A DNA stretch of 64,000 bases from Octopus sinensis (taxonomy: Eukaryota). The notes beneath the pieces were generated by a model. That model did no database searches. It was given only the letters and a program-made list of their open reading frames with translations, and was not told where the DNA came from. The DNA lies in contig NC_042998.1 of assembly GCF_006345805.1 (NCBI RefSeq), positions 45,570,001-45,634,000 on the forward strand, given 5' to 3'. Made by a program: the position numbers and the translations under genes. This document shows, in pieces, positions 1 through 64,000 of the stretch (position 1 is the first letter of the stretch; every line of letters begins with the position of its first letter).

Positions 1-1130
1 CCTTTTGTGTGATTGGAGGTAACGTACATCAGTAAGAGTCCAGTCGGAGTTACGTGCCGGGTTGACGATCAGAAAAACCATTTTGATCTTCAGGAATTAT
101 AAAATTATCCAGCGAGACTCTCAATACAATTCCGTTTTTCAGAAAAAAGACATGGGAAAACAAACTGAAAGTCTGCAAACTGAGTGTAAATTAAACTAAA
201 AAACACCCAATACGAAATTGCACTTCTTTTTACTAAACTATCGTAGCAGATGCAATCAAAAGCAATATTATTTTTAACGACACTATATCTAAGTTATGTC
301 TTCATGATTATTGACTTAAACATAATCGATTTGAGGAAGCTTTCTGCCGTTTGACCGGAAAATATCATATTTTGAGAATAGATAGATCAACTGTTGTGAG
401 CAAGAAAGTGCAGGGCGGGATTGCCCAATTAGTTACTATTAAATATAAGATAACAATTATTCAGTCAGAAACTACTCCTGGAGTCCATTAGATGCATATT
501 TCTATTATTTTCCAAATTCTAATGATAAATTCTCATGTTTTCTCTTTAAACGAATCAGTTTTCAGAAACGTTAGATTTTATACTTCGTGAAATATTGGAA
601 TGATATGAATCAAGAAGAATGAGTACAAGATTTTATCATCATTATAGGTTTTATTCAGCACATTAATGAGCCAACTCATATTAATCATAACACTCGATTT
701 AATTTTCACAAACAGTTAAGTTGGGAATGTTTCGTTTTATGATCCAGAAAGTGAAACGACTGAAGTCAGCAAAGATTAATTACCGGAAATTCGACAATTA
801 AACAAAAGCGAAGCAGTTTTCTTTGAAATGGAATAAAAGTTATACAATCCTAATATAATAAAAAGATGATTGCAAATCCGATTTTTGTGAGGTGCTTTGG
901 TTTATTTTATATGTTTTATAATAATAAACAAAAATATAAGAATTAGAATACCACCGAAGGCATTTAATTATTTATTACCCAGCAATACATAGGTTCTAGA
1001 AGGTAATGCATTGGTTCGTTACAGTAAGGAATTATGAATTAATCTCAACGATGTAAGGGAGTTTACTGCAGTTTCAGCGCTCGTGCCGTGCCACAGAATT
1101 CCTTTCAGTCAGTTCATCGATGCTAATGAT

Positions 1131-1357
1131 ATCTATTTCTTTACTGCCCACAAGGGGCTACACACAGAAGGGACAGACAAACGGATTAAGTCGATTATAT
1201 CGACCTCAGTGCGTAACTGGTACTTATTTAATCGACCCCGAAAGGATGAAAGACAAAGTCGATCTCGGCGGAATTTGAACTCAGACCGTAACGGCGGACG
1301 AAATATGGCTACGCATTTCGCCCGGCGTGCTAACGTTTCTGCCAGCTCGCCGCCTTA
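1131..1357 (-). mobile_element. tRNA-derived SINE, family A (representative copy). Other copies lie near 5375-5550, 11340-11440, 23200-23600, 33785-33995, 35890-36110, 36535-36970, 44190-44400, 56370-56650 and 56985-57600.
   Basis: Reverse complement reads ggcgagctggcagaaacgttagcacgccgggcgaaat...ctgagttcaaattccgccgag...tttcatcctttcggggtcg. The same sequence recurs many times in the window and carries a B-box-like gagttcaaattcc. Confidence 0.8.
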
Positions 1358-1639
1358 CCGATGTTGATATCATCCACAATTCTCACGAGTAGTTGTATAA
1401 AAGAACCAGTCTTTTCTTCTACACATAAACAATTTCGAAAATAGATTTTCAGTTTCAAAATTAAGAAGAAAAAAAAGCAGCGTTTTCCAATCTAATTGCC
1501 GAGTTTGGTCAAGTACTCCTAAACATTATTTTACTTTCATTTTAAGCAGATTTTATGTATGATAATTATAAGTAATGTAACACTGATGTATCTTATCATT
1601 TTTGACTTTCATGAAAATATTAAATGAGGAATTTTTTTT

Positions 1640-4010
1640 ATCACAGCAGCTGATCGCACACGACAAGGTTTAACGGAACCTATTGAAGCAAACCAGCACG
1701 CTCGCAGCATCACCACGAGTGATGGTGTGGCTAAGGCGTTGGGAATGCCAAGCGCCCTTATGGGCCATCACCTGACACCTCGTTGAGGCGAGCTGCCAAC
1801 GTCAAGAACTTCGCGGTTAGTGGCCCGGTCGCTCCGAACGTCTCAAATGCCACAGGTTGGAAGATAGAGTTAACTGTCAGGTCCCGAAACTTCAGGGTTT
1901 TCTTCCGTTCGACTAAAGAAGCAGTGACCCTCCCATTAATTGCATCATCCAGGATGTGGAAGGGAGCAACGGAATCGCAGACTGTGGCGTCCCAAATGAG
2001 GTACCTGCCTCTAACCCAGGGACAGAGGGTAAGATCATCTGGTCTCTTTCCATCACTTCTATATAATCTCGATGATTCCAGAACTGAGGGGATATTAATC
2101 CGAGCCAGAGCCGCTCAATGATTAGGTTTAGCTCGGTGTGACGAGCGAAGCAACAAGCATTTAGGCGACGAGACAGACCGTGAAGACCTGTGGGGTCGCT
2201 GGACCTACCACAGTAGAATCTCAGTCCCCTAAAGACGTCAGCTCCCACTTTGAGTGCAATGGAGATGCGGAATTCATCTGGACTGAGTAGACCTCTAATG
2301 TTGGCCACAGACAGGGCATCAATCCAGTCCCCTGGGAATTTTGCATTAGCTGAAAGTAGGTGACATCTTGAAAATTAATCAGATTGGTCAATGAGATAGT
2401 TGAAAGTGGCACCTGAACTCAGATTATACCATACTCTCTGTTTTCGTCTATCCTCCACTGTAACCGGAACTGACAAACCTAGCTGTCTCCAAGGTGATAG
2501 AGCTTTATCCATCTCTCAGTTGGAATTAGTCCACGTTGGAGAGGAGAGCATGTTGCCTACCAAAGGGGAACAAGTGTGGATGGAGGGAAGAAAACAGGGA
2601 AGAGATAAAGACGAGCACTTGTGCAGACCTAGACCCCCAAACTATTTGAGCAAAGAAGCTTGGTCACGGGGGTCTGGGAAGAGTTTGACATTGACCAAGC
2701 ATTCGAGTTTCCTGAAGATTAGATCTTCAAAGTATTGGAGGGACGACAGGAATCTGTAAGAGGGACTAATTCCTAAGTATAAAAAACCTTGGTGGGGTTC
2801 AATTCAAGGTTTTTTAAAAGTTGTTCGAGGTTAACCAATTTGGACCTAAAGATGGACTCGAAAGCTAGGTTAGTAATTGGGGAGCACCATGCTGATGAAG
2901 GAGGAATCGCGATTGAGGAGAGGGAGTCAGCAGATAGTTTAGTAGTCGCTCATCGAAGTTGGGTGGTTGAGGAAACAGCTCGCATTTGGTCGGCTAAGAC
3001 CTTCATGAGGTCAGGCACGCTTTTGCTGTGAGCCGTCGCAGAGTACAACCAACTGCTATAGGGCGGAGGTCACTGTTGGGCTTGGTGAGACCAAATAGTT
3101 TGGCCCCAAAGAACAGGAGACGAATGTAAGCAAGGACACTCTCGGACAAGAACAAGTTTATAAACTGTGTTAGGTTCTCCAAGAGTTCGAGCCCAGCATC
3201 ACCAGCTGACAGGGAGATACTATCCTTGAGATGCTAAAACCGTAAGCCATCGATCCCAGCGCCGGAACCAGCTGGAAAAGAGTCAATTGCTCTTCTGACA
3301 TTGTCAGGAGTGAAGATGGGTTGTAGAAATCTTGGTGGATCGGACCAGTGTAGTGATCATCTAGAGGGGGCCGAATGATGTTTCTCCTTCAGGTACACTG
3401 GACAAGGGAGGACAGAGAGGAAAGGAGGTGAACAGCCCCTTTAGAGTTAAATTCGCTGAATTTAGCATTAACAGCCTTCTTTAAGTTAGGTGGTCGACCA
3501 TTGTTCGAGGTTGAGCTGATGATCGACCTGAGATGAACAGTGGTTAGGGTAGATTCGAACAGCTCGAACTGCCATTTTAGGGAAGAAGTGAAGGATTCAC
3601 TATTCCCATTTTTTACGTGGAGGGAGACCAAAGGGAACAGGAACAGTTTTTGCCAATCCGTGTTGTTGTTGGATAGGCAGACATTCTTCAGCAGTTTCGA
3701 GAGAACACGGGCGAAACAAATTCGAGTACCCTTAGAGATCCGACTGACGAGCTTCGGTTTGGACAAACCCTGGAGGGCGGCGGCAAACTCTTTAACAGGG
3801 ATCTGGACTTCAGCGCAAGGTTGTCCTACTAAGGATGTCAGAGCTGAAGTGACATCGGTTGCATGTCCAGATAAAAAAACTTTCGGCTTGAACCTTAATA
3901 ATGCCGACGCAGCTCCTGTGGTAACTTCGACTACACAACTGACATTTGATGGTCTTCAAATAACGACTTGTACGGGTGCAGAGAATACAGCTTAAAGGTG
4001 AGCTAGCATT
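1640..4010 (-). mobile_element. Decayed CRE-clade non-LTR retrotransposon (PHD finger - RT - restriction-like endonuclease)
   Basis: Broken minus-strand frames give a C4HC3 PHD finger (3852-3989), an RT N-terminal segment FGAKLFGLTKPNSDLRPIAVGCTLRRLTAK (about 3020-3110), GLHGLS...RHTELN and the REL motif RSDGKRPD...WDAT (about 1985-2065). There are several frameshifts and stops. I could not find the QGDP/YLDD core, which suggests an internal deletion. Clade assignment is from recalled family motifs. Confidence 0.8.
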
Positions 4011-4818
4011 TCTACGAATTTATACAAAAATTTTAAATGCTTATAAATTAGTTCGCGTTAACTGGCCTTAATCTTTTTGTTCTTGCATTTGTGTAGGAAA
4101 CGAGAGGAACTTTTTAATAATATTCTTTCTGATTTTATAATTAACAATGTTCCACTCTTTCTTTCTTTTTTTTTTCTTAAACTATTTCAAATTTCAAATA
4201 ATCAAGAGACTGCAAAAATTTCATTCAATACATTTATATTTTTAAAATCTCTGGAAAACAATTTGAAATTATTTTTACATGCTAAGAATTGCAAGAAATT
4301 TAAGAAGGCAGTACATTTATAGTTCTGAAAATGAAATAAAACATTGGGCTTTTCTGAAATTTGTAAATTTTAGAAAACCTATTGTTTGCCTTAATTGACG
4401 AGAATCATATTCTTAATTTTAATAAACAGCAATCAAAATAACAGAATCTACGTAAACTTTTATTTCTTTAAGCCATCCATTTCTGGTGGGCCTTTATGCC
4501 TGACACATATAAAGGTTATTTAACTTCTCTTTCGTATCGCAAAAACCCCTCTGTCTTCATTATTCAATTTACTTTTATATCAAAATATTTCAAGCAAACT
4601 ATAACGCTCTTCTTTGATAAGACTATTTCATTTAATATGTTTCTTCAGCTTTCACTGAAAACATGCAATAAAAAATTAATTTCCATCATTAGAACTCAAC
4701 TACTCTGTGATCATATAAAAGCTTTCCTCTAAATCAGTGCTTCACAAAGTGGGAGGTACCACCCCACGACCTCTGGAGGCGGTGGAAAGTTTTATATAGG
4801 TTGTAGGGACCAAAGGGG

Positions 4819-4942
4819 GGTACTACTAGTCGATCCTTACTTTGTGTTTTATTTACTTTGCTAGGTAGTAGTTGTAGGATCGACTAGTCACGACTAGCTA
4901 GCGCGGATGCGCTCACCGGGACCACTCTTCTTAAGTAGTACC
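4819..4942. mobile_element. Merlin-type MITE, partly deleted copy
   Basis: Termini GGTAC...GTACC are flanked by the 9-bp direct repeat ccaaagggg (4810-4818, 4943-4951). The right arm matches the MITE at 12613-12841. Confidence 0.7.
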
Positions 4943-4992
4943 CCAAAGGGGGCTGTTTATAAGGGTACGATTGATGCATCTGTGTATGTGTG

Positions 4993-5024
<32 letters not shown>

Positions 5025-6032
5025 ACATATTAAAGTTTATTTGTCTTGTTTAAATATTAGCAAAAAAGAAATAAATGTAATATGATGAACTGCTTCGTAG
5101 TCACAGTTGCAACACATCAAATACAAATCGGAATATAAAGTTAAATTTCAACTGGTATCTCTAGCAAAGACGTGTTTGGATTTTACAGGAGTCATGAGAA
5201 AAGGGTTGGGTCAATAACTAAAGTCAGGCGGTGATGCGTTAAATATTCGCTTATATTAGGTCGGTGCTGTGGCAAGTAGTCGCCTGCAGCAAGATTGTAC
5301 TCGGAATTAAATTACTCAATCCTTATATTACGTATATGTATATTAAAAGAAAAGCGGCAAGCTGGCGTTATCGTTAGCACATTGGACAAAATGTTTAGCG
5401 GCTATTAACCGGCCCTTTACGTTCTGAGTTCAAATCCCACCGAGGTCAACTTTGTTATCCCTTCGGGGTGGATAAAATAAAGTCCCAGTGAAGCACTGGA
5501 GTCGATGTAAAAGTCCTCTCTTCTCAAAGTTGCTGGCTTCGAACCCTGCAACGAACTAGTGTCCCATTCAAAGCGAGTGTTATGATCTCGATCTCGCCAG
5601 AGAAACCGGGTAACCGACCTCAAGAAATAATAAAAATAATAATAGGAACATTGGCAGAATACCAATAGTGGATGTTGAAAGAAATTTGAGAAGTATCACC
5701 TTTTGGTGTCGATGGGTTCCTACACAAACAATTTACCTTCTGATATAAAAAATGAAATAAATATATATATAGGTGTAGGAGTGGCTGTGTGGTAAGTAGC
5801 TTGCTTACTAACAACATGGTTTCGGGTTCAGTTCCACTGCGTGGCACCTTGGGCAAGTGTCTTCTACTATAGCCTCGGGCCGACCAAAGCCTTGTGAGTG
5901 GATTTGGTAGATGTAAACTGGAAGAAGCCCGTTGTATATATATATATATGTGTGTGTGTGAGTGTATATGTTTGTGTGTCTGTTTGTCCCCCCCCCCCAG
6001 CATTGCTTGACAACCGATGCTAGTGTGTTTAG

Positions 6033-6317
6033 TGTGGTGTGTGCAAGATAGTTGATATATAAAGGCACCTATCTTCTCTTCGCTCCGATAGAGACCCTCC
6101 AGTGGTAACGGATCCTTCGTTACAGCCCCGACCCGACCCGAACGCTAAAGATAGCAGCTGCTTCACGCAACCTTAACAACGTCTTCACACGTCTTAACAC
6201 CTCGACGACCCACGTTGGAAAGGCCGAAATCCCCGCTGCCTGCGCACGCCTCACTGCTGACCCTTCCGGTTGCCCCAGCTTCCGGTCAATGCACCCAGCT
6301 GCTGACGTCATCCCACA
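6033..6317 (-). repeat. 3' LTR (complete, 285 bp)
   Basis: Direct repeat of 9369-9604, with about 6 substitutions and two small indels over about 235 bp by manual alignment. Has TG...CA ends. Confidence 0.9.
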
Positions 6318-6330
6318 CGCCACCCTGATC

Positions 6331-9189
6331 TTAAAGATCACAATCTCTCCGCTCCATGTCATAGTCCACCATGCAACCGGGAGGGCGTCTTGCGCGTCGG
6401 GATCTTCTCAAGCTTGGCACCTCGTTCTCCCCCTCTCCAGAATCGTCGTCCGTCGAAGCGACAATCCTGCGAAGGTCCAAGACGTGTCGCGGCATTCCAT
6501 CCACGGATACGTTGTTTCTGGAATTGACCGCCGTCACCGTTCCTCTGCTCCATTGAGACGTACAGCGCGCCTTTGGTGGCTTAACCCAGACTTCCTCCCC
6601 TATTTTCACGCGAACGGGTCCCTTTTCTTCCTCGTGACCCTCCGGCGCTTTGCTCGGGTGCCTCCATTCATATTTGAACACAGCTCTCTGTGGCACAGAT
6701 TCCTCAGCTTGTCCGGATCGGGGAGACAAGTTGTACCAAAAAACTGCTTCAAGCGGCGAAATGTGCCCTCTTTCCGCTATGGCCTTGACTGTCCGATGGT
6801 GCCTCTCCACGATCCCGTTACCGCTCGGCCTATACGCTGCTCTGAACAAGCGACGCACATTCCACCGATCAAGCATAACCCTCAATGCTTCCGAACGAAA
6901 CACCGCCCCGTTGTCCATCAGTAGTTCTTCCACGGGACCTCTCTCTAAAAATATCCCGTTCAGGATCTGCGCGATCTCGTCAGCAATGCCCGTTCTTAAC
7001 TCCCTCCAAATGGCCAGCCGGCCTGGCCCGCAGTCGATCATGGAGAGGTACATTCCCTGACGGTAGTGCGTCACATCCACAGCTAGCCTTTTCCAGTTCT
7101 GCTCCACCGAAAGGCTTCCCTGTTCATGCCCACACGGAGCAGGGTCGATGGACTGACACCTGTCACAGCTCCCGACCACCTTCCGGATGCTTCTCCTAGT
7201 GACGTCAGCATCAATTTTCTTCGCCAGATACAGGGTCCTGTCCACACCCAGGTGATGCATAGCGTGCAGTCTCTTCAGTTCGGAGTCATCCAACCGACAC
7301 GCCGCAGCTATCCCTTTCCGGGCCTCCTCCGGTTCTTCCAACCACGCTCGTTTCACCCTGGTCAGTGCGTCCGCCCTGTTTTTCTCCGAAGGCACGAAAA
7401 CCACATTCAGCTTCAGTCCGAACTCGGCGATCAATTCACCTAGAACTCCTAGACGGCGCTTCACTAACATCTCTGCGGCACCTTTCGTCCGCACTCTCCT
7501 TTCACCGGTGATCACCGATCCTACCCAGCCAAGCACAGTGGCCGAATCCGTCCGGATCTCAATTGTGCGCAGCCCCCATTTCAGGGCCAAGTTCATCCCT
7601 TTCAGCACCGCATCTAATTCGGCGACATTGATGTGGTTGAAATCATCTGCTTTCCGAAGCCAGGCCACGTCCACCGCAGCACCTTCGATTGCCAACACAA
7701 CCCCTATCGCTATACTGCTAGCATCACACCAGACGGTCCCGCATTCCGTGTTGGGCACGTACCAGTTCCCCCTGACCGGGTTTTCCGCTCTCGTCCTCTC
7801 TAGGATTTCCTGCATCATCGCCACCGTCCCTTCCCCCACCTTGTCGCCCCAACTCCCCCTTTCTGCTCGTCTCTTGGTGTAACTACACGCCGTGCGCAGC
7901 CATCCGGCGATCGGGTAGTGACCGACCAACTTCCCACACACCGAGAACAGCTCCCTCCTGCTGACGCTGGAACTCAGCTCTGGGATTTCATTCCCTCTCC
8001 GGAACACCAATTCACCCGATCTATCTCTTCGCAGCTTCAGCCCCAGCGCGGTTCTCCCTTCCATCGACTCCGGTGGCTTCGCAATCAGTCCGAACTTCGC
8101 CAGATGTCTAACTACCTCGTTGGCTGGCACTACAGTTTCGTCCACCAAAATGTCGTCAATGTAGGAGCTGGTGGCCTTTCTAATCTTGCCGTCTTTCCCT
8201 AGGACGGACTTAAGCACTGCCGCCATGATCTTCGGAGCGGAATTCAGCCCGAAATCAGCCTGGTTAAACAGTACGCCCGGCCTTTGTACCGCACCAGCTG
8301 ATATCGCCACAGTTTGTCGCTCACATGGAGCTGCAAGTATGCCGATTTCAAGTCGACAATCGTTGCTGCCTCGGTCGACTGTCTCCACGCACGTAACGTC
8401 TCGCCACAAACGTCTATCGCCTCACCTCCCGTGTGACACGATATATGCTGGTTTAGCTCCCTGAAGTCCAACACCGGTCTGACTTTTCCCTTTGTAGGTT
8501 GCACCACCGCCATCAGGGGTAGCACTCCGCCCGTTACCTCCTCCTTCCAAGGGACAAGGACCCCTTCCTCGATCCACCTCTCCACCTCGTCTTCAAACTC
8601 AACCCTAGCGTGGCCTTTCAGGGTATGCTGGTAACAGCTCACCCTGTTTTCCAGCGTCGGGGGCTCGTCCTTCCATCGCCACTCTATCGTCCACCGCCTG
8701 AAAGTCTTTGTCCTCGATGGTGTAAGCGGCGCAGTCCCTCGCGGGGCTCTGCTCTCTCTGGCGATCCTGGCTCGCAGTGCACGACGCCCCCACGCTTCCG
8801 AACGTGACCTCAATTCCCACAACACCAACGCCACCAAGGCAGTTGATGGCGTCCATCCCCATCACCACATCAACACCATCTATCACGCGTTCAGCCACAA
8901 TTACCTGCAGCCTTAGCGTCGCGCCGCGCACCACTATCTCTACCTTGCTGCTGCCTCTGCAACGGATTTCGCTGCCGTCGACCGCCCGGACGCTACTTGC
9001 CCCGTTCCATTCCTTCGTCACCCTTGAAGTCACAAGGGTGGTCGTACAGCCCGTATCCACGAGGGCCTTGAATGTCTTCCCCTCGGCCTCCACGTCAATT
9101 AATGGCAGCGTCTCCAATAGCGCCTCTACTCGTTTGCGGGGAAAGTTCGAGAGGCAGCAACTTCCCCGCAGTCGTTTCCCTGGCCGCAA
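6331..9189 (-). pseudogene. Gypsy pol (protease-RT-RNase H-integrase), broken by two frameshifts
   Basis: Overlapping ORFs 8605-9189 (protease), 8244-8837 (RT N-half) and 6331-8409 (RT C-half, RNase H, integrase). Frame breaks lie near 8700 (DKDFQA/WTIEW) and 8260 (YCLTRL/FGLNSAP). Confidence 0.9.
9122..9180 (-). promoter_or_regulatory. -1 programmed ribosomal frameshift signal (G GGA AAC plus H-type pseudoknot) at the gag-pol junction
   Basis: Minus strand reads GGGAAAC gact GCGGGGAAGTT gct GCCTCT cg AACTTTCCCCGC aaacgagt AGAGGC. A -1 slip converts the gag frame (QGND) into the protease frame (GKRLRG). Confidence 0.85.
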
Positions 9190-9359
9190 TCACGGGCGAT
9201 GTGCCTTGTCTGCCTGCATCGATAGCAAACGGGTCCCGGTTGCGTACAGTCCCGCTCCATGTGCGACCCCTGGCATCTAAAACACCGACCTGTGAACGGC
9301 CGCTTCTGTACGTATTTCTCCGGTCGTTGTCCGTCTTTACGCACCTCCGTCACCGCCAT
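9126..9359 (-). pseudogene. C-terminal gag remnant with two zinc knuckles
   Basis: CFRCQGSHMERDC and CYRCRQTRHIARDC. It abuts the 5' LTR directly, so the PBS and most of gag are deleted. Confidence 0.85.
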
Positions 9360-9368
9360 CGCTATCGC

Positions 9369-9604
9369 CTTCCGCTCCGATAGAGACCCTTCAGTGGTAA
9401 CGGATCCTTCGTCACAGCCCCGACCCGAACGCTAAAGATAGCAGCTGCTTCACCCAACCTTAGCAACGTCTTCACATGTCTTAACACCTCGACGACCCAC
9501 GTTGGAAAGGCCGAAATCCCCGCTGCCTGCGCACGCCTCACTGCTGACCCTTCCGGTTGCCCCAGCTTCCGGTCAACGCACCCAGCTGCTGACGTCATCC
9601 CACA
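9369..9604 (-). repeat. 5' LTR, truncated at its U5 end
   Basis: Matches 6078-6317 but lacks the equivalent of 6033-6077. Confidence 0.9.
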
Positions 9605-9919
9605 TTTAGATCCCCGTAACTTAGCGGTTCGGCAAAAGAGACCCGATAGAATAAATACTAGGCTTACAAAGAATAAACTCTGGGGTCGATTTGTTCGACT
9701 ATAAAGGCGGTATTCCAGCATGGCCGCAGTCAAATGACTGAAACAAGTAACAGAATAAAAGAGTATATATCGATGGCTTCTTACACAAACAATGTAAAAA
9801 ATAAAAATAATATATATCGATTAATTTATTGAATGCGTATAGAATGAAATATTTCATTGAATAATTTATACAAACGAAAAACAAAAAAAAGGAGAAAGAT
9901 AAAGAAGAAAAAAGATATC

Positions 9920-10330
9920 AATGCAGCACCAAGTGCTTTATTTGGTCCCACACCCGAACCTACTGAAACAAGCCAACACGCTCGTGGCATTACCACGGGT
10001 GATGGCGAGGCTAAGGTGTTGGAAAAGCCAAGCACCCTCGGTAAGGCGAGCCGCCAACAATGGCAAGAACTTCGTCTTTAGCAGCCCAGCTCCTCAAAAC
10101 GCCACAGACTAGACTGGAAGAGATAGTTCATCGCCAGGTCCCGATACTTCAGGGTTTTGTTCTGTTCGGCTACGGAAGCAGTGACTCTCTCATTAACCGT
10201 CTGGGCAAAGCAGCCTGGTTGCGGGACTCTGGAAAGAGTCTGACAATGACCAAGCAAGCATTCAAGTTTCCTGAAAATTAGGTCGTCAAAACATTGGAGA
10301 GACAACGAGAATCTACGAGGGACTAACTAT
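9920..10330 (-). mobile_element. Second, internally deleted CRE-like fragment
   Basis: 9920-10200 aligns by eye to 1646-1935, and 10201-10330 aligns to about 2660-2770. The ORF reads FDDLIFRKLECL...AEQNKTLKYRDL. Confidence 0.7.
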
Positions 10331-11530
10331 GAGAAAATAGAACTTCGGAATCGGCATTCCTGGAATCTTTAATTGGAGAAACCATTATTTTAAATCAGTG
10401 GAGCGCTGTGTGATCAGGTCTCAGTTGAGCAGCGACGAAAATTCTGACGCCACAGTAAGTAAATGGGAAAATGAATTTAACAGATTTCATATGTTTTTAA
10501 ATGACTAAACTGGTTTTTTTTAAAATGAATTTATCAACACTAGCGGGATCCGTGAATATAAACCTATTGGGTTATTTCTGAAAACTTTATCAAAAAAAAA
10601 AAGAAAAAAAAGAAAGAAAAGAAAAACTGAAAGCGTAGACTGTGTTGTGTCTATATGGAACGATAATGACTCATTTGCTACTCACTGAAAAGTGAAAGAA
10701 ATTGGAATACGATGATTACTTAATGCACCTTATATATACACTTTATATACTTTATGCGCAATTTTATAGGCTTAATACACAGCACTCATAAAATAGATAT
10801 TCACTCTTATTTTCCCATTTTCCCCTTAAACAAAATAATATATATATATATATATATCGCCGTACATATGATAAACCTTTAGTTAAATTCCATATATCTG
10901 CCACGTAAATAAGCGTGAATATTTCATGGAATTGCACTTATGCACATGCATTAAGTGATAAGTGATATAAAAAAAAACTTAGTTCAATTTTTAAAAATAC
11001 ACTTTTTACTATCCAGTCACCACCACCACCTCTCCCTTCTGCCTTCCTTTAACCTTACCATCAGAACATCACCCCTCTGCTCAGATTATATTTTTAACTC
11101 TCCTCCCACTACCTTCAACTAACTTTTTTAACCACGTAATAAATATTATGTTCCTTCTATCTCACGTCAAGGACGCTTCTTTCTCCCTCTTCACCTTGTT
11201 CTCTTTTCTTTCTCCTCTCTTTCCCTTCAACTAATCACGTGAAAGCGTTACAATTACATTACTGACTTTAAGAAAGACTGGTTTCTCTATATCTGACCAA
11301 GTTCCTTGAGGATCTCGATATGATATTACTTACATGCGTGTTCCGCCGAGGTCGACTTTGCCGTTCATCCTTTCGGGGTCGATAAAATAAGTACCAGTTA
11401 CGCACTGGAGTCGATGTAATCTACTTACCCTCTTTCCCGAGCTTGCTGCTAGCCTTGTGCCTAAATTTGAAACCGATATTATTTGCAACAGTAGTTTTGT
11501 TTCTTTCGAATTTCGAAATCGTCAGTGCCA

Positions 11531-11556
11531 CATCTATCTATCTATCTGTATGTCTA

Positions 11557-11653
<97 letters not shown>

Positions 11654-11763
11654 GTCTGGCTGTCTGTCTGTCTGTCTGTCTGTCTGCCCGCCCGCCCGTC
11701 CTTCCGTCCGTCCGTCCGTCCGTCCGTCCGTCCGTCCGTCCGTCCATCCATCCATACATCCAC

Positions 11764-11831
<68 letters not shown>
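11531..11831. repeat. Compound tetranucleotide microsatellite (TATC/TGTC/CGTC/CATC)
   Basis: Read directly from the sequence. Confidence 0.95.
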
Positions 11832-12085
11832 GAGAGTATATGTGGTTATGTATATGCCTTTAGTCCCTCGCCCCCGAAAGGCTCTGAAACGGTGCGTCCT
11901 CGAAAACAAACGAATTTGGTTTTGAAATCTGTGTTCCAAAGAGAAGGCTGTTCGTAAATAATAATCAAAAAAATATAAATTGCTACGAGAAATAACTCAA
12001 TTTTTACACCGACAAATCTCTTACTCTTGCTAACCATCAAGCTCTCTCTTCTCTCTCTTTTACGCCTTTCCCTCTCTCTGTTACC

Positions 12086-12123
<38 letters not shown>

Positions 12124-12612
12124 GTATTATCTCTGGCGCATTGCTTTCGTTTTGTTTAAAACTTCGTTTTGTTATATTTACTTTCATTCTATGTTACACA
12201 GCTATCGCGCACAAAATGTTTAGCTTCCAAATCCAGTTTTTTTATTGGAACATATTTCTAAAGTCACAAAATCGGATTCAGCGAAAAAAAAGGAAAAAAA
12301 CCCAAAATTCTATATCAATATACCAAATTTGAAAGTTTTCACTTGCTTTTTAAAGTTTCAGTATCTGTGACAAGCAACAGAAAAGATCACTCTCTATTTG
12401 TCTATCTCTTTCATATTTCGCTTTTCTTATTGTAAGTTTCCCGCTCTCTCTATATATTTACCATACTCCCTCTCAATATTTCCCTATATGTACATCGCGC
12501 TGTGTGCGTACGTGTATGAGTGTGTTCGTGTGTGTAAAGAATTTCAGTAAGGCGACAAGGTGATTTAAAGAAGGTCTGTAAAAGCTAATTCATTTGACAG
12601 AATACTTTTCTG

Positions 12613-12841
12613 GGTATTACTTAAGAAGAGTGGTCCCTGTGCGCGCACTCGCATAGTCGCGCATCCGCACTAGCTAGTTGTGACTACAACGACTCCCTGG
12701 CAAACTAAATAAAACACAAAATAAATAATTTTCTAAACAAAGCAAATAAAATACAAAAGCACAAAGTTAGGATCGACTAGGTAGCGCGGATGCGCGACTA
12801 CGCGAGTGCGCGCATCGGGACCACTCTTTTTAAGTAGTACC
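12613..12841. mobile_element. Merlin-type MITE with about 65-bp TIRs
   Basis: GGTA...TACC termini, long imperfect TIRs and 8-bp TSD cttttctg (12605-12612, 12842-12849). GG termini with 8-9 bp TSDs are typical of Merlin/IS1016. Confidence 0.75.
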
Positions 12842-14013
12842 CTTTTCTGTCAGTAAATCTTTTTTCTTACACACACACGCACACACACACACACATCAAT
12901 CGCTTGATGGGGAAGGGGTAAATCTTTAAATTACATTTTTTTTTGTTGTTGCTTAAAAAAAATTATTTTTTTAAAAATTACGTTTCATTTTCTGTTTAAA
13001 AATAAAGGAAGTGGAGATTGTAATGCTGATCGCCAATATCAAATGTCTTTTTTTTTTTACCCTCAAGGCTTCTCCCATCGTTTTTAAGTGCAGAGGCGAA
13101 AAAGAATCGAACAAAATCGGTCCAGAAGTGTTTCCAAATTTTTTTTCTCCATAAAAAGCTCATCGTCATTTGTAAGGGTATGGATAAAAAATTTTAAAAA
13201 ATTCCCGCTAAGGTATTCTATTGCGAAATTTGCCCGGTGACGACGGGATACTCAGCTAGTGCGTGCGCGCGCGTGTGTATGTGTGTGTGTGTGTGTGTTT
13301 AAACAAGTAGAAGTATGTGTTTATAAACATGTAGAAGTGTGTGTATTTATATATATATAAACAAGTGCACCTGAGCACTGTATACAATAATTTCATTATT
13401 ATTAAGTAGAAGGATACTCGTACAAACATACATATATGTGTGCATGTACATTTTTTCTTCAATTGTAAAAAAACGCATGGGCGTATGAGCACAGCCTGGA
13501 TTTCGACTGAGGTTTTCAACAATGAAAAGTGATCTACTTAATACTGGATTTGCGGAAAACACTAAACACCGAGGTTAATGTTATTAATAATTAGATTCGC
13601 AGTTTGGGGTTTTTCCGAATTTATCGAAACCAGCACTGTTAGACACAGAAATGATCGAAAAGCAATTTTGACCCAATTCAATTAAATCAACTACCAGTCA
13701 GTTATGTTACTAAGCCGGTTATTTATGCATTGTTGCAAGCAAATTTCACTACATTTGAAACTGCACCCTCCTTGCACCACAATGAATCAACAGCAAGTGA
13801 TCCTCAAACAATATAGTGAAAAAAGTATTTTAAGGTGCGGCAAAGAAGTAAAATATACAATTTAAGGCTTTAGGAAATCGATACTAATGGTTCGGTATCT
13901 TGAAAAACGAGTTATCCCTAATTTTGTTATATACAACAACTATGCTTAATAGAATAAAACAAGCAATAATTTTCCTATGTTCTTTTTTTTTTCTGAATTA
14001 TAACTATATTTTA

Positions 14014-14390
14014 CTAGCAGTATCGTTCAGCGTTGCTCGGGTTTGTTTCGACCCTTTAGAATTGGAATTTTTGAAAAGTAAAAATCTTGCATTATGTGGC
14101 TTGTGAACATTTTTCTGGTTGAAATACACCAAAAAATGGCGACACAGCAGTCAAAAAATCGTAAAAAATAGGGATTTTCATAGAAAAAAAATCACCTTTT
14201 TGATGTAAATAATTTTTGGCGTTAACATGATCCGATTTGAATTTTTTCTTCTACGGAAGGAAGAACAAGCCTTCTTCTATCATACTCTCAATTTTGGCCA
14301 ACTTGCGCCGTAGGGTCTCGGAGGAGATAGTGTTAGTTGAAGGCTACCAAACCTGCCACACACAGACAACTTCAGCTTTATATATAGAGA
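14014..14390 (-). mobile_element. Non-autonomous Helitron, family 2
   Basis: Minus strand has 5' TC, a subterminal hairpin and CTAG-3', inserted between A and T. Near-identical to 47952-48350 and 63687-64000. Confidence 0.85.
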
Positions 14391-15249
14391 TTTGTTTGTC
14401 ATTGAACTACGGCCATGTTGGGGCATCGCTTTGAAGGGTTTAGCCGAACAAATCGACCCTAGTACTTCTTTTTTTCTAAAGTTTGGTACTTATTCTCTTG
14501 ATCTCTTTAAAAAGAGACCAAGGAATAAGTACCGAATCGATAAAATGCGTGGACGTAAACAAACCAACACCGGTGTGTCAAGTAGTGGTGGGGAGGACAA
14601 ACACACATGACAGGTTTCTTTCAATTTCTGTCTACCACATCCACTCACAGGGCTTTGGTCAGCCCGGAGCTATAGTAGAAGTTACTTGTCCAAGGTACCA
14701 CGCAGTGGGACTGCACCCGGAACTATGTAGTTGGTAAGAAAATTTCTTGCTACGCCTAAACATTTTATATGAAGTGCGCCAGTAAGTTTAAAATTTCTAT
14801 GTACTAGTGACTTTTTTGTTCGATCTTCAGTATGCAACGAAGTCAAAAGTATTGAGAACCATTGCTCTAAACCGTCGTTCAACCTGCTATAATCTTCCTA
14901 AAAGCTAAAATCTTCATAAAAGTATGCCATTCCATCTTGAAAAGGGAAGGAAATATTGGATAAGAGGCATGGCGATAGAAGTGCCCCCCCCCCATCCGAA
15001 TTTGATTCCTCATGACTTTCTGAGAATGGATTTTTTTTAATGAAACTTTCTACAAATATCTTCAAGGTGGTATAGATTACGACCATATCAAATATTTGTC
15101 GTAAAAAAACTTTTTCAGAGTTGGTTAGGTGGGGATGGAGTTTTGGATAATTCATATGCTTCGACTTTGTTTGATCTTAACTTTCAGAAAAATGGGTATT
15201 TATTTTAAAAAATTTCTACAAATACTTTTTCAGATGGCGTAGATTACTA

Positions 15250-16920
15250 TTAGGTTGTTAAGAAAGTTCTTGCGGTTTTTAACCTTTAAATTCAGATGCA
15301 CATATCTGGGCTCAAACAAAACTTAATTAATCGAAATAAACACCATCAGAATCAGCACACTTTTGCCAACGCGAAACAAGTTTATTTATACCAGTAGCGT
15401 AAACATCCTGTGTTCTGGTGGCGATAAAGACGTTGAAGGCGTATTTGACATCGTCTTGGTTTTTGAAGCATTTCTCACGCAGGAAGTTGTCGAGATGCTT
15501 GGAAAAGTGGTAGTCGGTAGGCGAGAGGTCTGGTGAGTATGGCAGATGAGGCAGAGTTTCGTAGCCCAATTTGTTCAACTTCTGCAGGGTCAGTTGTGCG
15601 ACGTGCAGTCGAGCGTTGTCGTGGAGAAGAATTGGTGTTTTCCTATTGACCAATGCTGGCTGTTGTTGTCGGAGTTTCTTTTGCATTTCATCCATTTGCT
15701 GACAGTACTTCTCCGCCGTAATGGTTTCGCCTGGATCCAAAAAGCTGTGATGGATGAGACCGGCCACAGACCACCAAACAGTCACCATGACTTTCTTTTG
15801 GTGCAACTTTGGCTTCGGGAAGTGCCGAGGAGCTTCGCCAGCGTCCAACCACTGAGCTGAACGTTGCCGGTGGTCGTAAAGAATCCACTTTTCATCGCAA
15901 GTCACAATCCGGTCAAGAAACGGGGCGTTCTTGTTGCGTGAAAGAAGGGAAGACGACACTTCAAAACGGTTTTTTTTTTTGGTTATTGCTCAATTCATGC
16001 GGCACCCATTTCTCAAGTATTTTTGTTTTTCCAATCTCTTTCAAGTGGGTGGAAATTGTCATACACGTTACGTCTAATTCAGAAGCAAGCTTTCAAACAG
16101 TTGTGCGTGGATTGGCTTCGAATAAGGCTCTTAGTTGATCGTTGTCAACATCCGATGGCCGACCACTACGCTTATCATCTTCAAGACTCTCGTCACCACT
16201 ACGAAATTTCTTGAACCACCATTGTGCTGTACATTCATTAGTGGTTCCTGGACTAAACGTATCATCGATTCGCGAGCTGTTTCAGCAGCTTTTCGGCCTA
16301 GCTTGAACTGGAATAAGAAAATTGTGCGAATTTGCTTTTTGCCCATGTTGTACTCAACTTTCCGGGGGAAAATGGCTTAATTATTCAAAAAGAAAACGAG
16401 TAACACGATTAGATAGAGCGAAAAACGGGATTTAAAATCTTTATATATAAAAGAGAGGCTGTGTGTCTGTCTCCTACGATTTAGATTCCTAACTACTCCC
16501 ACATTTTGCCGTGCAGTTTAACCAAAACCGGGTATCTTATAGTCGTGATTCATATCGAGCTCTTCTGGGTATTAGCGCGCGTCTACGATGAGTCTACGAT
16601 TTAAAAAATAATTTACCATCATTTTTTTCACTTTAATGCATTTTTCGCTATTATATAAGGGAAGTAACTCTCTAAAAATGTCTAAGATGAGTCAATGATT
16701 TAAAAAAAATTTACCATAATTTTTTTCCCCTTTTTAATGCATTTTTTGCTATTTTTTGGCTATAACTCTCTAAAAATGCTTATATAGTTATTTCCCTTAC
16801 AAACCCGAGCATACGCCGGGCGATACTGCTAGTTATATATAAAGTCAAAGTAATTTATTTGAAAATACATCATTCAAAACCAAAATTTAAAATTCCGCAA
16901 GAACTTTCTTGACAACCTAA
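15250..16920 (-). mobile_element. Mariner DNA transposon (Hsmar1/cecropia-like, D,D34D), inactive, interrupted by a Helitron
   Basis: ITRs ttaggttgt(t/c)aagaaagttcttgcgg with TA TSDs (15248-15249, 16921-16922). Catalytic motifs TCDEKW, HDNA and [10 protein letters not shown] lie in ORF 15327-15959. The N-terminus MGKKQIRTIFLFQFKLG at 16346 is separated by a frameshift and a stop. Confidence 0.95.
16438..16832 (+). mobile_element. Non-autonomous Helitron, family 1, inside the mariner 5' UTR
   Basis: 5' TC, hairpin cccgagc..cgccggg, CTAG-3', A|T target. Related copies at 51399-51793 (+) and 61127-61764 (-). Confidence 0.9.
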
Positions 16921-18229
16921 TATTATATTGGAATTTGATGTGAAAAAAAAAATGGAGGCAGGCGCGGATATTTCTTGCACTTCAACTTTGTTTCCTCATA
17001 CGTTTTCATGATGTAGTTTACAATTATGTCGAGAAAATAATTACATTCGTATCGAGATGTGTGAATTATTCGAAACTCTTCCTCTCCCTCGACACCCTCC
17101 GCAGAAAATTTTCACCACGATATAATCGTCACCGACAGCACTTGAAAGGATTTTGCAGAAAACTTCATTAAAAAAATATCAATTTTTCAGAAATTTATGA
17201 GGAAACAAAGTCATTGAGGCTCAATTCTGTAGTTGTGTCGGATGAGGTAGTCAAAGATACATAGTATCTGAGAGTTGGATGGGATGCTTATGGCTGGAAT
17301 GACCTTGATCATAGCTATGCTCATTAGGGCTTACCTAGAGTTAAAGAACAATACGAAGATTTACTAGAATATAATACAAGGAACTATTTAACTATATCTA
17401 GTTAAGTCGAACAGTGTTACATAATTTGTTGTTTTCATTCAAAGCGAAGGTCAATTACACTGAGGAGCCTGTGAAGTTAACTATCACTCTAAATTGATAA
17501 ACCTCAACATACTAACTGTATAAATGCGCGCACGTTGTGTGTGTATGCATGTGTGTGCTTAGGTTTGTGAGTGTCTCCGTGTTTATGTGTGTGTTAGCAC
17601 ATATTTTCGTTGCAAGTAAGAATCAATTCATGGACACATTGACTTCAACTTCTACTCCACGCATTGAACTACATAACAAAATGTAATGGAACTAATGTCT
17701 TTCATCGCTCTTCATAACAATGTTGTAATATCAAAGCTATTGGTTTAGTGTTAGGTATTTTTAGCCTTAATTTTAACCTCATCGTAGCAAGACATTTTCT
17801 TTTAATGTTTGAATACAAATTCGTTTCAGATTGGAGGAATTTTATATTATTGCGGACCTCGACTCGTTGTTGATGTTGCTTAACCCTAATTCATTCCCCA
17901 CCATAACCGATCTACGAACTTAAGGCATTTCCTCCGTGAAGATCCAGTCCCCCCCCCCAAGGCACAGTGCCCTATTGACATTATTTATAAGTGTCCTTTT
18001 ATAAGGTGGTAGGATAACTTGAGAAAAAGTTGTATGTAATATATCGCAGGAGGAACTACCGCATAAGAGTTGCCATCGTTGGTCGGAGGACTTTGTTCTT
18101 ACTGTGTAATGGAAGTCAGTTTTGATCGAGCATTGACTGCGACACGCGAATGGTCCACAGAACGGCAATCTGCAACTCAGCGCCTTGGTATCGAAAACCG
18201 CTTATGATACTGCTTGCCCTAGAATAAAG

Positions 18230-18259
18230 ATGGCGAACTTTGTTAGTTCTGAAGCGAAG
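18230..18259 (+). other. Candidate short 5' exon or uORF (MANFVSSEAK) in a CpG-retaining promoter-like region
   Basis: AAGATGGCG start context (YY1-like motif), followed by AAG|gtacaa donor. No homology evidence. Confidence 0.3.
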
Positions 18260-20383
18260 GTACAAAATAGAGGTATAATCTAATTAAGAGCATTGGACTT
18301 ATTATATTCACTAAAACCACAAAAAGGATACTGAGAACTAAATATAACAGTGGTGGTACGGCGAAAGGGAATCTCCATCCACGAGCGCATATGTGAAAGG
18401 TCGCAAAATATCCTCTTGCTTATCAAAATTATCATCACAAGGTATTTGAGAACCCTTGCCACGCCACTGATGAGGATCTAATTAAGGTGTAAAAAAAACT
18501 GAATGCTAAACCTCTTAATCACTAATATAGCTATCTCACATATCTAATATTACTGAAGCTCTTATCACAAAAACTAGGTAGGCTTCCCCTTTATCGAAGC
18601 TTTGTCTTATTGAAAATATTTCCACCCTGCTCTGTTGCAGAAATTTTATGAAAGCTCAATACACTGGAGTACATCTCATATATAATCGTCTGCTAATGTC
18701 AAACAAGTACCAGTAAACATCTTGGACTGCAAACAAAAGTCTATTCAACTGGCTGGTAAATTTTCGTTCATGAACACTCTCCAACCACAGGCTCTTCTAC
18801 CTGCATGGATAACTGCTGCTCTAAACTAATGTCTATTTCTTCATCCAGTCAACTATACTGTGCTGTATAATTAAAAATTTAAAGCGGAATAAATTGTATT
18901 GACTTGTACGTGCTGTTTTTGAAGGAGTTACGAGAAGTTATATATTGTAACTTCTCGACATACCAAAATGTCAGCTAGGAATATATTAAACAAATCGGGA
19001 TTTTTTTGTTGTTGTTAATTTTAGTATTTTTATTTCGAATATGTTGTTAATTTAGATTTGGAAACCTGAATGAGAACATGAATCTATGGCAATTATTAAC
19101 GCGAAACCCACCCCTTTCAAAACTGCATCATTCTAGAATTCTCTGTCTTCCACTTCTACAAATTTTTGTCTTTCAAATCATCATTAAACCATTCCAATCA
19201 CATGCATCCATTCATCTCCAACCTTTCACTTCAGGAAAGCTATCTCAGACTGTGTGAAACGTCCTTTTTTCTGGGTCATCAAAAAATTATGATTCGTATT
19301 CGGAATTTGGTTGTCAACAAACGGTTAAAAATAAGCGACCTAACCAATACAAGTTATTAAAACATGGGTTTTTTTTTACAGTTTAAGAATTCCGACACAA
19401 ATGTCTACTCATATATTTGTTGGAATTTTAATTCTTTGTTTTTTATTCCTTATCTCTTACGTGTTTCAGTCATAAGATTGCGGCTATACTTGTGTACCGC
19501 CTTGAAGGGTATTAGTCGAACAACTCGATCCCAGCACTTATGGTTTTTTTAAAGTCTAGTATTATTCTATTTGACTCTTTTGCCTAATTGCTAAGTTGCA
19601 TGGACGTAAACAAACCAGCATCGGTTGTCAAGCGGTAGTGAGGTACAAGCAAGTACACACACACACACACACACACTCAACGCTTCTTTCAATCTCCATC
19701 TACCAAATCCACTCAGAAGGCTTTTATCGGCCCGGGGCTACTGTAGAAGTCCTACTGCGTGGTCCAAGGTGCCACGTAGTAGGACGGAGAAGTAAATTAT
19801 TTCGAACCAAAAATTAAGTACATTTGAGGAGAAATGTTTGGAAAATAGTTTGTATTCATCATTTTTATTTCTAGAAACAGGCTGTTTCGAGAAGCGCAAT
19901 AAGATCTATTGCTTTTGCACGCGACTGAAGAATATCTTGAGTTCTGTAACGTGCTTATAAGTCATTTGACTGTCACATTCAAACTGCCATCGACTTCAAC
20001 GGTTTATTGTTTTATAGTTTAATATTAATGATGACTACTTTTGATATTTGTATCAGTTTTACATTGATTTCAAGCGAGAACCAGAGAAAAGCAAAACAAA
20101 AAAATGTCAAGAATGTAAACGATTCTCTAAAATACTAAAACGTTAAAAAAACGCAAAAACAAAAACATACAAAATCAAACGATTTTACTTTTAAACAACA
20201 AAACGAATTTTATATCTATTATTATTTTATTTTAGTAATTCTATACATCGTCATAAACCTTTCTTCACATGTACGCATACTTTTTAATACATACATAATA
20301 TACATATTTTATATATAAATATTATTGCACGCCCCAAAAAGATCGTCCATGTATTTTCTATTATAAACAATCGACTTCAATAT

Positions 20384-20594
20384 ATGAAAACGACACAAAA
20401 CATGATTCATCCTATTCACGGAAATACACAATTTGAAACGAATTCGACTTCAGAATCTCTGAATAATCAACATCGACTGTACATTGATGACATTAATACT
20501 CAAACATCGATGCGAAAGTTTCGGAGGAAACAACGTTCTCTGTCTGTTCAAATGAACAAGACAGAGAAAGCAATTGACGATAAATATGTTCCCG
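20384..20594 (+). CDS. Probable first coding exon of the SoxH/Sox30-like gene
   Basis: Non-repetitive ORF MKTTQNM...DDKYVP with an upstream in-frame stop at 20285. The CCCG|gtaaat donor is phase 1 and joins the phase-1 acceptor at 35444 without a stop (P-G-T-K-L). Confidence 0.6.
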
Positions 20595-21160
20595 GTAAAT
20601 ATATTTATCATTTCCCTTCCCTACCCTTTTTTCTCTTTTGATTTCTTCATATTTTTTTTCTTTATATTCTTTCATAAAACCCAAACTTCTATAGAAATAG
20701 TGAAATTTTTTTCCGTATGTAATTTAAACCTTCACTACCTATGGAAGTGGAAAAAGAAGTGCAGTGACCGAAAGGTCAAAGTACTAATTGGGTAAAGGGG
20801 AAATTTAAAAAAAAATCAATTGCTTTGTTTTAATAGCTCGGCGCAGACATGACTGTGGTTAAGAAGTTTGCTTTCCATCCACGTGGTTTCTGGTTCAGTC
20901 CCATTGCGTGACATCTTGGGCAAATGTCTTCTACTGTAGCCATGAGCCAACCAAAGCCTTTTGAGAGGATTAGTAAGACAAACTGAAAGAAGCCCGTTAT
21001 ATACATATATTTCTATGTGTTTGTGCCTCCTTATCTTGATATCGTGATAGTTTTAAACGAGTGTCGCTATCATACAATCGATATCATTGTTTCCAATCTT
21101 CCATGAACACATGACCAGCCATGGAGAAATATTATCTTGCTTGGAAAGAGAAAGGATATA

Positions 21161-22050
21161 CATCATCATCATCATCATCATCATCGTTTAACGTCCGCTT
21201 TCCATGCTAGCATGGGTTGGACGGTTCAACTGGGGTCTGGCAAGCCCGAAGGCTGCACCAGGCCAGTCAGATCTGGCAGTGTTTCTACAGCTGGATGCCC
21301 TTCCTAACGCCAACCACTCCGAGAGTGTAGTGGGTGATTTTATGTGCCACCGACACAGGTGCCAGACGAGGCTGGCAGACGGCCACGCTCGGATGGTGTT
21401 TTTTATGTGCCACCGACACAGGTGCCAGACGAGGCTGGCTGACGGCCACGCTCAGATGGTGTTTTCTTATGTGTCACCGACACAGGTGCCAGACGGGGCT
21501 GGCGGACGGCCACGCTCGGATGGTGTTTGTTACGTGCCCTCAGCACGGAGGCCAGTCGTTGCGGTACTGGCTACGATCACGTTCGGATGGTTTTCTTATG
21601 TGCCACCGGCACTGGTACCACAAGGATACAAATTCCATTGATGTTCATCTATTTTGATTTGGTTCGATTTGATTTGATTTGATTCGATTCTCACTTGCCT
21701 CAACAGGTCTTCACAAGTGTCACAAGAAGGAAGGTATGCACAGGTGGACTGACTACGTCCCAGGTAGGGGCCACGGATTATGGCTTCACTAGTCTTGCCG
21801 GGTCTTCTCACGCACAGCATACTTCCATAGGTCTCGGTCTCTAGTCATTTCCATGGTGAGACCTAACGTCCGAAGGTCGTGCTTCACCACTTCGTCCCAG
21901 GTTTTCCTGGGTCTACCTCTTCCACGGGTTCCCTCAACTGCTAGGGATTGGCACTTTCTCACACACCTATCTTCATCCATTCTCGCCACATGACCATACC
22001 AGCGCAATCGTCTCTCTTGCACACCATAGAAATTCTGTTTTGACAAATTC
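21161..22050 (-). mobile_element. RTE-clade LINE 3' end: RT C-terminus plus long 3' UTR with about 60-bp internal repeats and (GAT)n tail
   Basis: ORF 21789-22046 reads RRLRWYGHVARMDEDR...RGRGRPRKTWDEVV, a typical RTE C-terminus. The (cat)n at 21161 is the reverse-complement tail. Confidence 0.85.
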
Positions 22051-22115
22051 CGTCTGAGTACGGAGAAGTGAACATTAAAACGACGAGGACGATGATGGTG
22101 ATGTTTTTTCTACAG

Positions 22116-22159
22116 TGCCATTTAATTTAAACAAGCAGGATTATGTAACTTGTCCAAAG
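22116..22159 (+). other. Candidate 44-nt cassette exon in Sox intron 1 (frame-shifting)
   Basis: Acceptor ttttttctacag| and donor AAG|gtaggt. Open in phase 1 (VPFNLNKQDYVTCPK) but exits in phase 0. Confidence 0.35.
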
Positions 22160-25100
22160 GTAGGTTACAGGGTTTGAAGTTATGGACATTTAACCAGTTG
22201 CCCACCGTCTGAATCTCATTGGCCTTTTATTGTTCATTGTTTTTTTTTCCCATCGCACACTTTATATTCGATGGGAGAGTTAAATGAGAGGTTTTGACGT
22301 GTCTGCCTTTTCCTATGCCATTAATCCTGTTAAAACACACTGCCATTATTCCTGTTAAAACACACTGTCATGATTTTTAACTTGGAAAATAATGAAGTTA
22401 GTAAAATAACTTTGTCGTTATTAAGCTAGTATTTGAAACACAAATTAGCATGAAATATTCATGGAAGTTTTGATTTCGATCATTTTACAACAAGCTGTTT
22501 GTATCATAGAATCGGGAGCAGTCTCAAGTTGCCTGACATCATAAATGGTAACAGCATGAGTGAAGTCAAATAGCTTAAATTGGAAATCAAAAACTAGTTC
22601 ATGGCTTTGCGCGACTTAAGCATACTTTTTATTCTACATTTATTAGCTATCATACATTTATATCTCAAAGAAAACAAAGGACAGATAAGATAGATGGTAT
22701 ATGCCATGAAAATAAAGGGGAGGTAATTGTGCTGAACACTGGGAAATAACAGCTTTGATGTAAAGGAATCATTTACTATTGATTGCTCATTAACCTCATC
22801 GGCGAACAGAATGTTCTTACAAACTATTGATTCTAGGGACAGGAACACAAGCTGCATAATTTTCACATACATACTTTTACTTCTATAGTAAAATGAATTA
22901 TGATTTAAAAGAAATAGCTTCTGTGGACCCCATTCTAAATTTAGTTGTAGAAATTTATCAGAGAACCAGACATCGTGTGATGATTAGTAACGGTTTCAAA
23001 GTTTGGCACAAGGTCAGCAATTTTAGTGGGATGGGATTAGTTGATTACAGAGATCCAGTGCTTAACTGGTTCTTATTTTGTGGCCCCGAAGTGATGGAAA
23101 AGACGACTTTGGTGGCATTTGAACTCAGAACGGTAAGAGCTGGAAGAAATGCCACTAAGTATTTTATCCAATGCACAAACATTCACCTTAGTGTGACACC
23201 CATTACTAATACCCATTAATATGTATTTCTTTATTGCCCACAAGGGGCTAAACTTAGAGGGGACAAACAAGGACAGACAAAGGGATTAAGTCGATTACAT
23301 CAACCCTGAAAGGTTGAAAGGCAAAGTTGACCCTGGCGGAATTTGAACTCTGATCGTAACGGCAGATGAAATACCTATTTCTTTACTACCCACAAGGGGC
23401 TAAACACAGAGTGGACAAACAAGGACAGACAAATGGATTAAGTCGGTTATATCGACTCCAGTGCGTAACTGGTACTTATTTAATCGACCCCGAAAGGATG
23501 AAAGGCAAAGTCGACCTCGGCGGAATTTGAACTCAGAACATAAGACAGATGAAATACCGCTAAGCATTTCGCCTGGCATGCTAACTTTTCTGCCAGCTCG
23601 CTTTTTTCAGTTTCTGTCTACCAAATTCATTCACAAGGCTTTGGCCTTCCTTGGGTTATATTACAAGACATTTACCATAGGTGCCATGAATCAGAGACCA
23701 TGTCGTTGGGAACCAAGCTTCCTACTATGCATCCATGTCTACAATTATCAGTCACTAGTATCATAGAGATTTAGGTCAAACTCAACTAATTCAAAATATT
23801 AAGTGCACCATATTCTGAAATCTGAATGATTTTAAAACAGATTCAAAACAGGTGGTTTATTTAATAACAGAAAATGGCAATAATAATGTTGTAAGAGATA
23901 TATTTGTTGGTATATAAAGAGGTATTGATGTTCAACTGAGGTCTTTTATTAGAAAAAATGATGTAATGTCAAAATGGTGATGGTGATGACCATCATCATA
24001 GTATCATCATCATCATCATCATCATTGGTTGGCATGAGGTTTCATTGTTGTCACCACCACCACCACCACCATCATTGCCATCTTCATCATTATATAACAT
24101 TCACTTTTCCATGCTTGCATGGGTCTCAAGGAGTTCATTGAGGTAGATCTTCTATAGCTGGATGCCTTTTCTGTTGCCAACCCTCATCTGTTTCCAAGCA
24201 AGGTAATATTTTCCCCATGGCTGAGGCATGTTTCTCATGGAAGAGTCGAAATGAACAACACCTCTTGTATGACAGTGATGCTCATTTTACAACCATCATA
24301 TGATGCCAAGGCAAACATACAAACAAACATGCATATGTTTGCATGCATATATAGTCAACAGTTCTATGCACTATGTCTTCTCATAAGACTTTCATTGGCC
24401 CAAGGCTATAACAGAAGGCAAAGCTTCTTAACCACACAGCCATGCCTGCACCTGTAGGTAGGCCTGTCTGTCCTCCCTGTGGGCTTGTGAAATCATAGTT
24501 TTAATTTGAGAGGATTATTTTTGCCTTCTAAATATATTTATGATGAATATTAACTTTTTGTTCCCCAAAATATTAATACAGCTATAGTTAAAGCAAGTTA
24601 TTGTGATTTTTTGATTAAAGCTAGATATTGTCCCTCCTAGCAACTACTAAACTGGACTCTTGTACTATGGCCCTATGCTGATCGAAGCCTTGTGAATGGA
24701 TTTGGTAAACAGAAACTGTTACCTGTGTATGTGTGTGTGTGTGTATCTTTGTTTATAAAATCACATGATGGTTGTAAATGAGCATTGTTGTCATACAAGT
24801 AAGGTTAACGATTTCCAGTCTTGCATGCAAAACATGTTTAGGTCTGAGAAAATATTACCTTGTTTGGAAAGAGAAGGTTGGCAACAAGGAGGTCATCTGT
24901 CAGAAGAAAATCTGCTTCAACGAATTCCATCTGACCATGCAAGCATGAAAAAGTGGACATTCAATGACCATGATGATAACATATATATCATAATCATTAT
25001 CATCATCATCATTATCACACACATGCATGTATACACACACACTCACACACACACACACAGACGCACACACACACATACATACATGCATGCATACATACAT

Positions 25101-25841
25101 GTGTACACATACAGATATACATACATGTCTATACAACAGGTTATACTGGCACTCCATCGGTTACAATGATGAGTGTTGCAGTTGATCTGGTCAACGGAAC
25201 ATCCTACTTGTGAAATTAACAGACATGTGTACCCTTAATGTAGTTCTCAACGAGATTCAATGTGACATAGAATGTGACAAGGCTGGCCCTTTGAAATACA
25301 GGTACTACTCATTTTATGCCAGCTGAGTGGACAGGAGCAATGTGAAATATAGAGCTCTGCTCAAAGACACAATGTACTCTCAGGTATCAAACTCACAGCC
25401 TTATGATCATAAGCCTAACCACTGTGTCCCATGCCTTCACACATAACAGGTTAGATGAATGATTGCTATTGAACAAGCTATAAAATAACACGTAGCACAA
25501 TGACAATGGCAAAATTTGAACATTGGACTTTTAAATCCCAAGTTAAAGCACTGATAATGTTTAGGAAATACAACTAATATACAATTATAACTAGCTATTT
25601 TGCATACTAGTTTATATATAGGTATAATTAACCAATCTGTTAGATAAACAGCCAATTTTAAACATGGTACTCACTCTTATCTCTTAATGCATGTCCTCAT
25701 AAAATGATATCATTAACAGAGTATGATTTACCCAATAATGATGGTTTATTTTGACTAGGAATAAAGCTTCACTTTGCAACCATGTGGTTTTGGGTTCAGT
25801 TCGACTGTGCAACATCTTGAACAAGTACATTATTTACATTA

Positions 25842-26440
25842 TTTACATTTGACGGATATTTGTCCTCATCTTGTTTGTTGTTAACACAATGTTTCAGCCT
25901 TCTTCAGGTGTCTTGGGGAAATTTCGAACCCGGGTTCTCATTCCTAAGGTATTTTTCGATGTTGTTGCTGTTGCTGTTGTTGTTCAGGTCACTGCTTGGA
26001 ATTGAACTTGGAATCTTGGGGTTAGTAGCCCGCCCTCTTAATCACTATGTCATATGCCTGTGGGCAATTATGGAGTGAATTTTAGGGCTTATAAATCTAA
26101 TATTTTTCTATCTTTCCTTAATACCGGTTCCTATATGCTGCTCATATCTGCACTTGGTCTGCTTAGGAGGTTGTTGTGTCCTAGCATATGTGCTGCTTCT
26201 TTTAGTTCTCTGTCTATTATTTTAACTTCATCCCACAGGGGGAGGTGGTTTCCATTTTTCCATACATGATCAGCTATAGCCAATTTATTAATACCTCCTC
26301 GTGTCACAGCTTTGCGATGTTCCTCTACCCTTGTTTTAAGGGGCAGCATGTTTCGCCTTTGTATAACCTACCACAGCTGCATGGGATGGAGTACACACAG
26401 TCTTTGGTCATATTCTCTTCTATTGGTGGTTTTACTTGAA
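25842..26440 (-). mobile_element. Penelope-like element 3' fragment: GIY-YIG endonuclease plus pseudo-LTR
   Basis: Minus-strand frames read CVYSIPCSCGRLYKGET and LKTRVEEHRKAV...AIADHVW. A hammerhead-like motif lies at 25884-25911. Confidence 0.85.
25884..25911 (-). ncRNA. Degenerate type I hammerhead ribozyme motif of the Penelope pLTR
   Basis: Minus strand reads ACAC CUGAAGA A GGCU GAAA CAU U GUGU: 4-bp stem I and intact core, but stem II is apparently collapsed by deletion. Confidence 0.55.
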
Positions 26441-27636
26441 TGAATTTGGTGGATGGAAACTGTGTAGAAGTGTATGTGTGTGTGTGTGGTGTGTGCGTGC
26501 GTGTGTATAGGTGGAGGCATGGATGCATGATTAGAAGTTTGCTTCCTAACCACATGGCTCTGGGTTCAGTTCCACTGCATGGCATCTTGGGTGAGTGGTT
26601 TCTACGATAGCCTCAGGCCAACCTAAGCCTTGTGATTGGATTTGATAGACAGAAACTGAAAGAAGCCCATTGTGTGTGTGTGTGTGTTTGTCTCCTACCA
26701 CCCCTTGACAACTTGTATTGATGTATTTATATATTTACGCCCCTGAAGAGAAGGGCCAAGTGTTGGTATGTGCTTTTGTCAGGGAAGATCCTTGGTAATA
26801 GTGAAACCCAACGATTGAAGCAAATTTGAGGGCTCTAGCTGAGTGTTACTCATGATTATGAGGAGTGTGGTGTGATGGTATTTTTTTTTTTAAATATATG
26901 ATTAGTGGTGTTTGTCTTCTCTTGCTGTTAAAAGTTACAAAGTTAGAATATCTCCATTGGAGAGTGCTTTCAAGGTCTCTATTCTTGGAATCAGTTTTGG
27001 TTTGGCATGTGGTGTAAATGGATGATGAATGGTTGGGGAATATTGAGTAGGAATAAAGAGTAGTGTTGTAATTGTAAGAATGTATGTTGTTGTGTGATGG
27101 CAAATAAGTTATTAATGAATGGGCAACAAAGCTGAACCCTGGGGCCTACTGGTTTTGATAGAATGAGGAACAGAACCAACTTTGTCAACACACATGGTTT
27201 TAGTTCAATAGAAAAGAATATATGTATGGTTACGAGATCCATGCCTTTGCCAAAAACATTACTACTATGAAGTGAAATAGTTTCCACTAAGATTGAAATC
27301 TTCAAATTCTTTGCCCTATGGTATTGGCTTGACTAACAATAATTTTTAAAAAAGGTGACTAACGACAATACTGCTTGAGTGGCACATAAAAAGGCACCAT
27401 TCAAGCATGGTCAATGCCAGTACTGCCTGACTGGCTCTCAAGCCGGTGGCATGTAAAAAGCACCCACTACACTCTTAGAGTGGTTGGCATTAGGAAGGGC
27501 GTCCAGCAGTAGAAACTTTGCCAGATTGGATTGGAGCCTTGTGCAGCATTCTGTCTTGCCAGCCTTCAGTCAAACCATCCAACCCATGCCAGCATGGAAA
27601 GTGGACATTAAACGATAATGATGATGATGATGTCTT

Positions 27637-27860
27637 CAATTCTTTAGCATTTAAACTGGCCATATGTAACTCAAATATTCTACCTGGCTTATGCTAAAAC
27701 TAACCAGATCCAACCACTCACATCTAACCTATAATGCTATGCTAATAAACAATAACATCATCGAAATCTTGAAGCTACAAGATAATACATGATTAGCCCA
27801 AAACAATTTGAATAAATAAACTTTATATTTGACTCAGTAATCTGAATGTTAAAGGGTTAA
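27637..27860. mobile_element. piggyBac-like MITE (related copy at about 47595-47822)
   Basis: Ends resemble (cc)tttagc...gttaaagggTTAA. The same body recurs near 47600-47820. Confidence 0.5.
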
Positions 27861-27880
27861 ATTTTTTATTCTCAGTGAGT

Positions 27881-29390
27881 ATCATCATCATCATTTAACG
27901 TCCGCTTTCCATGTTAGCATGGGTTGGACGGTTCAACTGGGGTCTGGGGAGCCCGAAAGCTGCACCAGTCCAGTCAGATCTGGCAGTGTTTCTACAGCTG
28001 GATGCCCTTCCTAACGCCAACCACTCCGAGAGTGTAGTGGGTGATTTTATGTGCCACCGACACAGGTGCCAGACGAGGCTGGCAAACGGCCACGCTCAGA
28101 TGGTGTTTTTATGTGCCACCGACACAGGTGCCAGACGAGGCTGGCAGACGGCCACGCTCGGATGGTGTTTTTATGTGCCACCGACACAGGTGCCAGATGA
28201 GGCTGGCAAACGGCCACGATCGGATGGTGTTTGTTACGTGCCCACAGCACGGAGGCCAGTCGATGCGGTACTGGCTACGGCCACGTTCGGATGGTTTTCT
28301 TGTGTGCCACGTGCCACCGGCACTGGTACCACAAAGATACAATTCCATTGATGTTCGTCTATTTTGATTTGTTTTGATTTTCACTTGCCTCAACAGGTCT
28401 TCACAAGTGTCACAAGAAGGAAGGTATGCACAGGTGGACTGACTACGTCCCAGGTAGGGGCCACAGGTTATGGCCTGACTAGTCTTGCCGGGTCTTCGGA
28501 TGGTGTTTTTATGTGCCACCGACACAGGTGCCAGATGAGGCTGGCGAACGGCCACGATCGGATGGTGTTTGTTACGTGCCCACAGCACGGAGGCCAGTCG
28601 GTGCGGTACTGGCTACGGCCACGTTCGGATGGTTTTCTTGTGTGCCACCGGCACTGGTACCACAAAGATACAATTCCATTAATGTTCATCTATTTTGATT
28701 TGTTTTGATTTGATTTGATTTGATTTGTTTTGATTTCATTTTGATTTTCACTTGCCTCAACAGGCCTTCACAGGTATCACAAGGGGGAAGGTATGCACAG
28801 GTGGACTGACTACGTCCCAGGTAGGGGCCATGGGATATGGCCTGACTAGTCTTGCCGGGTCTTCGGATGGTGTTTTTATGTGCCACCGACACAGGTGCTA
28901 GATGAGGCTGGCGAATGGCCACGATCGGATGGTGTTTGTTATGTGCCCACAGCACGATGGCCAGTCGATGCGGTACTGACTACGGCCACGTTCGGATGGA
29001 TTTCTTGTGTGCCACAGGCACTGGTACCACAAAGATACAATTCCATTGATGTTCATCTATTTTGATTTGATTTGATTTTCACTTGCCTCAACAGGTCTTC
29101 ACAAGTGTCACAAGAAGGAAGGTATGCACAGGTGGACTGACTAGTCTTGCCGGGTCTTAGGAAGGTGTTTTTATGTGCCACCGACACAGGTGCCAGATGA
29201 GGCTGGCGAACGGCCATGATCGGATGGTGTTTGTTACGTGCCCACAGCACGGAGGCCGGTCAATCGATGCGGAACTGGCTACGGCCACATTCGGATGGTT
29301 TTCTTGTGTGCCACCGGCACTGGTACCACAAAGTGTGTGCCACCGGCACTGGTACCACAAAGATACAGATTCCATTGATGTTCATCTTTG
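27881..29390 (-). repeat. RTE 3' UTR amplified as a head-to-tail array of about 366-bp units
   Basis: The novel junction gggtctt|cggatggtg recurs at about 28497 and 28863, with a variant at about 29158. Each unit contains the about 60-bp subrepeat. Confidence 0.85.
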
Positions 29391-32300
29391 ATTAAATTAA
29401 TTCCAATTTATAACTAGCACTTATTGACCCTGTGTTTGTATGAAGAGAAAAGTTGATCTTGGGGTGTTTAACTTCAGAAGCAATATGAGATTTTATAAGG
29501 TATAAAAAATAAAGTAGGGTGACCCGCTGTGCTTCAGGAGACCTATTGAGTCAAGTACGTCAACATCAACATCAAAATAAAAATCAAATGGCACGTAAAA
29601 AGCACCATCTGAACGTGGCTGATGCCACCGCTGCCTAACTGGCGTCCATGTCGGTGACACGTAAAAAGGAACCAATCAATCATAGCCGTTTGTCAGCCTC
29701 CTCTGGCCCCTGTGCTGGTGGCATGTAAAAAGTACCCACTACACTCACGAAGTGGTTGGTGTTAGGAAGGGCATCCATCTGTAGGATCACTGCCAGATCA
29801 GACTGGAGCCTGGCGCAGCCTCCTGGCTTTCCAGACCTCAGTCGAACAGTCCAACCCATGCTAGCATGGAAAATGGATGTTAAAAGATGATGATGATGAT
29901 GATGATGATGAATATTGGGATAAATTTATTTCAGAAAAATAATAGTTACTGAAATAGACATACAGCCGCTGTTATTTGCCTTAAATTCAATTTCTTGACT
30001 TTTTTTGTGTTTCATACATAAACATGACATTTGGAAAATTGTTATATTCATGTTATTCAGCAGAATTAATGACTCAACTAAAGCAAATAATAGTTGTAAA
30101 TAGAAACTGAAAATAAAACCAGAAGTACCTCCAAATGGGAAATTCCATTCTGATGCATTCACTTTTAATTTAGTAAATAATATTGTTGACAAAGTCACAC
30201 ATAATATAGGACATGGTCACATATAATATAGAGCAAGGTCACACATGACGTAGGACAAGATCACATTGATCTTTTCTGTTTGGCCGCCACTTTTCAATTT
30301 CTTTGACTTTTGTTCCAAATTGATTTCATGTTTGATGTGTTGATTTAGTTTTGTATTGACACGAAATTCATTTCCACCATAAATCAATAATTAAAGAGTT
30401 GATAGCTTTTAAAGTTTGCAAATTTTCGGTAATTTTAGCCAGTCAAAAGCCACAGACATAGAGGTGCCTGTTTCCATGGTAACAAGCCAAGCTGTTACCA
30501 AGTTACTTGGTCATTTTTCGCTTATTAAAAATTCAGAACACATGTGGGATGTGGTGGTCATGACATGTGCTAAAAATAATAGCTAAATAGTCCTTAAATC
30601 ATGTACCAAAATCCTTTTTTTTTAATATATGTAATCATGTGGAGGCGCGTGGCTTAGTGGTTAGGGTGTCAGCATCATGATCATAAGATTGTGGTTTTGA
30701 TTCCTGGATCGGGTGATGTGTTGTGTTCTTGAGCAAAACACTTCATTTCACGTTGCTCTAGTCCACTCAGCTGGCGAAAATGAGTAACGCTGTGATGGAC
30801 TGGGGAACACATACACCATAGAAACTGGGAAACTGGGCTCATTAGCCTGGCTAGGCTTTAAAAGCATGCATATAATACATACGTAATCATATGAATTCCC
30901 ATGTCTGGAATACAAATTTGTAAAATTTTTTGAAAATTCCAAAAAATAAAATGTTATGAGGGGTTATATGGTCAATATTTCATTTGTTTACAGTGGACAA
31001 CACATGCAGTCAGGCACAAAATGACAGCTTCCAAATCCTTTTTTCTGACTGTGTAAAAATGATCAAGCTTTAAACCTCTAACTTTTTTTTAAAATTTTCT
31101 GGAAAAAGTGAATTAGACCCTGAGATTCAGTGTGGCAAATTACATCAATATACCAAATTTTCAAATTTTCACTAAACTTTAGAATTTCCACAGGTGCAGG
31201 CAAACAGAAAAGAATCCAATCATGCATTCATTATAGATAATTTCAGAATTGCACACTAGCTCAGGAATGAAATTTGCTTAGTGGGTGCAAACCCAGTTCC
31301 AAAATTTTTTACAAACAAGGTCTTATTGTTCTTTTTTTATTTGGTTTTGTTCTTTGAGAAGAAACCTAACTTCAAGCTACTTTTTACATACTGTTTTCTA
31401 AACTTGAGAGAAATAAGTAATTGTGTAAATTTCAGTTTTTGCACCCCCCCCCCAAATGTTAGGAGATGTGTTTGCACACCCTGTTTCTTGGCCCATGGAA
31501 TTGCATTGTTAACATGGCAGGTCCTTTTCTTTCAACATAGGTTGAGTCTTTTGGTCACCATTGGAATCTATTTCCATTGTGTCTTTTCAATAGGAATTTC
31601 CATTGTCATTGCTCTGATGAATTTTCAGGTGTAGCATCCTCTGCCAAGACCTTTAAATGTGTCACCCACTTCTCTTCTCAGGGGCATTCTTTCTCTGTCA
31701 GCTTCCTGTTAGTCATAAGTCCTTTTATTTTAATGGCTTCTTCCTTTGAACTGCTGCTTGCTGGAACTCATTACTATCATTTTGTTTTTCTCTGGTTTAC
31801 AATGTTCATTCCTTTAATCCTTCTGTAAAATGACATTTTTTGAATTTGCAGGTTTCTTCTTTTCCTTCTTTTTATCCCTTATGCTTCAGTGGCTTCAAGC
31901 CTTGTTTTGGGACAAAATCATGTAAAAAAAAATAATAAAATGGTAAAATAAATACTCTATGTTTAGCATGTTCCAGAACCTATTTTATTTAGTGTGAATT
32001 GGGTTAAAATTGCTAAGTTAAGGCCAGTTCACTTCACTTATACTGCTGCTGCTGTTGCTGCTGCTGCTACTGTTACTACTACTACTACTACTGAGAACAA
32101 TGTGAATGTTGAGGTTTCGTTTTGTTTTTCTATGGCTATTTTTGTTTTGTATTCATGTATGAAATAAATATTTATTGTGTAGTATAATTAGTTTATAACA
32201 ACAAACATGATATACATTACAGTTTTCGCATCTTTTCTGTTGCTGTCAGTTTTCTATTTTTAAAAAATTTTGTTCCATTTGTTTTCAAATTTGGGATACA

Positions 32301-33202
32301 TAATGTTAATTATGAGAATGAAATTCGTTTTTGCCAAAAATTAATAAATAGTAAGTTAACAGGTGTAGCTCTGTGGTAATAGTTCTGGGTTCAGTCCCAT
32401 TGAATGGCACCTTGGGCAAGTGTCTTGTGCTATACCCTTGGGTTGACCAAAGCCTTGTGAGTGGATTTGGTAGACAGAAACTGAAAGACGTCTCATATAT
32501 ATATATATATATATTAGCAGGCCACCTGGCCTTCAGTCTGGTCTGTACAGTGTTGAAATGCATTCATAAGGCATATGTTGGCATGAATTGTAATGCCTAT
32601 TTTCCTTACAATAAAAGTTGTTAAAAAGTATTCAAATATTGCGTAACATACTTTTACAAATTTATTTAGTGTATCTAAATGCTGAAAGTAATATAGATTA
32701 TAATAGAGAAATGTTTATTTTTATTTATGCGCCCTTTCCAAGCCTGGCCAGGCTCATGGGCCTGGTTTCCTGGTTTCTGTGGCGTATGTGTTTCCCCCGG
32801 CTGGACGGGATGCCAGTCCATCGCAGCGTTACTCAAGAAACGGGAAGAAAGAGTGAGAGAAAGTTGGGGTGAAAGAGTACAACAGAGGTCGCCACTACCC
32901 CCTGCCAGAGCAATAGAGAAATGTATTGTACGAAAATTATAAAATATTAACAGAACTTCACGATATATAATGTTTTTTAATTTTTTTCTTTAGAACATAT
33001 ATGAAGAGTTTCTGTGGGCTTTCTACTCTGGAGCAACCTACATGCAATTGGCCATGTGAGAAACAGCCCTCTTCTGGATGGAGACTGACAACCTGCAGTG
33101 TTTGGCATTGGGACTTGTTAATGGTCAACGATTCTCACTGGGAATTGCAATCATTTGAAATGAAAGGGGATATCTGTTAGTATTAGTGGTATTCTAGGTA
33201 TA

Positions 33203-33590
33203 GTGGAGGCGCAATGGCCCAGTGGTTAAGGAAGTGGACTCGCTGTCATAGGATCGCGGTTTCGATTCCCAGACCGGGCGTTGTGAGTGTTTATTGAGCG
33301 AAAAACACCTAAAGCTCCACGAGGCTCCGGCAGGGGATGGTGGTGATCCCTGCTGTACTCTTTCACCACAACTTTCTCTCACTCTTACTTCCTGTTTCTG
33401 TTGTACCTGTATTTCAAGGGGCCGGCCTTGTCACTCTCTGTGTCACGCTGAATATCCCCGAGAACTACGTTAAGGGTACACGTGTCTGTGGAGTGCTCAG
33501 CCACTTACACGTTAATTTCACGAGCAGGCTGTTCCGTTGATTCGGATCAACCGGAACCCGCGTCGTCGTAACCGACGGAGTGCTTCCCCT
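33203..33590 (+). mobile_element. tRNA-derived SINE, family B (minus-strand copies at 32730-32906 and 53115-53420)
   Basis: Head gtggaggcgcaatggcccagtggtt...ttcgattccc has A/B-box-like motifs. The body matches the reverse copies. Confidence 0.75.
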
Positions 33591-33599
33591 CCTTCTAGG

Positions 33600-33785
33600 T
33601 ATAAATACAATGTCTCCCTTATGACATCCAGTGAATATTTTTGCTTTGATAATGTGAGGCTGTAGTTCAGTAACACCCATATGTGAACCATTGCGCAATG
33701 TTGCCTGATCCAGGTTTCTGAGAAATATGATAAATGTGCCCCTCTTCAATCCAAGGTGGTGTGGCAGCATAACGGATGGTTCCAT
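33600..33785 (-). pseudogene. Fragment of a Helitron RepHel (Pif1-type) helicase
   Basis: LPHHLGLKRGTFIIFLRNLDQATLRNGSHMGVTELQPHIIKAKIFTGCHKGDIVFIPR resembles the Helitron helicase motif PPHxLxLKxGxxxxLLRNL...NG...IPR. Confidence 0.75.
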
Positions 33786-34774
33786 CGTTAGCACGCTGGG
33801 CGAAATGCCTACCGGTATTTCGTCTGCTGCTACGTTCTGAGTTCAAATTCCGCTGAGGTTGACTTTGCCTTTCATCCTTTCGGGGTCGATTAAATAAGTA
33901 CCAGTTACACACTGGGGTCGATATAATCGACTTAATCCATTTGTCTGTCCTTGTTTGTCCTCTCTGTGTTTAGCCCCTTGTGGGTAGTAAAGAAATAGCT
34001 TTGTCGATAGATTTATAGATGTGGCTACCTCCTTCCCCCTCTGTCTCACTTGTTTTTTCTCACTAACCCCCTTTCTATCTGTCACAGTTATTTTTTCTCT
34101 AGAGAGAAAAAGAGTAGAGGTAGTGAGAGAGACACACACATATACAACCAGAGAGAGAGAGAGAGGGAGATAGTGAGAGAGATAGAGACATAAAGAGGGA
34201 CATATAGACAGAGAGAAATCAGAGGTCCAGCAGCAACTTCAAAGGAATAAATGTAATGTATAAAGTTAGAGAAAGTTGAAGGTGGACTGAGTGATAGGTG
34301 GAGTATTCTTTTGCTCTGCAATAAGCATTACGGTGAAATAGATAGTACATGGATGGCTAGAAATAGGAGCTAATACACCACCAACTTGCCCCCTTCCATT
34401 CCGTTTATGGAAAATAAATGCACAGTTATCTGTGGAAAGGTTAGATTAGTTTAAATGACACGAAAAACCTGAAATATCAATTTTATTCAGGTGTTTTCGG
34501 CAGTCAATGTAGAAGCAAACAAACAAACTTTGCTTTTTATAAGGATATATAAGTGCTGGTGCCATGTAAAAAGCACCCATGCCAGTGCTGTGTAAAAGTA
34601 CTCAATACACTCTATAAAGTGGTTGATGTTAGGAAGGGCATCCAGCCATAGAAACCATGTCAAAATCACCTCTTGTCAAACTTTCCAACCTATGCCAGCA
34701 TGGAAAACTGATGTTAAATGATGATGATGATACATACATACATGCATGCATGCATACATACATACATACACACA

Positions 34775-34851
<77 letters not shown>

Positions 34852-35443
34852 TCAATGATGATGATGATGAAACATAGAGCATCTCAAAATAAATACAGTA
34901 AGGAAAGGGTTAATGTACAGTTTTTATTGTAACTTTTCACAAAAAAGTTTCATTGACAATTTTTTCCTTTTTAAATTATTTACATTCCTGTTTGAGTGTT
35001 TCACATGACTTTATTCATTAAAACTAATTAAAACTTCAAAACTTCTTACAACTTATGTCATCGTTAAGTTTTGCTTTCATTTTGTTTTATAAAAAATTTG
35101 TTGTAATGTTTTTGCTTTCATTTTGTTGATAGACAAATATCACATAAAAAATTCCAGCTTCTAAATCCTGTTTTCTGATTGGGAAAAATGATCAAACTTT
35201 AAACCTCTGTAATATTTTTCTAAAAAATTTTTCTGGAACAAACAAATAACAAAATCAGATTCAGTGTGGAAAAGTACATCAATACACCAAATTTGAAAAT
35301 TTACACTTACTTTTAAAATTTCAAAATCTGTGACAGCAGTTTCGGAAATATAACAAAAATTTAACTCCACAATTCCAAATTCTTTAAAAACTGTTTTGAT
35401 AATTTTATTTTACATTTATTATTATTGATTTTTGCCCTTACAG

Positions 35444-35698
35444 GAACCAAGCTAACTTACAAGGCAAGTGGAAGTAGCTCTCGTAATAAAAATGGGAACA
35501 TTAAGCGTCCAATGAATGCTTTTATGGTATTTGGACGTACCTACAGATCGACTTTAATGAAAATGTTTCCAACAGCATCCAATTCCCAAATCAGCATTTA
35601 CTTGGGGGAGATTTGGCATAAAATGTCTCCAGCTCAACAGAAACCATATTTTGATGAATCCAATCGAATTAAATATAAACACCGCAAAGACTATCCAG
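35444..35698 (+). CDS. Sox30: HMG-box exon of a Sox transcription factor, group H (Sox30-like)
   Basis: Acceptor tacag| and donor CCAG|gtaatt, 255 nt, phase 1-1. Encodes GTKLTYKASGSSSRNKNGNIKRPMNAFMVFGRTYRSTLMKMFPTASNSQISIYLGEIWHKMSPAQQKPYFDESNRIKYKHRKDYP. RPMNAF is the Sox signature. NG(N/H)(I/V)KRPMNAF and PGWVY match SOX30 as I recall it. Confidence 0.85.
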
Positions 35699-37725
35699 GT
35701 AATTATATTACAAATTTAGCTCTGTAATCTATTAGGTTATTGGTTGTTGAAAACTCATTTGTTTTTTCATGTGGTGATTCAAGATAAGGTAAACTAGAGC
35801 GGGTTCCCATTGCTATACTAGGACCTATAGGAAGATTTGAACTGGGTATTGCAAGTATAAATAAAACGCTTGTCAATAATAGGGTGATCCAAGCTGGCAG
35901 AATTGTAAACATGCTGGGTAAAATGCTTAGTGACATTTTGTCTATCTTTACATTCTGAGTTCAAATTCTGCTGAGGTCCACTTTACCTTTTATTGTTTTG
36001 GGGGGTGGGCAATAAAATGTGTATCTGTCGAACACTGGGATCAATTTAATCAATTTAGCTCCAACCCTAAAACTGCTGGCCTTGTGCCACAATTTGAAAC
36101 CAATAATAGGGTGGTTTGTTTTTAGTACTGAGCTGTGCCTACTCTATGACTTTATTTTTCTATTGGGTAGACTGAACCAGTGAGAGGTAGGTATTTGGTT
36201 AAGTTGCATTTCAGTGAGAAAATATAAACCATAGGCACAGGCAAGGGTGTGTGGTAAAGAAGTCTGCTTTGCAACCATGTAGCTTTAAATGTAGATAGAC
36301 TGTGTGGAACCTTGGACTAGTGTCTTCTACCATAGACTCAAGCTGACTGAAGCCTTATGAATGGATTTTGCAAATGGAAACTGAAAGAAGTTTATCATTT
36401 GCAATATATATTTGAAGTGGCAATAAATATTACTTCTCTGTATAGTTACTACTTTCATCTCTTATAGAGATTTTCAAGCTAGCTATTTTACTTGTTGCAA
36501 GATCAGTGACTTTTTGTATTATTAAGATACTGCAAGGTGATGAGCTGGCAGATTTGTTAGCACACTGTGCAATATGCTTCATGGTATTTCGTCTGTCCTT
36601 ACATTCAGAGTTCAATCAACCTTGCCTTTCATCTTTTTAGGGTCGATAAAATAATTACCAGCTGAACACTGGGGTTGATATAATCGACTTAGCTCCTTCC
36701 CAGAGATTGTTGGCCTTGTGCCAAAATTTGAAACCAATATTATTATTACTAAGGCGAGGAGCTAGCAGAATTGTTAGCACACCAGACAAAATGCTTAGCA
36801 GTATTTCATCTGGCTTTGTGTTCTGAGTTCAAATTCCACCGAGGTTGACCTTGCCTTTCATCCTTTCAGGGTCAATAAAATAGGTACCAGTTGAGCACTG
36901 GGGTGGATGTAATCTACTTACCCTTTCCTTGAAATTACTGGCCTTGTGCCAAAATTTGAAACCATTATTAAGATACTGTCTGGAATATAACCAATGAGTC
37001 TGATTTAAAAATATGATGGAAGATTGTAATTTGATATGAATATTTTGAAATGAAAGACTTTGCAAAATTAAATCAGAGATAGCTCAGATGGTGGTGGTGA
37101 TATCAAAAGGGGTGTGCTTCAATTATTGGCTTCATTACAACTTTTCAAGCTTAGAAAAGAAGGTATCTCTCCCTCTTGATGTTTATTAAAATAAGAGAAA
37201 GCACTTTCCATTCACCATACTATTGATCTTTCATCTGCTAGTTTGTCGTTGCTGTTGTAAATAATTTTATGAAACTGATTGGCGCAATCATGGCACTGTG
37301 GTAAGAAGTTTACTTCCTAATCACATGGTTCTGGGTTCAGTCCCACTGCATGGCTCCTCGGGCGAGTATCCCCTGCTCTTGTCTTGGGCCAACCAAAGCT
37401 TTGTGAGTGGATTTAGTTGACAGAAACTGAAAGAAGCTTGTCATATTTATATATGTATATGTGTATGTGTATGTATATGTATATGTGTAAGCATTTGTAT
37501 CTCCTTGTCTTGACATCATGTGATGGTTGAAAATGATTGTCAGCATCATACAAGCACTGTTGTTCATTTGCAATATTCTGTGGAAATATGTGTGGCCATG
37601 GGGGAAATATTAATTGTTTTTGGAAATAGGTGAGGGTCGGTGACAGGAAGGAGAGACAGCTGTGGAAAATCTGCTCCCATAAACTCTATCTGACCGATGC
37701 AAGCATGGGAAAATAGACATTAAAA

Positions 37726-37757
<32 letters not shown>

Positions 37758-38103
37758 ATACTTTGAGATATTGAAACATCTTTGGTGTGTGTGTGTGAGA
37801 GAGAGAGAGAGAGTTGCAATGTGTTGTAGGATAATGTAGAATTGTGTTTCAGAAATGTTATTATTTAACCCCAGGCTATTTATGATTGAGTAGATCCATG
37901 ATGAAGAGGCACTCCAGATGTGACTTGCATACAGGCTTGTCCCTGCAAACCTCTCCAGCTGAACATTACTAATCTTGCAGGCTCATAGGTGCTGGTGCCA
38001 CATAAAAAACATCCATGCTGGTGCTGCGTAAAAGCACCTAGTACACTCTGTAAAGTAGTTGGTGTTAGGAAGGACATCCAGTTGTAGAAACCATTCCAAA
38101 ATG

Positions 38104-38690
38104 AAAGGCGGCAAGCTGGCAGAATCGTTAGCATGTTGGGCGAAATGCTTCGTGGTATTTTATCTGCCGTTACGTTCTGAGTTCAAATTCTGCCGAGGTC
38201 GACTTTGCCTTTCATCCTTTCGGGGTCGATTAAATAAGAACCAGTTATGCACTGGGGTCAATATAATCGACTTAATCCGTTTATCCTCTCTGTGTTTAGC
38301 CCCTTGTGGGTAGTAAAGACATAGGTATTTCGTCTGCCATTATGTTTTGAGTTCAAATTCCGCCAAGGTCGACTTTGTCTTTCATCATTTCAGGGTCGAT
38401 AAATTAAGTACCAGTTACGCACTGTGGTTGATGTAATCAACTTAATACCTTTGTCTGTCCTTGATTGTCCCCTCTATGTTTAGCCCCTTGTGGGTAATAA
38501 AGAAATAGGTATTTCGTCTGCCATTACATTCTGAGTTCAAATTCCGCCGAGGTCAACTTTGCCTTTCATCCTTTCGGGGTCGATAAATTAAGTACCGGTT
38601 ATGCACTGGGGTAAATGTAATCTACTTAATCCTTTTGTCTGTCCTTGTTTGTCCCTTGTATGTTTAGCCCCTTGTGGGCAATTAAGAAAT
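38104..38690 (+). repeat. Family-A SINE with three tandem about 185-bp body units
   Basis: gtatttcgtctgcc...ccccttgtggg..aaagaaatag repeats head-to-tail three times. Confidence 0.8.
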
Positions 38691-39426
38691 AAGAAACCAT
38701 TCCAAAATAGACACGGAGCCTGTACAGCCCTTCAGCTGGTCAGCTCTTGTTAAACCGTCCAACCCATGCCAGCATGGACACCACATTAAATGAAAAATGA
38801 TGAGCGTATCTAGGACCAAAGTTGTATAAGCGTGGGGTAGGTCTGGTAAATTAGTATGCAGATTGAGAACTAAAGAGGAGCCCGTAACTATCTGGTTCCC
38901 ATCATTATTAAAACAAAAACAAACAGCTTCTTTGAATTTTGACAAGACATCTTCTTCCCACAGCCTGAATGTACTCTTGCTCTACCTATCCAAATTTTTC
39001 CCAGAAGCTTTGAAGGACTCTATTGTCCAACATGTCCCCCTTTCCCTTTTAAGATGGTAGGATGTTATTTGATAAAAATTCATGCATAGAGGCCTTTTCA
39101 TCGGTTTGTATTTCTGGAATGTAGTGTAAAGCTTGCAAGTGGTTTGAATATTGTTATGTTTCAGTTGGATGTTAACCTACTATATCTTATTCGTGTTGTC
39201 TAATATTTTCATGTTATCTGTTTGAGTAGTTTCTTTCATAGGATTTAAATAATATTTATCTAGCATCCTGTGAAAGGAGGAAGATAGCCAGACATCTGTA
39301 TATATTTATCAGCCTGGTGTAATAGATTCTTCAACAACAGGTATCAGACTGTTGATTTTGCAGTATTCTTCAGCTGTGTATGTGAGTGTGTGTGTATGCG
39401 TGTGTATTTTAATATTTATATATATA

Positions 39427-39605
39427 TCTCTATATATATAAACGGCAAAATGTCTGTGCGTGTGTCCTTTATACAAATCCACAATTTTTCAGTTAGAGGG
39501 CTCACACTTTCTATGGTCATTCAAAACCGTTCAAGGGTGGTCGTGCACATCTTTACATTTCTCCAGTCACCCCGCAAAACCAGCAACGCCGGGTCATAGT
39601 GCTAG
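39427..39605 (+). mobile_element. Short non-autonomous Helitron, family 3
   Basis: TC...cagcaacgccgggtcatagtgCTAG|T. Confidence 0.7.
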
Positions 39606-39714
39606 TATATGTATGATTGGATATGACAATTAAACAACATAGGTATCAATTCTAATGTCAAGCACATTAAAGGAGTACCAGGTTATGCCCTTGTTCATTT
39701 TTCCTGTTATATCA

Positions 39715-40285
39715 TCAACATCATCATCATTTAATGTCTATTTTCCACTGCTGGCATGGGTTAGACAGCTTGACTGGAGATGGTAAGCTGTAGAGCTGCA
39801 CCAAGCTCTACTCTGTTTTGGCTTGGTTTGTACAGCTGGATGCCCTTCCTAATGCCAACCACTCTACAGAGTGTAATGGGTATTTTTTACGTGTCACTGG
39901 TATGTGTATCTTTCATGTGTCACCAGCACTGGCCATGACTTCACTTAACTTGATATCTCTCCTCATACACAGCGATTCCCCAGAAGTCTTGGTTACTTGT
40001 TATCATCTCCGTGAGACTCAGTGTCCGAAGATCACATTTCACCCATCTTGTCACACGTCTTCCTGGATCTAATTCTTCCACAAGTTCCCACCACAAGTAG
40101 AGATCAGCATTTCTTTACACAGCTGTCTTCATCCATACACATAATATGACCATACCAGCACAGTCTTTTGTTTTGCACACTACATCTGATGCCTCTTACA
40201 CCTAATTTTTCTCTTAAGATACTTACACTCTGTTGTACATGCACACTGACACTGAACATCTAGCAGAGCATGCTAGCTTCATTAT
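39715..40285 (-). mobile_element. Old RTE LINE 3' fragment
   Basis: Minus-strand frame resembles ASMLxxMxSVSVHVQQSVSILREKLGVRGIRC...WYGH. (cat)n tail at the left end. Confidence 0.65.
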
Positions 40286-40453
40286 ATATATACATAACTA
40301 AGCTCTTGGGGCTGGCCAGATTGGAGCAATCTCAAGATTAATCGGCCGAAATTGCGAGGATGATCTGGTTTTTGACTGAGGATAGAAAGCTTCGAATGAC
40401 CCGTCCTAGTTTTTTTGTATTGTTCAGATGTTTTGCGTTCTTGTCCCATTTTG

Positions 40454-40492
<39 letters not shown>

Positions 40493-40810
40493 CCAACGGT
40501 CATTTTCACGATTACAGCCAACGAATCTAGTCAACGCACAAGACAGCCATTATGCTCCTCCCCACAAAACACCACCATGTGGACTCTGTTGAGACTAGTA
40601 AGAAACAATTATGAACTTTTTTATTACTCTTAACTTTTAAAAATATTTTTGCTAAGTTTCGTTTTTTCAAGAAGAACTGAAACATGTGAAATCTCTAAGA
40701 AAATTAAAATTTATCTTATATAGTGGCGTTTTCAAACTTCTTTTTTATAAATATATACCCACTTGTATGCCACCTACACTTTTTCTAAATATATATATAT
40801 ATATATATAT

Positions 40811-41630
40811 CATCATCATCATCATCATCATTTAACGTCCGCTTTCCATGCTAGCATGGGTTGGACGGTTCAACTGGGGTCTGGGGAGCCCGAAGGCTGC
40901 ACCAGGCCAGTCAGATCTGGCAGTGTTTCTACAGCTAGATGCCCTTCCTAACGCCAACCACTCTGAGAGTGTAGTGGGTGATTTTATGTGTCACCGACAC
41001 AGGTGCCAGACGAGGCTGGCGAACGGCCACGCTCGGATGGTGTTTTTATGTGCCACCGACACAGGTGCCAGACGAGGCTGGCGAACGGCCACGCTCGGAT
41101 GGTGTTTTTATGTGCCACCGACACAGGTGCCAGACGAGGCTGGCGAACGGCCACGCTCAGATGGTGTTTTTATGTGCCACCGACACAGGTGCCAGAGAAG
41201 GCTAGCAGACGACCACGCTCGGATGGTGTTTTTTATGTGCCACCGACGCAGGAGCCAGATGAGGCTGGCGATCGGCCACGATCGGATGGTGATTGTTACG
41301 TGCCCACAGCATGGAGGCCAGTCGGTGCGGCACTGGTTACGGCCACGTTCGGATGGTTTTCTCGTGTGCCACCGGCACTGGTACCACATAGATACAAATT
41401 CCATTGATGTTCATCTATTTTGATTTTGTTTGATTTTTTGATTTTTTGATTTGATTTGATTCGATTTTCACTTGCCTCCACAGGTCTTCACAAGTGTCAC
41501 AAGAAGGAAGGTATGCACAGGTGGACTGACTACGTCCCAGGTAGGGGCCACGGGTTATGGCCTGACTAGTCTTGCCGGGTCTTCTCACGCACAGCATACT
41601 TCCATAGGTCTCGGTCTCTAGTCATTTCCA
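40811..41630 (-). mobile_element. RTE LINE 3' end with five about 60-bp subrepeats
   Basis: Colinear with 21161-21850. Confidence 0.85.
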
Positions 41631-41672
41631 TATATATATTTATATATATGTGTGTGTGTGTGTGTGTGTATG

Positions 41673-41708
<36 letters not shown>

Positions 41709-42278
41709 GATATGCTAGCATGGAAGGCAGACGTTAAATGAAGGTGGTGGTGGTGGTGGTGGTGGTGGCGGCGGCGGCAGTGATGAGGATGATGAAATTT
41801 TACTTGCTTACATAATCTCAGTGTGCCCAGTAAGGATTAGGAATTTATCTCTTTTGAAGACCTGGTATTATGTATTTAATCTGTCTATTGTGATTTGTGA
41901 ATGCAGTCTAGATTGACGTGGAACACAACTCACTCTTTTGTTTAAAATACATGGTCCGTGTTGATTTAATTGATCTTTGCATGTACATGAACTTTAAGTG
42001 CAACGCTTAGTATGCTCTGTGACTTCCATGAAGTGTTGCTAGTGTTCTTTCTTTTTAGAATTCTCTCTTTTACTCTTTTACTTGTTTCAGTCATTTGACT
42101 GTGGCCATACTGGAGCACCGCCTTTTAGTCGAGCAAATCAACCCCAGGACTTATTCTTTGTAAGCCTAGTACTTATTCTATCGGTCTCTTTCGCCAAACC
42201 ACTAAGTTATGGGGAGGTAAACACACCAGCATCGGTTGTCAAGTTATGGTGGCGGGACAAACATAGACACACAAACAT

Positions 42279-42315
<37 letters not shown>

Positions 42316-43033
42316 CTATGGGCTTCTTTCAGTTTCTGTCTACCAAATCCACTCACAAGGCTTTGGTTGGCCCGAAGCTATAGTAGAAGACACTTGCCCA
42401 AGGTGCCACGCATTGGGACTGAACCTGGAACCATGTTGTTGGTAAGCAAGCTACTTACCACACAGCCACTCCTACGCCTATATTTAAATACTCACAAGAA
42501 GCAGGATTCTATTCCTTCTTTTTAAAATCTGTCTGACTGACTGTCTGTCTGTCCCCCTCTCTCACTTTCTCTCTCTTGTGCTTTCTTACATACTGATGGA
42601 GACAGAAGACTCTGACATTGATTTCAAAATATGAGCATCCTGATGTTCAATCAACTAAACAATTCTCTCATTGAATTAGCATACAAAATGGCTGAGTATC
42701 ACTTGCATACATATAACCTTCATATACACTCATTGCTAGAATCAGTGTGACACAAGTGCAAAAAGGCTGGACATTTGAATTACAGGTACAATTCATCTAA
42801 TGGGATTTTTATGGTTTCTGTTTATTCAAATTCACACACAAGGTGTTGATCAACCCAAGGTTATCGTACACTTACAAAAATGCCACTCAGTGAGATTGAA
42901 CCTGGCAACTAATGATTGTGAAGTAGACTATTTCACTACTTAGCCATGTTTAACTCCTCAGCCTGCGTTTGCATATACACATATACACACATATACAAAC
43001 ACATTTTTTAAAAGCGGAATGAAGAAAATTTTA

Positions 43034-43545
43034 CCGTAAATCCTCGTGTATAATCCGCATTTCCCCCCCAAAATTTAAAAGTCAAAATCCCTAGTGTGTA
43101 CTACATATGAGGTTAAAAAAGAAAAATATTTTCTAAGCAATGTCCGAGTCTCTATTTGCTGTCCGGCAATGTTTATTCAGATGCATTTTGTAATGTCGGG
43201 CGCGAAAATACCTTAAGCTAAGCCAGATATCAATGAAGTCATAAAAGAATCATCCGTAACTTGCAGTAAGCAACATTTATTAAATGTTATTACTGTTATT
43301 TCTTTATTTTCTGCAAACAAAATGCACAAAAAAGCTAAACATTTGCATTATGTTATATATACAATAATAATAAAGAACGTTACTGTATACATTTTTACAA
43401 ACCAAGGATGTTATATAGACCTCCTTGACTCAAGTTAGAGAAGGGGTGCATATTATACACAAGGTTTAGGTTTTTCAGAGGTATAGATCCCTAAAAATCC
43501 CCTGTGTATTATACTGAATGGTGGACTATACTCGAGGATTTATGG
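43034..43545. mobile_element. pogo/Tigger-like MITE
   Basis: TA|CCGTAAATCCTCG...CGAGGATTTATGG|TA terminal inverted repeats. Confidence 0.75.
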
Positions 43546-44665
43546 TAATTAAGCTCTAAAATATCTTTTATCTTTTATCTTGTTTCAGTCATTTGACTGT
43601 GGCCATGCTGGGGCACTACCTTGAAGGGTTTTAGTCAAAGGAATCGAATCTAGTAGTTATTTTATTAAAGCCTGGTACTTATTCTATCAGTCTGTTTTTC
43701 TGAACTGCTGAATTATAAGGACATAAACAAACCAACACCGATTGTCAAGTGGTGGTGGCAACAAACACAAACACACACATACACACACATACACATGCAC
43801 ATACATGTGTGCATGCACACACATGCACACTAGGCTTCTTTCAGTTTTTGTCTATCAAATCCATTCACAAGGCTTTGGTTGGTTCAGGGTGATAGTAGAA
43901 GACTTACCCAAGGTGCTATGCTGTGGGACTGAACCCAGAACCTTGTGGTTGGGAAGCAAAATTCTTCAAAAGCAAATGAAAGCTATTTATAATTTGGAAG
44001 ATATAGTTTGCTGTGCTCAATTCAGATAACAGTACCCCACTCTCCCAGTGAAGGCATGTGGCTTAGTGGTTAGGGTAATGGGCTCATGATCGTAAGGTCA
44101 TGAGTTCAATTCCTGGCAGTGCATTGTGTCCTTGAGCAAGACACTTTATTTCATGTTGCTCCAATCCACTCAGCTGGCAGAAATGAGTGGCGAGCTGGCA
44201 GAAATGTTAGCATGCCAGGCGAAATGCTTAGCGGTATTTCATCTGCCATTACGCTCTGAGTTTAAATTCCACTGAGATCGACTTTGTCTTTCATCCTTTC
44301 AGGGTCGATAAATTAAGTACCAGTTATGCACTGGGGTCAATATAATCGACTTAATTCCTTTGTCTGTCCTTGTTTGTCCCTTCTGGGCAGTAAAGAAATA
44401 AGAAATGAGTTGTACCTGTAATTCAAAGTTCTGGCCTTCTCACATTCTGTGTCATGCTGAATCTCCCTGAGAACTAAATTAAAGATATGCATGTTTGTGG
44501 GGTGCTTGGCCACTTGCAGGTTAATTTCATGAACAGGCAGTTCTGCTAATTGGATCAACTAGAACCCTCATCATCATAACCAACAGAGTGTCATGCAAAC
44601 CCTACTCTCCTGCAAAAACTTTCTCTGCTGCCTTGTCAAAAGTAATTGATATTTTATCTTTACAG

Positions 44666-45013
44666 GATGGGTGTATCGACCGAATATTCGCCAACGTTTT
44701 GAAGGTACATTTAATGATATCCAAGTTGACAACAAACTGACAGAGTCAATCCTACCCAAAATAATCTGTGACCAAAAGCAACAAATCCCTCAGATGGCAG
44801 TAATACCCATTATTTATCCCCTTTCCAACAACACAATGACCCTAACAATGCCAGCTGAAGGATCAATTAACTCTAATCCTGAACCCAACAACTTAGAAAA
44901 TCCGATGCTCAATACTGAGTTTGTTTCTGCTAATAGTGTCCAAATGTGCCAAGATCAAATGTATTCAGATGTTTGTTCATGGGAATCCAGTTGGTCAAAC
45001 CAAGATATTTCTG
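44666..45013 (+). CDS. Sox30: Sox exon 3: end of the HMG tail plus a P/S/N-rich region
   Basis: Acceptor tacag|GA TGG GTG TAT CGA CCG completes YPG-WVYRP. Donor TCTG|gtaagt. 348 nt, phase 1-1, open frame. Confidence 0.88.
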
Positions 45014-45062
45014 GTAAGTTGATTCATGTAAACTGAGGAGAGCATTGTACTGATATGTATGG

Positions 45063-45100
<38 letters not shown>

Positions 45101-46362
45101 TTAATGTCTGTTTTCCATGATGGCATGGGTTGGATGGTTTGACTGGGGTCTGGGAAGCCAGGAAGCTGCACCAGGCACCAGCCTGATCTGGCAGTGTTTC
45201 TACAGCTGGATGCCCTTCCTAATGCCAACCACTCCGTGAGTGTAGTGGGTGCTTTTTATGTGCCACCGGCACAGGTGCCAGGGGAGGCTGGCAATGGCCA
45301 CAATCAGTTGGTGCTTTTTATGTGCCACCAGCATGGAAGCCAGTCATGGCGGCGCTGGTATCAGCCATGTTTGGATGGTGCTTTTACATGCCACTGGCAC
45401 AGGTATCACATCTACAATTTCCATTTGATTTTTTGATATATGATGCTAATTGAAGGCAGGTGGCTCAGTGGTTAGAGTGTCAGGCTCATAATCATGAGGT
45501 AGTGAGTTTGATTCCTGGACTGGGTTGTGTATTGTACTCTTGAGTAAAACACTTTATTTCACGTTACTTCAGTTCACTCAGCTCTTCCATAAACAACCTT
45601 GCCTGGACTTGTGTTTTGGAGGGGAACTTTCTAGGTGCAATCCCATGGTCATTCATGACTGAAGGAGATCGTTTCTGATGTTAATGGAGAATGAATGTTG
45701 GAGGGAAAAGGTCTCTATACTGATAGAGGAGTATACCTATGACAGAGAAAGATTTAAGAGATGAGGAAGAAGTGGTGAAGTTAGATCTAAGACTACTGGT
45801 TCTCACAAGTGAGATGAGAAAAGACCTATATGGTAAACCTGTTCAGTCTATGCTAGTCTGGAAAGATGTTAGGACATTGATGTCGAGGTTAAAGGTTATA
45901 TATATCATCATCTATCTATATCTATAAAAGGTAGGATATGTGTGTGTGTGTGTGTATGGGAATGAATTTATGCACATCCACAAATTAGCACTAGGAGGAC
46001 ATTGGTCACAACCATGGCTGTGCTTTTGTCTGTCAACTTATTTTTCTTGAGGCACCCGTGGATAGCGGTAAAAATCGATTTTCAACCATAACTTTTACCA
46101 ATTTTGAATGTCGGTGAAATCTGTAAGTTTGCTAACATGAGTTAAGTCTCCTTGCAATGGTGAACAGTATTGTGTGTGTTGATGTGTGTGTGTGTGTGTG
46201 CGTGTGTGTGTGTGTGAGGGAGAAAGAGAGTGACAGCATACATTTTAAAAAATTTATTTTTCCTTGCATCTTTTTTGAGTGATTGACTGAGAGAGAGAGT
46301 GATAGCATAACACCTCTTTCTCTCTCTCTCTCTGTGAAAGACACTAAAAAAAGATGCGAGAA

Positions 46363-46396
<34 letters not shown>

Positions 46397-47951
46397 CATG
46401 CATGCATGTATGTATGTATCTATGTATGTATCTCTCTGTTTGTCTATCAATCACTCATTTGCCTTTGCCATTTCACATCCATTTTCCATGCTGGCATGTG
46501 TCAGAGGGTTTCACAGGATCCAGTGAGCCAGAGGACTGTGCTAAGCTCTACTGTCTGCTTTGGCATGGTTTCTATGACTGGATGTCTTCCCCCTACACCA
46601 ACCACTTTACAGAGAGTACTGGGTGCTTTTTATGTGGCACCAGCACCAATGAGGTCACCGAGTAACTTGCATGACAAGATCCTTCAACTGAGTGAGGAAT
46701 AGCGGTGGCTTTGTGCTAGGTAATGAGATGTTAGAGTATGATAGAGGGACAAAAACAAGTGTGTTGCTGTAGAGGAGATTCATAGCTGCTCCATATGTGT
46801 ATGTGTGTGTGTGTGTGTGTGTGTTAAAGCAAGCTAATTTTATTTCCTGAAAACAGCTGCCACTGTTTCTGTTGTCAATGTTGTTTCAAGGATAAGCTGC
46901 CAAATTCCGAACCATTCTGGGTCAATTAGATACCTGTACCCCTGTTGCAACTCCCTCTCTCCTTTCTGTTTAGGTTTTGCCAATGAGGAAATTTGAGATC
47001 AGCAATACAATCCAATAAAATACACGTCAGTTATACAGTCTCTCCACCATCTTTATGAAGAGAGAGGAGTCTTCAAGATGGCCAAATTGATAGAGTACTG
47101 GACAGCCAGATGAGAGGTTTGTGGTTTGTATCCTATCACTAGCACAACACTGTGTCCATAGCCAGCAGAGACACTTAACTCTCAGATGTTTCAGTCCACC
47201 CAACTATGTAGAGATGCTGCAAGGTGAGACACTGTTGTTATCAGCAATGTAACACTGTAATGTTGATGGATGTGTGATTAGCTAAAAGAGTAGCAAGTTT
47301 AGTTCTTGAGATAACAGCAGGCATGGGGAACCTTCTTGCAAGAAGCAGGCTGCATAAGGCATGGCTCATCATCAGGGGGACCGCACTACTAAAAAAAATT
47401 AACAAAAAATTTCGTTAGGCCTACCGGTCACAAAAGTCCTGAGGGCTGCAGTTTGCTCATGACTGGATCTACAGCTTGGAGAAGGACTAGCTTTGCCAAG
47501 CTGACAACCCTTTAGCGTTTAAACAGGCCCCTGAAGGCTGTAGTTTGCGCATGACTGGATCTACAGCTTGGGGAAGGATTAGCTCTGCCAAGCTGACAAC
47601 CCTTTAGCGTTTAAACAGGCCATATCAGACCCAAATATTCTAGCTGTTTTGTGTTCAAACTGGCCAAATCCAACCTCTCACACCTATCCGACAATATCAT
47701 TCTAAAAATAAAGAATCACATCATTGGAATCTTGAAGTTATGAGATGATGCATGATTAATTCAAAAGAAAGAGTATAAATATACATGACATTTGACAGAG
47801 TAATCTGAATGCTAAAAGTTAACCTAAAAACATCACATGAAGCCAAAGTCTTCAAGCAGTGATACTAATGACCAAATGGAGTTATGAAACTCATCACTTC
47901 TGGTAAGAGTAATAAACTCCTTATCACCTTGATATCCTTTTTATCTAGAAA

Positions 47952-48350
47952 CTAGCAGTATAGCCCGGCGTTACTTGGGTTTGTTTTCTTTTTGACCCTT
48001 TAGAATTGGAATTTTTGAAAAGTAAAAATTTTGCATTATGTAGTTTGTTATACTCTTTAAGTGAACATTTTTCTGGTTGAAATACACCGAAAAATAGCGA
48101 CACAGCAGTCAAAAATTCGTAAAAAATAGGGATTTTCATAGAAAAAAAAAAGCACCTTTTTGATGTAAATAATTTTTGGTGTTAACATGGTCCGATTTGA
48201 ATTTTATCTTCTACGGAATGAAGAGCAAGCCTTCTTCTATCATACTCTCAATTTTGGTCAACTTGCGCCGCAGGGTCTCCGAGGAGATAGTGTTAGTTGA
48301 AGGCTACCAAACCTGCCACACACAGACAACTTCAGCTTTATATATAAAGA
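47952..48350 (-). mobile_element. Non-autonomous Helitron, family 2
   Basis: TC/CTAG ends. Near-identical to 14014-14390. Confidence 0.85.
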
Positions 48351-49022
48351 TTACAATTTGAATGGATGAATGTTTGTTTTGTATCATTAATGACATGAAA
48401 TAGTCAAACTAGTGCATCTGTTGCACAGAGTTCATTATTGATGCTGTTGCTGCTATTACTATGTCAACAGCTGCAAAGTATTTGTTAATTCCGTACTTCA
48501 GAGTGAGTAGCATTTAGCAGATGAAGTTACAGATCAGTCTATGAATAAGATTCCAAAAGATGACAAACAATATTTCCATAAGATCTGTTTGTTTGCTGCT
48601 GGATGAATTATTGGTTGGAATGTAGAATAACATGTTCTACCCTGTGACACAATAAGTGAGTTTATGTTCTGCATGTGACATGAACTTGTGACCTGTAAGT
48701 TAAGATCCGCAGTTATTTCACTGCCGTACAACTACTGTTGCTAACCTTTAAATGTATCAAAACTTTATCAGTTTATTATTATTAGTAGTAATAATACACT
48801 GGTTAGATTTAATTTACTCTCTCTCTCTTTTACTTGTTTCAGTCATTTAACTGTGGCCATGCTGGAACACCGCCTTTAGTCGAGCAAATCGACTCTGGGA
48901 CTTATTCTTTGTAAGCCTAGTACTTATTCTATCAGTCTCTTTTGCTGAACCGCTAAGTGACGGGGACATAAACACACCAGCATCAGTTGTCACGCAATGC
49001 TAGGGGGACAAACACAGACACA

Positions 49023-49088
<66 letters not shown>

Positions 49089-49089
<1 letters not shown>

Positions 49090-49350
49090 CTCTTATTATA
49101 AAAGGCAGATTTTATCTGCCTCCCTTTGGGAGTTATACAAATCTACAATATAGGATTTCTTCAATTACAATTTACCTTGCATTTTTAAGAGTACAATGCA
49201 TCGCGTCATGCCAGGTCCAGTTTTTAAAATTTAAACTCCAATTAAGCAAAATTTACAGAAAACTCACATTCTGGTGTGTGTGTCAAATGCTTCTCTTAGT
49301 CTGGTTTACAGCACACGCAAACGCACACACACACAGTGGGCAACGAATAA
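49089..49350 (+). mobile_element. Helitron-like repeat, family 4 (inverted copy at 62712-62966)
   Basis: Starts TC...TATAAAAG. About 250 bp of close reverse-complement match to 62712-62966. Confidence 0.6.
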
Positions 49351-49605
49351 AATGAAAGTAATTGACTTACTGTAGTGAGTGATTCTTTCACTCTGCCTCC
49401 CACTTCCTCTTTCAACACATAGACACGCAAATATATAAATAAAATTGTAAGCTAACGTGCGTGTGTGTGAGTGGGTGTGTGTGGGTGTGCGTGCGTGTGT
49501 GTGTGTGAGGGTGCATGTGTGTGTGTGTGTGTGTGTGCGTGTGCGTGAGTGTGTGACAGGAAAGTTTTTTATGACGAATATAACACCTATATCCAAGTAG
49601 CAGAA

Positions 49606-50615
49606 AGATAAGACAGTAAGGTGTGATTTGAGGGAGATTGGCTGCTATTTCTACCATGTCTAGCTGCCATGTAGGGGTCTCCCTCATAGGCTCATACATA
49701 CATATATACATAGATAAGACAGTAAGGTGTGATTTGGGGGAAATTTGGCTGCTATTTCTACCAGGTCTAGCTGCCATGTAGGGGTCTCCCTCATAGGCTC
49801 ATACATACATATACATAGATAAGACAGTAAGGTGTGATTTGGGGGAAATTTGGCTGCTATTTCTACCAGGTCTAGCTGCCATGTAGGGGTCTCCCTCATA
49901 GGCTCATACATACATATATACATAGATAAGACAGTAAGGTGTGATTTGGGGGAAATTTGGCTGCTATTTCTACCAGGTCTAGCTGCCATGTAGGGGTCTC
50001 CTCATAGGCTCATACATACATATATACATAGATAAGACAGTAAGGTGTGATTTGGGGGAAATTTGGCTGCTATTTCTACCAGGTCTAGCTGCCATGTAGG
50101 GGTTTCCCTCATAGGCTCATACATACATATATACATAGATAAGACAGTAAGGTGTGATTTGGGGGAAATTTGGCTGCTATTTCTTCCAGGTCTAGCTGCC
50201 ATGTAGGGGTTCCCTCATAGGCTCATACATACATATATACATAGATAAGACAGTAAGGTGTGATTTGGGGGAAATTGGCTGCTATTTCTACAGGTCTAGC
50301 TGCCATGTAGGGGTCTCCCTCATAGGCTCATACATACATATATACATAGATAGACAGTAAGGTGTGATTTGGGGGAAATTTGGCTGCTATTTCTACCAGG
50401 TCTAGCTGCCATGTAGGGGTCTCCCTCATAGGCTCATACATACATATATACATAGATAAGACAGTAAGGTGTGATTTGGGGGAAATTTGGCTGCTATTTC
50501 TACCAGGTCTAGCTACCATGTAGAGGTCCCCCTCATTGGCTCATATATATATATACATACATAAGACAGTAAGGTGTGATTTGAGGGAGATTTGGCTGCT
50601 GTTTCTACCAGGTCT
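49606..50615. repeat. Tandem minisatellite, about 106-bp unit, 9 full copies plus a partial one
   Basis: agacagtaaggtgtgattt starts at 49611, 49717, 49822, 49929, 50035, 50142, 50248, 50352, 50459 and 50564. Confidence 0.95.
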
Positions 50616-50930
50616 GTTAGGCCTTCTCATGTAAACTCAAGCTTTCTCATGCCTTGAACATAAGACCAAAGCAGAGAATGTATTCGTTTATTCTTCTGCT
50701 TTTTCCAGCCATTGGTCTGTGGCCATGCTGGGGCAATGCCTTGAAGAATTGTAGTTTAATGAATCAACTCCAGTTTTATTTTTGTAAGCATTGTACTTAT
50801 TCTATCTGTTCCTTTGTCAAACCACTAGGTGACAGGGATGTAAACAAACATTCGTTGTCAAGCAGTGGTGGAGGACAATCACAAGCACAGACACGCACAC
50901 ACACACACATACATGCATACACATATACAC

Positions 50931-50961
<31 letters not shown>

Positions 50962-50979
50962 TATGTGTGTATATATATA

Positions 50980-51238
50980 TTGCAGCCTGGAAGGTGTTTG
51001 TAAGCCATTTAAGAAACACACAAAAACCGTTACATTCACTTCAACATTTAAATTTAATTTGCCAAAATATTTTCGTCGCTTTGAGACCGCAACCTGTTCA
51101 CTGACAAAAATATCGTGCTAACAGGTCGCGGTCTCAAAGCGACGAAAATATTTTGACAAATTAAATTTAAATGTTGAAGTGAATCTAACGGTTTTTGTGT
51201 GTTTCTTAAATGGCTTATAAACACCTTCAACGCTGCAA
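50980..51238. repeat. Palindrome with about 119-bp arms and 21-nt spacer (probable Penelope pLTR tail-to-tail junction)
   Basis: 50980-51098 is the reverse complement of 51120-51238 with few mismatches. Confidence 0.9.
51059..51107 (-). ncRNA. Type I hammerhead-like ribozyme with a G3-C8 variant core
   Basis: Minus strand reads UUGUCA GUGAACA G GUUGC ggucucaaa GCGAC GAAA AUAU U U UGGCAA: 6-bp stem I, 5-bp stem II and palindromic stem III. Confidence 0.6.
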
Positions 51239-51398
51239 CTGTTTTCGTTCCAGCACACGATCTCAGATCAAGTCACTTGCTATGCATGTACATCTCTGTA
51301 ACTATATATATATTTATATATATATATATGTATATTGGTAAAAACAGTAAGATAACAAAAGAAAGAAAGAGACCTCAATATTATGTAAATAGAGGAAA

Positions 51399-51792
51399 TC
51401 TTTATATATAAAAGTGAGGTTGTGTGTCTGTCTCCTACGATTTAGATTCCTAACTACTCCCACATTTTGCAGTGCAGTTTAACCAAAACCGGGTGTCTTA
51501 TAGTCGTGATTCATATCGAGACCGTCTGGGTATTAGCGCGCGTCTACGATGAGTCTACGATTTAAAAAAAATTTACCATCAATTTTTCCCATTTTTAATC
51601 CATTTTTGACATATATAAGGGAAGTAACTCTCTAAAATTTATTATTAAATCTCAGAACGTAAAAAGCTACAGTAACACCCCTCCCCCTTTGTGGTTAGCC
51701 ATATTGAGATGGCTATTATACTTTACATCTCTAAAAATGCTTATATAATTATTTCCCTTACAAACCCGAGCAACGCCGGGCGATTACTGCTA

Positions 51793-51793
<1 letters not shown>
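51399..51793 (+). mobile_element. Non-autonomous Helitron, family 1
   Basis: TC...CTAG|T. Matches 16438-16832. Confidence 0.85.
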
Positions 51794-51835
<42 letters not shown>

Positions 51836-53881
51836 TATATATGACGGGCTTCTTTCAGTTTCCGTCTACCAAATCAACTCACAAGGCTTTGGTTGGCCCA
51901 AGGCTATAGTAGATGACACTTGCCCAAGATGCCACGCAGTGAGACTGAACCCTGAACCATGTGGTTGGTAAACAAGCTACTTACCACACAGCCACTCCTG
52001 CGCCTAATTCATAATATATTTCTATTAAAAGTTGCTTCTATCTTTTTTTAAAATTTATTTTTTACTTGTTTCCGTTATTGAACCTGCAGTGTTTCTGGGG
52101 CCCCACCTTGAAGGGTTTAGTCAAACTAACTGACCCCAGTACTTGTTTTTAAGTCTGAAACTTATTCTTTCAGTTTCTTTTGTTTGAATTGCTAAGTTAT
52201 GGAAATGTAAACGAAACACCACCGGTTGTGAAGCAGTGGTGGAGGACAAACACAAACACATGGTACTTGTTGACTCAGGAGCTATAGTAAAAAACACTTG
52301 CCCCAGGTGCTGTGCAGTGGGACTGAACCCAAAATCAGGTTGCAAAGCGAGTTTCTTAACCACACAGCCTTGTCCACTCCTATGTTAAATTAAATGAAAT
52401 CAATATTTTTTTTTTTTTTTAAAAAGGCTTTCTCCTTTTCTTCTTTCCTGATTTATGAACATTTCTCTGTTTTTGTTGTGATTTCCTTCTTAAACAACTA
52501 ACTATCCTTTAATCTTAGAGATTTCTTTAAGCTTAGAAAGCAGTTTGTAAGAAAACAGAAGATAATATATTATACCATGAAATAAAGTAGGAACTTATGT
52601 ATTGGGTAGGATTTTTTCCTTGAATAAGAAGACATCAATGATAAATTTTTTGAGTACAATGTTGAATTATAGTTCCAAACATTAATCACAGATTTTGCAT
52701 TATATTCTCATGCCTCTTTGCTTTAATCATAAGTTAATCCTCTCATAACCTACAATAGTTCATGAAGGTTGCTCTATAAGCATGGTTATGAAAAGAAAAG
52801 CTAATCTTTCTTTGCATACGATGCTAGATCTCACGAGGTAATTTTCCCAGAAGGTAAACCGGCATATATAGAAGCATGTGTTTTGTCAAAAAATATATCA
52901 AAATACTATGACCCAAGAGGTGCATGTCATAATTCTTATACGTGTAAAGTGTATATAATTTTTATACATGTACAGTGCAAAATAAATGGGAAATGTTAAA
53001 TAAATTGGTGGCTTACAGTTCTGAAATAAAATCTTGTCCATGCTTGGTCAAGACTTGTGAAATAAGATCCATTGCTATTTCATCTTCCCACAGTTAATAT
53101 TAAAAACGATAAACATCGCCCTTTTCAAGCCTAGCCAGGCTTATGGGCCTGGTTTCTCAGTTTCTGTGGTGTATGTGTTCCCCCCAGCTGGACAGGATGC
53201 CAGTCCATCGCAGCGTTACTCAAGAAACAGGAAGAGAGAGTGAGAGAAAGTTGTGGCGAAAGAGTACAACAGGGGTCGCCACACCCCCTGCAGAACCTCG
53301 TGGAGCTTTTAGGTGTTTTCGCTCAATAAACACACACAATGCCCGGTCTGGGAATCGAAACTGCAATCCTCCGACCGCGAGTCCACTGCCCTTACCACTG
53401 GGCCGTTGCGCCTCCACACAGTTAATATTACTAACTTTTATATATATTGAAAACTTTATGTGTTTATTATTAGTTGTAGTGGCTGTGTGATGCAGGCATG
53501 GCTGTGTGGTGAGAAGTTTACTTTCCAGCCATGGAATGGATTTGCTAGCCAGAAACTAAAAGAAGGCTATCACATACAAACATGCATGCATGCATACATA
53601 CATATGCATATACATACATACATACACATATGGATGTGTGTGTATTTGTGTCTCTTTGTCTTGACATAGCATGATAATTGTAAAATGATTGTCACAGTTA
53701 TATAAGCAGTGTCATTTGTTTCTAGTATTCTGTGGGAACTTGTCTGGTCATGGAGAAATATTGCCTTGCTTGTCAACAGGTGGTTTGTGGCAGGAAGGGC
53801 ATCACTCCATAGAAAATCAGCCTCAGTAAACTCTACTTAACCCATGCAAGCATGAAAAAGTGGATGTTAAAGTGATGATGG

Positions 53882-53913
<32 letters not shown>

Positions 53914-53975
53914 GTGATAATGATGATAGCCAATATTTTATTCATTCGACTCCTTTTCTCTCTATATAATTTTAG

Positions 53976-54215
53976 GAAGCAGTTATATTTCTCCTTGGAC
54001 AAACCTAAGAAGTGTAGTGTCATATTCCACAGCTGAGACATCTCAAGGTCTTCAGTATAGCACTAAATATATGCTAAGTTCTGCTGCTACTCTCAATGCA
54101 AACTGCTACAGTCCTGCATTATTAAATGACCAAATTCAGTCTAGTCCTCCTGAATATTGGCCACTCGAGGAACAGTATAAAGCTCAGCAAACTTCTCCAA
54201 TGGATTCATTTCAAG
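53976..54215 (+). CDS. Sox30: Sox exon 4
   Basis: Acceptor tttag|GA AGC and donor CAAG|gtaagc. 240 nt, phase 1-1. Encodes GSSYISPWTNLRSVVSYSTAETSQ...PMDSFQ. Confidence 0.78.
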
Positions 54216-57200
54216 GTAAGCAATTATCAATATTTTCATGCAACATCTTCTGATCAATTCATAATTCTTTTGTGATTCAACTAAGATATAACCAAGATAG
54301 TCTCAATATATCTATGTGTGTGAGTGTGTGTATGTATCTCAAACAAAATCACCCTGGGTCCATTATGCAAATTTAGGCCTTCCATAAGCTAATTTTTTTC
54401 TCTGACACTCACTACTATAGACTAATTTTAATCCAGACAGCCTCTTCTCCTTAGCTTTACTTCATAATAATAATAATAATAATATTTACATAAACATTAT
54501 ATTAGTTACTTGTACTGTAATATTTTGCAGTATGTTGCTAGATTGCTTTAGATATTGATTTCAAATTTTAGCTCAAAGCCAGTAATTTCTGGGGAGGGGC
54601 AAGTCGATTACATCGACCCCAGCGCTCAACTGGTACTTATTTTATTGATCCCAAGAAGATAAAAGGCAAAGTCAATCTTGGTAGAATTTGAACCCAAAAG
54701 TAAAGAAACAGTACTGTGAAATTGAATACCTAGTGGTATTTCTTTACATCCCTTTCTGTTTTACATTTAAGTCCTAGTAGAGGTTAAGTTTGTCTTTTAT
54801 ACTAATGATACACAGTGTGCTCCAGATGGACCACAAGTGATCCATACCAACGTTTTTGGTGGTCAAATGTGAGTTTTATGTCCTGCATAATGCATTATTG
54901 TCATCATTGTTTAACATCCACTTTTCCCTGTTCATATGGGTTGGATGGAATTTGTTGGGGGTGCATTTTCTATGGTTGGATGCTCTTCCTGTTGCCAACC
55001 CTCAATTATTTTCAAGTAAGGTAATATTTTCCCATGACAAGACATGTCTCAGAAAACTGGAAATAAAAGACACCACTTGCATGACAGTGACACTTGTTTA
55101 CAACTATCACACAATGTCAAGGAAAGATGACAATAACACATGCATGCATGCACACACACACGCATGTGCGCGCGTGCACATACATACACACACACACCAG
55201 ACTTCTTTCAGTTTCCTTTTGTCAAATCTACTCACAAGGTTTTTGTCAGCCCCAGGGCTATAGTTGAAGACATACATCCAAGGTACCACACAGTGGAACT
55301 GATTCTGAAACCATGTGATTGTAATTGGAAAGCAAACTCCCTGTCACACAGCCACACCTGTGCCTGTTTAATACAGTTTAATATAAATTTATATTTGATG
55401 GGCCATGAAGTTTTCATCACTAATTTTGTGGATCACCCTCTGAATGAATAATACAAGTTAAAAACAGGATTTTTTCGAAAATGTGTAACATTGTACAATA
55501 GTTAGCAATTATATTTCAATTCTTTTGTGATTATATTTCTAATGAATAGACTGTTTCAATTAATTTTTAATATAATGAAATTTGATTCGAGCGAGGTTGT
55601 TGCCAGTGCCGCTGGACTGGCTCCTGTGCAGGTGGCACATAAAAAGCACCATTTGAGCGTGGTCGTTGCCAGTACTGCCTGACTGGCCCTCGTGCCAGTG
55701 ACACATAAAAGCACCCACTATACTCTTGGAGTGGTTGGAGTTAGGAAGGGCATCCAGCTGTAGAAATTCTGCCAGATCAGATAGGAGTCTGGTGCAGCCA
55801 TCTGGTTTGCCAAACCTCAGTCAAATCGTCCAACTCATGCTAGCATGGAAAGTGGATGTTAAACGATGAACAAACGATTGGGAAGAGTTTTGTAAACTAT
55901 CTGTAGTTCTGTATAATAGTATATTATTTTAGTATTGACGAATTGAAATCTCAAGATATAATTCATATTATAACGAGCTTTAATGTGGTAGGTCTCAGAT
56001 GAGTTGGTATTAGAAAAAGGTTAAAACCTCTCCAGTTTCATTTTTACGACATTTCTGTTACATATTGTAAAGAAATAAATCGAAGAGATTGTTCTTAGTT
56101 TCTCTTTTGCCTTTCTTTCTTTCACTCATTCTCTTCTGTTATGTAACAAAGATGGTGAACATTACAGAACAATAGGGCCAAGTCTATAAACCAGTTATTT
56201 TTTATTGATTGATTACAGAGCAGTGGATTGGTGGAATTGTTGATGTATCAGAAAAAATGCTTTGCGCTAAGTAGCAATTTTTCTGGGTCTTTACTTTCTG
56301 AGTTCATAACTTTGCCTTTCAGTCTTTCAGAGTCGATAAAATAAAGTACTAATCAGGTACTGGGAGTTAATATAATCGATTCTTCCCCGCCTCTAAAATT
56401 ACAGGCCTTGTTTCATAATTTGAGACCATTATGAAAAGGCAGCAAGCTGGCAGAATCGTTAGTGCATCAGGCAAAATGCTTGGCAACATTTCTTCTGGCT
56501 CTTTACCTTCTGAGTTCAAATCCTGCCAAGGTCGACTTTGCTTTTCATTCTTTTGGGGTTGATAAAATAAACTACCAGTCAAGTTGAGGGTTGATATAAT
56601 TAACAGATTCCTTCCTTCAAATTTGCTTGCCTTGTATCTAAATTAGAAACAACTGTGCTGGTGCCACGCTGTGCTAGTGTGACACTGTGCCAGTACCACA
56701 TTGTGCCAATGTCATGTCACTGTGCTGGTGCCATGTAAGAAGCACCCATGCTAATACTGTGTAAAAAGCATCCAGTGCACTCTGTAAAGTGTTTGGCATT
56801 AGGAAGGGTGTCTAGCCATAGAAACCATGTCAAAACAGACAACTGGAGTCTGGTGCAGCTCTGCGACTGGACAGCTCCTGTCAAACTATCCAACGCATGC
56901 CAGCATGGGAATTATGAATTGGGTAGCAAGGCTGTCACATACCTTGAGAAATGCAAGAGTGTCACAATATACTCTTTCCCAAGGCAGCTAGCTGCCAGAA
57001 ATGTTAGCACACTTGGGCGAAATGCTTAGCGGTATTTTGTCTGTCTTTATGTTCGACCAAGTTTGACTTTGCCTTTTATCTTTTCGGGGTCGGTAAATTA
57101 AGTACCAGTTGCATATTGGGGTAGATGTAATTGACCAGCCCCCTCCCCCAGAATTTCAGGCCTTGTGCCTAGAGTAGAAAAGAATATTCCAAAACGATAA

Positions 57201-58129
57201 GGTGGCGAGCTGGCAGAAACGTTAGCACGCCGGGCGAAATGCTTAACGGTATTTCGTCTGCCACTACGTTCTGAGTTCAAATTCCGCTGAGGTCAACTTT
57301 GCCTTTCATCCTTTCGGGGTTGATTAAATAAGTACCAGTTACACACTGGGGTCGATATAATCGACTTAATCCGTTTGTCTGTCCTTGTTTGTCTTCTCTG
57401 TGTTTAGCCCCTTGTGGGTAGTAAAGAAATAGGTATTTCGTCTGTCGTTACATTCTAAGTTCAGATCCCACCAAGGTCAACTTTGTCTTTCATCCTTTTG
57501 GGGTCGATAAATTAAGTACCAGTTGTGTACTGGAGTCGATCTAATTGACTGCCCCTCTCTGAAATTTCGGGCCTTGTGCCTAGAGTAGAAAAGAATATAT
57601 TCTTTCTTGTACTACAAACTTTATTCCCTTTGCCTATCTATATTCTCTTTGCCTGTCTAACAAACCAGCAATTGCATATTAAATTCCAATATTCTCATAC
57701 TTATAATTTATCTTTTACTTTTTACTTATTTCAGTCATAGGACTGTGACCATGCTAGGACATTGTCCTTGAAGGGTTTTACTTGAATGAACCCCAGTACT
57801 TATTTTTCTTTTAAGCCTAGCACTTATTCTATCTGTCACTTATGCTAAACTGCTAAATCATAGGGATGTAAACAAACCAACACCAGTTGTCTAGTGGTGG
57901 TTCAGGACAAATACAAACCCAAAGACACTTCCCCATACATACACATACAATGGGCTTCTTTCAGTTTCCGTCTACCAAATCTATTCACAAAGCATTAGTC
58001 GGACCAGGGCTATAGTAGAAGACACTTGTCCAAGATGCCACACAGTAGGACTGAACCTGGAACCATGTGGTTGGAAAGAAAACTTCTTACCACACAGCCA
58101 CAACATGTTTTTTTTCTTTTCTCTTGCAG

Positions 58130-58351
58130 ACCTTTCCAGTTTATCAACAACTCTAAAAACTGACGAAAGCAGTGAATCAAATGAAAATTTATCTTTTCTT
58201 GAATATATGCATGGTCAGGAATACCTCTTCAATTCAACAATGCCCGTTTCTGAGGAACCATTTATCTCTCCTGATAAGCTGTCTCCTATTTTACATAAGT
58301 GTTCTGACCAAAGTATATTGGAAATTCCTGAAAGCTATTCAAATTCAAAAG
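58130..58351 (+). CDS. Sox30: Sox exon 5
   Basis: Strong polypyrimidine tract ending ttgcag|, donor AAAG|gtaata. 222 nt, phase 1-1. Encodes DLSSLSTTLKTDESSES...SYSNSK. Confidence 0.78.
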
Positions 58352-58619
58352 GTAATAATCTATGCCAAAGTATTTCAAATTTTTTTATTTTACCTTCTTA
58401 ATGGTTCTGCACACCCTTTCTTCTTTATAGCTCTTTTAGCTATAACTTTTCTTTCTTTTTTCTTTGTATTTTGTTCTCTGTACTGTGTATGCACTTTAGG
58501 TTTTCATTGCTGTCTTTGTTTACTTGAATTACTGTTGCTTTTTGTCTCCTTTTTACCCTGTATCAAGGTTTAGATTTGGTTGAGAAGCAAGCTTCTTACC
58601 ACACAGTCACATTTGTGCC

Positions 58620-58650
<31 letters not shown>

Positions 58651-59077
58651 CATCATCATCCATCATCATCATCATCATCGTTTAACGTCCGTTTTCCGCG
58701 CTAGCACGGGTTGGACGGTTTGACTGGGGTCTGGGAAGCCAGGAGGCTGCTCCAGGCTTCAGTCTGATCTGGCAGAGTTTCTACGGCTGGATGCCCTTCC
58801 TAACACCAACCACTCTGCGAGTGGAGTGGGTGCTTTTTACGTGCCACCTGCACAGGTGCCAGGGTGGGTCTGGCATCGATCACGATCGGTTCGAGCTTTT
58901 AACGTGCCAGCCAAGGTGGCGCTGGCATCGGTCACGTTCGGATGGTGCTTTTTGGGGGTGCAGGTAATATAGGGAAGCACCAGTGGGGAGGGTTGGGGTG
59001 AGGAACGATGACAGCTAGGGTTGATGCAGGTTCATATACATATATATATATACATATACATATATATATACATATAC

Positions 59078-59125
<48 letters not shown>

Positions 59126-59155
59126 ATACATATACATATATATATATACATATAC

Positions 59156-59189
<34 letters not shown>

Positions 59190-59219
59190 ATATATACATA
59201 TACATATATATACATATAC

Positions 59220-59382
59220 TTTATTTTAAGCAGCAGAAAATTCAACAAAATCTGTTACTCTGAGTTTCTCGTTGCCGTTCATCAGACAGTTTTTGCTAGA
59301 ATGTATATGAAACTGTCTGATGAACGGCAACGAAAAACTCAGAGTAACAGATTTTGTTGAATTTTCTGCTGCTTAAAATAAA
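59220..59382. repeat. Palindrome with about 73-bp arms containing a degenerate hammerhead-like motif
   Basis: 59220-59292 is the reverse complement of 59310-59382. Arms read CUGU CUGAUGA acggcaacga (G/A)AAACUCAGAGUA ACAG. Confidence 0.9.
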
Positions 59383-59797
59383 GCATATTACTCTACCACT
59401 GGTATTTGAGTACTCTTTTTTCCACCTTGTTTCACATTTATGTGTTTACTCCGGTATAATACATATATATATACAATATATATATATATATACATATACA
59501 TATATTATATACATATATATATATATATATACATATAATATATATACATATATATATATACATATATATTATATACATATACAATATATATATACATATA
59601 TATATATAGGCACAAATGTGGCTGTGTGGTAAGAAGCTTCCTTCCCAACCATATGGCTTTGAGTTCAGTCCCACTGCATGCCATCTTGGGCAAGTGTCTT
59701 CTACTATTGCCTCAGCCAACCAAAACCTTATAACTGTATATGAAAGATGGAAACTGAAAGAAGCCTGTCGTGTATATATATATATATATAGAGAGAG

Positions 59798-60141
59798 AGA
59801 AAATACTAGAGTGAAAAAACGACAGAAGGCTTGAATGTTAAAAAATATATATATTTGCGTCAATATGTCTGAAGAATATTAGAAAATTTAAAAAAAAAAA
59901 TTTTTTTCCTCTTATAATGACATAAATTAAAAGAAATACCGGTTTCGCGTGTAGCTTTTCAAATTCTTGTGAGAAATTTGAAAAGCTACATGCGAAACCG
60001 GTATTTCTTTTAATTTATGTCATTATAAGAGGAAGAAATTTTTTTTTTTTAATTTTCTAATATTCTTCAGACATATTGACGCAAATATATATATTTTTTA
60101 ACATTCAAGCCTTCTGTCGTTTTTTCACTCTACTATTTTCT
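59798..60141. repeat. Near-perfect palindrome with about 170-bp arms and 4-nt loop
   Basis: Symmetry centre at 59969-59970 (caaattct tgtg agaaatttg). The arms differ mainly in poly-A/T run length. Confidence 0.92.
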
Positions 60142-61126
60142 ATATATTCACCCATGTGCTTTCACAAACCAACTTTCTTATCTATCTATATATATATATA
60201 TATATATATTAAAATATAGATATATAGAAAACAAAATTATTTTATTCTACACAGGTAGAAAAATAGAAAAAAGAAGTTGAAAATGCACTAGGATTTGTTT
60301 AGGTTCATTTCACAGATTTCTCTTGCAAAACAGTTGCAGCATGGCTCCACGTCTTTCTATCTCAACTTTTGAAGATCAGAAAAATCTGTGAAAATGGTTA
60401 AGTCTTTAAAAATTTATGAATCCCAGTACATTTTCAACTTCTTTTTTCTGTGTGTGTGTGTGTGTGTGTGTGTTTGTCCCCCATCACTGCTTGACAACCA
60501 GTGTTGGTGTGTTTACATCCCCATAACTTAGTTCAGCAAAAAAAAACAAAAAAAGAAACAAACAAGACTACTGGGGTCGATTCACTCGACTAAAAAGTTC
60601 TTCAAGACTGCCAGTAATAATCTGTAAAACAACAAAGAAAGGCATTACTTCTCAGAAGCTGGGTGCTACTTTTGACTCATGCTCTCTCTCTCTCTCTCTC
60701 TCTCAATATATATATATATATATATATATGGGCGCAGGAGTGGCTGTGTGGTAAGTAGCTTGCTTACCAACCATATGGTTCTGGGTTCAGTCCCACTGTA
60801 TGGCACCTTGGGCAAGTGTCTTCTACTACAGACGCGGGCTGACCAAAGCCTTGTGAGTGGATTTCGGAGATGGAAACTGAAAGAAGCCCATTGTATGTAT
60901 GTGTGTGTATATGTTTGTGTGTCTGTGTTTGTCCCCCCCAACATCGCTTGACAACCGATGGTAGTGTGTTTACATCCCTGTAACTTAGCAGTTTGGCAAA
61001 AGAGACCGACAGAATAAGTACTTGGCTTACAGAGAATAAGTCCTGGGGTTGATTTGCTCGACTAAAGGCAGTGCTCCAGCATGGCCACAGTCAAATGACT
61101 GAAACAAGTAAAAGAGTATATATGTA

Positions 61127-61764
61127 CTAGCAGTATCGCCCGGCGTTGCTCGGGTTTGTAAGGGAAATAACTATATAAGCATTTTTAGAGAGTTATAGCC
61201 AAAAAATAGCAAAAAATGCATTAAAAATGGAAAAAATATGATGGTAAATTTTTTTTTAAATCGTTGACTCATCGTAGACATTTTTAGAGAGTTACTTCCC
61301 TTATATAATAGCGAAAAAATGCATTAAAATGGAAAAAAAACGATGGTAAATTTTTTTTTAAAATCGTAGACTCATGTAGACGCTTTCTTAGCCATTTCTG
61401 TTTTGGTGTCTTCAAGCCATGAAGTCGTTGTTCTAAAAGAACACTGGTCTCCTTGACAACGCATTACGACGTTGATTTCCTTACACTCCCTTCCCCACAG
61501 GTGCAGGTGTGAGCGTGGACGCCAACTCTGCCGCCATCGACACACGAAAAATTATGCATTAAAATGGAATAAAAAATGATGTTAAATTATTTTTAAAATC
61601 GTAGACTCATCGTAGACGCGCGCTAATATTCAGACGGGCTCGATATGAATCACGACTATAAGCTACCCGAATTTGGTGAAACTGCACCGCAAAATGTGGG
61701 AGTAGTTAGGAATCTAAATCGAAGGGGACAGACACTCACACAACTACAGTTTTATATATATAGA
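61127..61764 (-). mobile_element. Non-autonomous Helitron, family 1 (longer variant)
   Basis: Minus strand TC...CTAG. Shares both ends with 51399-51793. Confidence 0.8.
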
Positions 61765-61799
61765 TATACATAGTGCAGTAGTGGTGAGATGTGACAGCA

Positions 61800-62160
61800 A
61801 AGAAAAGCATACGTTCACTCTCTGCATGCAATTAGACTCGGAAAGTTCGTGAGGAACCCATTGACCCAATTTGCTGACTTTTCCGATAGCACACAGGTCT
61901 CAATGAATGGTTGAATGACCAAATCCAAGCTTCTCTGCTAGTTCCTCAACAGTTACGATGAGATTTTATTCCACCAGGGTTTTCAGGATGTCCTTGTCGA
62001 GTTCTACAGATCTTTCAGGATGAGGCTCGTCTTCTAGGCTGTAGTTTATGGCTCGGGATTTCTGGAACCACCATTGACACTGCCTTACGCTTATTGTCCA
62101 ATCCCCATATACTGCATTAAATATTCTTTGCACACATTTATATTCTGTTATTCTTTTATA
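61800..62160 (-). pseudogene. Old mariner transposase N-terminal fragment
   Basis: Minus-strand frame reads QWWFQKSRAINYSLEDEPH...LGQWVPHELS with stops. Confidence 0.7.
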
Positions 62161-62193
62161 TGTTTCAGCCTTGAGGTTGTGGCCATGCTGGAT

Positions 62194-62231
<38 letters not shown>

Positions 62232-62462
62232 TATCTGTCTGACTGTCTGTATGTATATATGTATATGTATGTGTGTGAACAATAATATTTTCAACAGATG
62301 TGTTGCAAATGTATCTGATTGTTCTCAAGCTTCAATACTGTGTGTGTGTGTGTATGTGTGTGTGTGTATGTATGTATGTATATGTATGTATGTATGTATG
62401 TATATGTATGTATGTATGTATGTGTGTATGTATGTATGTGTGTGTATGTATGTGTTTGTGTA

Positions 62463-62493
<31 letters not shown>

Positions 62494-63122
62494 ATGTATG
62501 AGTGTATGTTTACTTTATTACTAACACAAGCCACTACGGTTATTTAATGTAAAGTCTTCCTCAAATCACTCTCTCTCTCGCTATTTACTCTCTTCCAAGA
62601 ACATTTTCACTCACTCTTAGCTCTTAGCTTCCCATACATTTTACTCATGTATCTATCAGCGTCATAGACAGAATACTTTCAGTTTAGTCTTCCTCAAATC
62701 ACTCTGTCGCTATTTACTTTCATTTTATTCGTTGCACACTGTGTGTGTGCGTTTGCGTGTGGTGTAAACCAGACTAAGAAAAGCATTTGACACACACACC
62801 AGAATGTGAGTTTTCTGTAAATTTTGCTTAATTGGAGTTTAAATTTTAAAAACTGGACCTGGCATGACGCGATGCATTCTACTCTTAAAAATGCTAGGTA
62901 AATTGTAATTGAAGAAATCCTATATTGTAGATTTCTATAACTCCCAAAGGGAGGCAGATAAAATCTCCATTGAAAAATCTCCTTCAACAAATTGCATGGA
63001 AATGTGGACATTACACAATGACATTAAAATGTGGATATTAAACAGTGGCAGCAACAATCATCATCATAGTCGTCGTCATCTTCCTCCTCCTCCTCATTAT
63101 CATCATCATCATCATGATAATG

Positions 63123-63156
<34 letters not shown>

Positions 63157-63213
63157 TAATAATAATAATGATAATAATAAATTCATTTTGGGTTATGATT
63201 TGATTATCTACAG

Positions 63214-63319
63214 GTGAGAATTTTTTTTCTGTTAAAGATCTAGATGTCTTGGATGGATTAAAAGAAAAGTTAGACGACTGTCTTTCAGTTGACAACATAC
63301 CACAGCTTGACATTGGCAG
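63214..63319 (+). CDS. Sox30: Sox exon 6 (either spliced onward beyond the window, or terminal with TGA at 63321-63323)
   Basis: Acceptor ctacag|GT GAG is phase 1. Encodes GENFFSVKDLDVLDGLKEKLDDCLSVDNIPQLDIG, followed by CAG|gtgagt. Confidence 0.65.
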
Positions 63320-63686
63320 GTGAGTATTGTTATTCTAATAATTTTTAATGAGGTTTACCAATATAATTCTCCAAATTGGATGATGATAATTATGACAATC
63401 ACTTTTACAAAAATACCAATTTCTTATATAACACCAGAATTCTACTGATTCCATAATTAAAGAATCATTAGGCGAGTGATTCTGAGTGCTTGAGATTATA
63501 ATACAATTGATGTCGTTCCTCTACTACAATAGTGAACCCATCCTTTCAAATTCACAAAACACTCCTCAGGTATATAGTGCTTACACTGCTTACAATAATG
63601 AGTAGCACCTGCCTATGATATTAAGTCACAAATATGTCTATTGGATTAGTGAAAGTTATGTATTCTGACTGTTCAGTACCAGTAAA

Positions 63687-64000
63687 TCTCTCTCTTTATA
63701 AAGCTGAAGTTGTCTGTGTATGGCAGGTTTGGTAGCTTTCAACTAACACTATCTCCTCCAAGACCCTGTGGTGTAAGTTGACCAAAATTGAGAGTATGAT
63801 AGAAAAAGGCTTGTTCTTCCTTCCGTAGAAGAAAAAATTCAAATCGGACCATGTTAAGACCAAAAATTATTTACATCAAAAAGGTGCTTTTTTTCTATGA
63901 AAATCCCTACTTTTTACGATTTTTTGACTGCTGTGTCACCATTTTTCAGTGTATTTCAACCAGTTAAATGTTCACTTAAAGAGAATAACAAGTTACATAA
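63687..64000 (+). mobile_element. Non-autonomous Helitron, family 2, running off the window
   Basis: Reverse complement of the 5' part of 47952-48350. Confidence 0.8.

Follow-up and report, generated by a model that had tools for sequence, protein, structure and literature searches.

SOX30 is needed for mammalian spermiogenesis. Scallop SoxH is needed for this process, too, according to one study (PMC13219418), and testis-biased expression has been reported for SoxH of bivalves and, with a putative link to the locus described here, of octopus. A 2025 paper (PMC12530298) found one Sox-H gene per Octopus genome and listed XP_036368794.1 of Octopus sinensis and XP_052832677.1 of Octopus bimaculoides as Sox-H (its Table S6, where the NCBI CDD label for the box is "HMG box Sox-30"). 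Here, we analyzed a window of 64,000 nucleotides from O. sinensis, i.e., the whole stretch from position 45,570,001 to 45,634,000 of NC_042998.1, which contains most of the SoxH/Sox30 transcription factor gene of this animal. The gene is already annotated and has already been classed as Sox-H in print, and a testis bias that is probably its own has already been reported; the identification is correct, not new.

Gene model and conservation among octopods

The gene has seven coding exons, of which six lie inside the window:

19893–20383, + strand: conserved non-coding block directly 5' of the coding start
20384–20594, + strand: coding exon 1, MKTTQNMIHPIHG...DDKYVP plus the first base of a Gly codon
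35444–35698, + strand: coding exon 2, pre-HMG motif (P)GTKLTYKASGSSSRNKNG and HMG box residues 1–68
44666–45013, + strand: coding exon 3, last 11 HMG-box residues WVYRPNIRQRF (44666–44700), then an octopod-specific region
53976–54215, + strand: coding exon 4, SSYISPWTNLRSVVSYSTA...MDSFQ; AG/GT boundaries, phase 1-1
58130–58351, + strand: coding exon 5, DLSSLSTTLKTDE...ESYSNSK; AG/GT boundaries, phase 1-1
63238–63319, + strand: coding exon 6, DLDVLDGLKEKLDDCLSVDNIPQLDIG plus 2 bases of an Arg codon
63320–64000, + strand: first 681 bases of intron 6, donor GTGAGT at 63320
64986–65085 (window-equivalent), + strand: coding exon 7 (last), RWMAYLNQPEQFDEQTLELFFSNSSDPELTDTY, 33 codons plus stop, on the same assembly record

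Positions 10384–64000 of the window (53,617 bp) are 100% identical to record CM016860.1 of assembly GCA_006345805.1, where the gene lies at about 45.59–45.64 Mb. The six exons, all bounded by AG/GT, extend over 20384–63319 on the + strand and join in frame without stops, with introns 1–5 all in phase 1. An earlier note on this DNA had counted six such exons and at least 460 codons, and indeed the joined exons give 461 codons with an alternative in-frame acceptor at 63214, in agreement with RefSeq isoform X1, and 453 with the acceptor at 63238. The encoded protein is identical to O. sinensis XP_036368794.1 ("transcription factor Sox-3-B-like", with further isoforms X2–X4) at 460/460 residues, which is the same gene with only exon 7 outside the window, and to the orthologue CAI9718507.1 of O. 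vulgaris at 446/446 residues. Because of the 460/460 match and dN/dS values of 0.008–0.115 for all six exons against Argonauta hians, the exon chain is far beyond chance. Moreover, the linkage of these exons, on which the earlier note had made its reading depend, is found in independently made gene models from four octopod species that connect exactly these exons. The gene end, in contrast, was misplaced: the TGA at 63321–63323 that had been taken for the stop sits within the splice donor CAG/GTGAGT, and exon 6 really ends at 63319 and splices on to exon 7, ca. 1 kb past the window end. A search for exon 7 across the whole window gave no match.

The block at 19893–20383 is likely the promoter plus 5'UTR with a putative regulatory role. 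Together with the exon 1 region it matches the A. hians locus with 79% identity over 741 bp (blastn), and in a pairwise alignment the block shows 85% mean column identity and long invariant runs, making it more conserved than synonymous positions in the coding exons (pS 0.55). Exon 1 (donor G/GTAAAT, phase 1) is identical to XP_036368794.1 and shares 88% amino-acid identity with Argonauta, where the ATG at 20384 is missing; RefSeq nonetheless uses 20384, but translation probably starts from the conserved ATG at 20402. In exon 2, which has a Pfam HMG_box match (E = 1.2e-19), the box begins at 35497, and RPMNAF is at 35506–35523. This exon (acceptor CAG/GA, donor G/GTAATT at 35698/35699, both phase 1) ends with ...KDYPG and is 96.6% identical to that of Argonauta at the amino-acid level (dN/dS 0.008). 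Exon 3 opens with (G)WVYRPN at 44666, so that the split YPG/WVYRP that had been noticed in the box lies at the junction of exons 2 and 3 on the + strand. Its dN/dS against A. hians is 0.095, and an internal alternative acceptor would move the exon start to 44705; isoform X4 of O. bimaculoides is without GWVYRPNIRQRFE, and O. sinensis isoform X4 skips the entire exon (116 codons). Exons 4 and 5 share 82% and 91% amino-acid identity with Argonauta (dN/dS 0.028 and 0.052), the latter with one identical 42-residue stretch. Exon 6 has 82 nt, the same length as in Argonauta, and a phase 2 donor; RefSeq isoform X2 uses acceptor 63238 and isoform X1 acceptor 63214, which adds GENFFSVK. The acidic-hydrophobic C-terminal segment DLDVLDGLKEKLDDCLSVDNIPQLD, previously pointed out, is present at 63237–63311 on the + strand.

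Orthologues with identical exon structure are found in O. bimaculoides (LOC106884225, XP_052832677.1; four substitutions) and A. hians (GAB1604967.1; 89% identity), and the difference in gene span between Argonauta (7.5 kb) and O. sinensis (44.7 kb) is wholly intronic. The overall dN/dS against A. hians is 0.057 (dS about 1), with values of 0.005 for the box and 0.069 for the rest of the protein. A dN/dS of 0.06 indicates strong constraint on the gene, and together with exon lengths and phases that are conserved in Argonauta it argues that octopus SoxH is functional.

The concern that the gene could easily be mis-annotated was partly justified. The RefSeq models of O. sinensis and O. bimaculoides, each with several isoforms, are correct, but in the O. 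vulgaris model the last exon, and with it a differing C-terminus, is probably mis-predicted. Product names are misleading as well (Sox-3-B-like, sox-2-like, Sox-19a, SOX-14-like, and "uncharacterized") and look like automatic best-hit labels.

Comparison with known SoxH genes

The best named matches in a scan of 1.84 billion proteins are molluscan SoxH/SOX-30, with Argopecten AiSoxH, Mizuhopecten SoxH, Mactra SOX-30, and Gigantopelta Sox-H as the best named relatives. The octopod box is 53–56% identical to bivalve SoxH (Argopecten irradians AiSoxH, XP_069140565.1; Mizuhopecten, Crassostrea, Mactra) and shares with it diagnostic residues, the PGWVY(Q/R)P tail, a pre-HMG motif, and the position of the box intron. 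Among positions where one residue is common to at least 70% of SoxH and never occurs in Sox groups A–F, five of six match (Y16, A27, G68, W69, V70), and the sixth has a conservative I for V. The intron is in phase 1 after ...YPG and before WVY in both the window (G/GTAATT...CAG/GA) and Argonauta, and gastropod-like and sea-cucumber ORFs that stop at DYPG are consistent with the same site; PMC13219418 describes this position as "strictly conserved ... across bilaterians" in SoxH. The pre-HMG motif PGTxxTYKxxGxxxRNKxG is common to octopus (VPGTKLTYKASGSSSRNKNGNIKRP), scallop (MPGTHMTYKTPGATFRNRHGKVKRP), and abalone (VPGTGDRYRTPGSSFRNKSGNVKRP) SoxH and seems to correspond to "motif 6", which the same study places just upstream of the box in bilaterian SoxH.

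Human SOX30 (PDB 7jjk) is the top match among solved structures (53% identity over the box) and has ISV/ISI-x-LG, KPY(Y/F)DE, and PGWVY-x-P in common with octopus. The vertebrate-specific SOX30 motifs given in PMC13219418 have no octopus counterpart, and the flanking regions are unrelated. With ca. 490 residues, the octopod protein is at most half as large as bivalve SoxH (694–1063 residues), and its Sox signature reads RPMNAFMVF and not RPMNAFMVW in all four octopods (8/9), with MVF in place of bivalve MVW. The octopod gene is also slow-evolving, whereas bivalve Sox-H is reported to be unusually divergent (PMC12530298). Identity to the SRY box is 37–41% and thus lower than the 50% that the classical rule demands, but values at or below this threshold are also seen for scallop SoxH (36–43%) and human SOX30 (48–55%), and the rule therefore fails to separate SoxH members.

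Within the protein (ca. 485–493 residues), nothing but a single Sox-type HMG box, which belongs to group H, is confidently folded. AlphaFold is confident only at about residues 80–150 (pLDDT 83–98, three helices) and predicts weak helices at 393–405 and 421–435, the latter amphipathic. Since SoxH proteins of bivalves, gastropods, and vertebrates have no detectable similarity to it outside the HMG region, functional equivalence beyond DNA binding is an assumption.

Expression and chromosomal location

According to a 2024 paper (PMC11202624), "Sox30" of O. sinensis (EVM0007650) reaches 66.8 FPKM in testis versus 0.40 in ovary. We assume EVM0007650 to be the window locus on the ground of the single Sox-H gene per Octopus genome (PMC12530298), and with this putative link the earlier proposal of a candidate male germ-line role agrees with published data. 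A SoxH orthologue with a mainly broader developmental or somatic role would fit the putative nature of this link, the octopod-specific parts outside the HMG region, and several predicted isoforms in which the last part of the HMG box is changed or missing, hinting at regulatory complexity. Yet we consider such a role improbable given the one Sox-H gene in each genome, the one strongly testis-biased "Sox-30-like" gene of O. sinensis (PMC11202624), and the testis-restricted expression that SoxH genes generally show, from vertebrates to bivalves.

Octopus sex determination is ZZ/Z0 with a trigger that is not known (PMC10925132), and bivalve Sox-H was proposed as a primary sex-determining candidate because of its high sequence divergence (PMC12530298). 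A Z-linked, dosage-sensitive SoxH as primary sex-determining gene of octopuses is nevertheless very unlikely. The gene-bearing records of three Octopus species are CM016860.1 (207.9 Mb), CM046602.1 (192.5 Mb), and OX597815.1 (215.6 Mb), first or second in the accession series of each assembly, but PMC10925132 gives the Z as "formerly chr20" for O. sinensis and as chr17 for O. bimaculoides; judging from accession order and chromosome size, the gene is probably autosomal and off the Z. Furthermore, the Z-chromosome papers name no Sox gene, the scallop study saw limited evidence of a sex-determining role (PMC13219418), and the slow evolution of the octopod protein (dN/dS 0.06) differs from the fast change seen in bivalves.

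Position of the box among HMG families

The expectation that this is the octopus SoxH orthologue is supported by a box that falls outside Sox groups A–F and outside non-Sox HMG proteins. In phmmer searches against PDB, human SOX30 is best (94.6 bits) and other true SOX chains reach at most 63.9 bits, with an SRY/HMGB1 two-box fusion (77.7 bits) as the sole chain in between; with SOX4, SOX17, and SOX5 as queries, SOX30 is the most distant SOX. Box identity is 50–59% with SoxH proteins versus 35–44% with groups A–F. Trees were built by neighbor-joining on 75 columns, and the split of 11 SoxH references plus octopods from 14 A–F references has 98.2% bootstrap support. When LEF1, CIC, and HMGB1 are included as outgroups, SoxH monophyly falls to 14–37% (same method and columns) as the root takes varying positions within the SoxH grade.

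A SoxB-group gene (Sox2/3/14/19-like) with a neural or early developmental role, as four of the product names say and as SoxB boxes being nearest among the A–F references (40–44% identity) might suggest, is hardly credible given 60 bits for SOX2 against 94.6 for SOX30, 0/1000 bootstrap replicates that join octopods to A–F, the SoxH intron position, the CDD name of the box (PMC12530298), and SoxH residues in place of the near-invariant H28, K34, F51, Y69, and K70 of A–F, none of which is present in the octopod box. We rejected this assignment as SoxB-type K34, H28, F51, and the DYKY tail are all lacking. Just as implausible is a non-Sox factor (TCF/LEF- or Capicua-like) with superficial SoxH likeness: the box-end ...PGW... 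also occurs in LEF1 (YPGWSARD) and resembles CIC (HPDWKW), and octopods join the outgroups in 7% of bootstrap replicates, but identity to LEF1/CIC is 31–33% versus 50–59% to SoxH, LEF1 scores 43.5 and CIC 50.5–53.2 bits versus 94.6 for SOX30, and the octopus gene has RPMNAFMV together with the pre-HMG motif and the intron position of SoxH.

Proposed function

We thus regard it as highly probable, taken as a whole, that the locus is a single-copy SoxH gene of seven exons that acts in the testis as a downstream executor. By analogy to human SOX30 and scallop AiSoxH, its HMG box would bind ACAAT-like sites through the minor groove and bend the DNA. The remainder of the protein is predicted to be mostly disordered and octopod-specific but holds several short segments with perfect conservation, among them an acidic amphipathic helix close to the C-terminus, that most likely recruit cofactors or activate transcription. 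Published expression suggests that the gene acts in testis, where it most likely switches on the post-meiotic (spermatid) gene program like SOX30 and scallop SoxH. Because the gene appears to be autosomal and not on the Z, octopus SoxH would more likely act downstream, in carrying out male germ-cell differentiation, than as the primary sex switch.

Gene structure and identity of the locus

The HMG-box exon of the gene ends in ...KDYPG followed by a GT donor, and the coding sequence resumes with WVYRPN at 44666, which is the split of the box between YPG and WVYRP that an earlier note on this DNA had described. Together with four further open segments that have canonical AG/GT boundaries and compatible phases, these exons form a chain of six that is stop-free when joined, again as the note had it, with introns 1 to 5 all in phase 1.

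Exons of the octopus SoxH gene
Exon 1: 20384-20594, + strand
Exon 2: 35444-35698, + strand, HMG-box exon, RPMNAF at 35506-35523, Pfam HMG_box E = 1.2e-19
Exon 3: 44666-45013, + strand, begins (G)WVYRPN
Exon 4: 53976-54215, + strand
Exon 5: 58130-58351, + strand
Exon 6: 63238-63319, + strand, acidic C-terminal peptide
Exon 7: window-equivalent 64986-65085, starting 986 bases beyond the window, RWMAYLNQPEQFDEQTLELFFSNSSDPELTDTY*, seen in CM016860.1

An in-frame alternative acceptor at 63214 extends exon 6 by eight codons (GENFFSVK), and RefSeq isoforms differ by these eight codons in using either 63214 or 63238. With the upstream acceptor we reproduced the count of "at least 460 codons" in the note, whose acidic C-terminal segment is exon 6. 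The apparent TGA at 63321-63323 lies inside a strong donor (CAG/GTGAGT), and searches within the window gave no match to exon 7 or to the alternative C-terminus of Octopus vulgaris.

Sequence CM016860.1 of assembly GCA_006345805.1 matches window positions 10384-64000 over 53,617 bp with zero mismatches, and the window is therefore CM016860.1:45,570,001-45,634,000. The in-window model is identical to RefSeq isoform X1 of O. sinensis (XP_036368794.1) at 460 of 460 residues and to O. vulgaris CAI9718507.1 at 446 of 446, and the O. bimaculoides protein differs from it at four residues. Searching with a full-length query retrieved LOC106884225 of O. bimaculoides and the O. sinensis proteins named 'Sox-3-B-like' and 'sox-2-like', and HMMER, run exhaustively against 1.84 billion representative proteins, yielded one near-full-length relative, GAB1604967.1 of Argonauta hians (480 aa, 89% identical, aligned to model residues 7-453). 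Only these two approaches recovered the Octopus and Argonauta proteins; two word-index protein searches missed them and returned only short ORF-like proteins (up to 170 aa), and exact-sequence look-ups of the HMG-exon ORF gave no match. Ten further scan matches were looked at by name and proved to be fish, insect, fungal or unnamed proteins, with no additional cephalopods among them. The pieces of GAB1604967.1 correspond one-to-one with the six window exons: the Argonauta gene is divided into seven exons (193, 255, 348, 243, 222, 82 and 100 nt) inside 7.5 kb, and the corresponding window exons measure 193 (from the ATG at 20402), 255, 348, 240, 222 and 82 nt. The seventh Argonauta exon amounts to 33 codons and has no match in the window.

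At the codon level, dN/dS against Argonauta is 0.057 for the whole comparison, with 0.005 for the HMG box and 0.069 for the remainder, and ranges from 0.008 to 0.115 over all individual exons; with dS around 1.0 and thus near saturation, these ratios are approximate. The comparison clearly points to strong purifying selection on all six exons, and a pseudogene is ruled out by the dN/dS of 0.06 and intact frames in four species.

Assignment to the SoxH group

Among solved structures, human SOX30 is the clearly best match with 94.6 bits; true SOX proteins of other groups reach at most 64 bits, and an SRY/HMGB1 two-box fusion scores 77.7 bits as the sum over its two boxes. In the reverse comparison, SOX30 was the most distant SOX for the boxes of SOX4, SOX17 and SOX5. 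Of the named relatives in the large scan, the best were Argopecten AiSoxH (1,010 aa, described in PMC13219418), Mizuhopecten SoxH, a Mactra 'SOX-30' and a Gigantopelta protein listed as Sox-H (PMC12530298). We aligned the window box without gaps over 75 columns to PDB-verified reference boxes and named database proteins, which gave identities of 50-59% to SoxH, 35-44% to the other Sox groups A to F and 30-33% to LEF1/CIC/HMGB1. In the HMG-box phylogeny that the earlier note had proposed, the octopods go with SoxH: the split of SoxH plus octopods from A to F has 98.2% neighbour-joining bootstrap (values are split-based support), and in the bootstrap replicates octopods never fall inside A to F. 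Adding non-Sox outgroups makes the root wander within the SoxH grade and lowers support for SoxH monophyly to 14-37%, which is a caveat on the whole group and not on the window sequence.

The window box has five of the six SoxH-diagnostic residues, with a conservative substitution at the sixth position, and has none of the near-invariant residues of groups A to F. Scallop and abalone SoxH resemble the octopus protein over a further 25 or so residues ahead of the box, in a pre-HMG motif (PGTxxTYKxxGxxxRNKxG), and no farther. A SoxH-specific intron position is described as strictly conserved across bilaterians (PMC13219418), and the window intron after ...YPG lies at this position, as does that of Argonauta; the ORF ends of gastropod-like and sea-cucumber homologues fall at the same place. 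The SOX30 match, intron, motif and residues all agree, and the earlier note was right to call the gene the octopus SoxH orthologue.

All four octopods carry the Sox signature as RPMNAFMVF and not RPMNAFMVW (Phe codon at 35533-35535 of the window), and a hagfish two-HMG protein (P0123) likewise has Phe for this near-universal Trp in each of its boxes. Two metagenome contigs (L001 and L002, ENA ERZ25071447; 6489-6671 and 10172-10429) hold a eukaryotic SoxH exon near-identical to the one in the vent snail Gigantopelta aegis, with a second, degenerate HMG-like stretch about 3.5 kb upstream of it, and a 1,535-aa Gigantopelta 'Sox-H' has a weak extra HMG match, too. Four high-ranking scan proteins from fish and unnamed ENA contigs (P0122, P0124, P0126 and P0127) contain three to six tandem SoxH-like or HMG boxes, an arrangement that is unusual for Sox-type boxes and unrelated to the window gene.

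Annotation status

RefSeq annotates the SoxH gene with multiple isoforms in two Octopus species, accessions of the window gene have been published as Sox-H (PMC12530298), and a 2026 paper names octopus as one of the molluscs in which SoxH is known (PMC13219418). The SoxH finding is thus correct but already known, and it opens no new question. Product names across the four octopod annotations are inconsistent and point to SoxB-type proteins, the wrong Sox group: 'Sox-3-B-like' and 'sox-2-like' in O. sinensis, 'Sox-19a' and 'uncharacterized LOC106884225' in O. bimaculoides, 'SOX-14-like' in Argonauta and 'hypothetical' in O. vulgaris. In the O. vulgaris model, the C-terminal 76 residues (SPAHICKHF...) show no relation to those of the other species, probably through a wrong last exon. 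The raw window is now tied to one annotated gene and to published accessions.

Repeats and chromosomal context

The gene spans 44.7 kb in O. sinensis compared to 7.5 kb in Argonauta, and repeats like the dispersed family and the tandem array listed below fill its introns, which are around 5 to 20 times longer than those of Argonauta.

Repeats and other elements in the window
6331-9189, - strand: degraded LTR-retrotransposon pol region, three overlapping ORFs
15327-15959, - strand: mariner-type transposase fragment, 210-aa ORF, Pfam Transposase_1 E = 2.3e-31
21100-21700, 27850-29400, 40750-41620, 45140-45450, 58690-58970: dispersed repeat family with a 62-63-bp minisatellite, in several SoxH introns
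49606-50615: separate 107-bp tandem array, 9.5 copies

By Pfam, the LTR pol region comprises an aspartyl protease, an RNase H-like RVT_3, DUF7047 and a weak integrase core, and a stretch at about 4000-12000 is GC-rich (46% versus around 38% in the rest of the window). No nested genes were seen in the introns, where ORFs of at least 130 aa are repeat-derived, and Rfam gave zero matches on the window at gathering score.

Locations of SoxH
O. sinensis: CM016860.1, 207.9 Mb
O. bimaculoides: CM046602.1, 192.5 Mb
O. vulgaris: OX597815.1, 215.6 Mb

Each of these records comes first or second in its accession series and is roughly twice as long as the assembly N50; this order and size suggest an autosomal location. 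Chromosome Z is chr17 in O. bimaculoides, and in O. sinensis it is 'formerly chr20' (PMC10925132). In the Z-chromosome papers we found no Sox, HMG or Dmrt-on-Z statement placing SoxH, and we found no paper giving a mapping of the chromosome accessions. A RhoGAP gene lies tail-to-tail downstream of SoxH in both Argonauta and O. vulgaris, and this shared neighbour indicates conserved micro-synteny.

Upstream block and splice isoforms

Directly 5' of the start codon, a non-coding block of around 490 bp (19893-20383) shows 79-85% identity between Octopus and Argonauta hians and is more conserved than the synonymous sites of the coding exons; it could be a promoter, 5' UTR or enhancer. At exon 3, predicted isoform X4 of O. 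bimaculoides uses an internal acceptor at 44705 that deletes GWVYRPNIRQRFE, and predicted isoform X4 of O. sinensis skips the whole phase-1/1 exon (44666-45013); each event removes WVYRP, the C-terminal tail of the HMG box. Neither the block nor the isoforms lacking WVYRP were found described in the literature examined, and both deserve attention. We consider it a rather unlikely combination that the block is a deeply conserved germ-line-specific promoter or enhancer and that the tail-less predicted isoforms are DNA-binding-impaired or dominant-negative forms tuning SoxH activity. If true, the block would be a testis driver usable in cephalopod transgenics. The exon coordinates, alternative splice sites and upstream block are usable for probe, guide and reporter design.

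Expression and function

Octopus genomes are listed with exactly one Sox-H each, the window gene (PMC12530298), and O. sinensis 'Sox30' (EVM0007650) is reported at 66.8 FPKM in testis versus 0.40 in ovary (PMC11202624); no link from EVM0007650 to a genomic locus was found in supplements or primers. AlphaFold is confident only at residues ~80-150, the three-helix HMG box (pLDDT 83-98), and predicts the remainder to be disordered, with weak helices at 25-50, at 393-405 and, in the acidic DLDVLDGLKEKLDDCL segment, at 421-435. Outside the box, Octopus and Argonauta share long identical stretches although synonymous sites are saturated; these stretches are therefore functional, possibly as activation or partner-binding motifs.

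By homology, binding and bending of ACAAT-type sites and control of a spermatid programme are expected of the protein. As a conserved transcription factor of male germ cells, SoxH/Sox30 is a natural candidate for one of the downstream components of the ZZ/Z0 sex system that was recently discovered in cephalopods.
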